From NCBI GenBank assembly GCA_964430335.1, contig CAYSEN010000001.1:1653-65652 (forward strand): a stretch of 64,000 nucleotides of DNA. Direction: 5' to 3'. Shown here piece after piece: positions 1 to 64,000 of this stretch. This DNA is from an uncultured Candidatus Saccharibacteria bacterium (GTDB taxonomy: Bacteria > Patescibacteriota > Minisyncoccia > Phycocordibacterales > SIBU01). A program made the position numbers and the translations under genes. Positions within the stretch are counted from its first letter, which is position 1; every line of letters begins with the position of its first letter. The notes below the pieces were generated by a model. The model was not told where the DNA came from and ran no database searches. It saw only the letters and a list, made by a program, of their open reading frames with translations.

Positions 1-59
1 ATAAAATCAAACACGCTCTCAAAATTTTAGGAAAATAAAATGACCAGTGTAAACACTGG

Positions 60-275
60 TCACGAGTCATCTTTGTCCTTCATTCCCACCAAAGTGATTC
101 CGAAGACACAAAGAAACACTAGGCCGAAACACAATTCGGTATCTGGCTGACCAAACAGCTTGTCTAATGGCGGAACCACCTTACTGAGAGCGATGAGGAA
201 AACGACCCCGATAAAAAACCAACCGAGAATATTCAAACGCTTCAGGGATTGCATAAAATTACAGACTATTTTCAA
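60..275 (-). CDS. small hypothetical membrane protein (2 predicted hydrophobic helices)
   Basis: ORF track. Hydrophobic stretches are WFFIGVVFLIAL and LCFGLVFLCVFGITLV. A perfect 9-bp hairpin (tgaccagtg/cactggtca) lies at about 41-62, just 3' of the stop. No family recognised. Confidence 0.3.
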   Translation of the reverse strand: MKIVCNFMQSLKRLNILGWFFIGVVFLIALSKVVPPLDKLFGQPDTELCFGLVFLCVFGITLVGMKDKDDS

Positions 276-329
276 TACTACACATAAACGTCATTTGCTC
301 AAAGCTTTATTTAAAACTAAGATAATATC

Positions 330-1595
330 GTGGAAACAGTCATCAAATTCGCAAAAAAGTTACTGCCGAGCAAAGTAGTCTCAAAACTACTGCCTTTTTA
401 CCATTTTCTACTGGCAATAACTGGCGCAGTAATCTACCGCTTCCCTTCTAATTCTGTGAAGGTGGTTGCAGTTACTGGAACAAAAGGTAAAAGCTCTACA
501 GTTGAAATCGCAAATGCCATTCTAGAAGAAGCCGGATTTAGGACTGCAATATTGAGCACCATTCGTTTCAAAATTGGTAACGAAAGTAAGCCTAATCTTC
601 TAAAAATGACCACCCCTGGAAGATTTTTCGTCCAAAAATTTATACGCGATGCTGTAAACGCTAAATGTGATTATGTCGTTTTGGAAATGTCTTCTGAGGC
701 CGCAAAGCAATTCCGCCACAAATTCATTTCCTACGACGCTTTGATTTTTACAAACCTCTCTCCCGAGCACATTGAATCACATGGATCGTATGAGAATTAT
801 GTAAACGCCAAGCTATCAATCGGAAAGGAATTGGAAAAAAGCGGTAAACAAAACAGTGCGCTTGTAGTAAACGCTGACGAAAAAGAATCAGAAAGATTTT
901 TGAAATTAAAAATTCCTACAAAATTAAGTTACAGTCTTAACGAAAGCGCCTACAAAACCGAAAAAGGCAAAATTAGTTTTAATTTTGACGGCCAAGTGCT
1001 ATCCGCCCCACTCGAAGGTAAATTTAACATTTACAACTGTCTAGCCGGTGCCACCTACGCCAAAAGCCAAGGGATTGATACAGAGACCATAAAAAAGGCG
1101 CTAGAAAAAATAAAAATTATTAGAGGAAGAGTTGAGCACATAAACTGCGGTCAGGATTTCGATGTGGTTGTCGACTACGCCCATACCGCAGATTCCTTGG
1201 AAAAACTTTATCAAGCTTTTCCAAACCAAAGAAAAATTGCCGTGTTAGGAAATACAGGAGGAGGTAGAGACACTTGGAAAAGGCCAGTCATGGCGGAAGT
1301 TGCTGATAAATATTGCAACTACATCATTTTGACAAACGAAGACCCTTACGACGAAGACCCTCGTGAAATAATTAACCAAATGATTCCTGGGATTAAGAAT
1401 CACAAACCAGAAATAATTATGGATCGAAGAGGGGCGATTGAGGCCGCCCTTCGGGCGGCCTCCCCTTCCTCCGTTGTCTTAATCACCGGTAAAGGCACCG
1501 ACCCTTTTATCATGGGGCCAAATGGATCCAAAACCCCTTGGGATGACGCTACTGTCGTACGAGAAGAATTGAGTAAACTTCTAAAGAAAAAATAG
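330..1595 (+). CDS. murE: Mur ligase family protein, MurE-like (UDP-MurNAc-tripeptide synthetase)
   Basis: P-loop VTGTKGKSST, the DYAHTADSLEKL motif (MurE DYAHTPDAL) and the glycine-rich GNTGGGRDTWKRP (MurE GGDRDxxKRP). Shorter than typical MurE, so the MurE assignment within the Mur ligase family is tentative. Confidence 0.6.
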   Translation: METVIKFAKKLLPSKVVSKLLPFYHFLLAITGAVIYRFPSNSVKVVAVTGTKGKSSTVEIANAILEEAGFRTAILSTIRFKIGNESKPNLLKMTTPGRFFVQKFIRDAVNAKCDYVVLEMSSEAAKQFRHKFISYDALIFTNLSPEHIESHGSYENYVNAKLSIGKELEKSGKQNSALVVNADEKESERFLKLKIPTKLSYSLNESAYKTEKGKISFNFDGQVLSAPLEGKFNIYNCLAGATYAKSQGIDTETIKKALEKIKIIRGRVEHINCGQDFDVVVDYAHTADSLEKLYQAFPNQRKIAVLGNTGGGRDTWKRPVMAEVADKYCNYIILTNEDPYDEDPREIINQMIPGIKNHKPEIIMDRRGAIEAALRAASPSSVVLITGKGTDPFIMGPNGSKTPWDDATVVREELSKLLKKK

Positions 1596-1637
1596 CTTCT
1601 TCTTGCTTCTTGTTGGTCGATTAATTATTCTTTCACC

Positions 1638-2552
1638 ATGCCCGAATTACCTGAAGTTCACACAACAGCCACCATGCTAGATTCGCTCATTAAAAACGAG
1701 CGAATTGTTTCTGTTTGGACAATTTACAACAGCAAAAGTCATGTGGGCAAAGACAACATAAAAAATCCTAAATTTTTTGAAACTTTTAAAAAGGAAGTGA
1801 TAAACGGGAAATTCACAAACATTTACCGTAGGGGAAAAAATGTGTTGATGGAATTAAATAACGGAAAAACCATTTTAGTTCACATGAAAATGACAGGCCA
1901 CCTACTTTATGGCAAATATGCACTTTCAAAAAAGAATATCTGGGAAGCCAAAGAAAAAGGCCCTCTGCAGGACGCGAAAAATCAATTCATCAGATTTGTC
2001 ATCACGTTATCAAACGGCAAAAACCTTGTACTCTCTGACATGAGAAAATTCGCCAAAGTAACCGTTTATCCCACAGACAAAATACACTCCTCTGTTCACC
2101 TAAAGGATACTGGACCAGAGCCACTTGAAAAAAATTTTAATTTAAGTGTTTTTGTCGAACGACTGCAATTGAGACCAAACGGAAAAATTAAGCAGGTCTT
2201 ACTTGACCCAAAAATTCTTGCCGGCGTTGGGAATATTTATTCTGATGAAATGCTCTTTCTTTCCGGAATTCACCCCTTTAGTATTGTGAGAAAAATTCCA
2301 GAGAATAAATTTGGCGAGTTGTATAAAGCCATGAAATTGGTTCTTAAAAAAGGTATAGATTTTGGTGGTGATTCCACCTCTGACTACCGAAACCCGTTAG
2401 GAGAATTTGGAAAATTTCATCATCACCACCAAGCCTACAGAAACACAGGAAAAGCCTGCGAGATAAAAAATTGCAACGGAGTTATACAAAAGTTAAAATT
2501 TGGTGGTCGAAGCGCACATTTTTGCAACAAACATCAGATTTTATACAAGTAA
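1638..2552 (+). CDS. mutM: formamidopyrimidine-DNA glycosylase (Fpg/Nei family)
   Basis: N-terminus MPELPEVHT (catalytic Pro2/Glu3 signature of Fpg/Nei). C-terminal zinc finger CEIKNCNGVIQKLKFGGRSAHFCNKHQ. Confidence 0.8.
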   Translation: MPELPEVHTTATMLDSLIKNERIVSVWTIYNSKSHVGKDNIKNPKFFETFKKEVINGKFTNIYRRGKNVLMELNNGKTILVHMKMTGHLLYGKYALSKKNIWEAKEKGPLQDAKNQFIRFVITLSNGKNLVLSDMRKFAKVTVYPTDKIHSSVHLKDTGPEPLEKNFNLSVFVERLQLRPNGKIKQVLLDPKILAGVGNIYSDEMLFLSGIHPFSIVRKIPENKFGELYKAMKLVLKKGIDFGGDSTSDYRNPLGEFGKFHHHHQAYRNTGKACEIKNCNGVIQKLKFGGRSAHFCNKHQILYK

Positions 2553-2569
2553 ACTGATATAATATTTTT

Positions 2570-3517
2570 ATGCATGAAGATATAAAATGGCTATTTGGAC
2601 TAATCCTAATATTTGGACTTTTCTGGTTCATTTCGATGTTCTCAAAAACACCGATAAATCAAACTCAAGGTTCGCAGGAAACACAAAACCAGTTTTACGA
2701 AACAAGTAATCAAAACACTTATGGTTCAAACCCTGGCTATGGAACAACAAAACCAACTGCAACAGAGGAAATCGGCCAAAGCATAAAAAACGCCACAGCA
2801 AAAGCAGAAGAAATAAAGGCCAAGCTAGCAGAAATCGAGAGAGCTAAAAACACTTCCCCACTAAATGGGAAACTTTCACTTTCAAATGTATCGAGAGGTT
2901 CTGGAACTTCTGCTGGAGAATTTGCAGTTGTAAGAGCAAACCCTAACAACAAAGAAAAAATACTAATTACTGGACTAAGACTCCAAAGTCCGGTTTCAGG
3001 GCAAGGTGCAAATATTCCAAAAGGGGTGGCTTTATACTTTCAAAACCAAATCAACAAAGAAGAGCCCATATATTTAGCTCCAGGCGAAACAGCCTACATC
3101 ATTACCGGTCGTTCACCTCTTGGAACATCATTTAAACTGAACAAATGTACGGGATTCTTTAATCAATACCAAAGCTTTAATCCAGGAATTCCAAGCCGAT
3201 GTCCAAATCCCAACGAGTCTGACTTACCAAACAACGGCACAATATACAACGACGCCTGCCGAAGCTATATCAATTCTGTGCCAGGTTGCAGAGTAATCAC
3301 CGACACACCAGCAAACATTTCCCCTGAGTGTAAAAGATATGTCACAGAAGAACTGACTTATTTAAAATGTGTTGATAAATACAAAAACGGCTCAGACTTT
3401 TATGACCCTGAATGGCGAGTCTACCTAGGCAGAGATGACGGACTGTGGAAAAGCACAAGAGAAATCGTACAGCTGGTAGACCAAAATGGAAAAATTATAG
3501 ATATGGTTAACTACTAA
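2570..3517 (+). CDS. hypothetical membrane-anchored/secreted protein, cysteine-rich C-terminal domain
   Basis: N-terminal TM (LFGLILIFGLFWFISMF), a low-complexity linker and a C-terminal region with 8 Cys. No family recognised. Confidence 0.5.
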   Translation: MHEDIKWLFGLILIFGLFWFISMFSKTPINQTQGSQETQNQFYETSNQNTYGSNPGYGTTKPTATEEIGQSIKNATAKAEEIKAKLAEIERAKNTSPLNGKLSLSNVSRGSGTSAGEFAVVRANPNNKEKILITGLRLQSPVSGQGANIPKGVALYFQNQINKEEPIYLAPGETAYIITGRSPLGTSFKLNKCTGFFNQYQSFNPGIPSRCPNPNESDLPNNGTIYNDACRSYINSVPGCRVITDTPANISPECKRYVTEELTYLKCVDKYKNGSDFYDPEWRVYLGRDDGLWKSTREIVQLVDQNGKIIDMVNY

Positions 3518-3523
3518 TCAAAA

Positions 3524-3565
3524 TAAAACCGGCGCGACCAAGGGTTGCGCCGGTTTTATTGTAAC
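3524..3565. terminator. bidirectional rho-independent terminator between convergent genes
   Basis: GC hairpin ccggcgcgacc-aaggg-ttgcgccgg flanked by A-run and T-run. Confidence 0.7.
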
Positions 3566-4035
3566 AACCTAGAAATCCCGATACCGACCGTGATTGAAAT
3601 GTTTAGAGACTCTTTCTTCCCTTTCATCGGTATCTCAGCCACAACATCACACTTTTTTAATACAGATTGTGAAAGTCCTTCCACTTCATTACCAAATATG
3701 AAAGCAACAGGATTTTTTATTTTAACCTCTCGATAATCTACGGACTGCGAAGCTATCTCGAAGGCAACTTTGTAAACACCTTTTTTGTTTAGAAAAGAAA
3801 AAACATCAGCCATCTTTGGAAAATGCATCCAAGCAACAGTTTTCTCGGCACCCAACGACACCTTAGCAAAATCACTCCTCGCCCTACCAAAACGATCAAG
3901 AGGTGCGGGTGTAACACCAACCAAAATCACGCATGGCACACCAAGACAGTCAGCAGTTCTGAATATCGAGCCCACATTGTGCACGCTTCGCACATCAGAT
4001 AGGACTATGTAGGAATCGTAATTAACGTCATTCAT
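3556..4035 (-). CDS. SpoU/TrmH-class RNA 2'-O-methyltransferase (TrmL-like, 159 aa)
   Basis: SPOUT motifs HNVGSIFRTADCLG, FIFGNEVEGLS and IPMKGKKESLNISITVGI. Confidence 0.75.
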   Translation of the reverse strand: MNDVNYDSYIVLSDVRSVHNVGSIFRTADCLGVPCVILVGVTPAPLDRFGRARSDFAKVSLGAEKTVAWMHFPKMADVFSFLNKKGVYKVAFEIASQSVDYREVKIKNPVAFIFGNEVEGLSQSVLKKCDVVAEIPMKGKKESLNISITVGIGISRLLQ

Positions 4036-4112
4036 GGCCCAACCTTATCAAACCGAAATGAAATATCAAGCATGTGCATGCCTATTTAAATTACTTATGC
4101 TAAAATATTGAA

Positions 4113-4496
4113 ATGTTAAGCATTTTCCCAACATTATTTACTTACAGCCTAGTAGTACCTTTGGTTTTTAGAATTGTCATCGGATTGGTATTTCTAACTC
4201 TCGGTTATAAAAGTATCAAAAGCGGTCTGGTGTCACCTTCTCTCAGCACAAATCCTATTGTTTCTAAAATTGTTATTGCGGTAGAAATTGCAGGAGGAAT
4301 ACTGCTAATCATTGGCCTTTGGACACAAATTGTAGCCATGATTTTGTCTGCTCTTTCTTTGCTTGGAGTACTAAAGAAAAATCCTGAAGGAGCTGCTGTT
4401 GTAATTCCAAAAGAAGTACTAGCACTTTTATTACTAATTACCGCTTCTCTAATTTTTCTAGGACCTGGTTTCTACGCTTTTGATTTACCTCTATAA
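4113..4496 (+). CDS. small integral membrane protein (DoxX-like topology)
   Basis: Four hydrophobic helices in 127 aa. Family assignment is by topology only. Confidence 0.4.
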   Translation: MLSIFPTLFTYSLVVPLVFRIVIGLVFLTLGYKSIKSGLVSPSLSTNPIVSKIVIAVEIAGGILLIIGLWTQIVAMILSALSLLGVLKKNPEGAAVVIPKEVLALLLLITASLIFLGPGFYAFDLPL

Positions 4497-4545
4497 ACTT
4501 GAATTAAACTGGCTTTTGAAGTATCTTACTCATGAGTTTATTTAT

Positions 4546-4618
4546 GCGCCCATAGCTCAGTTGGTAGAGCACCTGCCTTTTAAGCAGAGGGTCGTAGGTT
4601 CGATTCCTACTGGGCGCA
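4546..4618 (+). tRNA. tRNA-Lys (anticodon UUU)
   Basis: Manual fold: acceptor gcgccca/tgggcgc, D-arm gctc-agttggta-gagc, anticodon stem cctgc/gcaga with loop cTTTTaa, T-arm gtagg-ttcgatt-cctac. No encoded CCA. Confidence 0.85.
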
Positions 4619-4626
4619 CAAGACGA

Positions 4627-4654
4627 AAAAATCCGGACTGCTCCGGATTTTTTC
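4627..4654 (+). terminator. rho-independent terminator after tRNA-Lys
   Basis: aaaaaatccgga-ctgc-tccggatttttt. Confidence 0.75.
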
Positions 4655-4659
4655 GTACC

Positions 4660-4705
4660 TGTGCGAGCCGGAGCCATGTTTCGCTACCAAGCGAAACGGG
4701 CGAGG
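4660..4705. repeat. 46-nt direct repeat, copy 1 (copy 2 at 4899-4944), hairpin-containing
   Basis: Identical tgtgcgagccggagccatgtttcgctaccaagcgaaacgggcgagg at both loci. Internal hairpin gtttcgc/gcgaaac. Confidence 0.8.
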
Positions 4706-4837
4706 CAAGGTCATGAAAATTTTCGAGTGGCGACGAGAAAATTATTCCTGACCACAGGCGAAATGACCAAGCAGGTCTAAATGACCTGCGTGTAGGAATC
4801 GAACGGCGGAGTATAAAATTTTCAGCAGAAAATTTTT

Positions 4838-4900
4838 CGAGCCGGTGACCAGACAAAACTTTTTGACGAAAAAGTTTTAGTCGAGGGAGATTTCCTATTG
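4838..4900 (+). ncRNA. conserved tRNA-trailing structured element (copy A; homolog at 62056-62120)
   Basis: cgagccGGTGACCAGACAA-[hairpin aaactttttg/caaaaagttt]-TAGTCGAGGgagatttCCtaTTG aligns with 62056-62120 cgaggcGGTGACCAGACAA-[hairpin atctacaaac/gtttgtagat]-TAGTCGAGGtcgaatCCctgTTG. Flanks are conserved and the hairpin base pairs covary. Confidence 0.5.
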
Positions 4901-4944
4901 TGCGAGCCGGAGCCATGTTTCGCTACCAAGCGAAACGGGCGAGG
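4899..4944. repeat. 46-nt direct repeat, copy 2
   Basis: Exact copy of 4660-4705. Confidence 0.8.
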
Positions 4945-5026
4945 AGGGGTCGCGAGTTTCGAGGCTGACGAGCCGAAGAAAACTTGTGACCACAAGAAAG
5001 TTCACTTAATGAACTATGTTTCTACC

Positions 5027-5428
5027 CTACTCCCTCCCAATCAAATAAACCCCGAGTAATTTTCTAAAATATTCCGTTTCGGGATTAAAACACGCTTCTT
5101 TTATATGCAATAAAGGATGTGACTCCGGTGAATACTCATAATGCGCTCGGATTTCTCCATCAATAAAAAGTCTAATGTGGTACTGAAAAATCTCTTTATC
5201 GATTTTTCTCATACTCAAAACCTCTCCGGGATCTTTCCATGCAATTTTTGCCAATTCAAAACCTTGGTCAAACAAATACGCCTCTAAATCCAATCTGTTG
5301 TAATTGGCGTTTAAATGACCTAGTAAATATTTTTGTCTGAAATCATGAAAACCCAATTTTTCAACCGTTCGTATGATCGGTGGCCAAACCTGATAGGCCA
5401 AATTCCAAAAGAATCGGATTTTTTCCAT
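5027..5428 (-). CDS. hypothetical protein
   Basis: ORF track only. No motif recognised. Confidence 0.4.
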   Translation of the reverse strand: MEKIRFFWNLAYQVWPPIIRTVEKLGFHDFRQKYLLGHLNANYNRLDLEAYLFDQGFELAKIAWKDPGEVLSMRKIDKEIFQYHIRLFIDGEIRAHYEYSPESHPLLHIKEACFNPETEYFRKLLGVYLIGRE

Positions 5429-5437
5429 ACAAGTATA

Positions 5438-6154
5438 TTACACGCTCAATATAAATCTCTCAAGACGACTAATAAAATCCACCTCCCCTCTGTGGGCATC
5501 GTGATAAATTGAAACCAGCTCTTGCGCAAATTTACTCAAATCATTATCACTAAAATTTTTCGCATATCTAAGCGCCTTGTTAAAAACAAAAGGGTTTAAA
5601 CCAGATTCGGTAGCGTTTTTAGTTTCTGATGAAATAATCATATTTTTAATCTGCCAAAACAAAATTCCAGAAATTTCCTCTGGTGTGGCCCCACTTCTTA
5701 TGGCTTTCTCATAAATTACCCAGAGTTTTTTCCTATTTCTTTCTCCTAAGGCATCGGCCAAAGCAAAGGTGTTAAATGGTTCAACTTTTTTTTCTTCTTT
5801 ACCCTCGAAGGACTGCACCTTATCGGCAAATTTACCGACCGCATCTAGAGTTTTTTTATCAACAACCTCGTTTATAAAAATAAATACGTTTTCTGAATTT
5901 TTTAGCAAATCCAGCTTTTCAATCACAAAATCTTTAATTTCCTTATTCTCAAAAATCCTGCTAGCAAGAACTATAAATTTTCTTTCAAAAAGCCCCTGTG
6001 AACCAAGAAATTCCTCAAACCTTCCTTCGCTCCAATTGTCCTGGTCAATCTTAAAAAGCTCGGCATCTGGTTTTCTTTTCTGCATAACCGAAACCAGTTC
6101 AAGCGCCTTCGCCCTAGCTGCGTCCATATTTTTTCCGTAAAGAAAATAAAGCAT
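5438..6154 (-). CDS. holA: DNA polymerase III delta subunit-like (HolA-like, short)
   Basis: N-terminus MLYFLYGKN resembles the delta-subunit start. All-helical C-terminus. Lies immediately downstream of polA. Tentative. Confidence 0.45.
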   Translation of the reverse strand: MLYFLYGKNMDAARAKALELVSVMQKRKPDAELFKIDQDNWSEGRFEEFLGSQGLFERKFIVLASRIFENKEIKDFVIEKLDLLKNSENVFIFINEVVDKKTLDAVGKFADKVQSFEGKEEKKVEPFNTFALADALGERNRKKLWVIYEKAIRSGATPEEISGILFWQIKNMIISSETKNATESGLNPFVFNKALRYAKNFSDNDLSKFAQELVSIYHDAHRGEVDFISRLERFILSV

Positions 6155-6203
6155 GAATGTTTGAAGTAACTATTTGTCTTTTCTAATGTCTAATTACTAG
6201 ATA

Positions 6204-8675
6204 CTACTTACTTTTCTCCATCTCTCCCCAGTTTTCTCCAACCTTCACTTCTACCTTGCAAACCACACCCTTGGTTTTTTCTGGTGAAATCACACTCTCC
6301 ATAATTTTTTTCGCCTCTGATATAAATTCACCTTCCGCACCTTTTTTAACTTCATAAACCAATTCATCGTGCACTTGGAGCAACAAGAAAACCTTGTCAT
6401 TCAAATTGTTTTTTTCAATGTACTGGTCTGCGTGAATCATCGCGATTTTAATAATATCCGCCTCCGTGCCTTGAATCGGCGCGTTAATAGCCATTCTCTC
6501 AGCTGCCGCTCTAATGAAAGGCAACTTTGAAGAAATTCCTGGAAAATATCTTCTCCTGCCAAAAAATGTTTCAGTGTAGCCTAACTTTCTTGTCTCAGAC
6601 TTTACATCTTCCAAATACTTGGCTAGGCCGGCAAACTTTGAAAAATAATCATTGTAAAATTTTTGAGATTCTTCTCTCGTTGTCCCCTCACCCAAATTCG
6701 CCCTAAGCGCATTTACACCCATTCCGTACATGACTCCGAAGTTGATGACTTTTGCCTTTCTTCTCATGTCAGGAGTAACCTTTTCAGGAGGTACACCGAA
6801 AACCTCCGAAGCCACTGCTGTGTGCACGTCCTCGCCGTTTTTAAAAATCTCAATCAATTTCTGATCGCCCGACAAAAAAGCAGCGATGCGGAGCTCAATT
6901 TGAGAATAATCAAACGCTACAAACTGAAAACCTTTGGTAGCCACAAAAGCGTTTCTGATCGCCCGGCCCAATTCCGTCTTGTTTGGAATGTTTTGCAAGT
7001 TAGGATTTTCACATCCCATTCTTCCCGTTGTTGTTCCAGCCTGCAAAAACTGAGCGTGAAGTTTTCCGTCTTTATCCACCATTTCAGGAATCGTGTCGAT
7101 GTAGGTTCCCAAAAGCTTTGAAAGTTCTCGGTATTCCAAGATCAAAGAAATTATTGGATGGACATCTCTTAGTTTCTCCAATTCAGATTCCTTAGTAGAA
7201 AGTGCTCCACCACTAGTCTTTTTCTGATTCTTGGCCTTAAGTCCAAGTTTTTCAAACAAAATCACACCGAGTTGCTTGGGAGAGCTAACGTTAAACTCCT
7301 CGCCGGCCAAACTCCAAATTTTCTTTTCAAGTCCAGCTAATGTTTTGTGATACTCCACCGACAATTCCTTAAGACGTTCTTTGTCTATAGCAATTCCCCG
7401 CTCTTTCATTTTAGAAACAACTGGCATTAGAGGAACCTCTATGTCGTTGAAAACTGAATTTAATTTATACTCGCTGAGTCTTTTTAAAATAATCTTTTCC
7501 GCTTCTTCAAAAGTTTTAGCACCTGTAAAATTCAAAATATCATCGAGCGTAGGATTTGTGGTGTTGGAATTGACCAACCACAAAGCAATAGCCACTCTCG
7601 CTAAATCTTTTGGATCCGGCGCTGGTATCGAGCTTGCAGAAGTTGAAAATAGGTTCTGAACTGGCGCTTCATTTTTAGTCTCCACTTTGTCACCCACTTT
7701 TGCACCGTTCTCCTTAGTTGAAGTTACACTTTTTCCGGAAAGTGCCTGTGTTAATCTCTGTCCCAGATTTCTAAACTCTAAGTCTGCAAAAATCTTTACG
7801 ATTTTCCCAATTTCAATACTTTCCTTCCACTCTTTTTCTGGCAAAACAAAATCGATAGGCGCGTCTCGTCGAATAGTGGCTAGCATTTTGCTAAACTCTG
7901 CTTCTTCTTCGTTGTCCTTAAGTAATTTAATAATGCGATCAGTAAGACCTGCTTTTTTAAAAGCCTTATCATCTTTTTTTAGACTTGCGTAAATATTTTC
8001 AACAGTGCCAAAGTTTTGTATCAAAATTGAAGCAGTTTTTTCACCGATCCCTTTAATGCCGATGATGTTATCCGAAGGATCTCCTCTTAGACCTTTGTAA
8101 TCTGGTAAGAGTTTAGGCGGAAAACCGAACCTTTTAACCACAGCTTCCTCGTCATAAAGGATCGTATCTTGAATACCTTTTTTCAACGTGTAAACCTGAA
8201 CCTTTTCATCGTCGACAAGCTGGAGTGTATCCATATCTCCTGAAGCAATTATAATGTCTGTTGGATTTTCACCTTCCTTTAGTTTTGAATTTCTATCATT
8301 TATCTTGTCGACAATTGTTCCTAAAATATCGTCGGCTTCAAAACCTTCCTTGTCATACATAGGAATTGAAAACGCTTCGAACACATCTCGAGATCTTTTC
8401 ATCTGAGAAACCAACTCAGGGTCTGCTTTTGCCCTCCCTGCTTTGTAATCTTTGTAAGCCTCGTGTCTGTAGGTCGGCTTTGGTAAATCGTACGCCGCCA
8501 CAATATAATCCGGTTTTAAATCAGCGATAATTTTTATTAACATGCTAGCAACACCATAAAGAGCGCCGGTAGGTTCACCTTTTGAACTGCTAAAGTCAGG
8601 TAGAGCATGATAGGCTCGATGCAATATCGCGTGAGCATCAAGTAACACCAGCCTTTTATTGTCATTTTTGGACAT
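6204..8675 (-). CDS. polA: DNA polymerase I (5'-3' exonuclease plus polymerase domains; apparently no 3'-5' exo domain)
   Basis: Motif A DYSQIELR, motif B RRKAKVINFGVMYGMG, motif C VHDELVYEV. N-terminal FEN-like LLDAHAILHRAYHA. Confidence 0.9.
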   Translation of the reverse strand: MSKNDNKRLVLLDAHAILHRAYHALPDFSSSKGEPTGALYGVASMLIKIIADLKPDYIVAAYDLPKPTYRHEAYKDYKAGRAKADPELVSQMKRSRDVFEAFSIPMYDKEGFEADDILGTIVDKINDRNSKLKEGENPTDIIIASGDMDTLQLVDDEKVQVYTLKKGIQDTILYDEEAVVKRFGFPPKLLPDYKGLRGDPSDNIIGIKGIGEKTASILIQNFGTVENIYASLKKDDKAFKKAGLTDRIIKLLKDNEEEAEFSKMLATIRRDAPIDFVLPEKEWKESIEIGKIVKIFADLEFRNLGQRLTQALSGKSVTSTKENGAKVGDKVETKNEAPVQNLFSTSASSIPAPDPKDLARVAIALWLVNSNTTNPTLDDILNFTGAKTFEEAEKIILKRLSEYKLNSVFNDIEVPLMPVVSKMKERGIAIDKERLKELSVEYHKTLAGLEKKIWSLAGEEFNVSSPKQLGVILFEKLGLKAKNQKKTSGGALSTKESELEKLRDVHPIISLILEYRELSKLLGTYIDTIPEMVDKDGKLHAQFLQAGTTTGRMGCENPNLQNIPNKTELGRAIRNAFVATKGFQFVAFDYSQIELRIAAFLSGDQKLIEIFKNGEDVHTAVASEVFGVPPEKVTPDMRRKAKVINFGVMYGMGVNALRANLGEGTTREESQKFYNDYFSKFAGLAKYLEDVKSETRKLGYTETFFGRRRYFPGISSKLPFIRAAAERMAINAPIQGTEADIIKIAMIHADQYIEKNNLNDKVFLLLQVHDELVYEVKKGAEGEFISEAKKIMESVISPEKTKGVVCKVEVKVGENWGEMEKSK

Positions 8676-8691
8676 AAAGCTATTGTAACAA

Positions 8692-9159
8692 CTATAGAGT
8701 TATTTTTCTCGTCTGGTCGTCAACAAATTCAAAATTCATTTTTATAGTATCGTCGGGCAATACATCGGCGACTAAATCTGCCCACTCAATCAAAATTAGA
8801 TTTTTAGGATTTTTTAAAATATTATCGATTCCCAATTTTCTCAATTCATCACCACCCTTCAAACGATAAGCGTCGATGTGTATCAAAGTGTCAAAACGAG
8901 AGTATGAAATTTTGTAAAATTTCATTATGACAAAAGTCGGGCTAGTGATTTGTTCTTTCACGCCAAAGGCCTCCGCTACATATTGCACAAAAGTGGTCTT
9001 ACCAGCGCCCAAATTTCCCACAAGGCCGACAACAGTGGCGCCACTTCTTTCACTTTCTACAATGATCTCACGTAAGGCCTCAACTGCCCCCTTGGTCTCT
9101 TCTAAACTTTTACTGAAAATATCCATAAGCGAAATTGTAGCATATACATTTTTTCCCAA
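8692..9159 (-). CDS. tsaE: tRNA threonylcarbamoyladenosine biosynthesis protein TsaE
   Basis: P-loop VGNLGAGKTTFV. Size and architecture of YjeE/TsaE. Confidence 0.8.
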   Translation of the reverse strand: MGKNVYATISLMDIFSKSLEETKGAVEALREIIVESERSGATVVGLVGNLGAGKTTFVQYVAEAFGVKEQITSPTFVIMKFYKISYSRFDTLIHIDAYRLKGGDELRKLGIDNILKNPKNLILIEWADLVADVLPDDTIKMNFEFVDDQTRKITL

Positions 9160-9213
9160 AAGAAAAAGGCACTTCGATAATCTCGAAGTGCCCGCGTAAA
9201 TTTTGAAGTTGGC

Positions 9214-9789
9214 TTATGGGCCAACTCGGTACCGCCTGATGGGCCCGGGACCATTGAGGTCCCGGATCTCCCGGATTCCTCCGGGAGATCCCCAGTAACG
9301 GTACCCTCCAGGGGGCGTGGGTGGTTCCCAACTGTATCCAGGAACCGTACCACCCTGTGGAAGCACGACCGGGACAGCTGGTGGTGTCATGACAACACCT
9401 TGAGGTGGCTGGGACCAAACCTGCCCTGGAGGAGGCGTGGCCCAGCTTCGCTGGGGACCAAAATTGAACTGTCCGTTCGATCCTGCTTGCGCCTGCTGTG
9501 CAGACGCAAGCCCGTTGGTGCGAGCGTACTCATGCTCACGACGCTCGTACTCCATCTTCACCATCGCCTCCTCGTGTCGGAGGCGTGCCTCCTGCAGTGA
9601 CCGGACATGCCGGTCGTATTGCTTGCCGCCATTTTCTAGCACCCTCTGTTCGGGCTCTTGCCCAAACTGATAGGGGCCCTGTCCACGAACGGCGCGGACG
9701 TGCTCGACCCGTGGGGTCGACGAACAACCGGCGAGAAGTACGGCCATTGTGGCGACGATGACCGAACCGATGAATTTAAAGGTCTTCAT
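9214..9789 (-). CDS. proline-rich lipoprotein encoded in a high-GC (about 60%) gene
   Basis: Signal peptide plus lipobox LLAGCSS. Pro/Gly/Gln-rich C-terminus. Composition is sharply different from the flanks. A hairpin ggcacttcg-ataatc-tcgaagtgcc lies 3' at 9166-9190. Confidence 0.5.
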   Translation of the reverse strand: MKTFKFIGSVIVATMAVLLAGCSSTPRVEHVRAVRGQGPYQFGQEPEQRVLENGGKQYDRHVRSLQEARLRHEEAMVKMEYERREHEYARTNGLASAQQAQAGSNGQFNFGPQRSWATPPPGQVWSQPPQGVVMTPPAVPVVLPQGGTVPGYSWEPPTPPGGYRYWGSPGGIREIRDLNGPGPIRRYRVGP

Positions 9790-9973
9790 AACACAGAATT
9801 TCTGTAATGGAGCATTTTGCTCCGGGTTGAATTGCAGGCGGATTTGCCTAATATAATAATAGCATTATTTGTGCTAAATGTCAATACATAGTTGGGCTCT
9901 AATCGCCTTGTTTTCCAACATTTTTTAGCCTTTTCCATTTGTGTAAAGATATAAAAAAAGCTAAAATCTTTGC

Positions 9974-11650
9974 ATGGTAATTCAATTTGACGAGGACAAA
10001 CAAAATCAAAAACTCGACACTCTCCGAAAAAAAGAAGAAGAAGACTTCGCAAAGGACACCGCTGAAAGACTTGGACTTGAATACATAAACCTAATTCTTG
10101 TACCCATAAACACCGAGGCACTAAAATTGGTGCCCGAGCAACAAGCCAGACAGGCGAAAATTGCCCCTTTTAACATTGTCGGAAAAAAAGTTCAGGTTGC
10201 AGTCTCCTCCCCCGAATCAAGCGCTACAGCAGAGGTTTTAGAATCACTATCGAAAAGCGGTTACAGCTTGATCGTGTTTGTAACAACTCACGAAAGCCTA
10301 GAAAAAGCTTGGGGCTACTACAAAGATCTTTCATACTCAACAGAATCGACCGCAGGAGCGCTCGACGTTTCAAGTGATGAAATCGGTCAGTTTCTATCTA
10401 AGGTACACTCCATTAAAGATATTGGTACCCTCATTGAAGATATACTTGCTCAGAAAAAAAGTTACAGAATCTCTCGCTTGATTGAGATCGTCCTTGCCGG
10501 AGCAATAGCAACACACGCTTCGGATATTCACATAGAACCAGAAGAAGGTTACGCAAGGCTCCGCTACAGACTTGATGGGGTTTTAAACGATGTTCTCAAA
10601 TTTGATAAGGAGACTTTTGACTTAGCCCTATCTAGAATCAAATTGCTTTCTGGTCTAAAGCTAAATGTTAAATCTGAAGCTCAGGACGGAAGATTTAGTG
10701 TAAAAATAAACGGTGATGATATTGAAATAAGAACCTCCCTGCTCCCAGGAGCTTACAGCGAATCAGTGGTAATGAGAATTCTTAACCCTAAATCGATCAA
10801 TGTGCCGATCGAATCGCTCGGCATTAACCCAAAACTTTTGGAAATTTTGCTACATGAAATTAGTAAACCTCACGGTATGATTCTCACCACAGGTCCTACA
10901 GGTAGCGGTAAAACTACAACGCTCTACGCTTTCCTTAAAAAAATTCACACTCCAGACATAAAGATTATTACGATTGAAGATCCTATCGAGTATCACTTAC
11001 CAGGAATTGTGCAAACTCAAACAAATTCTGAGAAGGGGTACACTTTCCTAGAAGGATTACGTAGCGCGCTTCGACAAGACCCAGACGTGATCATGGTTGG
11101 TGAAATCAGAGACAGCGAAACAGCTGAAATCGCAGTGAACGCCGCCGAAACAGGACACTTAGTGTTCTCTACTCTTCACACTAATACTGCAGCTGGTACA
11201 TTCCCACGCCTCGTAGACCTCGGAGTGAATCCAAAAACCATGGCCTCAGCAATCAATGTATCGATGGCTCAAAGATTGGTAAGAACCCTGTGCAAGGATT
11301 GTAAAAAAGAAGTTGCGATTACCGGAAAAGAAAAAACTCTGATTGATAACATCGTCGCCTCCCTTCCAGATCAAAGCGAAGTTACAAACACTGAAAAAAT
11401 GTGGGTTGAAAATGGTTGTGACAAATGCAATCACACAGGTTTTAAAGGAAGAGTCGGAATATATGAGGCAATTTTAATGAATGAAGTAATAGAAACCGTA
11501 GTAAGAGAAAATCCTAGTGAAAGAGAAATTCAAAAAGCTGCTCTACCACAAAAAATTCCGACAATGAAACAGGATGGAATCATAAAAGTCCTAAACGGTA
11601 CGACTTCCTTAGGAGAATTATCAAGAATAGTCGACCTAGAAAAAGAATAA
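9974..11650 (+). CDS. pilB: type IV pilus/type II secretion assembly ATPase (GspE/PilB family)
   Basis: Walker A GPTGSGKTTT. A GspE N-terminal-like domain. Tetracysteine CKDC...CDKC. Confidence 0.85.
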   Translation: MVIQFDEDKQNQKLDTLRKKEEEDFAKDTAERLGLEYINLILVPINTEALKLVPEQQARQAKIAPFNIVGKKVQVAVSSPESSATAEVLESLSKSGYSLIVFVTTHESLEKAWGYYKDLSYSTESTAGALDVSSDEIGQFLSKVHSIKDIGTLIEDILAQKKSYRISRLIEIVLAGAIATHASDIHIEPEEGYARLRYRLDGVLNDVLKFDKETFDLALSRIKLLSGLKLNVKSEAQDGRFSVKINGDDIEIRTSLLPGAYSESVVMRILNPKSINVPIESLGINPKLLEILLHEISKPHGMILTTGPTGSGKTTTLYAFLKKIHTPDIKIITIEDPIEYHLPGIVQTQTNSEKGYTFLEGLRSALRQDPDVIMVGEIRDSETAEIAVNAAETGHLVFSTLHTNTAAGTFPRLVDLGVNPKTMASAINVSMAQRLVRTLCKDCKKEVAITGKEKTLIDNIVASLPDQSEVTNTEKMWVENGCDKCNHTGFKGRVGIYEAILMNEVIETVVRENPSEREIQKAALPQKIPTMKQDGIIKVLNGTTSLGELSRIVDLEKE

Positions 11651-11669
11651 CTTGCAAAAAATTGAACAA

Positions 11670-11701
11670 TACCGGCTCGACATGTGTCGAGCCGGTATTG
11701 C
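11670..11701 (+). terminator. rho-independent terminator after pilB
   Basis: aataccggctcgaca-tg-tgtcgagccggtatt followed by T-rich sequence. Confidence 0.7.
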
Positions 11702-12078
11702 TTTTCCTATTTTTCCTGTTGAAAACGTTTTTTTCGATTGCCTTTAAAAAAAAGCGATAGTACTATAAGTGCAGTAGTTTAATTTCAGAAGAAAGTTCTT
11801 CCAAAACATAAATCTCTAAGCAATACTTTTAATATGCGTACTAAAAGTTAAATATATCCCCAAGGATAGCCCCAGCAAATTACCGAAGTAATAACCAGAA
11901 CGTCCTCAAAAAAATATTAGGAAGCCTCGGAAGGCCTAATTGCTTAGAGATTTATATTTTGGATGACAATAATTCACCAAAAAAGAATTTTGACGAATCG
12001 GCAATAAAAAATACGCATAACTGCGCAAATGAATTAGCCTTTTAAGGACTGCAGAGAGTCTATCACACAAAAGATTTT

Positions 12079-13158
12079 ATGTCAAGAAAGTCTAACACAA
12101 AACGAGCAGAAAATGACTCCGAAGAAAACAACACACCTGATGAAAAAACCATAAAAGACAAGGTTTTTTCGGACGATGAAGGTTTTTTAGATCAAACTCT
12201 AAGACCAAGTCATTGGGACGAATATATCGGTCAAAAAAATATTAAGGAGAATTTGAGGATTCTTTTGACCGCTGCCGCTGAAAGAAAACACCCGCCGGAG
12301 CATCTTTTGTTTTACGGCCCTCCAGGATTGGGAAAAACTACCCTCGCCCACCTCATTGCCAAGGAAATTGGTGCACAAATCAAGATAACTTCAGGACCTG
12401 CCATTGAAAAAGTTGGAGATTTAGCATCCGTACTTACAAATTTGTCACCAGGAGACATTCTTTTTATCGATGAAATTCACCGTCTCAACAAAGCTATCGA
12501 GGAAGTGCTATATCCAGCAATGGAATCTGGTCAGCTCGACATCATAATCGGCAAAGGTCCATCAGCCCGCACAATCCAACTTGAACTTCCTCCTTTTACT
12601 CTAATCGCCGCAACTACACGCATCGCACTTCTCTCTTCCCCGCTACGATCACGCTTTGGCGGAGGAGTTTTCAGACTCGAATTTTATTCTGATGAAGAAA
12701 TAGAGGAAATTGTAAAAAGATCTGCAAAAATTTTAGGAGTGGCGGTAGAAAAAACCGCCTCGCAAGAAATTGCCAAGAGAAGTCGTTTCACTCCAAGAAC
12801 TGCAAACTATCTTTTAAAACGAGCCCGAGATTTTGCTCAGGTGAACAAAGGTGATCTTACAAAAGAGATCGTTGATAAATCACTAGCACTGCTCGGAATC
12901 GATGAGCTTGGACTTGGGCACTCAGACAGAGCGCTTCTAAATACACTTATAGAAAAATTTAACGGTGGCCCTGTTGGACTAAACACTTTAGCAGCAGCTC
13001 TTTCTGAGGAGCAAGCAACCATAGAAGAAGTTCATGAACCCTACCTTCTCCAACTTGGCCTGATCGAACGCACACCGAGAGGACGTGTCGCATCCGAAAA
13101 AGCATATCGTCATCTCAAAATCTCCGTTCCAAAAAATCTTCAAGAAAAGCTCCTGTAA
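12079..13158 (+). CDS. ruvB: Holliday junction helicase RuvB (with roughly 45-aa acidic N-terminal extension)
   Basis: GPPGLGKTTLA Walker A, DEIHRL sensor, and RuvB C-terminal winged helix. Confidence 0.9.
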   Translation: MSRKSNTKRAENDSEENNTPDEKTIKDKVFSDDEGFLDQTLRPSHWDEYIGQKNIKENLRILLTAAAERKHPPEHLLFYGPPGLGKTTLAHLIAKEIGAQIKITSGPAIEKVGDLASVLTNLSPGDILFIDEIHRLNKAIEEVLYPAMESGQLDIIIGKGPSARTIQLELPPFTLIAATTRIALLSSPLRSRFGGGVFRLEFYSDEEIEEIVKRSAKILGVAVEKTASQEIAKRSRFTPRTANYLLKRARDFAQVNKGDLTKEIVDKSLALLGIDELGLGHSDRALLNTLIEKFNGGPVGLNTLAAALSEEQATIEEVHEPYLLQLGLIERTPRGRVASEKAYRHLKISVPKNLQEKLL

Positions 13159-13177
13159 AACAGCCAAAATAAAAGCC

Positions 13178-13212
13178 GCCGCGACAAGGTCGCGGCGGCT
13201 TTTATTTTTGTG
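13178..13212 (+). terminator. rho-independent terminator after ruvB
   Basis: aaaagccgccgcgacc-aaggtcgcggcggcttttattttt. Confidence 0.8.
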
Positions 13213-13482
13213 TGCCGAAGAGAGAGATTGCGATCCAAAAAGGTTGAACCTTTTTGGATCTAAACACACATTTCACTCTGCATTTTGTGGGCTTGTGACC
13301 AGCATCAATCTCAAAGTTAAATATTTAGAATGATGGCTGCATTAAAATGTGGAGAATTTTCATCCAGCACAAATCACTTTGTGATGGATTAACCCTAAAT
13401 CGAAACTTGAGATTCTCCCGAACTCACGCTTCTCTTAACCTTCGCGGACTTTTATAAGGAGGTCCGCACCCCGTGAAATAGA

Positions 13483-13791
13483 TCAACCGCCTTGGCTGAC
13501 CCATCGCTTGGCGGCATCAAGAGCCTCTCCAGCGTTCTCGAAACAGACAATGTCCGTTTCGTTGTGCCAGAACTTAATCTGGTCTGTGGCGTTCGCCAGC
13601 GCATCCAGCACCTCGGCGTCCGTCACTATTTTTCGAGTCGGGTGTAAACCCCGACCGAAGAAGCGTTCGAAACAACCTTCGGAACCTCGAACGCCTGAAA
13701 TCTGGAATGTTCGGTCACCAACCTTCCATTCCAGAGATTTCCGATTCCCCTCCACCCAAATGCGGAGGAGGGCTAGTTGTGTGGTGTTCAT
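13483..13791 (-). CDS. hypothetical protein (high-GC island)
   Basis: ORF in a high-GC region. No family recognised. Confidence 0.35.
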   Translation of the reverse strand: MNTTQLALLRIWVEGNRKSLEWKVGDRTFQISGVRGSEGCFERFFGRGLHPTRKIVTDAEVLDALANATDQIKFWHNETDIVCFENAGEALDAAKRWVSQGG

Positions 13792-13816
13792 AATGAACAG
13801 GGTGTGGGGTAAAGCC

Positions 13817-14197
13817 CTACACCAACGAGATCAGACAGACCTCTTTTTCCGTCATGTCACCCATACACCCGTAAGGGCAGTGGCCCTTTGGGGTGACATC
13901 GTAATCGTAGGAGATTCCAATGTTGCCGCAAATGCAGCAGCCTCCTCCTGGGACCCACCACACACCGGCGATGGGTTGAAAAACTCCCGTAGGAGTCAGA
14001 TAGGCCAGGAGTCCTTCGGATTCCTGGCCGCTATAGACAAGACGCTTTTTTGCAGCGTCTAGCACGGGGACACACTCTTCCCCCTGTGTTACTGAGCCGT
14101 CGGCCCAGTAACAGACGTAGCGAGGAATCTCGTTCCTCGCCTGAAGAGAACGAAGCAATGCTTCGATCTCTTTTTTTGATTTTGTTGAACTACTCAT
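13817..14197 (-). CDS. hypothetical Cys-rich protein (high-GC island)
   Basis: Cys cluster GGGCCICGN...HCPYGC. No family recognised. Confidence 0.35.
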   Translation of the reverse strand: MSSSTKSKKEIEALLRSLQARNEIPRYVCYWADGSVTQGEECVPVLDAAKKRLVYSGQESEGLLAYLTPTGVFQPIAGVWWVPGGGCCICGNIGISYDYDVTPKGHCPYGCMGDMTEKEVCLISLV

Positions 14198-14285
14198 AGA
14201 ATTTCATTTTCGAAAAATCAAAAACAAAATTCTATGAGTAGTGCTGAATACTGTCTTTAGATTTACCAACGTTTTGATAAACCCA

Positions 14286-14321
14286 ATAAACAGGAGAAGT
14301 TGTAACCGCAACTTCTCCAAA
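14286..14321. repeat. hairpin direct repeat copy 1 (ataaacaggagaagttgtaaccgcaacttctccaaa)
   Basis: 10-bp perfect stem ggagaagttg/caacttctcc. Near-identical copy at 16058-16093. The flanks (tgataa... and ...cgacaattt) are also shared. Confidence 0.75.
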
Positions 14322-14481
14322 CCTAACGACAATTTTTTCTCGGGATAGTCGTCCTTCCCATGACACTGCATGTCAGGCCACACCATTTAGAACGGTGGCA
14401 ACTTTCCAGCATTTTTCATGCCGGACTTTTACGCACTTCTGTTACGAAGGTGGTGCGATCCTTCGGATGTCTTTCCATCAG

Positions 14482-14805
14482 TCAGAGAGTGACGCGGATA
14501 GCCACAACCTCGTCGTCCGCACTGCATTTGAATATACCAAGTACCTGTTCAAGGCCGTTTGTGCGACGTTGAAAGTCTTGGTCATCATTTGCATTGTGAC
14601 GATTGGTGGCATTTTCATGCGCAGTCTTCGGGAAAAAACAAACGCAATAAACGCTGTCGTTCCAAAAACCTGAACATGAATCCTCATCACTCTCTCCCTC
14701 CAAAATCGCTTCTGGCACATAAGTGAAATCAAATGTACCGAAGGTATTTCGAGCAATCTTTATTGCCCGAATGATCTCAGAGGGATTAAGGCTAACTTCC
14801 TTCAT
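14482..14805 (-). CDS. hypothetical protein (107 aa from MKEV start)
   Basis: Strong SD GGGAGGAG upstream of the ATG (MKEVSLNP). The ORF-track N-terminal extension is probably not translated. Confidence 0.4.
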   Translation of the reverse strand: MKEVSLNPSEIIRAIKIARNTFGTFDFTYVPEAILEGESDEDSCSGFWNDSVYCVCFFPKTAHENATNRHNANDDQDFQRRTNGLEQVLGIFKCSADDEVVAIRVTL

Positions 14806-14923
14806 GGAAGCTCTCCTCCCACTTTTTTCACTGAAGTGGCAAACCGTCGAATGCAGTTCCGCCAAACAGCTCACGTTTTACGATAGGCAGTGAGGGCCTT
14901 TGAGAGACTGACGGTCTCTCAAA

Positions 14924-15853
14924 CTACTTGAGGTACTTCGTGAGCACCTCAACCACCCGCTCGACTGAAAGGGTCGAGCTGACACCCTGAGGGCTTCCGC
15001 CGATGGTCGGGGAACCTCCCCAACCCGGCTCGAGGGTCGCCAACTCGGCGAGCGCGGACTTGATGTCCGCGTACTTGCTGGCCTCGAAGGCGCAGATCGT
15101 GAACTTCCGGTGGGGCTCTCCCGCCCCGAGCCGAAAGCTCGGGTTGAGCGCCACCACGACCGGCGCCAGCGCATAGCCAACCGACGTGGCGGCGCGGTGC
15201 GTCGACTCGACGACCGCAATGCACCCGCCGGCACAAACCTCGTGCCGAATCGCTCCGCTCTCAAGAGCGGCGATCATGTCGGCGCGCTCGCGCTCAACCT
15301 GAGCGCGATAGTTGCCCGGCTCCTCGCCGGTCAACAACCACTTTTCCATAGTGGCGACCCGCTCCCCGAGTGGGATCTTGAAGTCCGCAACCGCCGCCGC
15401 AATCGCGGCGAGCGGTCGGGACGATTCGGCCCCTGCCGAGCTATCGTCCCACGGGCTGCCCCGGGTCGGGAGGGGTTTCGGGCCGGTGTACCCGCCACGT
15501 GCGAACTTGTCGGCGGCGGCAACCATACTGATCCGATCCATCGCGGACTCGAGACCTTCGCCCTTCGCCCGGATGTTGAAGATCGCCATCGCCCCAACAC
15601 TGTCGAGGTCGGCTCGCACAGTGACCAATGTCGCCCTCTCGGCCGGGATCTCTACCGTCAGCGCGGCCTCGATGGCCGAGCTGTTGGCGTCTCCTTCCGA
15701 TCCGTGCTGGGGGTCGAGGTTGTACACGCACCGAGCCGCAAGGCTCGGGACGGTCACCTCGATTCCGAACACCTGCCCGGACGAGAAAACCTTCTCGTTC
15801 GCCTCAGAGGCGGCCGGAAGATTGCGGGGATCCAGAATTGCAAAATGAAACAT
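14924..15853 (-). CDS. hypothetical protein (309 aa, about 65% GC) with C-terminal Gly-rich motif GWGGSPTIGGSPQG
   Basis: ATG (MFHFAILDP) preceded by AGGTGA. Many overlapping ORFs here are high-GC artefacts. No confident family. Confidence 0.45.
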   Translation of the reverse strand: MFHFAILDPRNLPAASEANEKVFSSGQVFGIEVTVPSLAARCVYNLDPQHGSEGDANSSAIEAALTVEIPAERATLVTVRADLDSVGAMAIFNIRAKGEGLESAMDRISMVAAADKFARGGYTGPKPLPTRGSPWDDSSAGAESSRPLAAIAAAVADFKIPLGERVATMEKWLLTGEEPGNYRAQVERERADMIAALESGAIRHEVCAGGCIAVVESTHRAATSVGYALAPVVVALNPSFRLGAGEPHRKFTICAFEASKYADIKSALAELATLEPGWGGSPTIGGSPQGVSSTLSVERVVEVLTKYLK

Positions 15854-16057
15854 TTTGTAATTCACCTATCTTCAAACAAAAGCAAAAAAATGTGACTATT
15901 TTGGTACACACTTATTTTGTTCTCACAAAACGCGGGTTTCTAAGTCGCGAATTGTGCCTGAATCGGATTTGTCGACAAGTGAGCGGGGGTCTAGACTGTC
16001 CCCATTCACCTGTCGAAACCAATTCGTGTCTACAGACTGGCAAAATTTGTCAGCCTG

Positions 16058-16093
16058 ATAAACAGGAGAAGTTGTAACCACAACTTCTCCAAA
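16058..16093. repeat. hairpin direct repeat copy 2 (ataaacaggagaagttgtaaccacaacttctccaaa)
   Basis: See copy 1. There is one loop substitution (g to a). Confidence 0.75.
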
Positions 16094-16158
16094 ACCCGTG
16101 CGACAATTTATCCATTTTGTGGAATAGGAAGTCGCCCTTCCTTTGTTGTTGGTCTGGA

Positions 16159-16557
16159 CTAGCGATATGTTGCATCTTTCCAGACTGTAAAACTACGACC
16201 TTCCGCGGTCGTAGTTTCGATGATCTGGTGACCGGGAGCTTCCCCGGTCTCAGCCAGAACCTCCTCATCCAGGCATTCCATCCTGGATGAAAGAGTGGTC
16301 AGCCGGAGATTCCCGGCCACGGCGAGTTTCTCGAACTCGCCGTTCATCTCGCGCAACTGCGCGAGACAGTAAGCCAGATGTTCTGGCGCATCTTCGACGC
16401 CTGTAGCATCGACCGATATCTCCGGACCGCACAGGCAGTCCGGAGATGTCTCATTCAGAAAGAGCAACTGCCCCCTCCGAACGAACCACAATTTCATTTT
16501 CATAAAATTGTAAAAAGGATGGTACCGCCAGCCAACATGGCCAGCGAACAAATACAA
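16159..16557 (-). CDS. hypothetical protein (island)
   Basis: ORF track. AGAGGG-like SD before the first ATG. Confidence 0.3.
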   Translation of the reverse strand: MYLFAGHVGWRYHPFYNFMKMKLWFVRRGQLLFLNETSPDCLCGPEISVDATGVEDAPEHLAYCLAQLREMNGEFEKLAVAGNLRLTTLSSRMECLDEEVLAETGEAPGHQIIETTTAEGRSFTVWKDATYR

Positions 16558-17189
16558 TCCCTCTTTCCGGCACTAAGTAAATCTAACGCCGGAGAAGAGG
16601 AATAACATTGCGGTTATTGCTTTGGCAAAATTTGTTCCGCCTTACTCCTTCCTCTCTATTTAGTTTTCAAATTACTTCCCTACTCTACCTATCACTTTCC
16701 GCAACTCGCGGACTTCCTGGTGTAAGGACATTTTGAAGTACAAAGTGGGTTAGACTTTACACTTCATCGATGTCCTGACGAGCCTTCTCGTCGACAACGG
16801 GCGATGAGTTTACCTTAAAGGTATATCTCCGTCATTTGGAATGGGTTTCGAAGCCAGACCATATGTAGAGCACTCATCATTCGAAACGAGATATTCAAAA
16901 GGCTGCCTCTCTCCCCACTCTCTCTTCTTTCCATACTTAGCCGCTTTCGCGGAGGCTATGGGACCTTCCCTTTCGGGCTAGAGGTGGGGGGCAATCTTTC
17001 GGCTATCTCCTGAACGAACTTGACTTTCTGGCAATAGAATATCTTAATTAGATAGCGAGTGTCAATTATTTATGACATAAAATGGCCGGTTATTGCAAAA
17101 TCTAGTAACAACATGGATTTTATGGCTTATCCACATATTACTATTGTCATATACTTGTGACAAAAACAGCTTTATGCTAGACTAAAAGT

Positions 17190-17996
17190 ATGGAAAATTC
17201 ATCATACGAAAAATTTTTAAGCGAGTTGGGCCTAACAAAAGAACAATCTTCCGTGTATGAAAGCCTTCTAAAAAACGGCCTTTTGCCGGCTAGACTTGTT
17301 TCCTTAAAAACAGGAATAAAGCGCAGCTTGGCCTATAAGATAATTGAACAGCTGATTGCCCTAGGTTTGGTTGAAAAAAGGGAAAATATTGGCAAAGTCA
17401 CTCTGTTCTTCCCTACCCATCCCGGAAAACTTCGTGAATTGGTCCAGAGACGCGAGGAGGAGCTGAAAAAGGCGGAGGCTAGCCTCGGTGGAATTATGGG
17501 CAAAATGGTTTCGGATTTTAATTTACTTTCAGGAAAGCCAAATGTTCAATTCTATGAAGGAATGGACGGTATGAAAAAAGTTCTTGAAGACTCTTTGACT
17601 GCGGAGGGTGAGATTTTGGCTTACTCAGATATTGTGGCGATACAAAAATACATACCCGAAGTAAATGCTGACTACGTTGCGAAAAGAAGAAAATTTGGTG
17701 TTAAGAAAAAAGGTTTGATATTTGATTCTCCAGAAGCTAGAAAAATACTAGAGGGTTACAATCCTGACATTACTGAAAACAAATTCATTAAATTTAAAGC
17801 TGATCCTTCAAAAACAATTATGCAGATATATGACAACAAGATTTCATATATCACTCTTAGTGAAAATCAAATGATAGGCGTTATTGTGGAGGACAAACAA
17901 ATCGCTTCACTGCACAGAAACCTATACGAGTATCTTTGGAATACTATTCCGCAAGACGGCTCATCTGCGTCGGTCGCGAAAAAGTTTGAAGATTAG
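17190..17996 (+). CDS. TrmB-family transcriptional regulator (N-terminal winged HTH plus C-terminal domain)
   Basis: N-terminus LTKEQSSVYESLLKNGLLPARLVSLKTGIKRSLAYKIIEQLIALGLV is wHTH-like. Size is typical of TrmB. Confidence 0.5.
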   Translation: MENSSYEKFLSELGLTKEQSSVYESLLKNGLLPARLVSLKTGIKRSLAYKIIEQLIALGLVEKRENIGKVTLFFPTHPGKLRELVQRREEELKKAEASLGGIMGKMVSDFNLLSGKPNVQFYEGMDGMKKVLEDSLTAEGEILAYSDIVAIQKYIPEVNADYVAKRRKFGVKKKGLIFDSPEARKILEGYNPDITENKFIKFKADPSKTIMQIYDNKISYITLSENQMIGVIVEDKQIASLHRNLYEYLWNTIPQDGSSASVAKKFED

Positions 17997-20373
17997 CTTC
18001 GTCAATTTTCTCAAATACAAGAAGCACCGTGTCGGCCTTTTTGTCCCTGATGTATCTTGTTAAAACATTTCTCTTCCCTCCCTCCTTTTGGTTTAGAGGA
18101 GAAAATGCTTCAGGAGTTAGTTCGGACAGTCTCAATTCAACACACTCAAAAGGCAAAGTTCCGGATTCTTTTTTCTGTTTAATTTCTTCGGCGGTCATTG
18201 ATTTAGAGGAGAAAAGACCGACACTTTGGTCATTTCTCACAATATCCATCGAGTATATTTCGTGGACCTGTTCTGCTCCCGTTCCTACGAAACCTCTCTC
18301 TACGTAATTCGAGGCAATTGCCTCGGTAGCAGTACAGCTGGCTTCGATTACAGAGTCTTTGGCCACAACGTCGAGTGATTTCTGCATCAAAGCCTCCCCG
18401 ATACCAGAACCACGATATCTTGGATTCATGTTGAAAGCGCCGAAGTATGTAGTATCAGACTCAGTAATGCCAAGTCGATAAAAACCTTCAATGACTCCTT
18501 CGTATCTTAGAATGTAAAATCGATTTGCAGGGTCTCTTACAACAGAGTCAAATCGCTCGATAAGCATTTTTTGGAATTTTGGGTATAGGATGTAATTAAT
18601 TTTATACAGCTCTTTCATTCGGTCGACGTCTGCCGGCGACAGCTCCCCACCACTAACTTCACTTTCGAAACTAACCCCTTTGATTTCTGAAAAATCAGGA
18701 GTCTCGCCGTTTTGAGAAAATTCTCTAAATGATGCGGCGAAGAGTGAGGCATCTGCACGAGTGAGCTCAAGTTCTTTTTCGAGTTCTTCCGCTGTAACAG
18801 TTTCAGCTCCCGCAGAATTTAATCTGGTGGCGAATCCTGAGAGCAAATCCCTTCCTCGACGCATCAAATTGTCTTGAATAGATGAAATTGTGGCCTCGTT
18901 GGCATCTTTGCCGTAGTGTTCTCGAACATAGGAACCAGCGGATTCGGCAGCGTCGACTAGCTCAGAATATTTGATAAAAATTCTTTCAGCCTGGTCCTGT
19001 GGCAATTTTTCACCAAGTTCAACAATACTGTCACCAAATTCACGGCCATATTCTAGAGAAAGGAACGTGCGAAAGCCGGTTTTTCCGTATCTGGAAACAA
19101 AATTTTGTACAGGTGGAATATGCTTCGCTTCTTTTGTTTTTATAAAATTTAGAAACTGAAATTGTTCGGACAATGACATTTCTGAAATTTTTATTCCGAA
19201 ATCTTTCTCCACTCTTTCACGTGTTGGTTTTCGTAATAGATACGCATAACTGGCCAAGTCTTCTTCATTGGCTTCACCAAACACTGCCAAATCCTCAACG
19301 CGCGCCACCCTCATTGTTGAATAAATTTCAGAATAAAGTGAACTTCTTTCTTGCATTAATGGATAGCCCATAGAAATTTGCCCACTTTTTCTCAAAATTT
19401 TATCTATATCCTCACTTAATTCAGAAATTCTACCCACAAGATCCTCTAGTTTTTTACGGTCAGATGGTTCACTTATATACAAAACATCATCTAGATGAAA
19501 TGCGTAGCGATCGCCAGTTATTAAAACCGGCAGATGGTCCTGATCAGAACCCCAGTCTCCATTTTCCATCGCAGAATATACTTCTTTGGCTCTTACATTT
19601 AACAAATAACTACCTTGTTGTTTTTCTACTGCTTCGTTGAGCAATTGTCGAAGACGAGGAGCCTCTTTTTCTGAAAAACTTGTGTCTGCAGAAATAAAAT
19701 AAAGTCGTTTTAAAAATTCGATAAAATTTGCGGTTTTGGAATAATTATCTGGATTTTTAAAATCGAGATTCCTTTCTATTGCACTGTCATAAGCACCGCC
19801 TGAAAACGCATGTAAATATTGGAGTGAGCTCATTAGGTCCTGTCTAAGAAATTTACTTGCTCCATATCTTCCTACCGCCTGAGCAGTTTCATCGATTAAA
19901 ATGTCGGGTCTAACAAAGTGATTTTGTCCAAAAATGTTTTCTATTGCACCTGCGCCGTTTGGATATTTTTCATAGAGTTTCAGATTGGCACGAAACGCCT
20001 TATCACCAATAGACTCATCGTTTGGATTTAGCCTAGTTAAATCTGTATTTATCATTAAACCTTGGGTAATTTTCACAACCATATCGAAATCTATTTTTCC
20101 ACCCTCGCTAGATCTTTCTAAGGTCTGTAAATTTCTTTCAACGAGCAAATCGACCGACTCTTGTGACAGTTGGTGCCTTTGAGGAACTTGTGGCAAAACA
20201 CTCATTAATCCCTCCAGTTCCTCATCAGTTAAATTTTGTATGGTTTCGTTTATTTTTTCCTCATCTTTGCTTTCGATAAGAGAAATCAAATTCCTAGGCA
20301 ACTCAACACCCTCTCCTGTTCTGTCAGGAATTTCTCTACCAGAAGCCTCTTCCAAAAAATTTTCATGTGCCAT
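17944..20373 (-). CDS. large (809 aa) cytoplasmic protein with C-terminal GNAT acetyltransferase-like domain
   Basis: GNAT core NMNPRYRGSGIGEALMQ ... VERGFV near residues 620-700. The N-terminal 600 aa is of unknown family. Confidence 0.55.
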   Translation of the reverse strand: MAHENFLEEASGREIPDRTGEGVELPRNLISLIESKDEEKINETIQNLTDEELEGLMSVLPQVPQRHQLSQESVDLLVERNLQTLERSSEGGKIDFDMVVKITQGLMINTDLTRLNPNDESIGDKAFRANLKLYEKYPNGAGAIENIFGQNHFVRPDILIDETAQAVGRYGASKFLRQDLMSSLQYLHAFSGGAYDSAIERNLDFKNPDNYSKTANFIEFLKRLYFISADTSFSEKEAPRLRQLLNEAVEKQQGSYLLNVRAKEVYSAMENGDWGSDQDHLPVLITGDRYAFHLDDVLYISEPSDRKKLEDLVGRISELSEDIDKILRKSGQISMGYPLMQERSSLYSEIYSTMRVARVEDLAVFGEANEEDLASYAYLLRKPTRERVEKDFGIKISEMSLSEQFQFLNFIKTKEAKHIPPVQNFVSRYGKTGFRTFLSLEYGREFGDSIVELGEKLPQDQAERIFIKYSELVDAAESAGSYVREHYGKDANEATISSIQDNLMRRGRDLLSGFATRLNSAGAETVTAEELEKELELTRADASLFAASFREFSQNGETPDFSEIKGVSFESEVSGGELSPADVDRMKELYKINYILYPKFQKMLIERFDSVVRDPANRFYILRYEGVIEGFYRLGITESDTTYFGAFNMNPRYRGSGIGEALMQKSLDVVAKDSVIEASCTATEAIASNYVERGFVGTGAEQVHEIYSMDIVRNDQSVGLFSSKSMTAEEIKQKKESGTLPFECVELRLSELTPEAFSPLNQKEGGKRNVLTRYIRDKKADTVLLVFEKIDEANLQTFSRPTQMSRLAE

Positions 20374-20471
20374 GCAACAATTATAGAAAATGTGACGTAA
20401 AAAGCTATTGAATTTGTTTTTTTAGCTCTTTCTCCTATACTAATAACACCTTACCACTTAACCATAAACAC

Positions 20472-20999
20472 ATGTCGGGACATAACAAATGGTCACAAAT
20501 TAAAAGACAGAAGGAGAAAACTGACGGTCAGAAAAGTAAGATGTTTTCTAAATATGGCAAATTGATTGCCATTGAAGCAAAAAAGGCTAACGGTAATCGC
20601 GAAGCTGCCGGACTTAAGGCCGTGATTGAGCGTGCAAAGGCTGAAAACATGCCAAATGACAACATCGAGCGTGCCATCAAAAAAGCTACGGATAACTCTA
20701 TCCCTCTTGAATCGATTACCTACGAAGCCTACGGACCAGGAGGGTGCGCTATGGTAATTGAAGCCTTGACTGACAATCGTAATAAAGCTGCCCAAGAGAT
20801 TAAATTTATTCTTTCACAAAACGGTTTCGCTCTTGCTGGAATGGGAGCGGCTACTTGGGCTTTTGCTAAAGAAGGCATGGTTTGGAAGCCAACCACCACG
20901 GTTCCTCTTGAAGATGCTGACTTGGAAAAATTGAGTAAATTGGTTGAGGACTTGGAAAATAATGATGAGGTACAGGACGTCTTCACAAACGTAGAATAA
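20472..20999 (+). CDS. yebC: YebC/PmpR-family protein (short, 175 aa)
   Basis: MSGHNKWSQIKRQKEKTD...MPNDNIERAIKKA matches the YebC N-terminus. Lies immediately upstream of ruvC, as in the classical yebC-ruvC arrangement. Confidence 0.7.
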   Translation: MSGHNKWSQIKRQKEKTDGQKSKMFSKYGKLIAIEAKKANGNREAAGLKAVIERAKAENMPNDNIERAIKKATDNSIPLESITYEAYGPGGCAMVIEALTDNRNKAAQEIKFILSQNGFALAGMGAATWAFAKEGMVWKPTTTVPLEDADLEKLSKLVEDLENNDEVQDVFTNVE

Positions 21000-21001
21000 A
21001 A

Positions 21002-21478
21002 ATGAAAATCCTCGCTGTAGACCCGGGGTATGAAAAAATCGGCATAGCCATACTCGAGAAAAATTCTGGCAAAGAAGAGTTGGTTTTTTCTGAGTGTTTT
21101 AAAACCTCCCGAAAAATTTCTCCCCAAGAAAGACTTCTCTCCCTTGGACAAGAGGTTATGAGGGTTATTGAGGAATATCATCCATCAGCTCTTTCGATTG
21201 AAAAACTTTTTTTTGAAGTAAATCAAAAAACTGCCATGCTGGTCTCAGAAGCAAGGGGTGTAATTATCTACGAAGCCGTGAAGGCGGGCTTAAAAATTGA
21301 GGAATTTACACCACTTCAAGTTAAAGTGGCGGTAACTAGCTACGGTAAGAGTTCGAAGAACCAAGTGAAATATATGGTTGATAGGTTGATCAAAATAAAA
21401 AAATCTATAAAAGAGGATGACGAATATGATGCTATTGCACTTGGTTTAACTTATTTTGCTTGTGTAGGCAAAAACTAA
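21002..21478 (+). CDS. ruvC: Holliday junction resolvase RuvC
   Basis: ILAVDPGYEKIGIAI N-terminal catalytic motif. About 158 aa. Confidence 0.8.
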   Translation: MKILAVDPGYEKIGIAILEKNSGKEELVFSECFKTSRKISPQERLLSLGQEVMRVIEEYHPSALSIEKLFFEVNQKTAMLVSEARGVIIYEAVKAGLKIEEFTPLQVKVAVTSYGKSSKNQVKYMVDRLIKIKKSIKEDDEYDAIALGLTYFACVGKN

Positions 21479-21479
21479 C

Positions 21480-22082
21480 ATGGAAAACATTTTGTACTTA
21501 AAATTTGCATCTTCGGTCTTGGCAAGCATCATCACGTTTTTTGGTTTTTACCCTTACATAAAAGATATATTTGCCGGGAACACAAAACCTCATTTGTACA
21601 CATGGCTTATCTGGTCACTAACCCAAATTACGAATGCGATTATTGTTGCAAGAGGAGGAGCGGGTTATCTAGCCTCTATATCATTCGTTACTGGGTCATC
21701 GCTTGTTTCATTAGTATTTATACTCAGTATCAAATATGGAACTAAAAATATTACCAAGACTGACACTAGCTTACTGATATTAGAATTGGTCGCAATTTTA
21801 TTTTTATGGAAATTCAATGACCCACTGACCTCACTCTTATTAATTTCCTTCATTGATCTGGCTGGTTACATTCCAACTATAAGAAAGTCGTTTGAGGAAC
21901 CATGGAGTGAATCTTTAATATTTTGGATCTTAATGAATGTTGGAAATATTTTTACATTAATAGCTCTCAACAAATACAACATTTTAACCACTTTTTACTT
22001 AATTATTCTCTTTGTAGGCAATAGTGCAGTTTTTTCGGTATGTATACTTAGAAGGAGAATTATTGATAAGATAAGCAAATAA
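21480..22082 (+). CDS. hypothetical polytopic membrane protein
   Basis: About 6 hydrophobic helices. Confidence 0.45.
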   Translation: MENILYLKFASSVLASIITFFGFYPYIKDIFAGNTKPHLYTWLIWSLTQITNAIIVARGGAGYLASISFVTGSSLVSLVFILSIKYGTKNITKTDTSLLILELVAILFLWKFNDPLTSLLLISFIDLAGYIPTIRKSFEEPWSESLIFWILMNVGNIFTLIALNKYNILTTFYLIILFVGNSAVFSVCILRRRIIDKISK

Positions 22083-22290
22083 GTTGTCCACAGAAAGCAG
22101 GTATTTGCAAAAAAAATGGCTATTTGATAAAACTATGACACTAGGGTGTTTCCTTTAAAAAGAACAAGGAAAATACTCATTAACAATTAACTTTTTGTTC
22201 ATGGACGACGAGAACGAGACATTAGATCCAGATCTTATGGATGAAGCATCTCCAGATCTAGGAGATGGTGAGGAAGAAGACATGATATAA

Positions 22291-22324
22291 AAATAAACCC
22301 CCTTTAAAGGGGGTTTATTTTTAT
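22291..22324. terminator. bidirectional terminator (serves tyrS on the minus strand)
   Basis: aaataaaccccctttaaagggggtttattttt. Confidence 0.8.
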
Positions 22325-22325
22325 A

Positions 22326-23540
22326 TCATTTGATTGTTACTTTTAGGAATCGATGTTTCCCGACCTTAAACACAGCGGAAGATTCAACTTTGAAGTTAAA
22401 ATCCAAAATCTTTACGACTTTTCCATCCGATTCTAGAAAACCGACCGCGTTTTCCCCAACAAGCCTTCTCCATTCTGACTTTGAAGATATTAGGCTGGTT
22501 TTGAGCAGACACTCGGACAAAAGGCTTCCCTTCTCTGATTCAATTTCTGGTATCTCGTCTGGAATTTCACCTTTGCTAAAAGTTTTAAGAAAATTTTCTT
22601 TCGCAACTTTAGCTTTTTTGTCTCCGTAGTAAACAGCCACTACCTTTTCTGCAAGTCTCAATTTCAAATCTCTAGGATTAACTCCGGATTCTAAACTTTT
22701 TTTAATATCGGCTATTTCGGAAAGTGGCACGGTTGTACACAATTCAAAAACCGGCAAAATAAAGTCATCAGACCAACTCATTACTTTGCCAAAAATTTCA
22801 TCTGGTTTTTCGTTTAAAGAAACCATGTTCCCCTCTGTTTTACCCATTTTTTTGCCAGTAGAGTCGACAAGCAACTTCATTGAAATAACCACCTTTTCTT
22901 TGTCGTTTAGCTTTTTAAGCAAATCCCTACCCATCAACATATTAAAGGTTTGGTCATTTCCTCCTATCTCTCCATCTACATTCATCGCAACCGAATCGTA
23001 ACCTTGTAAGACAGGGTAAAGGAATTCACTTAAATACAGATCTTTTCCTTCACTAATTCTTTTCTGGAACATGTCTCGCTTAATGGTCTGAGCATAGGTT
23101 ACATTTGAAAGAAGTTTGGCAATGTCCACCATCGATAATTTATTTATCCACTTTGAATTATATTTTAATTCGGCAGGATTATTGCCTGAAAAATTCAAAA
23201 TCTTTGAAACCTGCTTTTTGTAGAACTTGGCGTTGGCTACAACTTGTTCGCGAGTAAGAGGGACTCTCATCGACATTTTATCAGGATCGCCAATCATGGC
23301 TGTAAAATCTCCGATCAGTAAAATAATTTTATGTCCTAATTTCTGGAATTGAGCCAATTTTAGCATCGGAATTACATGACCAAGATGAAGGGTTGGTCCT
23401 GTAGGGTCGGCTCCTAAATATATAGTTAATTTCTCACTTTTTGAGAGTTTTTCTTGCAAATATTCCCTGCTCGGGTATATTCGCTCAACTCCTCGGGTTA
23501 ACAGTTCGTTAATTATTTCTTGATTTTCCATGAACAACAT
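22326..23540 (-). CDS. tyrS: tyrosyl-tRNA synthetase
   Basis: HIGH motif LHLGH, KMSKS-like KMGKT and a C-terminal S4-like domain. The true start may be the internal Met (MENQEI, about 23531). Confidence 0.9.
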   Translation of the reverse strand: MLFMENQEIINELLTRGVERIYPSREYLQEKLSKSEKLTIYLGADPTGPTLHLGHVIPMLKLAQFQKLGHKIILLIGDFTAMIGDPDKMSMRVPLTREQVVANAKFYKKQVSKILNFSGNNPAELKYNSKWINKLSMVDIAKLLSNVTYAQTIKRDMFQKRISEGKDLYLSEFLYPVLQGYDSVAMNVDGEIGGNDQTFNMLMGRDLLKKLNDKEKVVISMKLLVDSTGKKMGKTEGNMVSLNEKPDEIFGKVMSWSDDFILPVFELCTTVPLSEIADIKKSLESGVNPRDLKLRLAEKVVAVYYGDKKAKVAKENFLKTFSKGEIPDEIPEIESEKGSLLSECLLKTSLISSKSEWRRLVGENAVGFLESDGKVVKILDFNFKVESSAVFKVGKHRFLKVTIK

Positions 23541-23594
23541 TTTAGCATAAACACCTTCTTAAAATCTTGTAAGGACGTGGTATTATATTATCCA

Positions 23595-26123
23595 ATGAAA
23601 CACAAAGAAACTGTGTCTAAGTATCGAATTTTAAAGGAATTATTCTTGGGTCTAATTATTTTAGGAACTATTGGCGTGGGTGGCGTACTACTTTGGGTTT
23701 CGACATTCACCATGCCTGACCTGTCCTCCTTTAGCGACAGAAAAGTTAGCGAATCAACAAAAATTTATGACCGAACAGGCAAAGTTCTACTTTACGACTT
23801 AAACCAGGGTACAAAAAGAACTAATGTCGCCGATAGCGAAATTTCAATAAATGTTAAAAATGCGACCGTCGCTATAGAGGACAGCGATTTTTACGAACAT
23901 CACGGTATTAAAATCACTTCCATTTTCAGAGCAATTATTGCCAATATTTTCTCTAGAGGTTACAGCCAAGGAGGTTCTACTATAACCCAACAAGTAGTAA
24001 AAAACTCGCTTCTTACAACTGAGAAAAAAATCTCAAGAAAACTGAAAGAGTGGGTTTTGGCCTTAAAACTAGAAAGAGTTCTCAACAAAACTGAAATCCT
24101 AGACATCTACTTAAACGAAGCTCCATACGGAGGGACTATTTACGGAATAGAAGAAGCTAGCCAAACATATTTTGGGAAAAAAGCTTTGGATTTAAGCCTG
24201 GCAGAATCTGCTTATCTCTCTGCCCTACCAAACGCTCCGAGCTACTATTCACCTTACGGCAACAATAAACAAAGACTAGAAGATAGAAAAAATTTGGTCC
24301 TATCAAAAATGCTTGAGAAAAAATTTATTACTCAAGAAGAATATGATAAAGCTAAGGCTGAAAAAGTAGCCTGGAGACCTCAAGAAAATACTGGAATCAA
24401 GGCGCCACATTTTGTGATGTATATTAGGCAGTATCTAGAAGAAAAGTATGGAAAATCGATGATAGAACAAGGTGGTTTGAAGGTGACAACCACATTAGAT
24501 TACGGCCTACAGGCAAAAGCTGAGGAATTGGCAAACAAATACGCACTCGAGAACGAAAAAAATTACAATGCCGAAAATGCTTCTATCGTGGCATTGGACC
24601 CGAAAACAGGACAGATTTTGGTAATGGTTGGTTCCAGAAATTATTTTGATAAAAACATTGATGGAAATTTCAACGTAGCGCTGGCCCACAGACAACCAGG
24701 TTCTTCATTTAAACCGATCGTCTACGCCGAAGCCTTCATAAAAGGTTATACACCGGACACGGCTGTTTTTGACTTACAGACCGAGTTCTCCTCCGAATGT
24801 AACCCAGACGGAACACCTATTGTGAAAGGTGATGAGAAGAAGTGTTACATGCCTGAAAATTATGATCATGTTTACAGAGGTCCTATAAGTTTCCGAAATG
24901 CACTAGCACAATCGATAAACGTACCGGCTATTAAAGCTCTTTACTTAGCGGGTTTAAAAGATTCGCTTAGATTGGCAAAAGATATGGGCATTAAAAGCCT
25001 TACCAACACTAATCAATACGGATTAACTCTCGTTTTGGGAGGCGGAGAAGTTTCCCTACTTGATATGAGTAGCGCTTACGGGACATTTGCAGCTAACGGT
25101 GTAAGAAATCCATACCAAGGAATATTAAAAGTGGAAGATAAAAATGGAACAGTTCTTGAACAATTCGAACCTCATCCAATCGAAGTGATGCCGGAGCAAG
25201 TCGCTTTAATGATTTCAGATGTTTTGAGCGACAACAAAGCTCGTACACCAGCTTTCGGTGAACATTCAGCTCTCTATATCGAGGATCGACCTGTGGCTGT
25301 CAAAACCGGTACCACCAACGACTACCGTGACGCGTGGATTATGGGATATACACCAAACCTTGTAGTAGGTGCTTGGGCCGGAAACAACGACAACAGCCCT
25401 ATGGAAAAAAAGGTGGCAGGCTTTATAATCGCTCCGCTTTGGAATGCGTTTATAAAAGAAGCTTTGAAACAATACCCAGTTGAGAATTTTAAAAAACCAG
25501 ACCCAATAGATAAATCAACTCTCAAACCAGCATTGGCCGGCTTTTGGCAAGGTGGTAAAGCTTACTTTGTAAATAAATTATCTGGAGAGAAAGCAACAGA
25601 CGCCACCCCTCCTGAACTTAGAGAAGAAAGAGTTATAAAACAAATCCACTCAATTCTTTTCTGGGTAGATAAAGACAACCCAGCAGGACCGGCACCAGTA
25701 AACCCTGACCAGGATCCTCAATTTAAACTTTGGGAATACCCTATCAGAAAGTGGGTTACGGCAAATAATGTTATTGAAGAAGGTGAAAATGTTATTCCTG
25801 TAAGCACCGACTCCATGCACGGGCCAGAGTCAATTCCAACAATTACCATTTCAAACCCAATTTCTGGAACTCTATATCCTAAAAATCAAAATATTGTTAT
25901 TACAGTAAATACAAGCGGAAGATTCCCAATCTCAAAGGTGGATTATTTCATCAATGGTGCTTTTGTGGGTTCAGCTACTAGAGCTCCATGGAGTTTTAGC
26001 TTCCTTCCTAGGGAGTTGGATACCTTAAGAACTGAAAATGAGCTAAAGGCGATCGTCTACGACACGGCCTTTAACCGAAGCGAAACAAAAATCACCTTTA
26101 ACATTGCTTCCTCTAGCATTTAG
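23595..26123 (+). CDS. class A penicillin-binding protein (glycosyltransferase GT51 plus transpeptidase)
   Basis: GT51 EDSDFYEHHGI. Transpeptidase SSFKP, SIN and KTGTT. Start chosen at MKHKETV to avoid overlap with tyrS. The ORF track extends to 23520. Confidence 0.85.
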   Translation: MKHKETVSKYRILKELFLGLIILGTIGVGGVLLWVSTFTMPDLSSFSDRKVSESTKIYDRTGKVLLYDLNQGTKRTNVADSEISINVKNATVAIEDSDFYEHHGIKITSIFRAIIANIFSRGYSQGGSTITQQVVKNSLLTTEKKISRKLKEWVLALKLERVLNKTEILDIYLNEAPYGGTIYGIEEASQTYFGKKALDLSLAESAYLSALPNAPSYYSPYGNNKQRLEDRKNLVLSKMLEKKFITQEEYDKAKAEKVAWRPQENTGIKAPHFVMYIRQYLEEKYGKSMIEQGGLKVTTTLDYGLQAKAEELANKYALENEKNYNAENASIVALDPKTGQILVMVGSRNYFDKNIDGNFNVALAHRQPGSSFKPIVYAEAFIKGYTPDTAVFDLQTEFSSECNPDGTPIVKGDEKKCYMPENYDHVYRGPISFRNALAQSINVPAIKALYLAGLKDSLRLAKDMGIKSLTNTNQYGLTLVLGGGEVSLLDMSSAYGTFAANGVRNPYQGILKVEDKNGTVLEQFEPHPIEVMPEQVALMISDVLSDNKARTPAFGEHSALYIEDRPVAVKTGTTNDYRDAWIMGYTPNLVVGAWAGNNDNSPMEKKVAGFIIAPLWNAFIKEALKQYPVENFKKPDPIDKSTLKPALAGFWQGGKAYFVNKLSGEKATDATPPELREERVIKQIHSILFWVDKDNPAGPAPVNPDQDPQFKLWEYPIRKWVTANNVIEEGENVIPVSTDSMHGPESIPTITISNPISGTLYPKNQNIVITVNTSGRFPISKVDYFINGAFVGSATRAPWSFSFLPRELDTLRTENELKAIVYDTAFNRSETKITFNIASSSI

Positions 26124-26131
26124 TATTTTGT

Positions 26132-26389
26132 CTACCTTAATCCTGAGATCTTAGTAGGTCCTAGATTATTTGATAGTTCTTTTAAAAAGAACTGTCTTTT
26201 AATGAACAATTCGCTTTTTAGTGCTGGAGAAGCTTTTACATACAAAACCCCTTCCCTTATTACAATATCCGCCAACTCTAATTTTAGATTCAAATGCTTT
26301 TCGACAAGTTCGGAAAAAATTTTTTTGACGGCAATATCTCCGAGTCCAAGCGATTTAAACTTTTCTAAGAAGAATGAGATTTTTTCCAT
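26132..26389 (-). CDS. DUF721/DciA-like small protein downstream of dnaN
   Basis: 85 aa with pattern VKKIFSEL...REGVLYVKASPALKSEL...LNNLGPTKI, resembling DUF721. Its position after dnaN is typical. Confidence 0.5.
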   Translation of the reverse strand: MEKISFFLEKFKSLGLGDIAVKKIFSELVEKHLNLKLELADIVIREGVLYVKASPALKSELFIKRQFFLKELSNNLGPTKISGLR

Positions 26390-26402
26390 ATTTAAAACCT
26401 CT

Positions 26403-27503
26403 TTATTTGTTCATTGGCATCACGAGGTAGGTAAACATCTTATCGGACACTCCTCTAATCACCACGGGCCTATTAGGGCCTGAGAACGACAAGCTAATAC
26501 TGTCTGTGTCTATTGATTGCAAACAATCATTTATATATCGGAAATTAAAATTCACTTCGTTGGACTCCCCTGTCATGGCCGAATCAATTAAGGTCGTGTT
26601 TTCACCTAAGGTTGTGTTTTTTGTGGTTAGTTGGAATTTCTTCTCAGAAGGTGCGATATTTAAATTGATTTGGTTAAAGGCGTCTGAAAAGATAGTACTG
26701 ATTTTTAAGGCTCTTATTAAATCTTCTTTTAAGACAACAACTTCGGTTTTAAACTCTTTAGGGATAATCTGTTGGTAATCAGGAAAAGCTCCTTCAATCA
26801 ATCTTGAGGTTAAGTAGGTACCTCCAAAAACAAAAGCGATTTGATGTTTGTTAAAACGAACTTCTATTGATTGAGGATTTTTCTCTAAAATCCTCATGAT
26901 TTCTGCAATATTTTTAAAAGGGATTAGAATCTTCTCGAATTCCTTACCAATTTTAAATTTTATTTTCTTTTCTGCTAGTCTAAATGAATCGGTCGCAGCA
27001 AAGACTACGTTATTATCATCTGAATAAACACAAACACTCGATAACTCTGGCTTGATACTTGAATTAGAAGAACTGTAAGACACAGACTTTAACCCCTTCA
27101 CAAAATCATGAGATTCAATTTCGAAAGACTGTTCGTTTGAGATCTCAGGGATAGTTGGAAAATCTTCTGAAGAAAAACACTTTATATTACTTTTACTTTT
27201 GTTGGAGGTGACAGTAAGAGTCAGCTCGTTACTCTCGAGTTTTATGTTTTTTTCATTAGAGATACTAGAAACAATAGAACTCAAAACATTTGCTGGAACA
27301 GCCAAAACACCCTCTTCATCAACCTTTGCCGGTATCGAGCTTTGGAAACCTAGGTCTAGGTTAGTGGACCTGATTTGTAGTAAACCTTTTTTAGCTTCAA
27401 TAAGTACACAAGAAAGCACTGGTAAGTTTAAATTCTTTCCAGCTATTTTCTCTGCTTGGTTTAGAACTTCCTGCAATTTGTTCTGTACACATTCTACTTT
27501 CAT
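26403..27503 (-). CDS. dnaN: DNA polymerase III beta sliding clamp
   Basis: 366 aa with a three-domain pattern. Immediately downstream of dnaA. Confidence 0.85.
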   Translation of the reverse strand: MKVECVQNKLQEVLNQAEKIAGKNLNLPVLSCVLIEAKKGLLQIRSTNLDLGFQSSIPAKVDEEGVLAVPANVLSSIVSSISNEKNIKLESNELTLTVTSNKSKSNIKCFSSEDFPTIPEISNEQSFEIESHDFVKGLKSVSYSSSNSSIKPELSSVCVYSDDNNVVFAATDSFRLAEKKIKFKIGKEFEKILIPFKNIAEIMRILEKNPQSIEVRFNKHQIAFVFGGTYLTSRLIEGAFPDYQQIIPKEFKTEVVVLKEDLIRALKISTIFSDAFNQINLNIAPSEKKFQLTTKNTTLGENTTLIDSAMTGESNEVNFNFRYINDCLQSIDTDSISLSFSGPNRPVVIRGVSDKMFTYLVMPMNK

Positions 27504-27710
27504 ATTCTATATATAAGATTATTACTACTACTAAGGGTGTGGATAATGTGTGTTTCTAATAATAATGTTGCTAATTAAGGTTTAAATGGAATTTTTAAAA
27601 ATGATAAGTTGTGGAAATCTTAGGAAGAATTGTGGGTGAAAAAATCAGAATCCATAAATCGTGTTTTTATTCCCCATACTGTTCTCCACTTTTACACAGG
27701 TTATCCACTT
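27504..27710. promoter_or_regulatory. DnaA-box cluster in dnaA-dnaN intergenic region (oriC-associated)
   Basis: Perfect TGTGGATAA at about 27538-27546, TTATCCACT at 27701-27709 and variants TTGTGGAAA at 27609. AT-rich. Confidence 0.5.
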
Positions 27711-29057
27711 TTAAAGCATTGTTCTAATCTGGTCTAATTCCTGGCTAAGACTCGTGTCCATTTTCAACTCCTCTTTAATCTTTTCACATGAATGAATCAC
27801 TGTTGTATGGTCTCTGCCTCCTAATTTCTGACCAATCAAAGGATAAGATATTCTGAAATCCTCTCTTAAGATGTACATTACAAGCTGTCTTGGTTTTACT
27901 ACTTCTTTTCTTCGGGTTTTTTCATAAATATCCGCTTCTTCTATGTTAAAGAAGCTTGCCACAGCCTTTGTTACTTCTTTAACCGAAATCGCTTTTTTAG
28001 GTTTCGCACTGTTTTTTATCAGATTTCTGACTTCAGCAATACCCAACTCTCTACCTTTGAGTTGAGATTGGCAGATTAGTACGTTTAGCATACCTTCAAG
28101 TTCTCGAATGTTTCCCTCAAGAGAGTTGGCTAGGTGATCTAAAACATCTTCTGAAACAGACACAGAAGACATCTGAGCTTTGGTTTTAAGAATAGCCAAC
28201 CTTGATTCCCTATCAGGTGTAGGAATGTCTACTATCATACCCGCAGAAAATCTGGATTTTAATCGGTCTTCTAGATTTTGAATGTAATTTGGATGCTTAT
28301 CAGATGAGAATACAATCTGCTTGTTACTTTCGTGCATAGTATTGAACAAATGGAACAACTCTTCCTGGGTTTTTTCTTTGTTTGAGAAGAATTGAATATC
28401 GTCCATGATTAAGATGTCATACTTTCTGTATTTATCCTTAAAAACATTGATTTTATTGGCTTGTACGGCGTTGATGTAATCTATGGCGAACTTCTCTGAG
28501 GTCACGTAAAATATTTTTTTACTAGGGTTTTGTGCCCTAGCGTAATTGCCTATAGCTTGTATCAAGTGAGTTTTACCGTGCCCTGTGTTTCCGTAAATAA
28601 ATAATGGGTTGTACACACTTCCTGGTTTTCTTGCCACAGCCTGAGCGGCGGCATGAGCCAATTCATTAAAAGGTCCAACAACAAAAGACTCAAACGTGTA
28701 TTTTGGATTTAAGTTGTTCTCTTTATCAACATACACATCCTGTAGGGGTAACTCAGCGGTAGGACTTGGTTGTTGACTTCTCGCATTCTCCGCTTCCCTT
28801 CTCTTGCCGTCATCCTTAGTGATTATGTATTCGAGCGCCCTTGTGTGCTCGTCGAGGTTTCTTAAGGACTTTAAGATTGTTTTGTGGTATTTGTTGAATA
28901 GCCAATCCTTAGCGAAGGCGTTTGGTACTGATATGAATACCACACCATCGTCTCTTTTGATTATCCTTGTATCCTTAAACCATGTGTTAAAGTTGGCTTT
29001 TGATACCGTCAGTTCGATTTCTCCTAGTACATTATTCCAGAGTTGCTCATTTTCCAT
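27711..29057 (-). CDS. dnaA: chromosomal replication initiator DnaA
   Basis: Walker A GNTGHGKTHL, box VII/sensor motifs, and a C-terminal DNA-binding domain KLGGRDHTTVIHSCEKI. Confidence 0.95.
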   Translation of the reverse strand: MENEQLWNNVLGEIELTVSKANFNTWFKDTRIIKRDDGVVFISVPNAFAKDWLFNKYHKTILKSLRNLDEHTRALEYIITKDDGKRREAENARSQQPSPTAELPLQDVYVDKENNLNPKYTFESFVVGPFNELAHAAAQAVARKPGSVYNPLFIYGNTGHGKTHLIQAIGNYARAQNPSKKIFYVTSEKFAIDYINAVQANKINVFKDKYRKYDILIMDDIQFFSNKEKTQEELFHLFNTMHESNKQIVFSSDKHPNYIQNLEDRLKSRFSAGMIVDIPTPDRESRLAILKTKAQMSSVSVSEDVLDHLANSLEGNIRELEGMLNVLICQSQLKGRELGIAEVRNLIKNSAKPKKAISVKEVTKAVASFFNIEEADIYEKTRRKEVVKPRQLVMYILREDFRISYPLIGQKLGGRDHTTVIHSCEKIKEELKMDTSLSQELDQIRTML

Positions 29058-29207
29058 AGTTTGAATGATTATTTAAGTCGTCTCATTATATACTTATTTA
29101 TAAAGGCATGAACTTGTGGAAAATCGTGAGATATGTTTATAATGTGTGAACAGTTTGGGGATAACGATACTCAACAATATAAATTTCAAGTATTTACTTA
29201 ATCTAAT
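29058..29207. promoter_or_regulatory. dnaA/rpmH divergent promoter region with weak DnaA-box variants
   Basis: TTGTGGAAA at 29114, TGGGGATAA at 29157 and TATAAT at about 29136. Confidence 0.35.
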
Positions 29208-29342
29208 ATGTCTTTTACATACAAACCAAAAAGAAAAAAGAGAGCTCGAACCCACGGTTTTCTTGTTAGACAAGCAAAACACGGAGGTAAGAGAGTGATA
29301 AAGAGCCGAAGAAGAAAGGGTCGCAAGAAGCTTACCGTCTAG
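29208..29342 (+). CDS. rpmH: 50S ribosomal protein L34
   Basis: Translates to MSFTYKPKRKKRARTHGFLVRQAKHGGKRVIKSRRRKGRKKLTV (44 aa), below the ORF-track cutoff. A classical L34 sequence upstream of rnpA. Confidence 0.85.
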   Translation: MSFTYKPKRKKRARTHGFLVRQAKHGGKRVIKSRRRKGRKKLTV

Positions 29343-29370
29343 TCTTCATCTCAATAGGTCATTTAATTTA

Positions 29371-29721
29371 ATGATCCCCTCAAAAAGAAAGGTTGGAAAA
29401 CACCTATTTAAAGCCGTTTTATCCAAAAACCGGTCATTTCATTCTGATCATTTTAATTTAAAAATAAGCAATATTGGTAAAAATAAGGCTAAGTTTTCGG
29501 TTGTAGTGTCTAAAAAGGTTGAAAAAACCGCAGTTAACAGGAACCTAACCAAAAGAAGGGTTTATGGTGTATGCAGACCGTTGATAAAAGACGTTGTTTC
29601 TGGAACTGTTGGTGTGTTTTTCGTGAAGAAAAGCGTTGTAGGTATACCTTTCAATGATTTGGAGCTAGAAGTCAAAAATCTGATTAGTAAAACTGGTATC
29701 ATCTCAAAAATTACGCTATAG
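29371..29721 (+). CDS. rnpA: RNase P protein component
   Basis: VVSKKVEKTAVNRNLTKRRV (RNR motif). Position between rpmH and yidC. Confidence 0.85.
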   Translation: MIPSKRKVGKHLFKAVLSKNRSFHSDHFNLKISNIGKNKAKFSVVVSKKVEKTAVNRNLTKRRVYGVCRPLIKDVVSGTVGVFFVKKSVVGIPFNDLELEVKNLISKTGIISKITL

Positions 29722-29730
29722 TGTTGGCTA

Positions 29731-30456
29731 ATGATAAGCCATATATTTAACCTAGTGTTTTACCAGCCGTTGTATAACGGCCTCATTCTTTTGATGGATC
29801 TTATTCCTTGGGCTGACGCGGGGGTCTGTGTTGTTATTTTTACAATACTGGTTAAGCTCGCCCTATTCCCTATTTCCCAGAAGGCCACAATCACTCAGCT
29901 TAAATTAAAGGCTCTAGAACGCGACTTAGCTGAGCTCAAGGAAAAGCATAAGGATGACAAAGAGGCTTACACTAGAGCCACTCTAGCTTTTTATAAAGAA
30001 AAGGATGTTAATCCATTCTCGACTTTTTTCCTCACCTTAATTCAAATACCTATAATTTTAAGTCTTTACTACATTTTTTACAGCGGAGGATTACCTGTGG
30101 TTGATAAAGCAATCCTATATTCTTTTGTTAAGGTTCCTGAGGTTGTCATGCACTTTTTAGGGTTTATAGATATTACACATGGTAGTATTTATCTAGCAGT
30201 TTTGGTTGCCGTCAGTCAGTATTTCCAAATTAAATTTTCAATGCCAGATCAAAAACCTCACACCCCTGGCACTTCAATGAAAGATGATTTTGCAAAGGTT
30301 CTAAATTTACAAATGAGATATTTCTTACCAGCTTTTGTAGGAGTCATTGCCTACAATATTTCTGGCGCCGTCTCTCTTTATTGGATCACTAGCAATCTTT
30401 TTGCCATAGGTCAGGAAATTTATGTAAGAAAGTCCTTTTTAAAAAGAACAACATAA
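29731..30456 (+). CDS. yidC: membrane protein insertase YidC (short form)
   Basis: Conserved TM1 region ILVKLALFPISQKA. 5 TM. Operon context. Confidence 0.85.
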   Translation: MISHIFNLVFYQPLYNGLILLMDLIPWADAGVCVVIFTILVKLALFPISQKATITQLKLKALERDLAELKEKHKDDKEAYTRATLAFYKEKDVNPFSTFFLTLIQIPIILSLYYIFYSGGLPVVDKAILYSFVKVPEVVMHFLGFIDITHGSIYLAVLVAVSQYFQIKFSMPDQKPHTPGTSMKDDFAKVLNLQMRYFLPAFVGVIAYNISGAVSLYWITSNLFAIGQEIYVRKSFLKRTT

Positions 30457-30465
30457 ATAAAATCT

Positions 30466-30954
30466 ATGCCTTTAGATAACACGGTTGAAATCATAAAGAA
30501 TATTCTAGGTTTAATGGGTTTAAGGTTTGATTCGGTGGAGAAGGTTGAAGATTCGAAATCGAATTATTTTAAGTATTTAATAAAAACAGAAGAATCGGGA
30601 GTATTGATAGGTCCAAACGGAGCGAATCTAGATGCTTTAAATTACTTAGTACGAAAAATTGTTAGTAAGCAAAATGGCGACGAAACCTCAGCTAAGTTCT
30701 CTATTGATGTGAATGGATATCACGATAAAGCCCTTGAGTCCTTGAAGACTAAGGCAAAAATAATGAGCGACAGAGCCAAATCTTTTAAAATTGATGTAGA
30801 ACTAGACCCTATGTCGTCTTACGAGAGAATGATCGTTCACTCACACCTCGAAGGTGTTCCAGAAATTAAAACCGAATCAATCGGTGAAGGTTCTAGTAGA
30901 AGAGTGGTAATAAAATATATCGGAGCTGTCTCGAATCCAGAGAAATTTATTTAA
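30466..30954 (+). CDS. khpB: Jag/KhpB RNA-binding protein (KH plus R3H)
   Basis: R3H motif YERMIVHSHLEG. Follows yidC. Confidence 0.75.
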   Translation: MPLDNTVEIIKNILGLMGLRFDSVEKVEDSKSNYFKYLIKTEESGVLIGPNGANLDALNYLVRKIVSKQNGDETSAKFSIDVNGYHDKALESLKTKAKIMSDRAKSFKIDVELDPMSSYERMIVHSHLEGVPEIKTESIGEGSSRRVVIKYIGAVSNPEKFI

Positions 30955-32192
30955 TTTGATCCGAGTCTAAGGCTCCAGATATGATAATCAATTTTGTTGG
31001 TTATCATTAGGTAATCTTCTTTAGGGCTAAGCATGAGGTTCATTCCGTCTATATCTTTCTTAGCGTAGTCTTTCAATCTCAATAGTAATTCCCCTGATCC
31101 GGTATCCGTATTTATTTTCCATATTTCATCTGAAAACAAAACTTGTCCTTTATACCAAGAGTCCGGGTACAAACCTTGCGGAATATATGATGGAACACTG
31201 CAATAGATAATTTCTTGGTTATTCTTTGACCAGACACATTTTTCTGGGAATGTAGAAACTGGCGTGTCGGTTACCTTCCCTGTTTTGAAGGAATAGATCT
31301 TAAAATTTATTCCACCTGATGTGCTTTCCGAATAAACTGCGCGCTCGCCTTTCAAATCAGTTTTAGTGGTCAGTCCATTTATGTTAGATATCGCCTTTGT
31401 TAATTGGCCGTTTTTAGCATTTAGCATAAACATTACCCCACCGGCGCCTGCAGATGGTTTCGATGTTATTGTGATAATGTTTGAGCTAGGCCAATCAACT
31501 AGCCACTCCGTAAGTGGTGAATCAAAAATTTGTGTCCTTTTAGCGTTATCAAAATCTGCCACAATTCCGTTACTGCCAACCGAACTCTGGAGTAAATAAA
31601 AGATTTTATCTTTGTCTGGGTTGATTGTGATTGATTTGATATTTTCCGCCATAAAATTACCACCCAAAGCACCGTCTGGATGATCAGAGTTTTTGTCCTG
31701 TATGTAGGCGTTGTATGACTTTATGTTATCGCTATCATCCTCCGCGTATCTTATTATTATTTTCTTCCCTGTTTTGTCCCAAATCGCTTCTTCGATTTTT
31801 GGAATGGTCGTGTTGGTCACTCGATCCTCGGCGTCATTTTGGGGACTAACATTGTATACATTACCTGTCCCTTTTTCTATAAAGCTAACAATAATATTTG
31901 ACGAACTCGCCGTGATTGTCGCTCCTGCAATCGGTCTGGTTGAGAGTTCTTTTAAAACAGGGATAAACGCGTTTCCTGTCGGTGTTTCGCTCTGGCTGGG
32001 TGTGCTAGTACCGATGTTTGTTTCTGGGCTGGGATTCTCACCTCCTGGGAAGGGGTTTTCGATTTTAGGGTTTTGGTTTTGGTTTGAATCTACCTTATTG
32101 TTATTTTTTGTATAAAAATAGAAAACAAGCAGGCCTCCTGAAACCAGAAGCAAAACCAAAATAATTATGATGATAGCGGTTTTTTTAGACAT
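30951..32192 (-). CDS. N-terminally anchored extracytoplasmic protein (operon member)
   Basis: TM IIIIILVLLLVSGGLLVFYF followed by a beta-rich domain. Last gene of the minus-strand operon. Confidence 0.5.
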   Translation of the reverse strand: MSKKTAIIIIILVLLLVSGGLLVFYFYTKNNNKVDSNQNQNPKIENPFPGGENPSPETNIGTSTPSQSETPTGNAFIPVLKELSTRPIAGATITASSSNIIVSFIEKGTGNVYNVSPQNDAEDRVTNTTIPKIEEAIWDKTGKKIIIRYAEDDSDNIKSYNAYIQDKNSDHPDGALGGNFMAENIKSITINPDKDKIFYLLQSSVGSNGIVADFDNAKRTQIFDSPLTEWLVDWPSSNIITITSKPSAGAGGVMFMLNAKNGQLTKAISNINGLTTKTDLKGERAVYSESTSGGINFKIYSFKTGKVTDTPVSTFPEKCVWSKNNQEIIYCSVPSYIPQGLYPDSWYKGQVLFSDEIWKINTDTGSGELLLRLKDYAKKDIDGMNLMLSPKEDYLMITNKIDYHIWSLRLGSN

Positions 32193-33287
32193 TTAATTAT
32201 TTGGCCAATTTCTGCAACTAAGTAGAATATGACTCTTGCCAGATGTCTGACCTGTTTGATCCGCACAAGCCTTTTTAATAATTTCGATTGTTTCATCGGC
32301 TTTTTTTCTTATTGCCTTTGCTAGCTCTGGGTCACTATACTGATTATTTGCCCTACTTATTGCGGCGACAGCTTCATTGTCTACCGTTCTCATCATCTCG
32401 TTGGCAATCTTAGAGTTCCCTTTGTTTATATCGTTGAAGGCTATGAACGGAGCGGTAATATTTAAATTTTGAAATTTATCTAACTCCAATTTTTTAGCAG
32501 CGGGCTCGTCATTGAACCTAAGCATGTCTTTTATTTCGTTGTTAAAACTACCAATCATTAATTTTTGATAGCCTGACGCATTTTGAGCACTATCAGCAGA
32601 CAGGTCATTTACCGTCTGATTAACAGCAAGTCTCCTATTCATTTCTATTGCTTTTTGTGATTCCATTTGCAACGCGTCTTTTTCCAGTTTATCAGCTGCG
32701 TCCCTCATGGCCACATAAGATTCTGGACTGGTTGCCTGATCCATTTGAGACCGGATCTGATTAGCCGTGGCCTTCTTTTCATCGGCGGTTTTTGTTACGT
32801 CAGCAACTTCTTGTCGCAATTTAGTATAAAGATTATCGAGGGTTTGAAGATCTGTCGGAGCCAGAATTTCTTTACCAGCCTTTGCCTGCTTCCAGAATAG
32901 AAAATTCATACTCACGAGCGTTGGGTCAATGGTATACAAAATAATGTAGGAAGTAAGAGCAAGTATAAGCCCTCCAATAGCTCGCTCTATTCTCGCCTTC
33001 CCTTCCTCTTTTCCTGTAATAGCGTCGGTCGATAGGTATTCAAAACCGCCAAGAACTATCATTAAGAATGCCAAAATACCTGCTAAAGCAATCCCGACTT
33101 TAAATGAACCAATTAAATAAACAGAAAGGTTGGTAGCACATGGTGGAGTGGCACAGTTGGGCGTCGTGCCTGGGATAGGCGCAAGTGGTACATAGTCAGC
33201 TGCCGAGAGTGTTAAAACTGGTAAAAGAAAAAAACTTAGGATTAGCAGAGTTTTAAATAGGCTGTTTTTTATTTTTTTTAATCGCAT
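32193..33287 (-). CDS. membrane protein with VirB2/TrbC-like N-terminal module (signal peptide plus two hydrophobic helices) and coiled-coil C-terminus
   Basis: Signal peptide, then VGIALAGILAFLMIVLGG ... AIGGLILALTSYIILYTI with a short charged loop between. The pilin-like topology is only suggestive. Confidence 0.4.
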   Translation of the reverse strand: MRLKKIKNSLFKTLLILSFFLLPVLTLSAADYVPLAPIPGTTPNCATPPCATNLSVYLIGSFKVGIALAGILAFLMIVLGGFEYLSTDAITGKEEGKARIERAIGGLILALTSYIILYTIDPTLVSMNFLFWKQAKAGKEILAPTDLQTLDNLYTKLRQEVADVTKTADEKKATANQIRSQMDQATSPESYVAMRDAADKLEKDALQMESQKAIEMNRRLAVNQTVNDLSADSAQNASGYQKLMIGSFNNEIKDMLRFNDEPAAKKLELDKFQNLNITAPFIAFNDINKGNSKIANEMMRTVDNEAVAAISRANNQYSDPELAKAIRKKADETIEIIKKACADQTGQTSGKSHILLSCRNWPNN

Positions 33288-33292
33288 TTTAT

Positions 33293-34306
33293 TTAAAATT
33301 GAACCTCACTTGTTTTTCCAAAACTCAAAGAGATGTCATTTGCTGCCATTTGGAACATCTTATCTGGGTTTGAAATTTGAAGGCTTACAAAGGATACACC
33401 TTTTGTGTCTTTGTCTTGCCTAAAAATTAAAGTGCTTTTGTTACCAGAATTTACAATGTTGCCATTTTGTCTCCATTCATATTTCAAATTATTACCTTCC
33501 CTCTCTTTTGCGCCAATAAAATATGGAATACCGACAATGCTTATTTCAGATTGACTAAGTACTGTATTGCTACTTAAGGCTCTGTTGTACTGTATTCCAT
33601 ATATAGGACTGTTTTCATAAAACAAGAGTTGAGGCAGTTGAGGTGCTAGGGAAATTGTTTTTGAAGCGTTGTATTTTTTATCTAACGTGGACACATCTAC
33701 TGATATTTTAACTGTGTTTGGCAACGTTCCGCCAGTGTAAATCATGTAATTTTTACCTAAACCTGAGGCTTGGGAAACTGCATCTCCGTCTATTGACCAC
33801 GTGTATACTAGATTTTTAGAAGATTCCTGAACGCCTCCGATAACAATGTTTGGCACTGCGACAATCTTAACACTCCCCTGCATTGGATAGATGGCCTTAC
33901 CTTTATAGAAAGGAGGTGTATAGGATTGTGCCTCCCAAATCAAATCCACATTTGCCGGGTTAATGTTTAGAGTTTGTTGGTATGATTGCCCATTCTTGTC
34001 TTTTATTAAAACAAGAATGTTTGTACTGCTACCAATGGGGCCAGTTTTAAACATTAATGTTTTGTCACCAGTGGCCTCCTTTTCTAGTTGACCGTTAATG
34101 AACCAAGATATTTCAGTTCGGTTTAAATCAATTGCATAGCTCTCCAAATTAACTTTAACGAATTGGTTTGGTCCGGGATAAGTAGGATCAGTGGTTATCA
34201 GTATGTTGTTTGAACTTCCAGAACCGCCTAATACTTGAAGGTCGGCAAATGATACTAAAGGTAATAAAAATAAAGCTATGAGAAATGTGATTGAAACAGG
34301 TTTCAT
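33293..34306 (-). CDS. secreted beta-rich repeat protein (operon member)
   Basis: Signal peptide. Repeated roughly 90-aa Ig-like segments. Confidence 0.5.
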   Translation of the reverse strand: MKPVSITFLIALFLLPLVSFADLQVLGGSGSSNNILITTDPTYPGPNQFVKVNLESYAIDLNRTEISWFINGQLEKEATGDKTLMFKTGPIGSSTNILVLIKDKNGQSYQQTLNINPANVDLIWEAQSYTPPFYKGKAIYPMQGSVKIVAVPNIVIGGVQESSKNLVYTWSIDGDAVSQASGLGKNYMIYTGGTLPNTVKISVDVSTLDKKYNASKTISLAPQLPQLLFYENSPIYGIQYNRALSSNTVLSQSEISIVGIPYFIGAKEREGNNLKYEWRQNGNIVNSGNKSTLIFRQDKDTKGVSFVSLQISNPDKMFQMAANDISLSFGKTSEVQF

Positions 34307-34333
34307 GTACTAATATTTTATCACAGAAAAAAA

Positions 34334-35236
34334 TTATTCAGTTAAGCTGTTTTCCTCATCTTCTTTAGCCTTTTTTCTTTGACCGTAAGAGAGAGATAAA
34401 TCTAGCAAATTACTTCTAAACTTTAAGGCGTCTTTGCTTTTTTGCCTCTCCTCGTTGTTTGCGCTCCCCCTTAGGTCTAGGCTGTTAGGATCTGAAGCGT
34501 CATCTTCCGCCCCTTGGTCAGAATTATTGTTACTATAACTTCTGCTTTCACGACTGGTCTGCCTTCTCGAGGTTTTTTGTTTCGGTGTGCTGTTTCTGTT
34601 GTTTTGATTTTCCTCCCCGATTGCTCCTTCATTGTTGTCTCCCAATTCACCACCATCTGAGTCTCCGTTTTCTTGATCATCATCCCCCTCCTCATCTTCG
34701 TCATCTAATTCCGGAGGAACGGATTCGTTTTCTGCCACCTCACCCGCTAGAGAGGCTCCTTCGGCACCAGCACCTACTTCTGCCCCTACCCCAGAGGCCA
34801 CAGCTCCTTCAGCTGCCAAAGAAGCACCTCCTGTTTCAGGAGCCAAAGCCACAGCTCCGGCAGCCACCGCGACTTTTGCAATTTTTGCTAATTTCTTTTC
34901 AGCTTCTACGGAAGCGTACATTACAATCCCGTCTAAAAACCAAAATGGCATCGCGTCTACGTCAGGAATCTCTTCTAGTAAAAACCCTAAACTGACAGTT
35001 AGTATTTTAGGTGCGTCAAAATTTACTCCTCTTAAATATAGATATGTCGGCCAAGCAAGTCCTGTAGCGAAGCTAATAAAACGATTCAAGAGTGTCCCTA
35101 CAGTTGCTATGAAAGGAATTCCAATCCAATCCAACACAAATTGGGCAATATCAATAATGCCGAGAATGGATATAACCATTCCCCACTCTAGTTTGCTGAT
35201 GTTTGGGCCACTTTTTTTAGCTTTTTTCTCGGCCAT
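34334..35236 (-). CDS. membrane protein with Ala/Gly-rich region and disordered acidic C-terminal tail
   Basis: 3-4 TM helices, then a DDEDEEGDDDQENGDSDGGE tail. Confidence 0.5.
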   Translation of the reverse strand: MAEKKAKKSGPNISKLEWGMVISILGIIDIAQFVLDWIGIPFIATVGTLLNRFISFATGLAWPTYLYLRGVNFDAPKILTVSLGFLLEEIPDVDAMPFWFLDGIVMYASVEAEKKLAKIAKVAVAAGAVALAPETGGASLAAEGAVASGVGAEVGAGAEGASLAGEVAENESVPPELDDEDEEGDDDQENGDSDGGELGDNNEGAIGEENQNNRNSTPKQKTSRRQTSRESRSYSNNNSDQGAEDDASDPNSLDLRGSANNEERQKSKDALKFRSNLLDLSLSYGQRKKAKEDEENSLTE

Positions 35237-35248
35237 TTGCTAAGGGTT

Positions 35249-37066
35249 TTACTTCTGGTCGCTGCTTTCCAAATCTTGTTTTGCCTGCTTGATCGCAAGT
35301 AGTTGTGACGGGTCTGAGGTGATGATCTGGTCTTCAGTGTACGAAGCGATCACTTTTATAGCGACGTGCTTTAGTCCCACGAAGAAAATTCCCTCACCTA
35401 CGTCCGATTCGAGTAGCAGATATTTTTCTTCATCAGTAAGACTAAAAGTTTTTTGAATTTTATCAATAGACGAGGGTGATTGTTTTAGCAACATTTGAAT
35501 AGAAGAGTTCGTGATGATAGGTAGTCCGTATGGAGATTTTAGGAAGTCGTCCACGTCTTGAGTAATGGTTGAAAGACCAAGGTAATATTTTCTTCCTCTT
35601 TTTGCCAGTCCAAGTAGGAATGAAGCCGTATCTTCTGATTTCATCATCCACCAAGCCTCGTCGATAACCAAAAGTCTTTTCTTAAGGTTTTTACGAATGG
35701 CGTTCCAGATGTAGTGCATGACTATATACATCGCCACCGGCTTTAGTTCATCTTCCATGTCTCTAAGAGAAAATACGATAAATTTACTATCAATATCGAT
35801 GTTTGAAGGTCGGTTAATAAAACCAGCCCAAGTTCCTCTTGTGTATTTACTTAGTCTTTGGACCAAAGAGTCCGCTCCTTCCATTCCAGCCAATACCAAT
35901 TCAAAATCAGACAGAAGTGGTGGCTCTACATTTCTAAAATCTGAATCAGGTGAAATGTCTTTGAGTGCGTACGTTTCGCTGATTGCGCGGTCTATAAGAG
36001 CGTCTTCCTCTGGTGTTAGGCCCCCTAACATGATTCTGAAAAGGCCAACAAGGTTAATTATGTTAGAGCGTAAAACATCTGCTGGTGACTCGTCTTCTCT
36101 TGGAATAGGCAAATCAAATGGGTTTATATGATGACTTGAGTTTAGTGAAATCGTAAAGTACTTCCCTCCCGTAGCCTCTGCCATATATTCGTATTCTCTT
36201 TCAGGATCAATCACGATAACTTCTGTATCAAACATCAAAGTTCTTAAAATTTCCAATTTGGTATTGTAACTTTTACCAGAACCAGATTTCGCAAAAGTAA
36301 TTGAGTTGTAGTTTTCCAAACTAAATCGATCAAAAAGCACAAGCGAAGAATTATGTCTGTTGATTCCGTACAAAATACCTTTGTCAGAAGTTAGGTCGAA
36401 AGAAGTGAATGGAAAAAGCGAAGAAAGAGGTTCAGAATTTAACTTCGAATGAATCATGAGTTCATCCTTAGCCATTGGCATAACACTTCGGAAACCTTGT
36501 TCTTGTTGGAAGAGTGCAGGCTTAATGTAAATCAATTTCGATTCCAAAAGTGATTTTATCTCCGACTCAATTTTGTCGAGCTCTGCATCAGAGTCTGCGT
36601 AAATAGACATGTACAGACCAACATCAAATAATTTTTCCTGAGCTTGCATCAAATTGTCACGCAACCTCTCAAGGTCTTGATATGCAGTATCTAGCATCGG
36701 GTCTCTGACCAGCCCTTTTTTCTCCCTAGTGCTGATTTGGCTTTGAACCTCGGCCACTTTTTTCTGAAATTGTCTCAAGACAGTGGCTGTGTCTATCGGG
36801 TGAATCATTATGGAAATATCAAAAACCTTGTCTAGGTTTATGATAGGAGAAAACCACCCAGCTGAAAGAAATCTAGGATATGAAATTACGAAAAAAGTTC
36901 TTACGATTTTATCACCCAAGTTTAGCGCTCTCGGACTAACCTTTAGAGCTGATGGTGCTATAACATCCTTAAGCTCTAATACACCTGCCTCGTAAATTTC
37001 TTGTGGAAGAATCGAGGCGATGTCTGGAGTCTTATCTTTGCTTTTTAGAAAATCAAATAATCCCAT
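35249..37066 (-). CDS. virB4: VirB4/TrbE-family T4SS ATPase, C-terminal roughly 605 aa (middle plus ATPase domains)
   Basis: Walker A FAKSGSGKSY, Walker B RLLVIDEAWWMM and upstream VIDPEREY. Start set at MGLFDFLKSK. The ORF-track upstream extension to 37171 is in the overlapping frame. Confidence 0.8.
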   Translation of the reverse strand: MGLFDFLKSKDKTPDIASILPQEIYEAGVLELKDVIAPSALKVSPRALNLGDKIVRTFFVISYPRFLSAGWFSPIINLDKVFDISIMIHPIDTATVLRQFQKKVAEVQSQISTREKKGLVRDPMLDTAYQDLERLRDNLMQAQEKLFDVGLYMSIYADSDAELDKIESEIKSLLESKLIYIKPALFQQEQGFRSVMPMAKDELMIHSKLNSEPLSSLFPFTSFDLTSDKGILYGINRHNSSLVLFDRFSLENYNSITFAKSGSGKSYNTKLEILRTLMFDTEVIVIDPEREYEYMAEATGGKYFTISLNSSHHINPFDLPIPREDESPADVLRSNIINLVGLFRIMLGGLTPEEDALIDRAISETYALKDISPDSDFRNVEPPLLSDFELVLAGMEGADSLVQRLSKYTRGTWAGFINRPSNIDIDSKFIVFSLRDMEDELKPVAMYIVMHYIWNAIRKNLKKRLLVIDEAWWMMKSEDTASFLLGLAKRGRKYYLGLSTITQDVDDFLKSPYGLPIITNSSIQMLLKQSPSSIDKIQKTFSLTDEEKYLLLESDVGEGIFFVGLKHVAIKVIASYTEDQIITSDPSQLLAIKQAKQDLESSDQK

Positions 37067-37070
37067 ATTT

Positions 37071-37721
37071 TTATTTAACTTGAATTGGCTTTTCGGTGTC
37101 ACCCGGATTAAATATTTTGTAGAAAAGTTCCACCACCTCTTCTGTTCCGAGCAAAACTGCTCTAATACCACATCTCATAAGTCCTTGTTCTACAACGGAA
37201 ATTCTCTGTAGCAGTTGGCTTCGGCTCTCCTCAAATGCATCTTGTTTTCTCTGCGATTTTTCAACCGCTTCTTTTCTGGTCAAGAATTTTCCTGCTAATT
37301 CTATCACTCCCCCTTTGGCTTGGAGAGGTGCTGGAGCGTAGGGTATGACAACAAAAAAGGTCTTAGTCATAATGCTCGTGCTTTCTGTAAAATTTTTGAT
37401 GAATTCTATGTACTCTCTTGTTTGAGTTTTCATCAGATCAGTCGTCTGGTTTTTGTAGGTCTCTTCTAGGAGTGCAATATATGGTCTGATATCCAATTTT
37501 CTCGATTCGATAAATAGTTGCACGGAAAAATCTAGAGAATTTAGAAAGTTCTGGAATTGCAATATGATAGCGTTTTGGTTGTCCTCAGACTTTAGTGCAA
37601 AGTTTAAAGACGAAGTCATGACTATTCCACGAAACGAGCCGTCTCTAAGCACGACAATACCGTCCCGAACCTCTTTGATCGGTACGAATTCTTGAGTCGC
37701 CTTAGAACTTTCTGTCGCCAT
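37071..37721 (-). CDS. VirB4 N-terminal domain encoded as a separate 216-aa ORF
   Basis: FVPIKEVRDGIVVLRDGSFRGIVMTSSLNFALKSEDNQNAIILQFQNFLNSL...VQLFIESRK matches, from memory, the first 100 aa of Agrobacterium VirB4 (PYIGHLSDHIVLLEDGS...GVAFELEE...FNTLLRNI...VSIYAHLVRH). The stop TAA lies 4 nt before the ATG of the ATPase ORF. Confidence 0.6.
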   Translation of the reverse strand: MATESSKATQEFVPIKEVRDGIVVLRDGSFRGIVMTSSLNFALKSEDNQNAIILQFQNFLNSLDFSVQLFIESRKLDIRPYIALLEETYKNQTTDLMKTQTREYIEFIKNFTESTSIMTKTFFVVIPYAPAPLQAKGGVIELAGKFLTRKEAVEKSQRKQDAFEESRSQLLQRISVVEQGLMRCGIRAVLLGTEEVVELFYKIFNPGDTEKPIQVK

Positions 37722-37771
37722 GCCTTGTATTATAACTTAGATTGCGATTGTTATTAACGATTTTTCTGTGC

Positions 37772-38200
37772 CTATCTATTTTCCATAGTCTCTTTTACTC
37801 CTGGATTCTGAGTGTCATTTATATCAAGGCTCCATGTGAGATCCTTGAGTTTGCTATCAGATAACTTTGGAACATATAGAGGTGACTGTGACTCCACTTC
37901 TTCTTTGTGCTGAGGTTTCTTCTCAGTTTTCTTCCAAATATAGAGCTTGTCAGTGAAAAAATATTTAAATGCTGCTTCAACCACAAAGACGAAAGGACGA
38001 TTGTTAACCTTGTATAGCGCTAAAGCAAGGGAAAATGCTATTACTGGAGCCATTAAAAATATGGCGATATAAAAGTTTAGGTAATGGTATATTATAAATG
38101 AAAGACCTGCCCCACCAGCAAGATAGACAAATTGTTTGACCGTAAAAGGGCCGAAAATTTTGTCTTCAATTTCTATGAATTGTGGAACTTGGAATCTCAT
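37772..38200 (-). CDS. PrgI/VirB3-like small T4SS membrane protein
   Basis: MRFQVPQFIEIEDKIFGPFTVKQFVYL followed by two hydrophobic helices. Lies immediately upstream of VirB4, as do VirB3/PrgI homologs. Confidence 0.55.
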   Translation of the reverse strand: MRFQVPQFIEIEDKIFGPFTVKQFVYLAGGAGLSFIIYHYLNFYIAIFLMAPVIAFSLALALYKVNNRPFVFVVEAAFKYFFTDKLYIWKKTEKKPQHKEEVESQSPLYVPKLSDSKLKDLTWSLDINDTQNPGVKETMENR

Positions 38201-38208
38201 TTGTTTTT

Positions 38209-40038
38209 TTAAGCTATAGGTTCTCTGTAAGGGTCAGAACTATATTTTGCCTCAGTCTTCTTTGATTGAACAGGAGCTCCTAGTTTCTGTTCAATGATAT
38301 TTTTTGCAGGCATTGTTGGTATTGGTCTTTGACCTATCACTATTTTTGGAATTTCTCTAGGTGTTTCTTTGATTGGGTTTTGTGATGGAGTGCTGGAAAT
38401 ATTAGGCGTAGAGGCTTTAGGTGCTGGTGCGATTACTATTTTCGGCATTGGTTCTGGAGCCTTTGGTTTTGGTGGCGCAGGAGGTTGCGGTAATCTGTCC
38501 TCTACTGGTTTAGGTGGTGCCACAGGAGGCCTTGGTGGTGTCGGAATCTGAGAAACTGGTTTCGGAGGCATTGGGGGAACAGGAGGGGTCGCACTACTTA
38601 CAGGCTTTTGAGGGGGCACAAACTTCGGTGGCTGTGGAGGAACAGGTTTTGCTGGTTCTGCGGGTCTGATATTTTGAGAAATTTTAACTTTTTCTGGCTC
38701 AGGCTTAAACCAATCCTGCGCTGTGAATTTTTCGGTATCTAGAGAAGTAGATGAATTTGGATTTTCGATATCTTTTAAAATTGCTTCTCTGTTAGGCAGG
38801 ACTTCCTCGCTCTTTTTTATAGGTTCTGCTTCGTTTGGTTGTATTGGTGAGAGTCTCGTTTTTAGGGTGTTGCTTGTGTATGAAGAAGGCACTTCCCCGT
38901 TTACTTGTTTTAACGCCTCACGTATTTTAAGGAAAACTTCGTTATTAATTTCTTGGGCAAGAGATTTGGTTTTTTCTTCATTAATTCCGAGTCTTCTTGA
39001 TAGTCTTGGTAAGAATTGAGATGTGGGCGTCATTCCTAGAATAACCATGCCTGTCTCTTCCCCGAGTTCCCCGAGCTTGTCTACATGTAGAGCATATTTT
39101 CTACCGATGTCCAAAACTTTTTTTGCGGAATCAACAGATCTCAATGCGTTTTTTAATGTGTAAGGAAGTTTGTCGAATCTGGCCTGTAGCTCCTTTTCGC
39201 TCAACTTGCTCGAGAGCATTTTCAGGAATGATCCGAGAGGATTTTCGGACATTCTTTCACTATTCATTTCAACAATAGGAGGTCGGCTAAAATTACTTTG
39301 CGCACCGCTAGAAATCTCTGAGCTATTTGCCGTTGAGGTTGGTGTGTAGACTTTTGTGGTGGAGAATTCTGATAGTGGCTGTGGAGGAACAGGGGCTAAT
39401 TTGGATGGCTGGAAATTCTCGAAACCAAAATCCTTTGTGTTACTAATGTATGAGGGTTTGATTTCAGCTTGTTCTTTTGGTTTCTCCGGAATAATTTTTT
39501 TAATTGGTACAGATCTTTCCTGGCTCTGAGCGACTGATTCAGCGGAATCAGGTTCTGATTGCGAATCGATTTTGTCTTGCTCATTAAATTCGATTCCGGA
39601 ATCGTTTATCGGCATTCTTGGGGCGCTAATTTCGGCTTCTTGTGTTTCAGTATTTTCCTGTACAGGATTTCCCTCTTCTTGTGCTTGTGTTTCGGCCGGA
39701 GTTTCGTTGATTGTTAAAGGAGAAATGCCGAGAGCTGGCAGTATTTTGGTAAAAATTTTTTCGTTGATCTCGCTTACAATGGTCGCAACTTTTTCTCTAT
39801 TATCCTCGTCTAATTTTTCTAGTAACTTTTCCTCAAATTCAGTAACCGGTATTTCCTTTTTTGCGATCTTTTCTATTACCTCGCAAGTCTCGCCTATTTC
39901 GGCGTAGGTTATTTCTATTTGATTTAAAATTTCCTCGATCCGTTCAATAAGGGCCGTATCTGGGAAAACAGAATTAAACTCCGGGTTTAACCTTTTAATT
40001 GTTTGAAGTAAATTGTTTTCTTGTGAAATGAATTTCAT
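38209..40038 (-). CDS. acidic/proline-rich low-complexity protein (no TM detected)
   Basis: Extensive PxxP tracts PPQPPKFVPPQKPV... in the C-terminal third. Coiled-coil N-terminus. Confidence 0.5.
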   Translation of the reverse strand: MKFISQENNLLQTIKRLNPEFNSVFPDTALIERIEEILNQIEITYAEIGETCEVIEKIAKKEIPVTEFEEKLLEKLDEDNREKVATIVSEINEKIFTKILPALGISPLTINETPAETQAQEEGNPVQENTETQEAEISAPRMPINDSGIEFNEQDKIDSQSEPDSAESVAQSQERSVPIKKIIPEKPKEQAEIKPSYISNTKDFGFENFQPSKLAPVPPQPLSEFSTTKVYTPTSTANSSEISSGAQSNFSRPPIVEMNSERMSENPLGSFLKMLSSKLSEKELQARFDKLPYTLKNALRSVDSAKKVLDIGRKYALHVDKLGELGEETGMVILGMTPTSQFLPRLSRRLGINEEKTKSLAQEINNEVFLKIREALKQVNGEVPSSYTSNTLKTRLSPIQPNEAEPIKKSEEVLPNREAILKDIENPNSSTSLDTEKFTAQDWFKPEPEKVKISQNIRPAEPAKPVPPQPPKFVPPQKPVSSATPPVPPMPPKPVSQIPTPPRPPVAPPKPVEDRLPQPPAPPKPKAPEPMPKIVIAPAPKASTPNISSTPSQNPIKETPREIPKIVIGQRPIPTMPAKNIIEQKLGAPVQSKKTEAKYSSDPYREPIA

Positions 40039-40050
40039 AAATCAATTTTT

Positions 40051-43000
40051 CTAAGCCTTTCGCCATTGATCGCTAGCAAAAGTAATTTGCTTACTCGGTG
40101 ATTCAGCCTGATTTTCCAGTTCACTGTACACACTTCTGAGTTCAGGGCTCAAAGTTTCGATCGGTCTGGTTATTGTTTTACTTCTAGGATCTAGGAATAA
40201 ATATTTTAACAATCTTCTGTTTTCATCGGTAACTAATCCATAACCATCTTTCTCTGCTTTGTATGATTTCAATAAACTTTCGAATAGAGATGTAATATCT
40301 TCGCTGTCCTTGTCCTTAAATTGTTGGAAAATACCTTCATCGATCATTGAGTGCACTATCTCGCTATTTCTTGTTCGGCTTCTAGCGCCAGCTAATTCGT
40401 TCGCAGCTCTTCCTGACTTCCAGTTTAAGGCAATACTTCTTCTTAATGTGTCTCCAAGAGTGCCTTTTGAGTAAGTTTCCATGAAAGCTGTGTTCATTGT
40501 CTTGCTTATTTCATCTGGTGTTGCACCAGGCGTTGATGTAAGTAGTGCTTGTTTAGCATCTTCTGCAGCTTTTTTGGCTGCATCAAATGCCGCTTTTCTG
40601 GTCACACTCTCTTCCATTGCTTTCTTTTTTACTTCCTCGATTTCTTCCTTGGTTGCGGTAGGTTTTGAAGCCTTTAGGGCAGCCACAGCCTTTTCAGCAT
40701 CTCTTTCCCCATCACTTTTTATGTAGTTAGGGTCATTTGTTACTACGATCTTATCCATGTCAGAATCTTTATCGTAACTTAATCGGTCTCTTAGGTTAAA
40801 GGCGAAGTTTTCATTTGTTCGTATTTCCTTGTTTGTTAACCCCCATCTCATTGTGTGAACTAGCTCTTTTATGTCAAACATGTTTGGAGCTACAAATGAC
40901 GCCAGTTCGTATTCAGGTAGAGTCATCTTGTTTCTAGCCCAAGCTTTAAGATTACCTGGAAGGGTAGGCTTTGATTCAGGGTTTTCAATCTTCTCACCTG
41001 TGTTAAGTACTGCATACCTCACTCCGTTGATTGTTTGAATTGCACTTTCATCTACATCGCCGTTCTCTGGGTTTACCTGAACTTTACCGTCCAAAATGGC
41101 TTTTCGTACCGCTGCCTTCTTAGCGTCGTAATCATCAACCTGTTTTTGATAAACTGCGAATTGTTGAATTTCGTCTTTCCATCTTGAACCAATCATTTCT
41201 TGTTTTTCTTCCATTGTCCAGTGATCATTGGCAAGCACAGCCTTTAGTTGTTTCAGGGTGGCGTACCTTGAGAATTCTTCAATAGTGTGTTCATCCAGAT
41301 CGGCAAAATCCTCCGGTGCAATCCTTGTTACCGCTGAAGACAGTGCAGACTCGGCTTTCTTAGTGGCATCGTCGGCCAACTTGATTCTAGCCTGATCTTT
41401 ACTTGCTCTAGCAGCTTCCATTTCTTCCCTAGCTTTATCCAGCTGAGTTAGTCCGGATTTAGCAAAATCAATTTGCCCAAGTGCAAATCTTCGATTTTTT
41501 AGTTTCTCACTATCTTCATAATATTCTTCAACTGACTCTTCCCCACCAAATTTTGCATGGGCTCCAAAAAGGGATCCACCGGTAGTCTTTTTTCTTATAA
41601 AACTTCCCAATTCAGTAGCACCAAAACCTGTACGTTTGAATTTTTTATCCAATTCGTTGATATCGATATTTTTTTGTACCTTTTCCGCTCCGCTCTTAAA
41701 TTTGTCACCAAAATTTTTAAGTCCTTCTCTACCCGTCCATTTTCCAAGTGTACTAGCGGCTCCACCGACAACATTTCCAACTGCGGATACATATGTGCCT
41801 CTAACTACAGTTCTACCAACAAACGCTCTGGCCTCCTTCCCTACCTCATCTGCAAACTCAACTCCAGTCGCCTCAAGTTTGTGAGCCACCATGATTGAGC
41901 CTAGCATCAATCCAATTAGAAGAATGAAGTTAAATACAAATGCTAGTCCTGCCGTTGTGCCGTTGTCTGCACCTCCAGTACCAAAGATTAGTTTAGCGGC
42001 TGAAACGGCGGTAGAGGCCGCTGAGTACGCAGTGTCTTGTCGGTTTACGGTCATAACACCAAACTTAAATGCATCAGTTTGAATGGTTAAAACTACCACA
42101 TAGCAAAGCGCCATATATATCGGTGCGAATATAGATTGGCTGATGAGTTTTTCCTTCCATTCCTCCGCGTAGTGTTCGGTAGAAGGAAGCACAAATGATA
42201 GAAAACCTAGAGGCGAAAGAATCATTACCATCATAAGTACTACCACTCTTATTATGAAAAGTATGGCTGCTACTATGAAAACGTACGCGGCGGTAATCAT
42301 CAAAATAATGCCGAATATTCCAATTAAAATAATTTTGCCAAAGTTTATTACTCCTCCCGCGATTTGGCTGTTAAGATCAGACTGAATGCCTGCCTGTTGC
42401 AATGCTTGGCCCCCTGCGGTTTGCGGTTCGTAGACTGTTTGTATCTTGAGACCTTCCATGAACGCTCCTGAAAAACTTGAGGTCGGAGTAGCGTAATTAC
42501 TTACAAAGGACTGTATTTCATCCCCGTTTGGTTTAGGATTTGGTGTCACAATCAGGTTATAGAAATGGAGAGCGACAATGTTTGACCCGTCAATAACAGC
42601 CTTTGTAATGAAAAGGCTGAAGTTCATGAGTAATGCCACGATAACGAGATTTACGATAATTTCCTTTGTCTTCCCTGTCGCTAGACCGAGAATGGTTCCT
42701 ATAGCTGTCCAAAGCAAAATGAAAATAAATAAAATATTGGCCAAATCTCTGAAGATTCTCCAACCAATGTCTACTATTGGCACATGCTTCATAAGGTCGG
42801 CCATGTTTAAGGTGTAGTAGATCGACATGTCTAAGATCTTTCCGGCTAGCCACAAAAACCATGAGAAAATCCACATGATTATGTAGACAATACTTGCTGC
42901 GCAAGCGTCCAGGTTTAAGGAAGGAATACCAAAATTGCCACTAAGACATCCGATGGTGGTTGGAGGATTTTTACCGTTTGCACCTTGGTTGTCGGCACTG

Positions 43001-43188
43001 GCCGCTTTTTGACCCGTGGATTGAGGTGTTGTCTGCGCCCCGTTAGGACTCGGTGCCGCAGCTCCTGTAACTACCGAGTTAGGGTTAAGTTCTTGAACCT
43101 GAGCGAAAGCCGTCTCAACACCCAGCGGGTTTAAAAAACCACTTAACAGAGTTGCTAGTATGAATGTTGATAATAAAATTTTTTTCAT
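40051..43188 (-). CDS. VirB6/TrbL-like polytopic membrane protein with roughly 600-aa hydrophilic C-terminal extension
   Basis: Signal peptide, then at least 6 TM helices across residues 95-480. A long coiled-coil-rich C-terminus. VirB6-like topology and neighbourhood. Confidence 0.55.
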   Translation of the reverse strand: MKKILLSTFILATLLSGFLNPLGVETAFAQVQELNPNSVVTGAAAPSPNGAQTTPQSTGQKAASADNQGANGKNPPTTIGCLSGNFGIPSLNLDACAASIVYIIMWIFSWFLWLAGKILDMSIYYTLNMADLMKHVPIVDIGWRIFRDLANILFIFILLWTAIGTILGLATGKTKEIIVNLVIVALLMNFSLFITKAVIDGSNIVALHFYNLIVTPNPKPNGDEIQSFVSNYATPTSSFSGAFMEGLKIQTVYEPQTAGGQALQQAGIQSDLNSQIAGGVINFGKIILIGIFGIILMITAAYVFIVAAILFIIRVVVLMMVMILSPLGFLSFVLPSTEHYAEEWKEKLISQSIFAPIYMALCYVVVLTIQTDAFKFGVMTVNRQDTAYSAASTAVSAAKLIFGTGGADNGTTAGLAFVFNFILLIGLMLGSIMVAHKLEATGVEFADEVGKEARAFVGRTVVRGTYVSAVGNVVGGAASTLGKWTGREGLKNFGDKFKSGAEKVQKNIDINELDKKFKRTGFGATELGSFIRKKTTGGSLFGAHAKFGGEESVEEYYEDSEKLKNRRFALGQIDFAKSGLTQLDKAREEMEAARASKDQARIKLADDATKKAESALSSAVTRIAPEDFADLDEHTIEEFSRYATLKQLKAVLANDHWTMEEKQEMIGSRWKDEIQQFAVYQKQVDDYDAKKAAVRKAILDGKVQVNPENGDVDESAIQTINGVRYAVLNTGEKIENPESKPTLPGNLKAWARNKMTLPEYELASFVAPNMFDIKELVHTMRWGLTNKEIRTNENFAFNLRDRLSYDKDSDMDKIVVTNDPNYIKSDGERDAEKAVAALKASKPTATKEEIEEVKKKAMEESVTRKAAFDAAKKAAEDAKQALLTSTPGATPDEISKTMNTAFMETYSKGTLGDTLRRSIALNWKSGRAANELAGARSRTRNSEIVHSMIDEGIFQQFKDKDSEDITSLFESLLKSYKAEKDGYGLVTDENRRLLKYLFLDPRSKTITRPIETLSPELRSVYSELENQAESPSKQITFASDQWRKA

Positions 43189-43194
43189 GATTCC

Positions 43195-45564
43195 CTATTG
43201 AACGTTGATTGTGCTTGTTTGTGTCGCAATCACACTCTCCTTTGATGTATTTGTGGCCGGTTTATACACTTCTGTAATCAATTGATACTTATATCCTAAC
43301 ACCGCACTGCTTTTAATGTGTCCGATCTGATCGATTTGTAACGAATTAGCCGAGGTTAGTGTTAGGGATTTGTTGTAAGTAAATGTTGTTTGTGACATAT
43401 CATCTGCAAAAAATACGAATTCTGTTTTTTTGTTTTCTGGTTTTGTGGTTTCGTTTATCTGGAAGGAATCAAATAGCGTTGAAAGTGAAAATGATGTTCC
43501 GTCCTGGCTTTTTAGGCTAATTCTTACTCTTAATCCCGGAATGTCTTGGTTGTTATCAAGTACCAAGGCGTTGCTAAATGAATCACCAGGGTTTTTGTTG
43601 ATGTTGTTGATCTGTGCCATTGCAAACGAAGTGTCTAATGGGGATGAGCTGTCTACCGGTCCACCACCTGTTGTGTTTGATGAGGTGTTAGTAGAAGGTT
43701 TGTAAAGCTCTACTTTGTAAATGGCAATTTCGTTTGGATTGGAAACCACGATAGCGTTCGCTGTTATCGGCTGATTTAGTGTGATAGTAAAGTCGTCTAC
43801 AGATCCAGAAAATGTGAAGTTGGAGTTAGCACCGCTGTTACTTGATGGGTAGTGGAAAACCACGTAACTCATAATGTCATTTTTCGAAACAGGAATACCT
43901 GTTTTGTCTGCTGGCATATTTGCTAGGTAGACTTCGTTACCAGTACCGTGACCAGGATATGATCGGACCTTAATAATTTGAACTTTATCAGATTGATTTA
44001 GAGCTGCAGACCACCAGTGTGGAGCAGGTCCACCGCTGGTCCAAGAAAAACTGTAACCCCCTACTGCGTTCTGAGGTCCGTAGGTTCTGCCATCGCCATC
44101 GATTCCTACATAAGACTGATTTAGCTTTGCGCTGTTTAGGTTAATACTTCTGTCCGGAGGTGCTTGTGTTGCTGGTTTTGTGACGACTGGTGCAGTCACT
44201 GAATTGTTGCCGTCAATAAATTCGTTTGTACCGTTTGCAATAGATGTGGTTTTGTCGATGTTCTTACAATAAAGTACGACGTTGTTGTAATTGGCTACAG
44301 TCCACTTTGTGGTGGTGTTGTCTGCGCCAATTTTTACTGTAGGCGTGTATGATGCCGTTTTGCTAACTACTCCGTTGATCTTTACCAATACTGGTGAAGT
44401 AAGGGTCGGTTGAGTGTTGGTCGGTGTATCAACTCCGTAAATGTTTTTATTAAATTCATTACAGAACTGAAGTCCTGTAGGTCCATTGGCACCTGTTGGT
44501 CCAATACCGTTTACATACAGACCGTCTGGAAGATTTTTTGCTTGGTTGTTTTCAGAAATGATTTGATCACTACTACTCTTAAGGGCCTTGTCTACTGCCG
44601 ACTGTCCTCCGTTGTCATATGATGGAGTACTTGCTCCAGCTAAGCCCCCTACTCCTCCTAAGACCTGATTTATTAGTTGTCCAACAAGCGCTCCCAATAT
44701 TGCATCAAGATCTTTTGCTAGGCCAACTCGGTGAACTTGCTCGCCAAGAGTGTTTGATAGTTGGTCTTCGATGAGTGACCCTGGCGTCGTGATCTTCCCT
44801 GTTTTTGGATCTACAGAAGAAAGAAATCCTTTACCGAAATCTAATTGTTTTGTAAGTCTAAACTGAACACCCGCAATTCTTGCGTCAACTGTGTTTACGG
44901 CTTGAAGATATGAGCCGTAAATATTATTTTGCGGAGTGACTGTTAGATTAAGCCAGTTATCCCATCCATTCTTGCCGAACACTCCTGTGGTGAAAGCTCT
45001 TTGTACGTTTTTTTGGATATCACTTAGTCTACACCCCACATACTGATAATAGTCAGGTCTCGAGTATTGAATTCCAAGGGAAATTCTTAATTGAAAATCA
45101 AAAGGACTACATACAATCGAACCGATTGGACCTAGGCCTTCAATGAAAGTTCCCGCAGCCTGATCGGCGGCGTCAGCCAAAAAACCTTGTAGGTTAGTTA
45201 CGTATAGAGGGCTTCCGCTAAAGCCGTTGTTGATCCAGTTTACGGTTTGGGCGGTGAAATTGTCGAGCAGAGATCTGGCCATGATCGTCACAAGTGGCTC
45301 GACAATACATCTCTGTATTGTAAAACCTGTAGTCTGACCTGCTGTTTCGCTGTTTGCGCTATGGTTTGCTGAGTCGTAAGTAGGCACAGCCTGTATTTGA
45401 TTGGCCACTCCTTGGGCTAACTGCTTACCTTTCGTTGCCAAAATTCCCGCCAGACAAGATGAATCGGCGTGCGCCCCATTTGGAAGAGCTGTTAGAAAAG
45501 GTCCTACTATCAAAAGTAATGTTGCGAGTATTCCGAAAGTTTTTTGTTTCAAATTATTTCTCAT
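43195..45564 (-). CDS. large secreted/surface protein (789 aa)
   Basis: Signal peptide MRNNLKQKTFGILATLLLIVGPFLTALPNGAHA. Thr/Ser/Asn-rich beta-rich sequence. Confidence 0.5.
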   Translation of the reverse strand: MRNNLKQKTFGILATLLLIVGPFLTALPNGAHADSSCLAGILATKGKQLAQGVANQIQAVPTYDSANHSANSETAGQTTGFTIQRCIVEPLVTIMARSLLDNFTAQTVNWINNGFSGSPLYVTNLQGFLADAADQAAGTFIEGLGPIGSIVCSPFDFQLRISLGIQYSRPDYYQYVGCRLSDIQKNVQRAFTTGVFGKNGWDNWLNLTVTPQNNIYGSYLQAVNTVDARIAGVQFRLTKQLDFGKGFLSSVDPKTGKITTPGSLIEDQLSNTLGEQVHRVGLAKDLDAILGALVGQLINQVLGGVGGLAGASTPSYDNGGQSAVDKALKSSSDQIISENNQAKNLPDGLYVNGIGPTGANGPTGLQFCNEFNKNIYGVDTPTNTQPTLTSPVLVKINGVVSKTASYTPTVKIGADNTTTKWTVANYNNVVLYCKNIDKTTSIANGTNEFIDGNNSVTAPVVTKPATQAPPDRSINLNSAKLNQSYVGIDGDGRTYGPQNAVGGYSFSWTSGGPAPHWWSAALNQSDKVQIIKVRSYPGHGTGNEVYLANMPADKTGIPVSKNDIMSYVVFHYPSSNSGANSNFTFSGSVDDFTITLNQPITANAIVVSNPNEIAIYKVELYKPSTNTSSNTTGGGPVDSSSPLDTSFAMAQINNINKNPGDSFSNALVLDNNQDIPGLRVRISLKSQDGTSFSLSTLFDSFQINETTKPENKKTEFVFFADDMSQTTFTYNKSLTLTSANSLQIDQIGHIKSSAVLGYKYQLITEVYKPATNTSKESVIATQTSTINVQ

Positions 45565-45609
45565 GAAAAACTCCGTTACCCAAAAATAATTTGGATAACT
45601 TTGTGTAAA

Positions 45610-46584
45610 TTATAACTTATCAAAGAATTGGTAGCCATCCTCTCCTTTGCCGAAAACAACGTCTTTGCTAATAAAATAAGTTTTGAAGGCGGTTACTGAG
45701 TCCGGAAAATTTTTAGCACTGTCTGCGTAGCTAGCCACTCCTGGCAAAGCCTTTATCGGGTCAGTCAAAATGTATTTTAAACCGTTGATACTCCAGGCCA
45801 TGGCTTCTGTGCTATTTAGCAAAGCCAAGTGAAAAGGAACAGCACTTTTTGGCACCTTCATTGCTAATAGAGAGACCCCGATTTTTTTATAGGCGGCGAT
45901 GTTGTCGTTTAATTTTTCAAGCTCAGCAGGTTTTTTACTCTCTTCTGCCCTGTTTACTATTTCTATCTCGTATTCTAGTTTTTTAGTTGGCGGTTTTTTT
46001 AGTAGAGATGCAATAGAATTGCCATAATTTTTTATAATCTCATTTGATTCCTCTGTAATTAAATTTAAGTCTGATTCTGAGTAAGTCTTTAATTTTTGAG
46101 TATCTATTTCATTTTTGATTGCTTTGTTTAGGAATTCCTGAAAATCAGCCTCAGTTGGAGGGTTTTCAGAATTTCCCGAAGCGATTACTTTCACAAAAAG
46201 CTCTCTTGAAAATTTATCGGTGTCGGTTAGATCTTGCTCGGTTTGTGAATTGATTTTACTGCCTACGGTCTCTTGGTCCAATTTGTCATTTGGCCCTGCA
46301 ACTGTTGGGTTTCTACCACTTTTTATCTCCGCTCCATCCATAACTCCGTCACCGTCAGAATCCGGATTGTGTGAGTCGGTTTTCCATAGTTGCTCTTCCC
46401 AATCTTTAAGTCCGTCGCTGTCATTATCAATTGCCAGGAAGGTGTTGTTTGGGGTCACCTTAGGAGTTCCTGCTACATAGGATGTTTTTTGTGTAAGTTT
46501 TGTGGTTAGAAAAATTAACCCAAAGATTACTATTGCTATAGAAATTAATATTAGTTTTTGTCTCTTTGGATTCATGTTAAGCAA
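45610..46584 (-). CDS. membrane-anchored protein with thrombospondin type-3-like Ca-binding Asp repeats
   Basis: TM then DNDSDGLKDWEE and DSDGDGVMDGAE repeats. First gene of the operon. Confidence 0.5.
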   Translation of the reverse strand: MLNMNPKRQKLILISIAIVIFGLIFLTTKLTQKTSYVAGTPKVTPNNTFLAIDNDSDGLKDWEEQLWKTDSHNPDSDGDGVMDGAEIKSGRNPTVAGPNDKLDQETVGSKINSQTEQDLTDTDKFSRELFVKVIASGNSENPPTEADFQEFLNKAIKNEIDTQKLKTYSESDLNLITEESNEIIKNYGNSIASLLKKPPTKKLEYEIEIVNRAEESKKPAELEKLNDNIAAYKKIGVSLLAMKVPKSAVPFHLALLNSTEAMAWSINGLKYILTDPIKALPGVASYADSAKNFPDSVTAFKTYFISKDVVFGKGEDGYQFFDKL

Positions 46585-46664
46585 AACTGCGCGGTAAAAT
46601 ATTCCGCACCACTATAAAAGAATTATATCAGAAAAATTACTATTTTTTTCCACAGATTTTTTTA

Positions 46665-46695
46665 AAATTTGCGACCTTTTTCTTTGTAGTATAAT
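46665..46695 (+). promoter_or_regulatory. sigma70-like promoter (TTGCGA-15nt-TATAAT) giving leaderless or near-leaderless mRNA for 46703 ORF
   Basis: TATAAT ends about 7 nt before the ATG. -35 TTGCGA. Confidence 0.3.
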
Positions 46696-46702
46696 TATTC
46701 CA

Positions 46703-47692
46703 ATGAAATATTTTAGATTGATTATTCTATTGGCGATTTTGTTGCCCAACCTTACTTTTGCCATATCAATTACTAAGACTTTGAGAGTCGGCAGTAGTGG
46801 ACCAGAGGTTTTGGAGTTACAAAGAATTTTAAATAAAGATAAGCAAACAGAAGTTGCCAGTTTCGGCCCCGGTTCATTAGGCAACGAAACCAGTTTTTTT
46901 GGAATTGCGACTAAACAAGCGGTTATAAAGTTTCAGGAAAAATATAAAGACGAGGTTTTGATCCCTGCAGGTCTTTTACGTGGTACTGGAGTGGTCGGAG
47001 CTTTAACAAGAAATAAATTAGCTTCCCTCGATTTTGTCAGTAATGCCCTGCCTTTACCAAAAATTAACGAAAAAACCCCTAAAAACAACAATATTTTGGC
47101 TACCAGTTCTACTCCATCAGACGTTTCTGTGGATTTTAGCAATGTGCAGTTCGATCAGAATAGTTTCCTGTCCGCAATAGAAAAAGTTGGCACAGCGAAA
47201 GGTCTCTCAAAGGAGAAATTGGCCAATCTCAAGACTGAAGTCGAGAAAAATATAAATACCAACCATTCTGAGAAACTCTTTTTATCGAGAGTCCAAAAAA
47301 GCGGGGTTAAGATTCATGTTTCATCAAACGCAACATCAAATAAAAAACCGAATGGCCTCATGACATTTTTTGAAGGTGTTATGGACTTTTTTAAGCCAGA
47401 AAAAGCCTATGCTTTTGGTACGCCTTTTGGTGGCAGAGTGCTTTTCACTTTCCTTTGTACTTGCTCAGGAAATTGGTTGGTCACACTTATGCCGACTGGG
47501 CCAACCTATGCAACACTGCTCACTTATTACGAAGGTACTCAGGCTTACATGGGCTACAATTTACCATTCACGCTAAATGTCTTAGGTGAATACACACAAG
47601 GTTCAGTTTGCGAGTTTTACGTGGGTACTGCTTGTGGCGAAATCCCTTCCGAAGGAATGATTGGCCCAATTACAGGCAGTTCCCCACTATAA
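46703..47692 (+). CDS. secreted protein with N-terminal peptidoglycan-binding (PG_binding_1-like) domain and Cys-rich C-terminus
   Basis: Signal peptide. LRVGSSGPEVLELQRILN...ATKQAVIKFQEKY pattern. Confidence 0.5.
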   Translation: MKYFRLIILLAILLPNLTFAISITKTLRVGSSGPEVLELQRILNKDKQTEVASFGPGSLGNETSFFGIATKQAVIKFQEKYKDEVLIPAGLLRGTGVVGALTRNKLASLDFVSNALPLPKINEKTPKNNNILATSSTPSDVSVDFSNVQFDQNSFLSAIEKVGTAKGLSKEKLANLKTEVEKNINTNHSEKLFLSRVQKSGVKIHVSSNATSNKKPNGLMTFFEGVMDFFKPEKAYAFGTPFGGRVLFTFLCTCSGNWLVTLMPTGPTYATLLTYYEGTQAYMGYNLPFTLNVLGEYTQGSVCEFYVGTACGEIPSEGMIGPITGSSPL

Positions 47693-47698
47693 TTTGTA

Positions 47699-48466
47699 TT
47701 AAATTATCTTAGAAAGAGTAAGCCAGTCTTTTAAACTAAGTTCTTCTGGTCTGGATTTTTCTGATAAACTCATGTTTTTTAGAATTTCCGGATCAATTTT
47801 TAAAGTTCCAGTTAGCATTTTTCTCTTTTGACCAAAGGCTTTTTTGGTAATTTTCCAAAAATTTTCCTCGTGGGCGGCTGATTCAAAGTTTGCTCTAGAA
47901 ATATTCTCGATGGCAAGAATGGCCGAGTCCACTTTTGGCGGAGGATTAAAGTTTCCTTTAGTCACTGTGGCAACATACCTTGGAGTCCCGTAAGCTTTCA
48001 CTCCCAAGGACATAAGACTTTCCTTGTTGTCTTTCGCAACAATTCTTTGTGCCACTTCTTTTTGTATCATGAACACAATTTTTGAAGGCTGGTTTTCGCC
48101 AGCAAGGAATTTCCTAAGTAGCAAACCGGTAATGTAGTAAGGTATGTTGGCAATTATTTTGTATTCATTTGACCTTAAGTCATATTTTTCTGGACTGAAT
48201 TCCAAAATATCCCCTTCTATTAGGTTTAGCTGACCACTTTTTATCTCGTCTTGAAATTTAACACTCAAAGGCTCGATTAGCCTTCTGTCTTTTTCAATCG
48301 CGATTACTTTAGCTCCGGATTTTAATAGTTCGCTAGTCAGTACTCCCATGCCAGGGCCGGCTTCAACAATGATGTCGCTCGGTTTAATGTCTCCCGAATC
48401 GACAATATCTCCAAGAGCTTTTTTGGAGTTTAAAAAGTTTTGACCAAGTGATTTTTTCTGAAACAT
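47699..48466 (-). CDS. rsmA: 16S rRNA (adenine1518/1519-N6)-dimethyltransferase
   Basis: N-terminal LGQNFL. SAM motif VEAGPGMGVLT. Confidence 0.9.
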   Translation of the reverse strand: MFQKKSLGQNFLNSKKALGDIVDSGDIKPSDIIVEAGPGMGVLTSELLKSGAKVIAIEKDRRLIEPLSVKFQDEIKSGQLNLIEGDILEFSPEKYDLRSNEYKIIANIPYYITGLLLRKFLAGENQPSKIVFMIQKEVAQRIVAKDNKESLMSLGVKAYGTPRYVATVTKGNFNPPPKVDSAILAIENISRANFESAAHEENFWKITKKAFGQKRKMLTGTLKIDPEILKNMSLSEKSRPEELSLKDWLTLSKII

Positions 48467-48467
48467 A

Positions 48468-50447
48468 TTAGTCTAAATATATAATTTTCCCTCCACCTGA
48501 AAACGTCTCTTCTTTTTCAGAAAGTTCCTCGTCTATGTCCATTAAGAACTCAGAAGGCATGTTTACTTGCTTTGAGCCGAAGATGGTCCTAACACTTGCA
48601 TAGGAAAGGTATAACTTTTTCTTGGCTCTGGTCAAGGCCACATAAAACAGTCTTCTCTCTTCCTCTGCTTGCCTTTCGTCGAATTTCCCCTTATCCATCT
48701 TTTTGTGAGGGAAAAGATCTTCTTCTAATCCAGTAATAAAAACATATTCAAATTCGAGTCCTTTAGCCGCGTGGACTGTCATTAGCTTTACTGCCTCTCG
48801 ATTTTTCATTAGTTCATCTTGATCTGAGGCCAGCGCCGCTTCTTCTAGTAATTTCAGTATCCCCTCCTCACTGTTTTCATAGACATCGAATTTAGTTGCA
48901 AAAGTCACCAATTCCTTAATGTTTTCAAGTCTTTCTTCTTCATCGCTACCACCCATTTGTAACTCGTGCTCAATGCCACTTAATTTTATAATTTGTTTTA
49001 TTGTTTGAGATGGTTTTTCGATGTTTGAAATAATTTTTATTTCCTCAAGTATTTTTTTAAAGTCTGAAACCTTTTTTCGGGTGGCCGAGGGCAGTGTGTC
49101 TTCCTGTCCAGCTAAAACTTTTAGAACTGTCACTTTACCCAAACCTCTTGCTGGTACATTTATAATTCGCTTTAAGTCCGAGAGACTCTCAGGGTTTAGA
49201 GAGGCTTTTAAGTACGCAATAATATCCTTGATTTCTTTTCTTTCGAAAAATCTGGTTCCTAAAACTTGGTAAGGAACAACTTGATTTAACATCGCCTCTT
49301 CAATAGCTCTTCCTTGGAAATTAGCTCTGTATAAAACGGCAATTTCTGAAGGCGAAACCCCTTTGTCCTCGATAAGTTGTCTTGATCTTATGGCTACAAA
49401 TTTAGCTTCATCGTTCTCGTCGTAGGCAGAAAGAACTCCAATTTTCTCCCCTTCACCGTTTTTGGTGAACAGGTTTTTTTCTCTCCTGACTTTGTTTTTA
49501 GCTATGACACGATTGGCGGCTGTTAAAATTGTTTGAGTCGAACGATAGTTTTCTTCAAGAAGTACCATTTTGGCTTCTGGATAATCTTTTTCAAATCCAA
49601 GAATATTTTTTATATCAGCTCCTCGCCAGCTATAAATAGTCTGGTCAATGTCACCCACTACACAGATATTTCGATTTTTCTCAGCTAAATATTTTGCAAT
49701 CAAATACTGTACCTTATTGGTGTCTTGATACTCATCAATGTGAATATACTTCCATTTGTTTTGATAGTGACCACGAACTTCCTCATCATTTTTAAGAAGG
49801 TTAGCGGTTTTTAAAAGCAAATCATCGAAATCGAGCGCCTTCTCTTTTGAGAGAGCTTCCTCGTAGTGTTTCCAGATAGATAATATGACACTCTGAACAT
49901 ATTCGCCGTCAGTTTTTTCTGCGAATCTATCCACTGTAACTCCCGAACCCTTTTCCCTACTAATTAAATTTTGAATTGAGCTTGGATCAAAATTCTTTTT
50001 ATCTATCCCTGCTTTATCCATGGAGTCCTTGATAATTTTTAGAGTGTCGGATTTATCTAAAATAGAAAAATGCATCGGAATACCGAGCTTTTTAGCGTTT
50101 TCTCTAATTATTTGAACGCCTAAAGAGTGGAAAGTGCACACGGTCGGTATGTTTCTAGATCTGAATTCGTATTCGCTCGAAAAACTAAACTCTGCTATTG
50201 GTAGATTTAAACCCTTATCTTCGTTTAACAGCTTGATTACCCTTTCACGCATCTCCTTCGCTGCTTTGTTGGTAAAGGTGACAGCAAGAATGCTCTTAGG
50301 GTCGGCTCCCTGTTTGATCAGGTGAAGGATTCGATGGGTTATTGTTTTAGTTTTACCTGCACCGGCACCTGCAATGATTAACATTGGTCCATCTGTATGA
50401 AGGACGGCCTCCTTTTGTTGTGAGTTTAATCCGGTTAGGTGTTCCAT
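48468..50447 (-). CDS. UvrD/PcrA-family ATP-dependent DNA helicase
   Basis: IIAGAGAGKTKTITHR (motif I), DEYQDTN (motif II) and further helicase motifs. Confidence 0.9.
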   Translation of the reverse strand: MEHLTGLNSQQKEAVLHTDGPMLIIAGAGAGKTKTITHRILHLIKQGADPKSILAVTFTNKAAKEMRERVIKLLNEDKGLNLPIAEFSFSSEYEFRSRNIPTVCTFHSLGVQIIRENAKKLGIPMHFSILDKSDTLKIIKDSMDKAGIDKKNFDPSSIQNLISREKGSGVTVDRFAEKTDGEYVQSVILSIWKHYEEALSKEKALDFDDLLLKTANLLKNDEEVRGHYQNKWKYIHIDEYQDTNKVQYLIAKYLAEKNRNICVVGDIDQTIYSWRGADIKNILGFEKDYPEAKMVLLEENYRSTQTILTAANRVIAKNKVRREKNLFTKNGEGEKIGVLSAYDENDEAKFVAIRSRQLIEDKGVSPSEIAVLYRANFQGRAIEEAMLNQVVPYQVLGTRFFERKEIKDIIAYLKASLNPESLSDLKRIINVPARGLGKVTVLKVLAGQEDTLPSATRKKVSDFKKILEEIKIISNIEKPSQTIKQIIKLSGIEHELQMGGSDEEERLENIKELVTFATKFDVYENSEEGILKLLEEAALASDQDELMKNREAVKLMTVHAAKGLEFEYVFITGLEEDLFPHKKMDKGKFDERQAEEERRLFYVALTRAKKKLYLSYASVRTIFGSKQVNMPSEFLMDIDEELSEKEETFSGGGKIIYLD

Positions 50448-50790
50448 GAAGCACTACTATATCATGGAGATTAAATTTGGAGTGTGAATTGCCACAAAAA
50501 AGTAAAAAATTTTGACCAAATTCTCATCCACAGGCTATCCACATTAACATTTTTATGTTGTTGACTTTTGGGTACCACAAGCTACACTTATTGGACCGCT
50601 CAGTTTTGATGATATTACCAATATATGGCTTGGTTGAGCCATTTCCAGAGAGGAAGGATGAAATAACTAAGAATATAGGCTTATTTTAGGAAACCCTCAC
50701 AAACCTTTTGAGTCATTTACCAAAATTTGGCTCAATAAGGCCATAAATTCGGCATTTAAAGGCCTTCTGTACTCAAGGCTGGTTTTTGCT

Positions 50791-51756
50791 TTGCTTGCCA
50801 TGGCTTCTCCTATAACAGCCCAGGCAAGCATTTTTTCTTTTGTTTCTGACATTTTTACAGATCACCAGTCTCAAAATACGGCTTCAGTAGTCACCTCTCA
50901 AAACATTGCCGTCCTTCAGGCTGATCTAAATCCGAACGCTAATCTTGCCAAAGGGGGCGGTGATATTATTGTTGTGAATGACACTGCTCTACTACCTGAA
51001 ACTGGACCTTCTGGAAGTATGGCTGATATTGAGGAAGGTCATTCAGATCAAATCAGTATCTACGTTGTCCGCCAAGGAGACACTCTTTCGCAAATAGCCA
51101 AAATGTTCGGTGTTACTGTAAACACTGTCATGTGGGCCAATGACGTTAGTGAAAAAACCTTAAAGCCGGGAGATCAGTTGGTCATTCTACCTATTTCTGG
51201 TGTTCGCTATACCATAAAAACTGGGGACACTCTTAAGAGTATTGCTACAAAGTACAAAGCCGATGCAAATGAAATTGTTCAGTACAATGATTTAAAGTCA
51301 GAGTCACCTCTTGCAATAGGTACAACGATTATCATTCCTGATGGAGAAATCGTAATGCCTAAAACTAGTCAGCCAACATCAAAACTTCACGGTGCAGGTG
51401 GTCCAAATTATGTTGGTTATTACGCCAAGCCACTGTTGACCTACACAAAGAGTCAGGGACTTCACGGTTACAACGCTGTGGACCTTGCTGCTCCTATCGG
51501 CACTCCTATCATGGCTTCAGCTGAAGGTGATGTAATCATTAGCAAGAATTATGGTTGGAATGGTGGCTACGGTGAATATGTTGTTATCTCACATCCAAAC
51601 GGAACACAAACTCTTTATGCACACATGAGCAGTAACCTTGCTTACCAAGGTATGCATGTTTACAAAGGACAGGTAATCGGCTTTGTTGGATCGACCGGAA
51701 AATCTACTGGTAGCCACCTTCACTTCGAAGTTAGAGGAGCAAAAAATCCATTTTAA
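50791..51756 (+). CDS. LysM-domain M23 family metallopeptidase (cell-wall hydrolase)
   Basis: Signal peptide, two LysM repeats (YVVRQGDTLSQIA, YTIKTGDTLKSIA) and the M23 motif GSHLHFEVR. Confidence 0.8.
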   Translation: MLAMASPITAQASIFSFVSDIFTDHQSQNTASVVTSQNIAVLQADLNPNANLAKGGGDIIVVNDTALLPETGPSGSMADIEEGHSDQISIYVVRQGDTLSQIAKMFGVTVNTVMWANDVSEKTLKPGDQLVILPISGVRYTIKTGDTLKSIATKYKADANEIVQYNDLKSESPLAIGTTIIIPDGEIVMPKTSQPTSKLHGAGGPNYVGYYAKPLLTYTKSQGLHGYNAVDLAAPIGTPIMASAEGDVIISKNYGWNGGYGEYVVISHPNGTQTLYAHMSSNLAYQGMHVYKGQVIGFVGSTGKSTGSHLHFEVRGAKNPF

Positions 51757-51785
51757 AAAAACACCTCTAGGTGTTTTTTTTGTTT
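51754..51785. terminator. bidirectional terminator
   Basis: aaaaaaacacctctaggtgtttttttgttt. Confidence 0.75.
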
Positions 51786-53337
51786 AATAGTTATTAAGTT
51801 GTTTTGGTCTGTACTGCATTGCTTCAAGTACGTGCTTTTCCTCGATCTCTTCTTTAGAGTCTAAATCTGCGATCGTGCGAGCCAGTTTTATCACTCGGTG
51901 GTATGCGCGACCAGATAAACCTAGTTTTTCAGAAGACATATTTAGGATTTTAGTAACGCTTTCACTTAGGTTAATAATATTTGAAATGTCTCTAGCGGTC
52001 ATTTCACTATTTGTATTTATCGGCCGTCCGTGCTTTTTGAATCGGCTCTCTTGAATTTTTCTGGCGTTTTCAACTCTTTTAGCAATATCTTTTGTACTCT
52101 CTGCCCTCTCCTTTTTAGAAAGTGTTTGGTGTGAGATACGTGGCACCTCAACCCAGAGGTCGATACGGTCAATTATTGGACCGGAGATTTTATCTTTGTA
52201 TCTTTTGAGTGTAATTGGTGTGCAGATACATTCTTTTTCCTGTGAACCATAGTTTCCACACGGGCAGGGATTCATGGCCGCAATCAAAATAAAATTTGCT
52301 GGAAATTGTACCGTTCCCTTCGCTCTAGATACACTTATGACTCGTTCTTCAAGGGGTTCTCTTAAGGCATCAATTGCACGACGCTCAAATTCCGCAAACT
52401 CATCAAGAAATAGCACGCCGTGATGAGCTAGTGTTACTTCTCCCGGTTTAGGATTTACACCTCCTCCGACTAGTGAAACATAAGAGGCAGTATGGTGAGG
52501 AGATCTTAGTGGAGGTTCTGACATCATGTAGCCTTTCAAAATGCCCGCAACGGAATGAATGGCTGTAGTATCCAAAATTTTTTCAAAAGTGAGTGGTGGA
52601 ATGATATTTTTAAATGCCTTAGCCAACATGGTTTTGCCGGTTCCTGGAGGTCCAAACATGGCGATGTTGTGTCCACCTGATGCGGCAATTTCTAAGCCTC
52701 TTTTTGCTGTATCCTGACCTTTGATATCTGCGAAGTCTACATCAAAGTTTTTAGATTCTGTTTCAATCTCTGTTTTTGGCTGTGGAACAATGGTTTTACC
52801 TACTTTGTCAGGAGTGGCACTTGTGGCCAAGTGTTCGATAATCTGACTGAGGTCTTTTACGCCGTAGACCTTGATCCCTCCAATTAAGGCCGCTTCTTTC
52901 GCATTTTCCTCAGGTACATATATTTCCAAAAAACCACTATCCTTAGCTTTTCTAGATAGTGGAAGAACCCCGTTTATTTTTCTTAGTTTACCGTCTAGAG
53001 AAAGTTCACCCAAAAAAACTTTGTCTTCAGCTTCAAATTTTATTTCCTCTGATGCCTTTAGATACGCGATTGCTATAGCTAGATCAAAAACAGCCCCTTC
53101 TTTTTTCAGTTCTGCAGGAGCTAGGGATATGGTGATTTTTTGGTTTTTCTGTTTTGGAGATTTAAATCCAGAATTTTTAATTGCAGCCGACACTCTGTCT
53201 CTGGATTCCTCTACCCCTTTGTCTGGTAGACCAACAATCGAAAAAGAGTGGAGTCCTTTAGAAAGATCGACTTCAACAGTAATTATTTGTGAGTTTAAAA
53301 TATTTGTCTGAGCACTGTATACTTTGGCAAAAGACAT
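51784..53337 (-). CDS. comM: Mg-chelatase-like AAA+ protein YifB/ComM
   Basis: N-terminal ChlI-like domain, GPPGTGKTMLA Walker A and C-terminal zinc-ribbon cysteines. Confidence 0.85.
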   Translation of the reverse strand: MSFAKVYSAQTNILNSQIITVEVDLSKGLHSFSIVGLPDKGVEESRDRVSAAIKNSGFKSPKQKNQKITISLAPAELKKEGAVFDLAIAIAYLKASEEIKFEAEDKVFLGELSLDGKLRKINGVLPLSRKAKDSGFLEIYVPEENAKEAALIGGIKVYGVKDLSQIIEHLATSATPDKVGKTIVPQPKTEIETESKNFDVDFADIKGQDTAKRGLEIAASGGHNIAMFGPPGTGKTMLAKAFKNIIPPLTFEKILDTTAIHSVAGILKGYMMSEPPLRSPHHTASYVSLVGGGVNPKPGEVTLAHHGVLFLDEFAEFERRAIDALREPLEERVISVSRAKGTVQFPANFILIAAMNPCPCGNYGSQEKECICTPITLKRYKDKISGPIIDRIDLWVEVPRISHQTLSKKERAESTKDIAKRVENARKIQESRFKKHGRPINTNSEMTARDISNIINLSESVTKILNMSSEKLGLSGRAYHRVIKLARTIADLDSKEEIEEKHVLEAMQYRPKQLNNY

Positions 53338-53355
53338 TTTATTTTAATAAAGTCT

Positions 53356-53718
53356 TTATTTCATATGAGCCACACAGGTGCTGGCTGCTGGGTTAGCTTC
53401 CAATCTCTCTTTTTCAATTGGATGATGGTCTGCTTCGCATAGTCCATAAGTCCCCTTTTCAATTTTCTCTAAAGCTTTTTTGATTTCGTTAAATCTAATT
53501 TCCAACTGCTTTAAAATCGCGGTATTTTCCTCATAAGATTCTATGCTATCAGCCACGTCATTTGAGTCAGACGCTAAGGTGTCCATTTGGTCTGGTTTTG
53601 CTTCCCAATCAGATGGGTTCGATGGATTGATTCGGCCAATAGACTCTAATTCTTTTTCAACGACTTTCAGTTCAGATTCTAATAGTGTTTTGAAATGTTT
53701 TGTATTTTCCATAAACAA
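53356..53718 (-). CDS. DksA/TraR-like small protein (coiled coil plus C-terminal Cys/His pair)
   Basis: 120 aa, a helical N-terminus and C-terminal GLCEADHH...STCVAH. Tentative. Confidence 0.4.
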   Translation of the reverse strand: MFMENTKHFKTLLESELKVVEKELESIGRINPSNPSDWEAKPDQMDTLASDSNDVADSIESYEENTAILKQLEIRFNEIKKALEKIEKGTYGLCEADHHPIEKERLEANPAASTCVAHMK

Positions 53719-53735
53719 ATCATAACACCAGATGT

Positions 53736-54665
53736 TTATTGCACAAGTTTTTTGGTGAGCAATCTGGTTATCACCTGATCTAGTGTTTCAGGGTTGGTTG
53801 CGATAATAATAGTATTTTTGTCTAAGAATGAATAAATGAGGTTTATTTTTCTATTTGAATCTCTCAGGGCTCTTGTGTCTCTGTTTTTATATACAACGTC
53901 CTCAAAATCCTTATATTTTTTAATAAGATTTTCGCTGGTTGTGGCCACAACTTCTGCTTCAGGAGCAAAAAATATGCCACCTAGATTATTTTTTATATCT
54001 TTTTCCCAAGAAAGCATCCCGGAAAAAGCTCCTTGGTAATAGTTGGTTTTAAGTATTAAAAATACTTCATTTTTACTCAGCACGTGAACTCCTAGTGTGA
54101 ATTTGTCGTCTAGTGTCCTTAGAAAACTATCAGGTGCGTCTGTTTCTAATAAACTGAAGAACTGACTGGTGGTGATTTTGGTATTTTTTTCATCAATAAG
54201 TTTAAATTCAACCATCGAGCCATTTTTTTCCTTTTGTGATTTTATTTCTGTTGAGATGGCCTCGATAAGTCTGTATCGATTCATCCCAGAAATATTTATT
54301 GTTTTTTCGTTCTCAGTTGAGATCAGACCTTGTTCACTTATCGGGGTCACTGCCTTTTGAGGAAGAATGACGTTTCTGTATTGATAAATATAATAAAGTG
54401 CTCCAGAACCTATTAGGATAAACAAAATACTAATGGTTAAAATTAGTTTTGTGTGATTATGTTCCGGAGGGTCATCTGCAATCATCTGGGCATTTTTTCT
54501 GTCATTCTCAGCGATGGCAATTTTTGAGAGAGTTCCGTCACCTGATTTAATCAACCCTTCCACGTCACCTTTGAAAGTGCGAATCGGGCTTACTTGTTCG
54601 TCTGGTTTTTCATCCATGCTTATATTTTCGCAGACACTTCGATTGTAAGCAAGAAATAAAAACAA
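53736..54665 (-). CDS. hypothetical single-pass membrane protein
   Basis: One TM (LILTISILFILIGSGALYYIY). Confidence 0.45.
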   Translation of the reverse strand: MFLFLAYNRSVCENISMDEKPDEQVSPIRTFKGDVEGLIKSGDGTLSKIAIAENDRKNAQMIADDPPEHNHTKLILTISILFILIGSGALYYIYQYRNVILPQKAVTPISEQGLISTENEKTINISGMNRYRLIEAISTEIKSQKEKNGSMVEFKLIDEKNTKITTSQFFSLLETDAPDSFLRTLDDKFTLGVHVLSKNEVFLILKTNYYQGAFSGMLSWEKDIKNNLGGIFFAPEAEVVATTSENLIKKYKDFEDVVYKNRDTRALRDSNRKINLIYSFLDKNTIIIATNPETLDQVITRLLTKKLVQ

Positions 54666-54694
54666 AAAACACCCTTGTCGGGGTGTTTTTTGTT
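54666..54694 (-). terminator. rho-independent terminator after pnp
   Basis: aaaaaacaccc-ttgtc-ggggtgtttttt. Confidence 0.75.
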
Positions 54695-54695
54695 T

Positions 54696-56867
54696 TTATT
54701 TTTGTGCCGGTTTCTTAATAAAGTTTGGATCGGCGTCCTTGATTGATAATTTTATTCTATCTCTTTCGTCGATTTCTTTTACGATTACTGGGACAACATC
54801 TCCCTCTTTTAAGTATGATGCCACCTGATCAATTCTAAACGGTGCTATCTCTGATATGTGAACTAAACCTTCTGTAGAGCCACCAATTTTTACGAACGCT
54901 CCGAACTCAGCGATTTTTACGACCACACCTTGGAATCTCTCACCTCTTTTGTACTCGTGTGTCATGTCTTCGATAATCTTTTTGGCCTTTTCGGCTGTGC
55001 CGTTTTTACCTGTAATGTAAACTGTTCCATCATCTTCTATATCGATACCGTCAACTCCGGTTTTTTCCTTTATGTCGTTAATAGTTTTTCCGCCAGTACC
55101 AATCACAAGTCCGATTTGATCCACTTTTATCTTTACAAGAAGAATCTTCGGAGCGTTTGGTGAAATATCTGCTCTAGGGAGATTAATTTCGGCTAACATG
55201 ACACCTAGGATTTTTAATCTGGCCTGTTTAGCCTTTTCAAAAGCCTCCTCCAAAACATGAAGTGGAATTCCATCTACTTTTACATCCATTTGCACTGCTG
55301 TTACACCTTTTGTTGTTCCCGCTACTTTAAAATCCATATCTCCGTGATGGTCCTCTGGTCCTTGAATATCAGTGAGAACCTTATACTCTTTAGAATTTTT
55401 CATCATTAGACCTGAGGCGATTCCTGCAACAGGAGCAGATATTGGCACTCCAGCATCCATCAGCGCTAGGGTTGAACCACAAACACTACCCATCGAAGTT
55501 GAACCATTTGAAGCAAATGCTTCAGAAACAATTCTAATGGTGTATGGGAAACTGTCTTTGTGAGGTAAGACCGGTACAAGAGCTTTTTCAGCAAGTGCGC
55601 CGTGGCCAATCATTCTTCTGTTAGTCGAACCAATTCGACCTGTTTCGCCAGAAGAAAATGGTGGAAAGTTATAATGATGCATGTATCTCTTTTTTGTCTG
55701 TGACTCCATTCCTTCAATCACCTGAGATTCACCAGGACCTCCTAGTGTAAGAGCGGATAAAATATGAGTACCTCCTCTGTAGAAGATTCCTGAACCGTGC
55801 AAAATAGGAGAAACTCCCCCAGCTTTAGCAAAAAGCGGTCGTAGTTCGTCCATTTTTCTATTATCAGGTCTCTTGTCATTTTTGATGGCCTCTTCGTGAA
55901 TAAGGTCATTTACTCTTTCTTCAAAATATCCATCTGCTACTCCTGACTTTTGCTCAGGTAATTTCTCCTTGAAAAGATTCATCCATTCTGATTTAAGTTC
56001 GTATATTTTAGCGTTACCAGGTTCACCACACATGACAAAATCTGCCATCTTGCCTTCGATGTTTTGAGCAAATAGGTCAACAATCTCTTTTGAAACCTCA
56101 GGTTTAGGAATTATTTTCTTGGTCTTGCCTATTTCTTTCACTACCATTTTCTGAAATTCTTGAAGTTTCTCGATTTCTTCAACCGCTTTTTTAAGTGCGG
56201 ACATTAGAATTGGCTCTGCGATTTCCTTACCCCCAACTTCAATCATGTTGATATTCCCATCTTTTCCACAAGCGACTATGTCAGCATCGTAATTTTCCGC
56301 CTCTCGTGTTTTGTAATTAGGGTTAATCACAAAGTTATTGGTTTCCTTCTCAATTCCAATTCTTACTGAAGAAACCGGTCCATTCCAAGGGATGTCTGAA
56401 GTGCTAAGAGCAAGCGATGCTCCCAAGACCCCTAAAACATCTGGATCGTCCTCATCGATTGATAGTACGGTTATGACTACTTGAACCTCATGACGAATGT
56501 ATTGGTCAAAAAGTGGTCTGATTGTTCGGTCGACAATTCTTCCGGAAAGGATAGCTTCGTCGGTTGGTCTTCCCTCTCTTCTCACAAAACGACTACCTAA
56601 AATTTTACCTCCAGCATAAAATCGTTCCTCGTAATCAACAGTAAGAGGAAACCAGTCGCCCCCTTCTTTTGCGTTTTTTGACATTACTGCTGTGGCTAAA
56701 AGTACAGTATTACCATATCGGATTATCACCGAACCATTGGCTTGTTCAGCCAAATCACTAAACTCTGCAGTAAGAGTCTTCCCTCCCAACTCTATCGAGA
56801 ATTCTTTTTTCTTCATAACATTTTGAGACCTTCGAATCTGCCCCGTAGTGAATTCAATGGAACTCAC
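54696..56867 (-). CDS. pnp: polyribonucleotide nucleotidyltransferase (PNPase)
   Basis: Two RNase PH domains, a KH domain (GLVIGTGGKTI) and a C-terminal S1 domain (ERFQGVVVKIAEFGAFV). Confidence 0.95.
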   Translation of the reverse strand: MSSIEFTTGQIRRSQNVMKKKEFSIELGGKTLTAEFSDLAEQANGSVIIRYGNTVLLATAVMSKNAKEGGDWFPLTVDYEERFYAGGKILGSRFVRREGRPTDEAILSGRIVDRTIRPLFDQYIRHEVQVVITVLSIDEDDPDVLGVLGASLALSTSDIPWNGPVSSVRIGIEKETNNFVINPNYKTREAENYDADIVACGKDGNINMIEVGGKEIAEPILMSALKKAVEEIEKLQEFQKMVVKEIGKTKKIIPKPEVSKEIVDLFAQNIEGKMADFVMCGEPGNAKIYELKSEWMNLFKEKLPEQKSGVADGYFEERVNDLIHEEAIKNDKRPDNRKMDELRPLFAKAGGVSPILHGSGIFYRGGTHILSALTLGGPGESQVIEGMESQTKKRYMHHYNFPPFSSGETGRIGSTNRRMIGHGALAEKALVPVLPHKDSFPYTIRIVSEAFASNGSTSMGSVCGSTLALMDAGVPISAPVAGIASGLMMKNSKEYKVLTDIQGPEDHHGDMDFKVAGTTKGVTAVQMDVKVDGIPLHVLEEAFEKAKQARLKILGVMLAEINLPRADISPNAPKILLVKIKVDQIGLVIGTGGKTINDIKEKTGVDGIDIEDDGTVYITGKNGTAEKAKKIIEDMTHEYKRGERFQGVVVKIAEFGAFVKIGGSTEGLVHISEIAPFRIDQVASYLKEGDVVPVIVKEIDERDRIKLSIKDADPNFIKKPAQK

Positions 56868-57091
56868 TATATGGTAGAATTTTCAACTCTTGGCACTTTC
56901 CTCGATTTTCAAGGGAAATATCAAAAATTGAATTCTACTTTGGGGTTTTAGGTTTCGTCCAAACGTTGTTTGGGCAAAAACTACCTATTCGAAGACCTCG
57001 GCTAACTTTTAATGTTTAGAGTTTAGCAGAAATGTGAACATTTTAATATTTGACACTTATCTGTCTTTCTTGCTTAGAGAAACAAAAGAAA

Positions 57092-57120
57092 ATGCCCGGC
57101 GCGTTTCGCGCCGGGCATTT
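57092..57120. terminator. GC-rich hairpin terminator between NYN gene and pnp leader
   Basis: gcccggcgcg-tttc-gcgccgggc flanked by A-run and T-run. Confidence 0.7.
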
Positions 57121-57123
57121 TCT

Positions 57124-57696
57124 TTATTCTTCCGAAGGCTTTCTACCGCCCTCCTCAAATTTTTCAACTCTTTCTGGTCTCCTACTTGTGGTACCCATCA
57201 AGTATTTTCTCGGATTTTCATCTAAATCAATAAATTCATCAGCAGCTTCTTTCAATCTTCCAGAGGCGGATTTTCCAAAGGTCACCACTTCTACTTGGCA
57301 ACCTTCGTGAACTTGTAAATATTCTACGAGTGGTACAAAGTCACCGTCTCCTGTTACGAGAATCACAGCATCTAATTTAGGAGCTAATTTAATTGCATCA
57401 ACTGCCATCCCTACATCCCAATCGGCTTTCTTGGCTCCACCAGCAAAAATCTGCAAATCTTTTGTTTTTGCTTCGATTCCCATTTTAGCTAAGGCCTCAA
57501 AAAAGCCCTTTTCATCTCCAGATTCGGTGGTGATGACATAGGCCATGGCACGGATGAGTGCCCTACCTGCCAAAGCGTCTTTAACTACTTGTCCAAAGTT
57601 TACACGGGCGTTATAGAGATTTCTCGCTGTGTGATATAGATTTTGCGTATCAATAAAAATACCAACCCTCTGTTCCTTGTGTTTAATTACAGTCAT
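57124..57696 (-). CDS. NYN-domain (LabA/PIN-like) protein
   Basis: VGIFIDTQNLYH...ILVTGDGDFVPLV pattern typical of NYN nucleases. Confidence 0.7.
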   Translation of the reverse strand: MTVIKHKEQRVGIFIDTQNLYHTARNLYNARVNFGQVVKDALAGRALIRAMAYVITTESGDEKGFFEALAKMGIEAKTKDLQIFAGGAKKADWDVGMAVDAIKLAPKLDAVILVTGDGDFVPLVEYLQVHEGCQVEVVTFGKSASGRLKEAADEFIDLDENPRKYLMGTTSRRPERVEKFEEGGRKPSEE

Positions 57697-57789
57697 AAAA
57701 ATAGACTTCGCTCTTAATTGAGCTTACTTATTAAAAATTACTTAGTTAACTATAGACCAGTATAGCATGAGGTTGCTATACAAATTTAT

Positions 57790-58059
57790 TTAAATTTTCT
57801 TGAGTTCGAGTTTTTTTACCACAGCGTTGTATCGCTTGATATTTTTCTTCTCAAGATACTTCATATGAGATTGTCTATCGGCAACCATAGCCAAAAGTCC
57901 TCTCCTTGAATGTTTATCCTTTGCGTTTTTCTTTAAATGTGAAGCTAGAGCCTCGATTTTCTTGGTAAGTAAAGCAATCTGGACTTCAGAAGAACCAGTA
58001 TCTTTATCGTGAATCGCCACCTCTTTTATAGTTTTTTGTTTCTTGGTCTTGGTTAACAT
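57790..58059 (-). CDS. rpsO: 30S ribosomal protein S15
   Basis: GSSEVQIALLTKKIEALASHLKKNAKDKHSRRGLLAMV matches the S15 core. Start set at the internal Met (MLTKTKK). The ORF track extends to 58095. Confidence 0.85.
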   Translation of the reverse strand: MLTKTKKQKTIKEVAIHDKDTGSSEVQIALLTKKIEALASHLKKNAKDKHSRRGLLAMVADRQSHMKYLEKKNIKRYNAVVKKLELKKI

Positions 58060-58133
58060 GTGCGAAATGATAGCACAAAACAAAATTTTACGCAAGTCTT
58101 TATTTATGTTCCCTTTTATAGGTTATAATTATT

Positions 58134-59072
58134 GTGCGACACGTTATGAAAAACGAAATTGAGAGCCTAAAAAGGCAATTTTTGGAATATATCGAGATAG
58201 AAAAGGGCCGGGCTATAAGAACCGTAGAGAATTATGACCATTATTTGACGGTTTTTATCAGACAGACCAAGGTCAGCGGTCCTAAAGATATAACCGACGA
58301 CAACGTCAGGGATTTTCGTATTTGGTTGAATAGACAATCAAACGGCAATAACCGCGCCACTGGGGACACTATGAAAAAGAAGACCCAGAACTATTATCTA
58401 ATAGCTCTGAGGAGTTTTTTAAAGTTTTTGGCCAAAAGAGGTGTCACTGCCCTGCCGGCGGATCATATCGAACTAGCAAAGGTTGGAGAAAGGCAAATAG
58501 ATGTAATATCTAAGGATGAATTAAAAAGATTGTTTGATGCTCCAAACAAGGAAAAGAATCTAGAAAGAAAGTTTCGCGATAAAGCAATCTTGGAAATGTT
58601 GTTTTCCACTGGTTTGCGTGTTTCTGAGCTTTGCTCATTAACTAATGATCTTGATTTACGTTTAGATGAATTTTCTGTTAGAGGAAAAGGAGGCAAGGTC
58701 AGGGTTGTTTTTTTGTCCGATGAAGCTAGGCACTCAGTAAAGGAGTATCTGCACCTACGTAAAGACATGTCCAATGCGCTTTTTGTTAAATTAAGTGATG
58801 AAACAGCTAAAAATGGTGATGTTACAGGTTTAACTCGGCGATCTGTAGAAAGAATTGTAAAAAGATACGCAACTATTGCTGGAATCTCAAAAAAAGTCAC
58901 CCCTCACGTCATTCGTCATGTGTTTGCTACGGATTTGCTTTCAAATGGTGCTGATATAAGGTCTGTGCAGGCCATGTTGGGCCACGCAAATATAGGCACA
59001 ACTCAGATTTACACTCATGTTACCGACAAACACCTGCGAGACGTGCACAAAAAATTTCACAATAAAAGCTAA
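58134..59072 (+). CDS. tyrosine site-specific recombinase (XerC/XerD family)
   Basis: C-terminal catalytic HVIRHVFATDLL...LGHANIGTTQIYTHV with the nucleophile Tyr. Confidence 0.85.
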   Translation: MRHVMKNEIESLKRQFLEYIEIEKGRAIRTVENYDHYLTVFIRQTKVSGPKDITDDNVRDFRIWLNRQSNGNNRATGDTMKKKTQNYYLIALRSFLKFLAKRGVTALPADHIELAKVGERQIDVISKDELKRLFDAPNKEKNLERKFRDKAILEMLFSTGLRVSELCSLTNDLDLRLDEFSVRGKGGKVRVVFLSDEARHSVKEYLHLRKDMSNALFVKLSDETAKNGDVTGLTRRSVERIVKRYATIAGISKKVTPHVIRHVFATDLLSNGADIRSVQAMLGHANIGTTQIYTHVTDKHLRDVHKKFHNKS

Positions 59073-59112
59073 AAAATGCCTTCGAAACTTCGTTTCGAAG
59101 GCATTTTTTGTT
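59071..59112 (+). terminator. rho-independent terminator after xer
   Basis: aaaaaatgccttcgaaac-ttcg-tttcgaaggcatttttt. Confidence 0.8.
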
Positions 59113-59118
59113 ACTATC

Positions 59119-59928
59119 ATGTGTATGAAAATAATTTCTTGGAATGTAAACGGCATACGGGCTGTTCACAAAAAAAATCTTTTTATTCCCTTTGTTGAGA
59201 AATATAAGCCAGATATTTTGTGTTTACAGGAGACAAAAGCTGAGCAGAACCAATCCTCTGTCGACCTCCCTGAATATGAGGAATATTGGAATTCAGCATT
59301 GAAAAAAGGTTATTCGGGAACTGCTATTTTTACAAACAACGTGCCAATTTCGGTTGCTAATGGTATACCTCAGAAAATCTCCAAAAAATTCAATTTGGGT
59401 CCAGACGAGTACGGTGACCCAACCACCGAGGGTCGCGTAATTATGGCTGAATACAAGGATTTTTTCGTTGTAACGGTTTATACTCCGAATGCCAAAGATG
59501 ATCTGACTCGAATTCCCCTACGTTACAAACATTGGGATCCAGCCTTTCTTGCCTACTGCAAGGAGTTAGAAAAAACTAAACCAGTAATTTTTTGCGGTGA
59601 CTTAAATGTGGCACACACACCAGATGATTTGGCCAGACCAAAAGAAAATGAAGGAATGAAAGGATTCACCAAAGAAGAACGAGAAGGTTTCGAGGCTTTC
59701 ATTCACGCTGGTTTTGTAGATACATTTAGAATTTCCCACAAAGGAAACGGCTTTTATACCTGGTGGTCTAATTGGTCAAATGCTAGAGGAAGAAACGTTG
59801 GTTGGAGAATAGATTATATTTTAGTTTCTCAATCGCTTAAAGATAAAGTCAAAAAGGCGGAAATACTCCCCGAAGTAATGGGCTCAGACCACTGCCCTGT
59901 CTACCTCGAAATCGATTTAAAATCGTAA
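59119..59928 (+). CDS. xth: exodeoxyribonuclease III (Xth/APE family)
   Basis: MKIISWNVNGIRA start region and C-terminal SDHCPV. The ORF-track upstream extension overlaps the terminator, so it is not used. Confidence 0.85.
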   Translation: MCMKIISWNVNGIRAVHKKNLFIPFVEKYKPDILCLQETKAEQNQSSVDLPEYEEYWNSALKKGYSGTAIFTNNVPISVANGIPQKISKKFNLGPDEYGDPTTEGRVIMAEYKDFFVVTVYTPNAKDDLTRIPLRYKHWDPAFLAYCKELEKTKPVIFCGDLNVAHTPDDLARPKENEGMKGFTKEEREGFEAFIHAGFVDTFRISHKGNGFYTWWSNWSNARGRNVGWRIDYILVSQSLKDKVKKAEILPEVMGSDHCPVYLEIDLKS

Positions 59929-60246
59929 AGGACAAGTTATCCACATGTATGTCCTTTACATGTCTTTTACAGCTGATACAATATTGCCAGAGATGTTAGA
60001 ACGGAGATGTGCTCCTCTGACAAAATGTTCTTTGATAAAGTGTTCTAATCTCTTTGAGATTCTAAAGTCAAAATTTAAATTCTGAAAATAAATCCTCAAT
60101 TTCTCTATGTTTTCGGATTATATATTTCAAGTTTAAAAATTCACAATAAGAATCTCTATAAGTTTCAACCGCCTTAAATGGTGCGACATTTTTAGAGCAT
60201 GTTTCAGTATTCATTACCATGAATGTTGTAACATGCTTTAAAGAAA

Positions 60247-60272
60247 GACCGCCTATGGGCGGTTTCTCTTTG
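60247..60272 (-). terminator. terminator hairpin 3' of cca
   Basis: gaccgcc-tatg-ggcggtttc followed by T-rich sequence on the minus strand. Confidence 0.6.
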
Positions 60273-60313
60273 GAAATTTTTGACCATATGGCCTAAAATA
60301 AAGACCAATTTGT

Positions 60314-61846
60314 CTAATTAACCTTATATTTTCCCCTTATTTTCTTTAAATTGTCATTTTCAACCTGATCCTTAGACTCCTTACCTTTTTCTGCTAACTT
60401 TATGAGTGTTTCATCTGAAACATCTTTAAGTTCTATAGCTCTTTGTTCGAGATACTCAGCGGTATTCAACTCCGGTTTTTCTAGCACTTCCTCTAAAAGA
60501 GCAAGCAAAATATGGCCAATTTTGGGTCCAGGGGTTACATGTGTAACCTCCATTAGTCTTCGGCCATCTATTTTAAGCATTCCCACTGTAACAGGGTCCC
60601 TCATTACTTCCTCAATCATTGCCTTATATTTTCTTAGTCTATAAGGATCCTCCTTAGGCCTTCCTGTTCCTATTCTGTCACATATACGTAGGTTCATTAG
60701 GTCCCAGACATTTTCCTTGCCCACCTTAGCAATCAACCTTCTGACCGCAGAAGGAGTGATTTGTTCGGTATCAGAGAAAAACATGTGCCATCTTATTAGT
60801 TTCACTACGGTTTCTATGGTTTTTTTAGGGAAAACAAGCCGATTTAAAATTTTCTCTGTTACACGTGAACCAACAACCTCATGGCCGTAGAAGGTCCATT
60901 GACTTGTTTCATGTGAAAAGCGTCTAGTTTCAGGCTTAGAAATATCGTGAAATAGGGCTGCTAGTCTTATTTCTAGGCTCCATTTCTTGTCCGCAGCGTG
61001 CTGTAAGGATCTTAGAAGGTGTTCCCAGACATCATATGAGTGAGCTTGGTTTTGCTCAACACCGATTGATTTCTCCAGTTCAAGGCTTATAAACTTAAGA
61101 ACACCCAATTCATGGCTTAGAATAAGGCCTGACATTGGATTGTCAGACATAATAATCCTGACGAACTCATCTCTAATCCTTTCATTAGCAATCTCTTTTA
61201 GCAGGTCTGCATTGTTTTTAATAGCTACCGAGGTTTCAGGGTCTATCTTAAAGCCTATTTCGGTCGAAATCCTAACGGCTCTTAGCATTCTTAGCGCATC
61301 CTCGTTAAATCTCTCGTGGGCATCCCCTACCGTTCTAATCAGCTTTGAAGATAAATCATCTTGTCCTTTATAAAGGTCAATCAATTGTCCTTTAACATCT
61401 GAATATATCTTTTCCGACTTAGGATCACTCGTATAATCTTCTATATCGAGCGCAATTGCGTTAATAGTGAAATCTCGACGCTTCAGGTCATCTTCTAGCT
61501 TGTTACTAAATTCAACGCTGTCAGGACGTCTTTTGTCGGAATAATCGGATTCTAGTCGGTAAGGTGTAATCTCAACAATCGAAAGTGTTTCATCTGAAAC
61601 GTTTTCGTTAACAACTCCGACTGTTCCGTACTTATTCTCATAGAATGTCTTTGGGAAGATTTTTATTATATCCTCTGGCCTTGCGTTGGTTGTGAAATCC
61701 CAATCTTTAGGTTTCCTTCCAATTAACAAGTCTCTTACGCAACCGCCGATCAAATAAGCTTCAAAGTTAGCCTTTTTCAGTGTATTTGATACATTTACAA
61801 TCTCGACTGGCAATTGAAAGTTTTGTGCTTGTTTTAAGGCTTTCAT
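60314..61846 (-). CDS. cca: CCA-adding tRNA nucleotidyltransferase with HD domain
   Basis: GGCVRDLLIGRKPKDWDFTT polymerase-beta head motif. HD domain residues later. Confidence 0.85.
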   Translation of the reverse strand: MKALKQAQNFQLPVEIVNVSNTLKKANFEAYLIGGCVRDLLIGRKPKDWDFTTNARPEDIIKIFPKTFYENKYGTVGVVNENVSDETLSIVEITPYRLESDYSDKRRPDSVEFSNKLEDDLKRRDFTINAIALDIEDYTSDPKSEKIYSDVKGQLIDLYKGQDDLSSKLIRTVGDAHERFNEDALRMLRAVRISTEIGFKIDPETSVAIKNNADLLKEIANERIRDEFVRIIMSDNPMSGLILSHELGVLKFISLELEKSIGVEQNQAHSYDVWEHLLRSLQHAADKKWSLEIRLAALFHDISKPETRRFSHETSQWTFYGHEVVGSRVTEKILNRLVFPKKTIETVVKLIRWHMFFSDTEQITPSAVRRLIAKVGKENVWDLMNLRICDRIGTGRPKEDPYRLRKYKAMIEEVMRDPVTVGMLKIDGRRLMEVTHVTPGPKIGHILLALLEEVLEKPELNTAEYLEQRAIELKDVSDETLIKLAEKGKESKDQVENDNLKKIRGKYKVN

Positions 61847-61904
61847 TTAGGGTTATTTTATTATATCTTTTGATTTTTCGCTAATTAGCGTATGATATGG
61901 AAAC

Positions 61905-61976
61905 GCTCTCGTGGTGAAATGGATATCACAACGGTCTTCGGAACCGTCGTTGGGGGTTCGAATCCCTCCGGGAGCA
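61905..61976 (+). tRNA. tRNA-Arg (anticodon UCG)
   Basis: Acceptor gctctcg/cgggagc (one G-U), anticodon stem acggt/accgt with loop cTTCGga, T-arm ggggg-ttcgaat-ccctc. Overlapping ORF 61892-62095 is spurious. Confidence 0.8.
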
Positions 61977-62055
61977 CAATAAGCGAAGCTATATTGCTCC
62001 CGGAGGGATTCGAGCGCCGGAGCACACGAAGTCCAGACTCAGCAGAGTTTGGGTG

Positions 62056-62120
62056 CGAGGCGGTGACCAGACAATCTACAAACGGCGGTTTGTAGATTAG
62101 TCGAGGTCGAATCCCTGTTG
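62056..62120 (+). ncRNA. conserved tRNA-trailing structured element (copy B)
   Basis: See copy A at 4838-4900. Confidence 0.5.
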
Positions 62121-62191
62121 TTTACGATCTTTGAGTATCAAGTCTTCTCATTTGTATAAATTTAATTTCAAGCTATAATGTTTGAAATTAA

Positions 62192-62262
62192 GCGGGTATG
62201 GTTTAGTGGTAGAATGGTTCCTTGCCAAGGAACAGACGGGAGTTCGATTCTCCCTACCCGCA
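62192..62262 (+). tRNA. tRNA-Gly (anticodon GCC)
   Basis: Acceptor gcgggta/tacccgc, anticodon stem gttcc/ggaac with loop tTGCCaa, T-arm gggag-ttcgatt-ctccc. Confidence 0.85.
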
Positions 62263-62373
62263 CAACAGTAAGGGTAAGGAGGCATGTTATGCCTCCGTGG
62301 GAGAATCGAAGCCCGATTGAGCCGAGCTTCCTAGCGAGCCAATTGGGGTACTGAAACTGTAAGTTTAGATTCT

Positions 62374-62392
62374 CCCTACCCGCACATTGTAG
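62374..62392 (+). repeat. 19-nt direct duplicate of tRNA-Gly 3' end (gattctccctacccgcaca), followed by a terminator hairpin at 62396-62423
   Basis: Exact copy of 62244-62262. The sequence between contains an inverted T-arm copy gggagaatcgaa. Confidence 0.7.
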
Positions 62393-62773
62393 AAAAACCG
62401 CTTTTATAGCGGTTTTTCTGTTACGCACTGGGCTGTTTGACGAAACATGGTGCTTTTGTTTACAGCGTGCATAAAAGCAGTCATAAGAACGTGTTGAAAT
62501 AGGACATTTTTAAAAGACCTTAGATTTTGGACATTCGTCACTATGTGACCACTAAATATCTCTTTGATGACTCATAAGGTCCGGGATTATATTCATTGTT
62601 ATCAACAAAAAACCTCAAAACTGTGGATAACTATGTGAACTAGTGTATAAGAGACAGTTTACCGCCAAAAGAGACATTCATCTCTTTCTGCCTTTTAATG
62701 GCCTAAAATATGGCTATTACAGGTATTTGTCCGATTCCGTTATCAGTTTCACGTGAAAAAAATGTGATAAAGT

Positions 62774-63175
62774 GTGTTTGTGGACATAAGGAAAACAGAA
62801 ATTCAAAAAACAGGGGCTTTAGGTGAGGATTTGGCGGTTAAATACCTTGAAAATAAAGGCTATTTTGTAATTAGACGTAATTATCTCAAAAAATATGGAG
62901 AGATAGATATAATAGCCAAAAATAAGGATTTAATTCATTTTATTGAGGTGAAAACTGTTACTGTTCCATCGGGTTTAAATTCAGGCAATGATTTTCATCG
63001 TCCAGAGGATAATGTTCATAAACAAAAGCTTCTAAGGCTTTCCCGAACTATTCAGGCCTATCAAATTGAGAATATGAAGGAAGGGGAGGATTGGCAGTTT
63101 GATGTGGTGACTGTTTTGCTCGACAAAATCAATAAAACGGCCAAAATCAATCTGATTGAGGATATTGTACTTTAA
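62774..63175 (+). CDS. yraN: YraN-family (UPF0102) endonuclease-like protein
   Basis: GALGEDLAVKYLENKGYFVIRRNY...GEIDIIAK...IHFIEVKT. The start may be a downstream codon. Confidence 0.7.
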   Translation: MFVDIRKTEIQKTGALGEDLAVKYLENKGYFVIRRNYLKKYGEIDIIAKNKDLIHFIEVKTVTVPSGLNSGNDFHRPEDNVHKQKLLRLSRTIQAYQIENMKEGEDWQFDVVTVLLDKINKTAKINLIEDIVL

Positions 63176-63322
63176 GGAATGGCCGTTTTTAAATTTATAT
63201 GATAAGCTTTGCATTCTAAGAATATTGATAAGTAAGCTGTGTCGTTTTCGTAGAGTGTGGTTTACAGGAAGTGTAAAAGTTCGGGGTTATTTGATCATTA
63301 ATTAATTTCTAGTGTTGTTCGT

Positions 63323-63393
63323 CGGGGCGTGGTGTAACGGTAGCATAAACGCTTTGGGAGCGTTCAGTCCGAGTTCAAATCTCGGCGCCCCGA
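63323..63393 (+). tRNA. tRNA-Pro (anticodon UGG)
   Basis: Acceptor cggggcg/cgccccg, anticodon stem aacgc/gcgtt with loop tTTGGga, T-arm ccgag-ttcaaat-ctcgg. Confidence 0.8.
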
Positions 63394-63521
63394 CGAAACA
63401 CAATAGTATTTAATGGACAAATGACAGGACGAGCGAGGAGTATCCTTGGCCCAAAGGGCTAAGTTCAAGTTTATGTCTCATCGATCCGTAGAGAATATTA
63501 TTTCTAGAACAAGCAAACACA

Positions 63522-63830
63522 ATGAGCAGACTTTTTCAAAGAAAAATAGAAGATTTTTCTTGTGAGAATTGTGGTCATGAGGTTACTGGCAATGGATACA
63601 CAAATCACTGTCCAAAATGTTTGTGGAGTAAGCACGTAGATGTAAATCCTGGTGATAGGGAAGAGAAGTGTGGTTTTCTAATGGAGCCAGTGTCTTACGA
63701 AAAAAGAGGAGAAGAGTTTTATATAACACACAAATGTCTCAAGTGCGGTTTTGTAAGAAAAAACTCTTTTACTAAAGGGGATAATTTTGAAGCTCTGCTC
63801 AGTATTGGCAAAGACAGTACTATTGCTTAG
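63522..63830 (+). CDS. RNHCP-domain zinc-ribbon protein
   Basis: CENCGH...YTNHCPKCLWSKHVD...CLKCG. Confidence 0.6.
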   Translation: MSRLFQRKIEDFSCENCGHEVTGNGYTNHCPKCLWSKHVDVNPGDREEKCGFLMEPVSYEKRGEEFYITHKCLKCGFVRKNSFTKGDNFEALLSIGKDSTIA

Positions 63831-64000
63831 ACCTCAGTTCTTTTAATAGCAAACTTCTCAAATCAGGCATTACTTGCTTGTAGAATTCTTGGCTGAAAAT
63901 TTCAACGTCCGATTTCAGTAATTGATCTAAGGTTGTACCAGAATTTTGAAACAGACTATTGTTGATATGAGCTATGGATATTGCTTTTAGATTTCTACCG

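Follow-up and report, generated by a model that had tools for sequence, protein, structure and literature searches.

A T4SS cluster of a Saccharibacterium, S. epibionticum, turned out to be essential to its epibiotic growth (Wang et al., 2023, Cell; PMC10633639), and this cluster encodes no recognisable relaxase or coupling protein (PMC10633639). A Patescibacteria VirB4 clade nested in MPF-FATA has since been described (Quiñonero-Coronel et al., 2025, Microb Genom; PMC12102498), which is accompanied by TrsD, PrgI, VirB6 and VirB2-like pilins, with no relaxase, and whose cluster in Paceibacteria lies near dnaA, dnaN, rnpA and ksgA (PMC12102498). In a cultivated relative, tubular structures that reach the host have been proposed to be T4SS pili (bioRxiv 10.64898/2026.06.21.733656).

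The window, meaning the whole 64,000-nt (64-kb) stretch of DNA analysed here, carries the chromosomal, non-conjugative T4S-like cluster that nearly all ultra-small Patescibacteria (CPR) possess near the replication origin. Eleven intact, co-directional minus-strand ORFs occupy positions 30951-46584, with successive intergenic gaps of 45, 6, 12, 8, 50, 4, 12, 27, 5 and 0 nt. The operon is flanked by ksgA and uvrD on one side and by jag, yidC, rnpA, dnaA and dnaN on the other, an origin-proximal chromosomal position between ksgA and yidC-rnpA-dnaA-dnaN. The window also holds a PilB gene, a PNPase gene 8 kb from the operon and a tyrosine recombinase gene at 58134-59072, 11.5 kb from the operon, with only housekeeping genes in between. 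The genes are as follows:

45610-46584, minus strand: g1, N-terminally membrane-anchored surface protein (TM segment, TSP3_bac)
43195-45564, minus strand: g2, secreted 789-aa protein directly upstream of virB6 (signal-like N-terminus)
40051-43188, minus strand: g3, predicted extended VirB6, 1045 aa (orthologue Pfam matches and AlphaFold model)
38209-40038, minus strand: g4, 609-aa protein with a Pro-rich C-terminus, no TM segment and no signal peptide (hydrophobicity, alignment)
37772-38200, minus strand: g5, PrgI/VirB3 homologue, a two-helix membrane protein (PF12666)
37071-37721, minus strand: g6, TrsD-like protein, 216 aa, free-standing counterpart of the VirB4 N-terminal domain (NCBIfam)
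35249-37066, minus strand: g7, VirB4 ATPase, 605 aa, MPF-FATA/CD1110 type (NF045971, PF19044)
34334-35236, minus strand: g8, small polytopic membrane protein (jackhmmer orthologue search)
33293-34306, minus strand: g9, secreted 337-aa beta-rich protein (signal-like N-terminus)
32193-33287, minus strand: g10, VirB2-like T4SS pilin domain with a C-terminal extension (PF18895)
30951-32192, minus strand: g11, N-terminally membrane-anchored surface protein (TM segment)

The ATPase, g7, scores 366 bits against NF045971 (CD1110 family; cut-off 325) and matches PF19044 (1.1e-27), and inspection of the sequence shows intact Walker A (AKSGSGKS) and Walker B (LLVIDEAW) motifs. An ORF of 640 aa that opens at a GTG (35249-37171) runs into the upstream gene; VirB4 in fact starts at the ATG at 37066, 4 nt past the stop of that gene, homologues in 80 genomes align from residue 1 of the resulting 605-aa product, and the exact product is named 'type IV secretory pathway VirB4 component' in public collections. 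VirB4 is therefore split into a TrsD-like protein of 216 aa (37071-37721) and an ATPase of 605 aa. The TrsD-like protein matches two NCBIfam VirB4 models, VirB4_plasma at positions 99-233 (9.4e-12) and the CD1110-family VirB4 at positions 2-119 (8.9e-8), as well as TrsD/TraD NF041427 (1.7e-4), and is present in 79 of 80 loci at ~63% identity. PrgI (g5), which tethers VirB4 to the membrane, matches PF12666 (E=4.4e-9; 37.2 bits against a Pfam cut-off of 27), has two overlapping hydrophobic windows at residues 33-62 that are read as two helices, and is found in 77 of 80 loci (~57% identity).

The g3 product comprises a signal peptide, a polytopic membrane domain (~residues 90-440) and a hydrophilic helical C-terminal extension of ~600 aa that varies between genomes. 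No Pfam model was matched by g3 itself, its own score lying below the cut-off, and its assignment as a VirB6 is a prediction from orthologues and a medium-confidence model: PF04610 is matched by 6 of 46 orthologues, database homologues carry PF19590 or PF04610 (one being named VirB6 by JGI), and the best natural structural matches of the AlphaFold model are R388 TrwI/VirB6 and Legionella DotA. The likeness to these solved T4SS channel/stalk proteins concerns the g3 membrane domain, at ~9-14% sequence identity and with modest TM-scores (0.4 on target), and the ~600-aa extension is additional to both.

The g10 product has a signal peptide and two helices (residues ~30-125), followed by a variable helical extension of ~240 aa. 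Although its PF18895 match (E=0.005) falls below the cut-off, the domain occurs in 47 of 49 orthologues (best 4.7e-10), and g10 was the only ORF in the window found by a local HMM of the pilin region. Conservation is confined to residues ~25-125, and a cell-wall hydrolase domain (SLT, 3D, CHAP or M15) sits in the extension of single orthologues. An extension of this length may be incompatible with VirB2-type pilus packing, in which case the domain might do no more than anchor the protein in the membrane.

Besides the core, the operon encodes five proteins that are secreted or exposed at the surface, a small polytopic membrane protein and a protein that is probably cytoplasmic. The last of these, g4, matched no Pfam or NCBIfam family and contains no hydrophobic segment; its conservation is confined to a central domain (~residues 275-400), and orthologues have a median length of ~233 aa. 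The polytopic protein, g8, which also has no Pfam family, consists of a conserved N-terminal ~130 aa and, in this genome, a low-complexity acidic tail of ~170 aa. There is room for a gene at its position in 63 of 71 loci and no gene there in the other 8/71, and jackhmmer with the N-terminal 130 aa recovered 55 of the 59 ORFs of at least 70 aa at this position.

Of the surface proteins, g1 (324 aa from a TTG; gene callers use an ATG 9 nt downstream, giving 321 aa) has one TM segment (residues 10-28), thrombospondin-type-3 Ca-binding Asp repeats and then a conserved C-terminal domain (~residues 120-324) of unassigned fold. TSP3_bac is weak in the window protein and present in 15 of 41 orthologues (best 2.8e-10), NCBIfam gave weak matches to the MtsD/CglD TSP3 regions, and a profile search found no PDB relative; g1 is present in 36 of 42 full loci. 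The g2 product is conserved only in a Cys-containing N-domain (~residues 75-310), and in orthologues its non-conserved C-terminal half carries a discoidin (F5/8 type C) or Ig-like domain: F5_F8_type_C_2 in 6 of 41, other Ig-like or PKD domains in single orthologues. A few homologues show a short DUF4141 match (residues ~16-57), and Foldseek found no match for the AlphaFold model, which is poor (pLDDT 56.7). Because a conserved N-domain is combined with a swappable lectin or Ig-like C-terminus, g2 is a candidate host-binding adhesin. The g9 product, with only weak Ig or PKD-like hints, is probably an Ig-like multi-domain protein and occurs in 42/42 full loci over ~94% of its length. In g11, which has no Pfam family and whose stop overlaps the convergent jag/khpB gene by 4 nt, a TM segment (residues 6-24) and a Pro/Ser/Thr-rich linker precede a beta-rich domain of ~330 aa, possibly a beta-propeller given repeated weak profile matches to TolB propellers (best E=0.015); it also occurs in 42/42 full loci, over ~95% of its length.

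The first-pass annotation had described an eleven-gene, tightly spaced minus-strand operon, and that description holds with gaps of 0-50 nt. Its Gram-positive-type core is borne out by MPF-FATA-like VirB3, VirB4 and VirB6 with a VirB2-like protein, and the PrgI/VirB3-like protein, the 1045-aa VirB6-like polytopic protein, the two-helix VirB2-like protein, the Pro-rich protein (g4) and the Ca-binding Asp-repeat protein (g1) that it listed were each recovered above. The VirB4 ATPase was likewise rightly named, and is refined here to the split pair.

That annotation had also reported several components as missing from the operon, and the Pfam searches agree. Across nearly all ORFs of at least 110 aa outside a GC-rich island, relaxase, T4CP (VirD4) and VirB11 were absent from the operon and the rest of the 64 kb, and VirB8/9/10 and lytic transglycosylase were not found; no VirB8-like or VirB1-like component was detected within the operon. 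A T4CP or relaxase could lie elsewhere in the genome, beyond the 64-kb window, and T4CP homologues are common in Patescibacteria but distant from virB4 (PMC12102498). The cluster might build only a surface filament or adhesion organelle: VirB4, VirB3 and VirB6 would extract and assemble the pilin, the surface proteins would serve as adhesins, and no substrate would be translocated. A system that makes pili and transfers nothing would be in line with the lack of a T4CP, since Agrobacterium can form its pili without VirD4, and surface proteins bearing lectin, Ig or Ca-binding domains abound in the operon. We nevertheless consider a filament alone improbable, as Patescibacteria already adhere by type IV pili (PMC12857230), with PilB encoded in the window, the long pilin extension argues against a canonical pilus, and the extreme conservation of VirB4 together with essentiality in Saccharibacteria suggests a role beyond that of one adhesin among several.

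The fully covered related loci, which all come from MAGs of Paceibacteria/Parcubacteria (Patescibacteria), have identical gene order and chromosomal position in 42/42 cases, and this recurrence shows that the arrangement is not due to chance. The closest relatives are MAGs of Taylorbacteria and other Paceibacteria, in keeping with the reduced-genome host that had been proposed. VirB4 is 79-92% identical to its homologues in 80 Patescibacteria genomes, and its median identity across related loci is ~82%, compared with ~62% for DnaA, 51% for DnaN and 56% for UvrD in the same loci; the ATPase is thus under strong purifying selection. It is very unlikely that the cluster belongs to an ordinary integrative conjugative element, as its transfer module, or is what decay has left of such an element. 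The VirB4 does best match the conjugation-type CD1110 family, TrsD and PrgI are conjugative-plasmid families, and the tyrosine recombinase lies 11.5 kb away, but only housekeeping genes separate that recombinase from the operon, the flanks contain no relaxase, T4CP, integrase or repeats, the same site between ksgA and yidC-rnpA-dnaA is occupied in 42/42 related genomes, and in GC content the operon matches the genome. Eleven intact ORFs and a VirB4 more conserved than DnaA are the opposite of decay. All eleven genes, the fast-evolving g8 among them, recur in the same order, at ~30% identity, in dozens of Paceibacteria genomes at species level, so the accessory proteins, previously thought lineage-specific, are not narrowly so.

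Like the cluster of Southlakia epibionticum ML1 (SEML1_0004/0006-0019; PMC10633639), the operon lies on the chromosome close to the origin, its core genes run VirB6 - PrgI - TrsD-like - VirB4, an exported Ig-like protein and PF18895 VirB2-like pilin(s) are encoded downstream of VirB4, and no relaxase or coupling protein is recognisable. In S. epibionticum, however, there are six short tandem pilins, whereas the window has one pilin-domain protein with a 240-aa extension, and two VirB6-like proteins, an NTF2 (VirB8-like) protein and a lysozyme are present there, none of which was detected in the window operon; essentiality has been shown for S. epibionticum only. From the Paceibacteria neighbourhood (PMC12102498) it does not differ in kind: an MPF-FATA-type VirB4, adjacent TrsD, PrgI-type VirB3, VirB6, a PF18895 pilin, no relaxase and the neighbours dnaA, dnaN, rnpA and ksgA are all found here. 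In that work the non-homologous neighbours were unannotated and no adhesins were reported, whereas here they form a conserved set and g2 orthologues carry lectin or Ig modules. Gram-positive MPF-FATA T4SSs (pGO1/pSK41 TrsC-TrsD-TrsE; pCF10 PrgH-PrgI-PrgJ) share the VirB4 family, a PrgI-type VirB3, a VirB6-like polytopic protein and the absence of an outer-membrane core, and in pGO1 TrsD and VirB4 are also split. The window operon differs from them in lacking a relaxase, a T4CP, a VirB1-type hydrolase and a PrgB-type adhesin, with no VirB8-like protein detected either, in possessing a VirB2-like pilin domain, which is missing from them, and in being chromosomal and vertically inherited. Two diderm systems with VirB7-10 core complexes, Helicobacter pylori ComB for DNA uptake and Bordetella Ptl for toxin export, function with VirB2/3/4/6-type parts in the absence of a coupling protein or relaxase; their likeness to the operon is a general one, with no sequence-level affinity beyond the shared families.

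The operon probably encodes a machine of MPF-FATA descent that has lost its role in conjugation and would mediate contact-dependent transfer between epibiont and host. A role other than classical conjugation had been proposed at the outset and matches the published view (PMC10633639; PMC12102498). The transfer might run inwards, with host nucleic acids (DNA or RNA) pulled into a cell unable to make nucleotides, as in H. pylori ComB or archaeal Ced systems; this would specify a direction within the transfer reading and does not contradict it, and we regard it as rather unlikely. Like ComB, the cluster has VirB2/3/4/6-type parts and no T4CP or relaxase, and PNPase is encoded 8 kb away. A cultivated Patescibacterium takes up host RNA and forms tubular structures toward its host, and its authors link VirB4 to macromolecule transfer, but the RNA-uptake route is explicitly unresolved in that preprint (bioRxiv 10.64898/2026.06.21.733656). 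The ATPase shows a weak local match to CedB, but this is confined to the P-loop region. Transformation of S. epibionticum needs comEC and type IV pili, and deletion of comEC leaves viability intact while the T4SS is essential (PMC12857230); ComEC-mediated DNA uptake is therefore not what makes the T4SS essential.

For contact-dependent transfer, TrsD/VirB4, held at the membrane by PrgI, would power a VirB6-based membrane platform, which would extract the VirB2-like protein from the membrane and build a filament or conduit through the wall. The g1, g2, g9 and g11 proteins would form an extracellular scaffold and host-binding part, in which the swappable lectin or Ig end of g2 may confer host specificity. 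The assembled structure would mediate contact-dependent macromolecule transfer between epibiont and host cell, its direction and substrate not being readable from sequence.

The composition, called unusual in the first-pass annotation, is so when set against textbook T4SSs and is the norm within Patescibacteria, so the finding is not new. The Patescibacteria T4S-like cluster is real and biologically important; it was already described in 2023-2025, and the present copy is therefore not new in kind. What is added is small: the conservation of the eleven-gene set across the class, and g2 as a candidate host adhesin.

The eleven minus-strand genes at 30951-46584, numbered by transcription order from g1 (45610-46584) to g11 (30951-32192), are separated by gaps of 45, 6, 12, 8, 50, 4, 12, 27, 5 and 0 nt, which agrees with the tight spacing (here 0-50 nt) reported in the first-pass annotation, and their GC content (0.37-0.43) is that of the surrounding genome. 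The mechanically called virB4 ORF (g7; GTG start, 640 aa, 35249-37171) overlaps the preceding gene, g6, by 101 nt, and its start was corrected to an ATG at 37066, 4 nt past the g6 stop, to give a product of 605 aa. This exact 605-aa sequence is present in public collections, where it is named 'type IV secretory pathway VirB4 component', and the VirB4 homologues of 80 related genomes align from its residue 1. Five of the 11 operon products are predicted to lie on the surface side of the membrane. A 90-aa ORF upstream of g1 (46612-46884) was taken as spurious, as it overlaps the divergent PG-binding gene, belongs to no family and occurs in 3 loci only.

The VirB4 product (g7) matches the NCBIfam model NF045971 (CD1110-family VirB4, Gram-positive type) with 366 bits against a cut-off of 325, and PF19044 at 1.1e-27, with intact Walker A (AKSGSGKS) and Walker B (LLVIDEAW) motifs, and these matches identify it as a VirB4 ATPase of the MPF-FATA type. 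Among the named members of its 90% cluster, those with a taxon label are Parcubacteria, Magasanikbacteria or Patescibacteria, two being labelled only 'bacterium'. The g6 product (216 aa) matches the N-terminal regions of VirB4 models (NF045971, positions 2-119; NF045975, positions 99-233) as well as the TrsD/TraD family NF041427. Since g6 corresponds to the N-terminal region of VirB4 and g7 is a separate gene, the ATPase is split, as it is in staphylococcal pGO1/pSK41. The PrgI/VirB3 protein (g5) matches PF12666 (E=4.4e-9, 37.2 bits against a cut-off of 27), and its two overlapping hydrophobic windows (residues 33-62) are read as two putative membrane helices.

The 1045-aa g3 product itself matched no Pfam model. 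A profile search against PDB sequences failed as well, and VirB6 emerged there only through fold comparison. For residues 1-480, an AlphaFold model (pLDDT 72.5, with most helices above 90) had R388 TrwI/VirB6 chains as its best Foldseek hits (prob 0.99, E about 0.04), and the structural matches also include DotA. PF04610 (TrbL/VirB6) is matched by 6/46 orthologues, and database homologues carry PF19590 or PF04610, one of them being named VirB6 by JGI. On the strength of these orthologue matches, homologue annotations and structural matches, g3 is a VirB6 homologue near virB4, and its hydrophilic tail of ~600 aa makes it what a recent review (PMC12857230) calls an 'extended VirB6'. The T4SS-like core of PrgI/VirB3, VirB4 and VirB6-like proteins that the first-pass annotation had proposed is thus supported by NF045971, PF12666, the orthologue Pfam matches and Foldseek.

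A possible VirB2-like protein had also been suggested. The g10 product, which has a signal peptide and two hydrophobic helices followed by ~240 further residues, itself scores below the cut-off of PF18895 (T4SS_pilin; 17.3 bits against 26.6, E=0.005), and the family is matched by 47/49 of its orthologues (best 4.7e-10), which identifies g10 as a VirB2-like protein near virB4 and upholds the suggestion. It is the sole gene of this kind in the window, and its 240-aa extension on a pilin-like protein is the main anatomical oddity of the cluster. In single orthologues (alignment of L001-L072, the virB4 neighbourhoods of related genomes) the extension carries SLT, 3D, CHAP or M15 (Peptidase_M15_4) cell-wall hydrolase domains, which suggests an extracellular location of the extension and a pilin fold that may act here as an anchor or a decorated subunit. 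These fusions also hint that a VirB1-like function can be joined to the pilin fold.

The operon lies among chromosomal genes. Downstream, in convergent or divergent orientation, are jag/khpB, yidC and rnpA, then dnaA and dnaN, and upstream are a divergent PG_binding_1 protein, then ksgA, uvrD/pcrA and a LysM-M23 peptidase. Three features of the window concern the cell wall or type IV pili:

46703-47692, plus strand, PG_binding_1 protein with a Cys-rich C-terminal domain, divergent, just outside the operon
50791-51756, plus strand, LysM-LysM-M23 peptidase, 4.2 kb upstream of the operon
9974-11650, plus strand, PilB/GspE-type ATPase with MshEN domain (type IV pilus extension motor), ~21 kb from the T4SS operon

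The first two are cell-wall-directed and both are syntenic in some relatives; LysM/M23 proteins have been counted among VirB1-like candidates (PMC12102498).

A Pfam scan of nearly all window ORFs of at least 110 aa outside a GC-rich island found no relaxase (MOB) family, no VirD4/TcpA-type coupling protein and no VirB11 among the scanned ORFs of the 64-kb window, as the first-pass annotation had stated for the operon. A coupling protein could be encoded outside the window. The remaining scanned ORFs yielded housekeeping functions only, including the PilB-type pilus ATPase and a XerC/D-like tyrosine recombinase. An ordinary ICE would be expected to carry an adjacent relaxase and coupling protein, and neither is present in the scanned ORFs. 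The sole tyrosine recombinase of the window (58134-59072) lies 11.5 kb from the operon behind housekeeping genes, and no integrase sits beside the operon. The ICE reading was rejected on genomic context and synteny, given the native GC, the lack of an adjoining integrase and a position that is fixed in 42/42 relatives.

The GC-rich island itself extends over ~13400-16600 (53-56% GC at 13400-14150 and 63-68% at 14900-15800, in a genome of ~39% GC) and is possibly a foreign insertion. It holds several minus-strand ORFs, including one of 313 aa at 14924-15865 that has no PDB or phage match; neither this ORF nor that at 13508-14062 (plus strand) belongs to a Pfam family. Other public contigs also contain a 126-aa ORF of the island (13817-14197), and the island is therefore no artefact of the present assembly. 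At its edge, in the intergenic region after ruvB (13270-13348, minus strand), is a full-length match to the twister type-P1 ribozyme (RF03160; 50.5 bits, below the gathering score of 67.2; E about 1e-9 to 1e-10) in which the conserved core nucleotides are largely present.

VirB4 relatives were sought in one genome per species and 578 were confirmed, the best 80 of which are 79-92% identical to the window protein. These 80 are from Patescibacteria MAGs wherever a taxon is named (Taylorbacteria, Zambryskibacteria, Kaiserbacteria, Wolfebacteria, Campbellbacteria, 'Paceibacterota' and 'Parcubacteria'), about a dozen being labelled only 'bacterium'. Together with the 90% cluster, these taxa lend indirect support to a placement of g7 in the Patescibacteria clade of VirB4. 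The synteny comparison proposed in the first-pass annotation returned the same gene order, ksgA / g1 ... g11 / yidC (rnpA) dnaA, in 42/42 loci with full 10-kb flanks, with g2, g3, g5, g6, g7, g9, g10 and g11 each present in 40-42 of these 42. Conservation in the neighbourhood peaks at VirB4, compared with DnaA, UvrD and DnaN in the same loci.

Median identities of the cluster proteins and their neighbours
VirB4: 82% (80 species-level genomes)
TrsD: 63%
DnaA: 62%
PrgI: 57%
UvrD: 56%
DnaN: 51%
Accessory proteins: about 26-38%

The fixed order and these median identities argue that the cluster is vertically inherited, fixed in place and strongly constrained, and is neither mobile nor decaying; a pseudogene or decay reading was likewise rejected, as the ORFs are intact and conservation is high.

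Similar clusters have been described in other Patescibacteria. In Southlakia epibionticum, a Saccharibacterium and the one species for which such a requirement has been demonstrated, an origin-proximal cluster was shown by Tn-seq to be essential for growth on the host; it encodes VirB6, PrgI, a TrsD-like protein, VirB4, lysozyme-like and Ig-like proteins and six PF18895 pilins, with no recognisable coupling protein or relaxase (Wang et al., 2023, PMC10633639). VirB4 was detected in 2,417/3,035 Patescibacteria genomes, almost all of them forming one clade nested in MPF-FATA, with TrsD, PrgI, VirB6 and VirB2-like pilins nearby, a relaxase almost never and, in Paceibacteria and Microgenomatia, dnaA, dnaN, rnpA and ksgA as neighbours (Quiñonero-Coronel et al., 2025, PMC12102498). 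The present locus has the identical dnaA, dnaN, rnpA and ksgA setting; a TrsD-like gene adjoins virB4 here too; a PrgI-type VirB3, a VirB6 and a VirB2-like protein are present; and the cluster contains neither a relaxase nor a coupling protein. It is a member of an already published system in its published context, and by this match the first-pass annotation had correctly recognised a known system. The conserved, fixed locus also supports its non-conjugative reading, as does the finding that no conjugation-specific gene was seen among the scanned ORFs of the window. Patescibacteria T4SSs have since been listed as a new branch of the superfamily (2025 FEMS review, PMC12857230), and a 2026 preprint (bioRxiv 10.64898/2026.06.21.733656) describes tubular structures, possibly T4SS pili, where a cultivated member feeding on host RNA meets its host.

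Among the accessory proteins, g1 is predicted to be membrane-anchored. Thrombospondin-type-3 Ca-binding repeats are matched in 15/41 of its orthologues (best 2.8e-10), and its C-terminal domain is conserved, with no known relative. The g11 product, also predicted to be membrane-anchored, has a beta-rich domain with repeated weak TolB-propeller matches, and g9 is predicted to be secreted and beta-rich, and is probably Ig-like. Profile searches of g1, g9 and g11 against PDB sequences gave nothing significant, with only weak hints of a TolB propeller (g11) and of an Ig-like fold (g9). The g8 product seemed poorly conserved by tblastn; an iterative search with its N-terminal membrane part (~130 aa) recovers 55/59 of the same-position ORFs of at least 70 aa, and the position is empty in 8/71 loci. 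The g4 product (38209-40038, minus strand) lacks membrane segments, ends in a Pro-rich tail and has a single conserved central domain. By eye, its N-terminal 110 residues appear to echo the central-domain motif …EINxxIFxKI…AL, which suggests that a small helical module has been duplicated within the protein.

The g2 product is a candidate host-recognition subunit or adhesin. It is predicted to be secreted, its conservation is confined to residues about 75-310, and its C-terminal half is variable, carrying a discoidin or Ig-like module in orthologues. The AlphaFold model of the conserved N-domain (32-sequence alignment) is of low confidence (pLDDT 56.7, pTM 0.28) and a Foldseek search with it returned noise only. 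A profile search against PDB sequences found nothing significant and no VirB5 chain, and a second, profile-based protein-database search recovered close Paceibacteria relatives only, reaching no other phyla. Matches to DUF4141 in a few homologues cover ~35 residues beside the signal peptide, two of them just above the cut-off, and are too short for homology to DUF4141 (Bacteroidetes TraI) to be claimed. DUF4141 genes sit near traG in the tra clusters of Bacteroides conjugative transposons, once directly beside traJ (PMC10434189), and the position of g2 directly upstream of virB6 mirrors the virB5-virB6 adjacency and the DUF4141-traJ adjacency of that one cluster.

Two intergenic sites lie within the operon. 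The 45-nt g1-g2 gap contains a 10-bp hairpin with a T-rich tract behind it (45575-45599, minus strand), which could be an attenuator or an internal terminator separating g1 from the remaining operon. The 50-nt gap that separates prgI from trsD-virB4 contains a promoter-like TTAATA-17-TATAAT (37729-37757, minus strand), possibly an internal promoter. As promoter-like sites were not in excess of shuffles in the promoter scan and terminator-like sites were only slightly above shuffled expectation, the operon boundaries are not defined by such sites.

From the observed parts list, topology predictions, absence of conjugation-specific genes in the window and conservation, a mechanism can be proposed in which a PrgI-tethered TrsD/VirB4 would energise a VirB6 platform in the membrane, which would extract the VirB2-like protein and build a filament or conduit across the wall. 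The products of g1, g2, g9 and g11 would provide an extracellular scaffold and host-binding part, and the resulting structure may serve contact-dependent transfer of macromolecules with the host. Sequence does not distinguish between effector export, import of host nucleic acid and a purely adhesive role. In Saccharibacteria, deletion of comEC abolishes competence and leaves viability unaffected (PMC12857230), which rules out DNA uptake through ComEC as the essential role. We consider it unlikely that the Paceibacteria cluster is a complete, conserved and so far unannotated extracellular apparatus in which g2 would be a functional analogue of the VirB5 tip with a conserved N-domain and swappable host-specificity modules, a conduit of g10 with its long extension, g1, g9 and g11 would span the wall, and VirB4 would be the sole motor, importing host cytoplasmic material (e.g. 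RNA) and exporting nothing.

For the epibiotic lifestyle, which a large fraction of bacterial diversity follows, few machines are known to be essential, and the Patescibacteria T4SS is one of them. The present locus leaves the general picture of this system unchanged and adds a clean, complete Paceibacteria example, in which the unannotated neighbours of virB4 are a fixed eleven-gene set under selection. What it still offers is the accessory set, conserved and unannotated, and g2 as a candidate adhesin; both the fixed gene set and this candidate may be useful for structural and genetic work in the few cultivated Paceibacteria.

Follow-up and report, generated by a model that had tools for sequence, protein, structure and literature searches.

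VirB4 in the window, the 64,000-nt stretch of DNA analysed here, is very probably a genuine two-gene protein of the kind usual in Patescibacteria, in which a 216-aa N-terminal piece (N piece) and a 605-aa ATPase piece rebuild VirB4 in trans. The split itself is already known, having been published as a lineage-wide trait, and the present locus leaves current understanding unchanged. Our additions are small and comprise a clade with fused genes, inteins, and inserted cassettes in relatives.

The two ORFs occupy different frames (Table 1), the ATPase ORF starting in frame +1 with respect to the 216-aa ORF, and they meet at the junction caagttaaaTAAaaatATGgga, which includes a run of five A residues. 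The sequence confirms this layout and the quoted junction as they were given in the original prediction. No Shine-Dalgarno-like motif is seen upstream of the ATPase ATG. The ATPase frame is indeed open for about 35 codons upstream of its ATG, as far back as a GTG at 37171, which would give a 640-aa rather than a 605-aa ORF. Two features that had been taken as suggestive lost their weight, however. The A-rich junction and the 4-nt gap are ordinary for such a tightly packed cluster, where neighbouring gaps measure 0–50 nt, and the open frame ahead of the ATG lacks conservation, its median length being 5 codons in 78 related loci.

Table 1. Features of the split virB4 locus and its surroundings in the window.
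Feature	Position	Strand	Remarks
216-aa ORF, N piece	37071..37721	-	stop TAA at 37073-37071
605-aa ATPase ORF	35249..37066	-	ATG at 37066-37064
Intercistronic spacer AAAT, 4 nt	37067..37070	-	between TAA and ATG
Walker A GSGKS	36269..36283	-	ATPase residues 262-266
Walker B region VIDEAW	35651..35668	-	ATPase residues 467-472
PrgI family protein (VirB3-like small membrane protein)	37772..38200	-	directly upstream of N piece
Tightly packed cluster of co-directional genes surrounding the pair	30951..46584	-	ORF list, intergenic gaps
1045-aa protein, putative VirB6-like candidate	40051-43188	-	about 9 hydrophobic segments
364-aa ORF	32193-33287	-	Pfam T4SS_pilin, E 0.005, 17.3 bits, below cut-off 26.6
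dnaA	27711-29057	-	Pfam Bac_DnaA E 3e-69
dnaN	26403-27503	-	three DNA_pol3_beta domains

Profile matches and the predicted fold identify the N piece as the N-terminal subdomain of VirB4, TrsD-like and encoded by a gene of its own. The motifs VVLRDGS, LNFALKSED and FQNFLNSL, by which the 216-aa ORF had been assigned to the VirB4 N-terminus, are all located in it. The assignment held in HMM searches, in which the N piece matched positions 2–119 of 752 in the CD1110 VirB4 model (E 9e-8) and positions 99–233 in that of Mbov_0397 VirB4 (E 9e-12). Against the NCBIfam TrsD/TraD family NF041427 it scored 21.4 bits (E 1.7e-4; curated cut-off 200), and on its sequence it is a remote TrsD/TraD homologue lying outside that family as curated. 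The predicted structure has the fold of the VirB4 N-terminal subdomain, R388 TrwK/VirB4 being the sole strong PDB match to the AlphaFold model. The likeness to TrwK emerged by fold comparison only, since a search of PDB with the N-piece sequence gave no meaningful match (the best was a DegV protein, E 1.1). No family was found in a local Pfam-A scan (E<=0.01), perhaps for want of this model in the copy used. The label of the model in question, Pfam PF26593, ‘TraC-like’, comes from precomputed annotations only, in which it is assigned to the identical protein P0001, to 120/120 homologues listed and to the fused proteins described below. The N piece is predicted to be soluble, without a transmembrane segment.

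The ATPase piece, as far as profile and structure-database matches tell, comprises the latter half of the N-terminal domain of VirB4 and, after it, the RecA-like ATPase domain. It matches NCBIfam NF045971 (VirB4-like, CD1110 family) with 366.2 bits (cut-off 325) over positions 185–733 of 752, and both Walker motifs are present, in keeping with the middle domain and Walker A/B that had been ascribed to this ORF. In Pfam it matches P-loop_TraG (E 1e-27, 97.4 bits, cut-off 25.8), AAA_10 and DUF87, with a weak match to the end of TraC_F_IV, and its PDB matches include the VirB4 C-terminal domain 4AG5 (E 1.6e-40) and TrwK (E 5e-6). Homologues among the best 120 matches are 591–645 aa long, mostly about 600–620. 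The piece does not contain a complete N-terminal domain, its match to the CD1110 model beginning at position 185 and the early positions of the same model falling on the 216-aa ORF. Thus, the two ORFs cover complementary stretches of one model and, as had been proposed, together make up one VirB4; the sequences place this VirB4 in two chains, not in the canonical single chain.

The same conclusion is reached from relatives in which the protein is a single chain. More than 110 fused clusters, of 775–807 aa, are found in a Candidatus Colwellbacteria-like clade. Residues 1–211 of the N piece and 27–597 of the ATPase piece are collinear with residues 1–214 and 225–796 of one of these proteins (P0299, 797 aa), and a linker of about 10 residues stands where the N piece has its last 5 residues and the ATPase piece its first ~26. 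The predicted structure of a fused relative matches full-length TrwK over 607 residues. This model is moderately confident (pLDDT 70.3, pTM 0.51) and was used for the overall TrwK match only; how the two pieces are placed relative to each other is weakly supported by it. Two proteins of ~600 aa near the fused clade (P0409 and P0505) were considered as true splits and rejected, as they start inside the N-domain (…ELYFNYYNP…) and represent truncated gene calls.

The original prediction had left open whether the locus encodes a two-polypeptide VirB4, a frameshift pseudogene or a product of homopolymer sequencing or assembly error, and comparison with related genomes retains only the first of these. 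The closest homologues bear the names Taylorbacteria, Paceibacterota and Patescibacteria, the nearest named relatives being Candidatus Taylorbacteria and Paceibacteria. When orthologous loci were compared for a single versus a split virB4, the same stop and a separate ATG were found in 78/78 related species loci holding both genes. The split is not an oddity of one locus but the standard architecture of the lineage, published as TrsD + VirB4 (PMC12102498). The spacer between the pieces ranges from -4 to 599 nt (<=19 nt in 58/78 loci), and all three relative frames of the two pieces occur (36/25/17). Six loci carry a whole extra gene between the pieces. The long spacers in relatives are inserted genes with inverted-repeat ends, and tandem-repeat scans of them found little. 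Stand-alone homologues number in the thousands, at about 212–216 aa or about 600–615 aa, and the N piece stands alone in 149/150 of the best 50%-identity representatives. Conservation in the frame of the N piece extends to within 5 residues of its stop, while the N-terminus of the ATPase, MG(I/L)FDFL, is conserved straight from its ATG. Values of pS are 0.76–0.91, versus pN of 0.13–0.19 for the N piece and 0.09–0.15 for the ATPase piece; only pS and pN are given, not a proper dN/dS, because synonymous sites are saturated. These values indicate that both pieces are under purifying selection.

Decay of a once-single virB4 broken by an indel in the window genome would fit the different frames, the 4-nt separation within an A-rich stretch and the 35 open codons ahead of the ATPase. 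It does not fit a stop and separate ATG kept in every one of the related species loci across differing spacers and frames, nor the abundance of stand-alone homologues, a pN far below the saturated pS in both pieces, or the conservation of each reading frame right up to the junction. The comparative data thus already refute a pseudogene, whose probability is negligible. An artificial stop or frameshift arising from homopolymer sequencing or assembly error, to which the five-A run might have pointed, has practically no chance of being correct either. The DNA from PrgI to the ATPase, including the junction, is identical in three independent assemblies (zero mismatches over 2.5–2.9 kb), the contigs coming from separate assemblies of two JGI metagenomes and one SRA run. 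Fourteen contigs carry the exact 216-aa protein, and the split is kept in all related loci whatever the junction sequence. In annotation, the gene pair should accordingly neither be flagged as a pseudogene nor merged through a frameshift ‘fix’, and the 216-aa ‘hypothetical protein’ should be renamed a VirB4 N-terminal (TrsD-like) subunit.

Programmed +1 ribosomal frameshifting or stop read-through, yielding a fused VirB4 of ~820 aa, would account for the +1 position of the ATPase ORF with its 35 open codons overlapping the 216-aa ORF, and a sister clade does have fused proteins. However, the relative frame varies among relatives, the open overlap usually amounts to only about 5 codons, and spacers reach 599 nt, sometimes with whole genes inside. 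Moreover, a known slippery motif was not found in the overlap when the sequence was read by eye, and the conserved amino-acid sequence keeps to the upstream frame until the stop. On the comparative evidence of frames, overlaps and spacers we rejected programmed frameshifting as extremely improbable.

The gene directly upstream of the N piece encodes a PrgI protein (Pfam PF12666, E 4.4e-9, 37.2 bits, cut-off 27) with one hydrophobic segment at residues 33–51, and the gene is also called in independent assemblies. The order in the window is PrgI, N piece, ATPase, with PrgI two genes upstream of the ATPase. The co-directional cluster around them is presumably the remainder of a type IV secretion locus. 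Scans with NCBIfam and Pfam did not help to identify the large ORFs nearby, and most cluster members have no family match. The sub-threshold T4SS_pilin match on the 364-aa ORF is the sole sign of a VirB2-like pilin in the cluster, and neither a relaxase nor a coupling protein was found among the 17 neighbouring ORFs scanned. The proximity of dnaA and dnaN shows that this cluster lies on the chromosome, near the replication origin.

Building on the homology and fold of each piece, their collinearity with fused relatives, the conserved stop and start and the purifying selection, we propose that the first ~215 residues of VirB4 would be made as a separate soluble protein, and the rest of the N-terminal domain with the ATPase domain from the next cistron. 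Both cistrons would be co-transcribed with prgI. In the window genome translational coupling is probable, given the 4-nt gap and the lack of a Shine-Dalgarno motif, and would lead to roughly equal amounts of the two proteins. Such coupling is not general, because spacers measure 24–599 nt in 20/78 loci. The N piece may then dock non-covalently on the ATPase piece, at its N-terminal region, and on PrgI/VirB3. In R388 TrwK, the N-domain contacts VirB3 and VirB8. The rebuilt N-terminal domain would anchor the ATPase ring at the membrane channel, a role that belongs to the covalent N-domain in TrwK. Another reading makes the 216-aa protein a descendant of the VirB4 N-domain that now acts independently, perhaps as a regulator or by serving substrates or pilins as their chaperone or adaptor. 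We regard this as improbable, since adjacency to virB4 is near-universal: it holds in all 78 of our loci, and 1,664 of the 2,272 TrsD copies detected in Patescibacteria by a published survey, which used the CONJScan/MacSyFinder MPF_FATA TrsD profile, lie near virB4 (Quinonero-Coronel et al. 2025, PMC12102498). Furthermore, a whole clade encodes both parts as one polypeptide, and the fused model matches full-length TrwK over 607 residues.

Together, the stable split and fused versions offer a simple handle on the function of the VirB4 N-subdomain. The type IV secretion system is essential in Candidatus Southlakia epibionticum (Wang et al. 2023, PMC10633639), as is its TrsD copy (PMC12102498), so that in the only Patescibacterium tested an epibiotic life depends on the system. 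The phylogeny made here was an NJ tree. A broader hypothesis is that the cut is homologous in Patescibacteria and in Gram-positive plasmids of the pSK41/pGO1 type and was secondarily re-joined in the Colwellbacteria-like clade. We consider this a tentative possibility, somewhat doubtful at present. If true, it would provide a natural fission/fusion series absent from the 2025 survey, the text of which does not mention TrsD-VirB4 fusions (PMC12102498). It would also make the first VirB4 subdomain a self-folding, detachable adaptor, whose copy number or partners could vary independently of the ATPase ring, and would link the Patescibacteria system specifically with one subclass of monoderm conjugation machines, that of pGO1. 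When the origin of the TrsD homology statement was sought, the name TrsD proved absent from the main text of Guglielmini et al. 2014 (PMC4027160), and neither TrsD nor a split VirB4 is mentioned in the FEMS 2025 nomenclature review.

Among known systems, the staphylococcal conjugative plasmid pSK41 has a comparable arrangement. A 135-aa ORF annotated as hypothetical, which we presume to be TrsC/VirB3-like, is followed by trsD (227 aa) and a VirB4-like DUF87 ATPase (TrsE, 672 aa), an order matching PrgI, N piece and ATPase in the window. Residue 36 of pSK41 TrsE aligns to residue 34 of the window ATPase (E 1e-31, 22% identity), placing the cut at the same point. pSK41 TrsD aligned to a profile of 64 N-piece sequences in hhalign over 174 columns (7–204 versus 33–217), with E 3.8e-4 and a probability of only 36%. 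The pSK41/pGO1 proteins are very remote, with 17% identity to TrsD and 22% to TrsE, and their genes reside on conjugative plasmids, whereas the window locus is chromosomal and near dnaA.

Single-chain VirB4 proteins of monoderm elements (the NCBIfam CD1110 family, 752 positions, and the Mycoplasma Mbov_0397 family) and of the Colwellbacteria clade have the same domains in the same order as the window ORFs, but in one chain instead of two. R388 TrwK/VirB4 (PDB 7O41-7O43, 8RTB, 8RTD) belongs to a diderm system and is a single chain of 823 aa with only 13–17% identity. The VirB3-VirB4 fusions known from some conjugative systems indicate that the boundaries between VirB3, VirB4-N and VirB4-C are evolutionarily plastic, but they run the opposite way, being fusions and not fissions; PrgI is a separate gene in the window, and no VirB3-VirB4 fusion was found in Patescibacteria by the 2025 survey (PMC12102498). 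In that survey TrsD, remotely homologous to the N-terminus of VirB4, is the commonest type IV secretion component beside virB4 in Patescibacteria, and the systems are sited near dnaA, with which the window agrees. The window shares with them the TrsD homologue beside virB4, the upstream PrgI/VirB3 and the proximity of dnaA and dnaN. For nearby pilin-like genes, another published hallmark, the sign in the window is the sub-threshold match on the 364-aa ORF. It is thus an ordinary member of the Patescibacteria systems described there (PMC12102498), without substantive difference.

VirB4 in the window is encoded by two ORFs on the minus strand, a 216-aa ORF (N piece) followed by a 605-aa ORF (ATPase piece) lying in the +1 frame relative to it. 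The layout described in the original prediction was recovered in full, including the different frames, the quoted peptide motifs and junction string, the stop codon 4 nt ahead of the downstream ATG and the Walker A and B motifs on the downstream ORF (see the table). By its profile matches, the 605-aa ORF is a VirB4-type ATPase: it contains P-loop_TraG (E 1e-27), AAA_10 and DUF87 Pfam domains, aligns with the solved VirB4 C-terminal domain (4AG5, E 1.6e-40) and scores 366 bits (cut-off 325) against the NCBIfam CD1110-family VirB4 model, of which it covers only positions 185-733 of 752. The tail of the Pfam TraC_F_IV N-domain model (positions 277-374 of 375) is still found on this piece; judging from these alignments, the cut falls within the classical VirB4 N-terminal domain and not at the boundary of the ATPase domain.

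The missing VirB4 N-terminus is provided by the 216-aa ORF, as originally predicted. It aligns to N-terminal positions of two VirB4 models, CD1110 (positions 2-119, E 9e-8) and that of Mycoplasma (positions 99-233, E 9e-12); a further match is to the model for stand-alone TrsD/TraD proteins (E 1.7e-4). A local Pfam-A scan assigned it to no family; precomputed annotations place the identical protein and all listed homologues in PF26593 'TraC-like'. A sequence-only PDB search gave no match for the N piece. AlphaFold, given 64 homologues, predicts its fold with confidence (pLDDT 86.6, pTM 0.75), and the 14 best Foldseek matches of this model are all chains of TrwK, the VirB4 of plasmid R388. Three stand-alone homologues (P0306, P0338, P0364) reach 300-443 aa, with proline-, glutamine- and alanine-rich low-complexity tails beyond the conserved ...YNPEE motif, implying that the detached subdomain tolerates variation at its C-terminus.

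The original prediction left three options for the split: a genuine two-polypeptide VirB4, a frameshift pseudogene, or a homopolymer sequencing or assembly error. Reproducibility, conserved architecture and selection decide for the first and reject the others, along with programmed frameshifting. An assembly error is incompatible with two findings: independently assembled contigs (two JGI metagenomes, one SRA run) do not differ from the window across 2.5-2.9 kb that include the junction, and the exact 216-aa protein is present on 14 contigs. When 1.8 billion cluster representatives were searched exhaustively, 149 of the 150 best matches to the N piece were stand-alone proteins. Among the best 120 homologues of each piece, N-piece proteins measure 211-254 aa, all but a few of them 211-224, and ATPase-piece proteins 591-645 aa, mostly ~600-620. 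Of 80 orthologous loci taken from species-representative genomes, 78 yielded both genes; in all 78 the first gene stops at the same point and the second has a start of its own, which in 67 fits an MG(I/L)FDFL-like pattern. In comparisons with five species, synonymous sites have reached saturation (pS 0.76-0.91) and pN is far lower (0.13-0.19 for the N piece, 0.09-0.15 for the ATPase piece), which, together with the conserved split, excludes a pseudogene. Programmed frameshifting is contradicted by the variable spacers (≤19 nt in 58 loci, 24-125 nt in 14, 411-599 nt in six), by the use of all three relative phases (36, 25 and 17 loci), by the inserted genes described below and by the open stretch ahead of the ATPase start, with a median of 5 codons in the 78 loci. 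The stretch of 35 codons counted in the window, about as predicted, and the A-rich junction are incidental. The MAG behind one gene pair (L009, DATGWK010000001.1, 68% identity) bears the label 'Candidatus Nanoarchaeia archaeon', and one homologue (P0085) is labelled 'Nitrospira sp.'; both are probably mis-binned or mislabelled contigs.

Each of the six long spacers holds one complete gene, five 23S_rRNA_IVP/bAvd-like and one GIY-YIG, showing that an intervening cistron does not prevent the two pieces from functioning. The four-helix-bundle gene of five species (114-134 aa, PF05635, E down to 4e-43) lies on the same strand, exactly between the N-piece and ATPase genes, and is flanked by 19-34-nt imperfect inverted repeats ~340-400 nt apart. 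Sequence differences between species suggest a recurrent small mobile cassette. In two related loci (L004, L066), and probably in L071, the ATPase ORF carries an in-frame ~662-aa insertion within Walker A (GxGK|S...VHN|S) with LAGLIDADG-like motifs (LLGYIGAEG, YFEGDGG). This insertion resembles an intein that is lodged in the P-loop and bears a homing endonuclease. The ATPase gene of the window lacks such an insert.

Features of the window and of related loci (L, fetched loci; P, homologous proteins)
Feature	Location	Strand	Details
N piece	37721..37071	-	216 aa; TAA at 37073-37071
Spacer	between TAA and downstream ATG	-	AAAT, 4 bases
ATPase piece	37066..35249	-	605 aa; ATG at 37066
Walker A	36283..36269	-	GSGKS, ATPase ORF
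Walker B	35668..35651	-	VIDEAW, ATPase ORF
PrgI	37772-38200		
dnaA	27711-29057		
dnaN	26403-27503		
23S_rRNA_IVP/bAvd-like cassette	L002 4630-5051		
23S_rRNA_IVP/bAvd-like cassette	L010 4630-5077		
23S_rRNA_IVP/bAvd-like cassette	L057 4630-5041		
23S_rRNA_IVP/bAvd-like cassette	L065 4648-5112		
23S_rRNA_IVP/bAvd-like cassette	L076 4331-4781		
Spacer between VirB4 pieces	L033 4645-5244		holds a 97-aa GIY-YIG nuclease gene (PF01541, E 4e-17)
Hairpin	L033 4715-4788		29 nt, near-perfect
ATPase ORF	L004 4635-8435		~1265 aa
ATPase ORF	L066 4640-8434		~1265 aa
Fused-clade locus	L084 544-2937		GCA_964615945.1
Fused-clade proteins	P0299, P0391-P0509		

In a sister clade, assigned to Candidatus Colwellbacteria in several records, both pieces form one protein of 775-807 aa, found in >110 clusters (59-100% identity). 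As in L084, its gene again adjoins PrgI, with rnpA, yidC, dnaA and dnaN close by. The N piece (residues 1-211) and the ATPase piece (27-597) are collinear with residues 1-214 and 225-796, respectively, of the fused 797-aa P0299. Two apparent split forms of ~600 aa (P0409, P0505) proved to be fused genes whose calls were truncated. The fused clade is nested within split forms in a rough NJ tree with TrsD of the staphylococcal plasmid pSK41 as root, tentatively suggesting that the fusion is secondary. The text of the 2025 survey (PMC12102498) makes no mention of TrsD-VirB4 fusions.

With the identity, fold, collinearity, conservation and selection of the two pieces established, a mode of action can be proposed. 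Genes of the tightly packed co-directional cluster are separated by 0-50 nt, and prgI, the N piece and the ATPase piece would be co-transcribed. In this genome, the gap of 4 nt and the lack of a Shine-Dalgarno motif point to coupling by termination-reinitiation, which would yield similar amounts of both proteins. TrwK of R388 contacts TrwM. By analogy, the N piece may bind the N-terminal region of the ATPase piece and PrgI/VirB3, rebuilding the membrane-proximal N-domain that would tether the hexameric motor to the channel. The region upstream of prgI (38209-46584, minus strand) holds four large ORFs in the same direction (609, 1045, 789 and 324 aa), for which Pfam gave no match and NCBIfam at best weak ones, far below cut-off. 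The 1045-aa ORF, with ~9 hydrophobic segments, may be a VirB6-like channel subunit; the C-terminal half of the 609-aa ORF is long and proline-rich.

The two-gene VirB4 is already known and lineage-wide. Quinonero-Coronel et al. 2025 (PMC12102498) describe TrsD as distantly homologous to the N-terminal portion of VirB4. In their survey no T4SS component is commoner in Patescibacteria: 2,272 homologues are reported, of which 1,664 adjoin virB4, and the Ca. Southlakia epibionticum copy appears as essential. Wang et al. 2023 (PMC10633639) showed that epibiotic growth requires the T4SS cluster, which resembles Gram-positive conjugative systems. As reported for Patescibacteria, where PrgI/VirB3 adjoins virB4 close to dnaA/dnaN (PMC12102498), the window has PrgI beside the VirB4 pair and dnaA/dnaN nearby, making it an ordinary member of the described system. 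To this we add four minor points: a fused clade of the Colwellbacteria type, putative P-loop inteins in the ATPase genes of certain relatives, selfish-gene cassettes lying between the two cistrons, and a cut point common to the window and pSK41 TrsD|TrsE. Like the window, pSK41 has a small ORF first, then trsD (227 aa) and then TrsE, a DUF87 ATPase of 672 aa. The N-piece profile aligns tentatively, end to end, with pSK41 TrsD (E 3.8e-4, probability 36%), and residue 34 of the window ATPase corresponds to TrsE residue 36 (alignment E 1e-31).

What the first reader, a model, noticed from the sequence alone, without database searches (positions are those of the whole stretch)
61977..62191. Homologous trailing element after tRNA-Arg with covarying hairpin and inverted acceptor/T-arm copy
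Immediately after tRNA-Arg, its last 13 nt (ccctccgggagca) pair with a downstream inverted copy (tgctcccggaggg). An M1-like segment (cgagcgccggagc...gggtgcgagg) follows. Then comes an M2 copy (62056-62120) whose flanks match the tRNA-Lys locus while the hairpin stem differs with compensatory changes (aaactttttg/caaaaagttt versus atctacaaac/gtttgtagat). The element ends in gtcgaatccc, mimicking the tRNA-Arg T-loop. Conserved flanks with a covarying stem are the hallmark of a functional RNA structure.
Basis: seen in the sequence. Interest (0 to 1): 0.7.

Follow-up and report, generated by a model that had tools for sequence, protein, structure and literature searches.

The report
tRNA-flank structured element of Patescibacteria
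The stretch after tRNA-Arg is one copy of an apparently undescribed structured element found behind many tRNA genes in Patescibacteria: a conserved two-hairpin core held between an antisense and a sense copy of that tRNA's own 3' end; its function is unknown.

Summary
Immediately after tRNA-Arg(TCG) lies a perfect 19-nt inverted copy of the tRNA's T-loop, T-stem and acceptor 3' strand. It is followed by two hairpins (SL1, SL2) homologous to the tRNA-Lys locus, and by a short direct copy of the T-loop and T-stem.

This is neither chance nor a local duplication. The SL2 flanks occur in 52 genome loci, all Patescibacteria or loosely labelled MAGs, and in 77 metagenome loci. They occur in no viral contig. 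Most copies lie 70-190 nt downstream of a same-strand tRNA, across about 27 anticodon types.

Covariation is strong: 96% of cells are paired and 19 of 27 pairs show double changes. G.U outnumbers A.C 56:16, so the fold is selected on the tRNA-sense strand.

The arms always match the local tRNA, whereas cores up to 100% identical sit behind different tRNAs. Other core types use the same frame, including the one behind tRNA-Gly here. Orthologous tRNA loci in relatives differ in whether they carry an element and of which type.

No Rfam family or paper matched. My best guess, at low confidence, is an RNA whose arms form a tRNA-like clamp. The rivals are a DNA-level mobile element and a cis-antisense processing stem. 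The Arg copy is abbreviated and partly decayed.

The parts
61905..61976 (+). tRNA-Arg(TCG), no encoded CCA. Its 3' third (61958-61976) is the sequence copied in both arms of the element.
   Evidence: ARAGORN; Rfam tRNA 63.6 bits.
61977..61994 (+). 18-nt spacer between the tRNA and the left arm. In most homologues this position holds a terminator-like hairpin, which is absent here.
   Evidence: Sequence. A terminator-like hairpin is present in 38 of 54 single canonical copies.
61995..62013 (+). Left arm: a perfect inverted copy of tRNA nt 61958-61976. In this copy it is contiguous, because the hairpin hpA that normally splits it is missing.
   Evidence: 2 matches, 0 expected; I7. Across the family the left arm is the complement of the tRNA 3' strands at 36 of 44 informative positions.
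62014..62061 (+). A GNC/GNC closing helix, a GGA/GAG internal loop, and a variable hairpin with an AGCA loop.
   Evidence: CM alignment; RNAalifold and pair counts.
62062..62106 (+).
   Evidence: Pattern match. The upper-stem pairs covary across the 104-sequence alignment.
62107..62117 (+). Right arm: a direct copy of the T-loop and T-stem 3' strand (tcgaatccct). It is truncated, so the acceptor part is lost.
   Evidence: Sequence. In the fold of the element alone it pairs with 62003-62013.
4546..4619 (+). tRNA-Lys(UUU), host of the second locus.
4621..4659 (+). Terminator-like hairpin directly after tRNA-Lys (A-run, GC stem, T-run).
   Evidence: Sequence.
4660..4756 (+). It is preceded by a degenerate direct copy of the tRNA 3' end (cctgtgcga).
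   Evidence: CM hit 4646-4756, 39.5 bits; direct repeat D2.
4771..4905 (+). Lys element 2, canonical type A. It comprises hpA (4771-4789), the inverted T-arm copy gtgtaggaatcgaac (4790-4804), SL1 (4805-4843), SL2 (4844-4886), and a degenerate right arm gagatttcctattgtgcga (4887-4905).
   Evidence: CM hit 4784-4892, 115.7 bits; sequence.
4899..4991 (+). Lys element 3: a second M1 copy, 94% identical to 4660-4712, plus a type C' SL2.
   Evidence: D2; partial CM hit 4907-4944.
62264..62385 (+). Type B element behind tRNA-Gly(GCC). It has the same frame: a partial inverted acceptor, hpA (62278-62297), the inverted T copy gggagaatcgaa (62299-62310), and the direct copy agattctccctacccgcac (62367-62385). 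The core is different (GCCCGATTG...CAATTGGGGTACTGA plus a UGUAA-loop hairpin). A terminator follows at about 62389-62424.
   Evidence: inverted 12/12, direct 13/13; homologous type B copies.

Best explanation
WHAT IT IS (well supported). Window 61995-62117 is an abbreviated, partly decayed copy of a modular structured element. Patescibacteria of the Paceibacteria/Parcubacteria type carry such elements in the 3' flank of a large share of their tRNA genes.

A canonical copy reads, in order:
- the tRNA;
- usually a terminator-like hairpin;
- an antisense copy of the acceptor 3' strand;
- a conserved hairpin, hpA;
- an antisense copy of the T-stem 3' strand and T-loop;
- a conserved core (type A is SL1 plus SL2; other types exist);
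- a sense copy of the T-loop, T-stem and acceptor 3' strand, sometimes interrupted by a mini-hairpin.

The arms match whichever tRNA is next door. The hpA, core and mini-hairpin modules are inherited and are exchanged among loci.

HOW IT WORKS (inferred, low confidence). The fold is selected on the tRNA-sense strand, so the simplest reading is an RNA made by transcription continuing from the tRNA gene. In that RNA the antisense and sense arms would zip into a replica of the tRNA's acceptor/T-stem minihelix. hpA would protrude where the D and anticodon domain would be, and the core would take the place of the T-loop. I propose that this tRNA-like clamp does two things:
1. It keeps the anti-tRNA arm from invading the real tRNA.
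2. It lets tRNA end-processing enzymes (RNase P, RNase Z, the CCA-adding enzyme) excise and stabilise the core RNA.

The core's own task is unknown; binding a protein at the GGA/GAG loop of SL1 is one possibility.

The family evolves like a multicopy repeat, with cores homogenised between loci and elements gained, lost or replaced. The Arg copy lacks hpA and the acceptor part of the right arm. It can form only the T-part clamp, or alternatively a 21-bp hairpin with the tRNA itself.
For: Shown:
- Distribution and tRNA linkage. There are 52 genome loci, all Patescibacteria or loosely labelled MAGs, 77 metagenome loci and 0 viral contigs. Of 115 distinct copies, 72 have a same-strand tRNA within 420 nt upstream. 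These cover 28 ARAGORN anticodon calls, one of which is a Lys miscall. The median gap is 122 nt.
- Arms. The inverted T copy matches at 10 of 11 or better in 51 of 72 copies. The inverted acceptor matches at 7 of 8 or better in 48 of 72. The direct 13-mer matches at 11 of 13 or better in 44 of 72. Upstream controls gave 0 of 120.
- Origin of the left arm. It is the complement of the tRNA 3' strands rather than a copy of the tRNA 5' strands (36 v 3 positions).
- Structure. RNAalifold predicts 28 pairs, 19 of them compensatory. In the 104-sequence alignment 96.1% of cells are paired, with a covariation score of 0.524 against 0.162 for shuffles and at most 0.113 for slid controls. hpA also covaries.
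- Strand. G.U 56 v A.C 16, p about 2e-6.
- Fold of the element alone. The arms close around SL1 and SL2, z = -5.9.
- Same frame, other cores. Twenty-three of 56 bystander tRNAs in the fetched loci carry an inverted T copy downstream, against 0 of 56 upstream.
- Exchange of cores. Cores 100% identical over 87 nt sit behind tRNA-Asp and tRNA-Lys(CUU), with different hpA and mini-hairpins. The nearest-neighbour core sits at a different anticodon in 49 of 65 copies.
- Turnover at orthologous loci.

Consistent with tRNA mimicry:
- hpA sits on the 5' strand between the acceptor and T parts, while the 3' strand is continuous, as in a tRNA.
- The right arm keeps the discriminator and the same CA(N) context as the real genes. 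It is followed by CCA in 9 of 44 copies.
Against: - No expression data exist, so RNA ends are unknown.
- In 38 of 54 single copies a terminator-like hairpin lies between the tRNA and the element. Only 7 of 38 have one after the right arm. Transcription would therefore need read-through or an unseen promoter.
- The left arm pairs better with the real tRNA than with the right arm in 49 of 54 copies.
- Where the right arm has diverged, the left arm follows the tRNA (64 positions) rather than the right arm (8 positions). Selection on arm-to-arm pairing is therefore weak.
- A processing clamp would not need to match the neighbouring tRNA.
- Presence varies between orthologous loci, so no single copy is indispensable.
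- G.T wobble is also tolerated in single-stranded DNA hairpins.
Confidence: 0.35

Rival explanations
1. A DNA-level selfish element. On this reading it is a miniature, non-autonomous cassette that propagates next to tRNA genes through a strand-specific single-stranded DNA intermediate. Possible analogues are IS200/IS605-REP hairpin transposition, or recombination of a folded single strand as in integron attC sites and CTX phage. The hairpins would be recognition structures, and the arms would be made from, or corrected against, the target tRNA gene.
For: - Many copies, several core types and tandem arrays.
- Decayed copies occur, including the Arg copy.
- Presence, absence and type all differ at orthologous tRNA loci.
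- Identical cores sit behind different tRNAs.
- A direct repeat of the tRNA 3' end bounds each insert and sometimes runs into the trailer (L009, L023, L035).
- The structure is strand-specific.
- Elements mostly lie beyond the tRNA terminator.
Against: - No transposase or integrase lies in or next to the elements. The only tyrosine recombinase near this locus (58134-59072) is Xer-like, lies 2.8 kb away outside the repeats, and does not appear among the genes called in the 3-kb flanks of the syntenic loci L130-L133.
- There are no hits in 2.9 million viral contigs.
- Inherited modules (hpA, core, mini-hairpin) are interleaved with three tRNA-specific segments, which a simple insertion cannot produce.
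- The arms differ from locus to locus, so they cannot be constant transposase-binding ends.
- Identical cores can be explained by gene conversion bounded by the heterologous arms.
Confidence: 0.25
2. A cis-antisense device acting on the tRNA transcript. On this reading the real partner of the left arm is the tRNA's own 3' third. In transcripts that run past the tRNA end, the two would form a long duplex: 21 bp here, and 25 bp or more where it continues through the terminator stem. That duplex could serve as an RNase III processing or decay site, or as a switch that withholds the tRNA. The sense right arm would then act as a competitor that releases the tRNA.
For: - The left arm is the exact complement of the tRNA 3' third, including the variable T-loop positions 59-60 and often the trailer.
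- It binds the tRNA more strongly than the right arm in 49 of 54 copies.
- It tracks the tRNA rather than the right arm.
- It covaries with a T-loop change among Lys orthologues (L009).
- With the tRNA included, the minimum-energy fold pairs the left arm with the tRNA and destroys the cloverleaf.
- tRNA-Pro in the window has a leader-trailer stem that extends the acceptor helix, as expected for RNase III-type processing (I15).
Against: - It does not explain the large, conserved and interchangeable cores or hpA.
- A duplex that unfolds the tRNA looks harmful.
- Most copies lie behind a terminator.
- Orthologous tRNAs do without an element.
- Palindrome correction by template switching could keep the left arm matched to the tRNA without any selection.
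Confidence: 0.2
3. Scars of integrase-mediated integration. Genomic islands and prophages that integrate into tRNA genes duplicate the tRNA 3' end. On this reading the element would be the remnant of such an insert.
For: - Direct repeats of the tRNA 3' third start in the T-loop, which is a known crossover sublocation for tRNA-targeting integrases (background knowledge).
- Tandem accretion occurs.
- Partial tRNA-Pro duplications starting in the anticodon loop are present in L131 and L132.
Against: - The inserts are only 120-200 nt and carry no coding remnant.
- The same structured core, with compensatory substitutions, recurs behind about 27 different anticodon types in more than 100 loci.
- An inverted copy of the tRNA end is not a feature of att sites.
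- There are no viral hits.
Confidence: 0.04
4. Chance similarity, a recent local duplication, or an assembly artefact.
For: None beyond the two in-window copies sharing sequence.
Against: - Zero matches are expected by chance.
- The two in-window loci are 57 kb apart.
- Homologues come from about 130 independent loci assembled by many projects.
- Covariation is strong.
Confidence: 0.01

Closest known systems
tRNA-like RNAs built on an acceptor/T-arm minihelix (tmRNA, plant-virus 3' tRNA-like structures, mascRNA, bacterial YrlA)
   Same: Both have a 5' strand and a 3' strand forming acceptor-like and T-like helices around a large inserted domain. The predicted use of tRNA-processing enzymes is also shared.
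   Different: Here the helices copy the neighbouring tRNA gene, and the 5' strand is a literal complement of the 3' strand. The T-loop is replaced by the insert. Dozens of paralogues exist with different 'identities'. No Rfam model matches.
Duplication of tRNA 3' ends by integrative elements (attL/attR of islands and prophages)
   Same: Both show a direct repeat of the tRNA 3' segment beginning in the T-loop and bounding an insert immediately after an intact tRNA. Both also show tandem accretion.
   Different: The insert is 120-200 nt of structured non-coding sequence with no integrase. It also carries an inverted copy of the tRNA end, and it is absent from viral contigs.
Bacterial structured repeats and MITEs (REP/BIME with RAYT, Correia, ERIC, IS200/IS605-derived PATEs)
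   Same: All are short, multicopy, extragenic and often placed just after terminators. They fold into hairpins, decay, form arrays, and vary in presence between relatives.
   Different: Those families have constant ends and arbitrary or short targets. Here the ends are re-written for each host tRNA and are interleaved with conserved modules. No partner enzyme was seen.
Guide-type RNAs with conserved scaffolds interleaved with target-matching segments (box C/D and H/ACA RNAs, including the box C/D guide in the archaeal pre-tRNA-Trp intron; IS110 bridge RNAs; TIGR tigRNAs, PMC12045711)
   Same: Both have conserved hairpins flanked by variable segments complementary to a specific target. Both strands of the target are represented.
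   Different: The complementarity here is 20-25 nt, and the sense and antisense segments cover the same positions, so they can pair with each other. No box motifs and no adjacent Nop, recombinase or nuclease gene were found.
Retroviral and LTR-retroelement primer-binding sites
   Same: Both have a stretch of about 18-20 nt complementary to the 3' end of a specific tRNA.
   Different: There is no complement of CCA. The complementarity continues into the gene's trailer, and the element sits next to the tRNA gene itself. A survey of 95 complete Patescibacteria genomes detected no group II introns, a major class of bacterial reverse-transcriptase-encoding element (PMC13011429).

Membership tests
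tRNA (Rfam RF00005) | A cloverleaf with D, anticodon and T arms that scores above the gathering threshold. | tested here: not met
   cmscan and ARAGORN find only the four real tRNAs. Nothing is found in 61977-62191, even at E up to 10.
tRNA-like structures (tmRNA, TLS, mascRNA type) | Coaxial acceptor and T-stem minihelix formed by the RNA's 5' and 3' segments. | tested here: inconclusive
   This is predicted from complementary arms in canonical copies. In the Arg copy only the T part can form. Arm-to-arm compensatory changes are rare (8 positions).
tRNA-like structures (tmRNA, TLS, mascRNA type) | Single-stranded discriminator plus CCA at the 3' end. | tested here: inconclusive
   CCA follows the right arm in 9 of 44 copies, against 7 of 72 real tRNA genes. 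Most copies have CA(N), like the real genes.
tRNA-like structures (tmRNA, TLS, mascRNA type) | Recognition by RNase P, RNase Z, the CCA-adding enzyme or an aminoacyl-tRNA synthetase. | not testable with these tools
   This needs biochemistry or RNA end mapping.
Intrinsic terminator | A GC-rich hairpin followed directly by a T-run. | tested here: not met
   The hairpin formed by the tRNA 3' end and the left arm is followed by gcgccgg, with no T-run. In other copies a separate terminator-like hairpin sits between the tRNA and the element.
Integrative element att sites at tRNA genes | A direct repeat of the tRNA 3' segment on both sides of the insert. | tested here: met
   The direct 13-mer matches at 11 of 13 or better in 44 of 72 copies, against 0 in upstream controls. 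In the Arg copy only 10 nt remain.
Integrative element att sites at tRNA genes | An integrase gene within the insert, or the element carried on a phage or plasmid. | tested here: not met
   The inserts are 120-200 nt with no ORF. There are 0 viral hits. The nearby recombinase is Xer-like and lies outside the repeats.
MITE / REP-type repeat | Many copies per genome, extragenic, hairpin-forming. | tested here: met
   The 64-kb window holds 5 or 6 elements behind 3 of its 4 tRNAs. Several MAGs contribute 2-4 loci each.
MITE / REP-type repeat | Constant terminal sequences recognised by a partner transposase or RAYT. | tested here: not met
   The arms change with the host tRNA. Only TCGAA-type T-loop bases are constant. 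A partner enzyme was not searched for systematically.
IS110 bridge RNA / TIGR tigRNA | Two short guides for adjacent target halves on opposite strands, box C/D-like anchors, and an adjacent recombinase or Tas gene. | tested here: not met
   The sense and antisense segments cover the same 20-25 nt. No such gene is adjacent in the window. Features were compared with PMC12045711.
Known ribozymes, riboswitches and T-box (Rfam 15) | A match to a curated covariance model. | tested here: not met
   The best sub-threshold matches were RT-11 (20 bits against a threshold of 143) and hammerhead II (17.6 against 37), both in the Lys locus. Nothing matched in the Arg or Gly elements or in 18 further loci.
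Retroelement primer-binding site | Complementarity to the mature tRNA 3' end including CCA (a 5'-TGG start). | tested here: not met
   The left arm is preceded by the complement of the gene's trailer or terminator, not by TGG.

The most novel reading that the evidence does not exclude
The most novel reading not excluded is that each tRNA gene in these bacteria carries its own RNA cassette that acts on that tRNA. The cassette would consist of an anti-tRNA guide (left arm split by hpA), a spare or decoy 3' third (right arm), and an interchangeable core. The A, B and C core types sit in the same frame, which is the pattern seen for interchangeable self-cleaving ribozyme classes. On this reading the cores would be new catalytic or enzyme-recruiting RNAs that process, regulate, modify or repair the cognate tRNA. 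That would amount to a bacterial, cis-encoded, tRNA-specific guide-RNA system.
Probability: 0.12. Interest if true: 0.95.

Novelty: categorically new. Interest (0 to 1): 0.8.

Why it matters
Patescibacteria are a large part of bacterial diversity, have tiny genomes, and remain largely uncultivated. A structured element behind roughly half of the tRNA genes sampled here is therefore a significant and unannotated feature: more than 100 nt each, with an antisense and a sense copy of the tRNA's own 3' third.

If it is an RNA, it is a new class that is either tRNA-like or tRNA-directed.

If it is a mobile element, it is a new way of exploiting tRNA genes, and one that re-writes its ends for each host gene.

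Either way, it affects how tRNA genes, terminators and intergenic regions in these genomes should be annotated. It also provides covariance models that can be used at once on metatranscriptomes.

Tried and rejected
- Rfam. I ran gathering and E-value scans of the window and of 18 homologous loci. Nothing was found beyond tRNAs. The weak RT-11 and hammerhead II matches are far below threshold and did not recur in the other loci scanned.
- Encoded CCA as a signature of a retro-copied mature tRNA. The enrichment is only modest (9 of 44 against 7 of 72), so I dropped it as an argument.
- Primer-binding-site reading. There is no TGG, and the complementarity runs into the trailer.
- The left arm as a remnant of a duplicated tRNA's 5' half. 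This is rejected: it is the complement of the 3' strands (36 v 3 positions) and of T-loop positions 59-60.
- Phage origin. The M2 pattern gave 0 viral hits.
- Leader of a downstream gene, or 3' UTR of a convergent gene. Downstream genes lie on the same strand in 57 cases and convergent in 32, with no consistent pattern.
- 'Suppressor tRNA' in L069. This is an ARAGORN miscall of tRNA-Lys(UUU).
- Literature. Seven full-text searches found no description of such elements. The TIGR-Tas paper and the paper on group I introns in Patescibacteria tRNA genes concern other things.
- Orphan copies without a tRNA. Most of them lie at contig ends or inside arrays. Five share an upstream module that I did not resolve.
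Full report
**1. Observation**

tRNA-Arg(TCG) occupies 61905-61976. Eighteen bases later, 61995-62013 (tgctcccggagggattcga) is the exact reverse complement of 61958-61976. That segment is the T-loop from position 55, the T-stem 3' strand, the acceptor 3' strand and the discriminator. With up to two mismatches the 19-mer occurs only at these two places, and 100 shuffles gave none.

Downstream of the left arm come three parts:
- SL1 (62014-62061);
- SL2 (62062-62106: GGTGACCAGACAA, hairpin, TTAGTCGAGG);
- tcgaatccct (62107-62116), a direct copy of the T-loop and T-stem 3' strand.

The SL2 flanks recur once more in the window, at 4844-4886 behind tRNA-Lys, with a different and compensated stem. 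Zero matches are expected by chance. The stated interval overshoots: 62118-62191 is spacer ahead of tRNA-Gly.

**2. It is a family**

Scanning the SL2 flanks with a free hairpin gave:
- 52 loci in one-genome-per-species bacterial and archaeal contigs. All are Patescibacteria MAGs (Paceibacteria, Nomura-, Taylor-, Moraniibacteria) or loosely labelled bins.
- 77 loci in metagenome contigs.
- None in 2.9 million viral contigs.

Of 115 distinct copies, 72 have a same-strand tRNA within 420 nt upstream. Eighteen of the remainder lie too close to a contig end to tell. The tRNAs span 28 ARAGORN anticodon calls, one of which is a miscall of Lys, and the median distance is 122 nt.

**3. Anatomy**

A canonical copy has these parts in order:
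- the tRNA;
- a terminator-like hairpin, present in 38 of 54 single copies;
- an inverted copy of the acceptor 3' strand, with its stem often continuing into the terminator stem;
- a conserved hairpin, hpA;
- an inverted copy of the T-stem 3' strand plus the T-loop;
- SL1 (GNC closing helix, GGA/GAG internal loop, variable hairpin);
- SL2;
- a direct copy of the T-loop, T-stem 3' strand, acceptor 3' strand and discriminator, optionally interrupted in the T-loop by a mini-hairpin (AAGYGUACUCRCGG).

How well the arms match the host tRNA:

| Arm segment | Match threshold | Copies meeting it |
|---|---|---|
| Inverted T copy | 10 of 11 or better | 51 of 72 |
| Inverted acceptor | 7 of 8 or better | 48 of 72 |
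| Direct 13-mer | 11 of 13 or better | 44 of 72 |

The same searches upstream of 120 tRNAs gave no matches.

At positions where a tRNA's own 5' strands are not the exact complement of its 3' strands, the left arm is the complement of the 3' strand in 36 cases and equals the 5' strand in 3. It also complements the variable T-loop positions 59-60. The left arm is therefore a true inverted copy of the 3' third, not a relic of a tRNA 5' half.

**4. Structure and strand**

RNAalifold on 50 copies predicts SL1 and SL2 with 28 pairs, 19 of them compensatory. Pair counts on 104 distinct copies:

| Measure | Observed | Shuffled | Slid controls |
|---|---|---|---|
| Cells forming standard pairs | 96.1% | 76.8% | at most 55% |
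| Covariation score | 0.524 | 0.162 | at most 0.113 |

Nineteen of 27 pairs change on both sides. The seven lower SL2 pairs that never vary were fixed by my search pattern and say nothing either way.

hpA also covaries: all 9 pairs change on both sides, with 75% of cells paired against at most 46% when slid.

In paired columns G.U occurs 56 times and A.C 16 times. The same 2:1 asymmetry is seen for substitutions in the left arm. The fold is therefore selected on the tRNA-sense strand, as RNA or as single-stranded DNA. A dsDNA protein site and a minus-strand RNA are both disfavoured.

No Rfam 15 family matches.

**5. A superfamily with one frame and several cores**

In the fetched loci, 23 of 56 bystander tRNAs (those without the SL2 pattern) also carry an 11 of 12 or better inverted copy of their own T-loop and T-stem within 200 nt downstream. 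Upstream, 0 of 56 do.

Their cores differ:
- Type B has a covarying closing stem, a GUAC(U/C)G motif, and a hairpin with a YGUAR loop.
- Types C and C' have the same SL1 followed by a GGGGUC...GUGACC hairpin.

In the window:
- tRNA-Gly carries a type B element (62264-62385) followed by a terminator.
- tRNA-Lys carries an array of C', A and C' elements (4660-4991).
- tRNA-Pro has no recognisable element.

**6. Evolutionary behaviour**

Core exchange:
- Cores that are 100% identical over 87 nt sit behind tRNA-Asp and tRNA-Lys(CUU) in one metagenome, and behind tRNA-Ser and tRNA-Asp in two others.
- The identity stops exactly at GAAC...GAGG, while hpA, the mini-hairpin and the arms differ.
- The nearest-neighbour core belongs to a different anticodon in 49 of 65 copies, against a chance rate of 5% for sharing an anticodon.
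- Some families are nonetheless tRNA-specific across genomes, for example the Asp elements.

Turnover at orthologous loci. I used homologues of the adjacent CCA-adding enzyme (about 75% identical) to fetch four syntenic loci. The gene order is CCA enzyme, tRNA-Arg, tRNA-Gly, UPF0102, tRNA-Pro, RNHCP.

| tRNA | Window | L130 | L131 | L132 | L133 |
|---|---|---|---|---|---|
| Arg(TCG) | type A | none | none | type C' | not read; tRNA-Arg inverted |
| Gly | type B | none | none | none | not read |
| Pro | no element; weak similarity to the L131/L132 module | type A | type A | partial tRNA duplicates | types C and B |

The elements are therefore gained, lost or replaced over modest divergence.

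Arm tracking:
- Where the right arm differs from the tRNA, the left arm agrees with the tRNA at 64 positions and with the right arm at 8.
- Among Lys orthologues, a T-loop change (G57 to A in L009) is mirrored in both arms.
- The arms are thus kept in step with the tRNA. This could be by selection, or by palindrome and repeat correction.

**7. Folding alternatives**

- Alone, the Arg element folds with the left arm paired to the right arm around SL1 and SL2 (-63 kcal/mol, z = -5.9).
- With the tRNA included, the minimum-energy structure pairs the left arm with the tRNA's 3' third in a 21-bp hairpin and destroys the cloverleaf.
- Across 54 copies, the duplex of the left arm with the tRNA is stronger than with the right arm in 49 (median -30.9 v -22.7 kcal/mol).

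**8. Interpretation**

The identity of the object is secure. It is a Patescibacteria-specific, modular, structured element of tRNA 3' flanks, and the Arg copy is an abbreviated member with no hpA and a truncated right arm. Its mode of action is not secure.

My preferred model (about 0.35) is an RNA whose arms form a replica of the tRNA acceptor/T minihelix. hpA would sit at the position of the D and anticodon domain, and the core would take the place of the T-loop. Such a clamp would insulate the tRNA from the antisense arm and would recruit tRNA end-processing enzymes.
- For it: the strand asymmetry, the placement of hpA on the 5' strand, a continuous 3' strand with a discriminator, and the same frame being used by unrelated cores.
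- Against it: the terminator that usually precedes the element, weak evidence for selection on arm-to-arm pairing, and the absence of any need for a clamp to match the neighbouring tRNA.

A DNA-level selfish element (about 0.25) fits the turnover, the arrays and the decayed copies. However, no enzyme is associated, no viral copy exists, and the interleaving of inherited and tRNA-specific segments is hard to generate by insertion.

A cis-antisense processing or regulatory stem (about 0.2) fits the better match of the left arm to the tRNA. It does not explain the cores.

Integration scars and chance are effectively excluded.

One mutational route could create the arm pattern (3' third, hairpin, inverted 3' third, T-loop junction, 3' third). 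This is a double template switch at the terminator hairpin and the T-arm hairpin, the same process that makes inverted triplications. That route is inference only, and it does not explain hpA or the cores.

**9. Novelty**

No Rfam family and no paper in seven full-text searches describes this. The two nearest papers concern TIGR-Tas guide arrays and anticodon-loop group I introns of Patescibacteria.

I know of no system that combines a conserved structured core with an antisense and a sense copy of the neighbouring tRNA's 3' third.

Noticed in passing
window 62264-62424: tRNA-Gly(GCC) is followed by a type B element with a 12/12 inverted T copy and a 13/13 direct copy of the tRNA end, then by a bidirectional-looking terminator. 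The orthologous tRNA-Gly in three relatives (L130-L132) has no element.
   Followed up: partly
window 4620-4991: Behind tRNA-Lys lies a tandem array of three elements (C', A, C'). It includes two 53-nt repeats that are 94% identical (4660-4712 and 4899-4951). The type C' units are preceded by a direct copy of the tRNA end rather than an inverted one.
   Followed up: partly
window 63301-63329 with 63386-63414, and 63395-63470: The 5' leader and 3' trailer of tRNA-Pro are complementary (29 nt, 83%). This extends the acceptor stem like an RNase III-type processing stem. The trailer (atgacagg...agttcaag) resembles a module that in L131 and L132 precedes partial tRNA-Pro duplicates.
   Followed up: partly
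L131 rc 850-1250 and L132 rc 1480-1800: Orthologous tRNA-Pro loci carry partial duplicates of the tRNA that start in the anticodon loop, about 25-35 nt after the intact gene. In L132 there are further T-arm-like copies with a different acceptor sequence.
   Followed up: no
window 13400-16600: A GC-rich island (54% against about 39% elsewhere) is bounded by a 36-nt direct repeat at 14286 and 16058. It contains a 313-aa ORF (14924-15865, minus strand) and many overlapping ORFs. No Rfam match was found. It looks like foreign DNA.
   Followed up: partly
window 60314-63830 and loci L130-L133: Synteny is conserved around the finding: CCA-adding enzyme (divergent), tRNA-Arg, tRNA-Gly, a UPF0102/YraN-like nuclease, tRNA-Pro, and (in the window, L130 and L132) an RNHCP protein. 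The tRNA genes lack encoded CCA.
   Followed up: partly
72 tRNA genes in loci L001-L129 and the window: The three bases after the discriminator are CA(N) in 56 of 72 real tRNA genes (CAA in 39) and CCA in only 7. This is a strong, unexplained 3' context preference.
   Followed up: no
L002, L033, L054, L056, L064 (for example L033 minus strand, about 1050-1200): Five 'orphan' type A elements are preceded by a shared non-coding module of about 100 nt. It has a doubled TGTCTCATTT motif, a TAGAAT-like box, and ...GGGTACTTAACTCGAGTGGCCCGC followed by a terminator. No Rfam hit and no tRNA were detected.
   Followed up: partly
window 22282-22329: A perfect 48-nt palindrome (24-nt arms with no spacer): ATGATATAAAAATAAACCCCCTTT/AAAGGGGGTTTATTTTTATATCAT.
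   Followed up: no
L069 1487-1560: ARAGORN calls a 'tRNA-Stop(tta)'. Alignment with the window's tRNA-Lys shows the same CTTTTAA anticodon loop, so this is tRNA-Lys(UUU) with a shifted anticodon call.
   Followed up: yes
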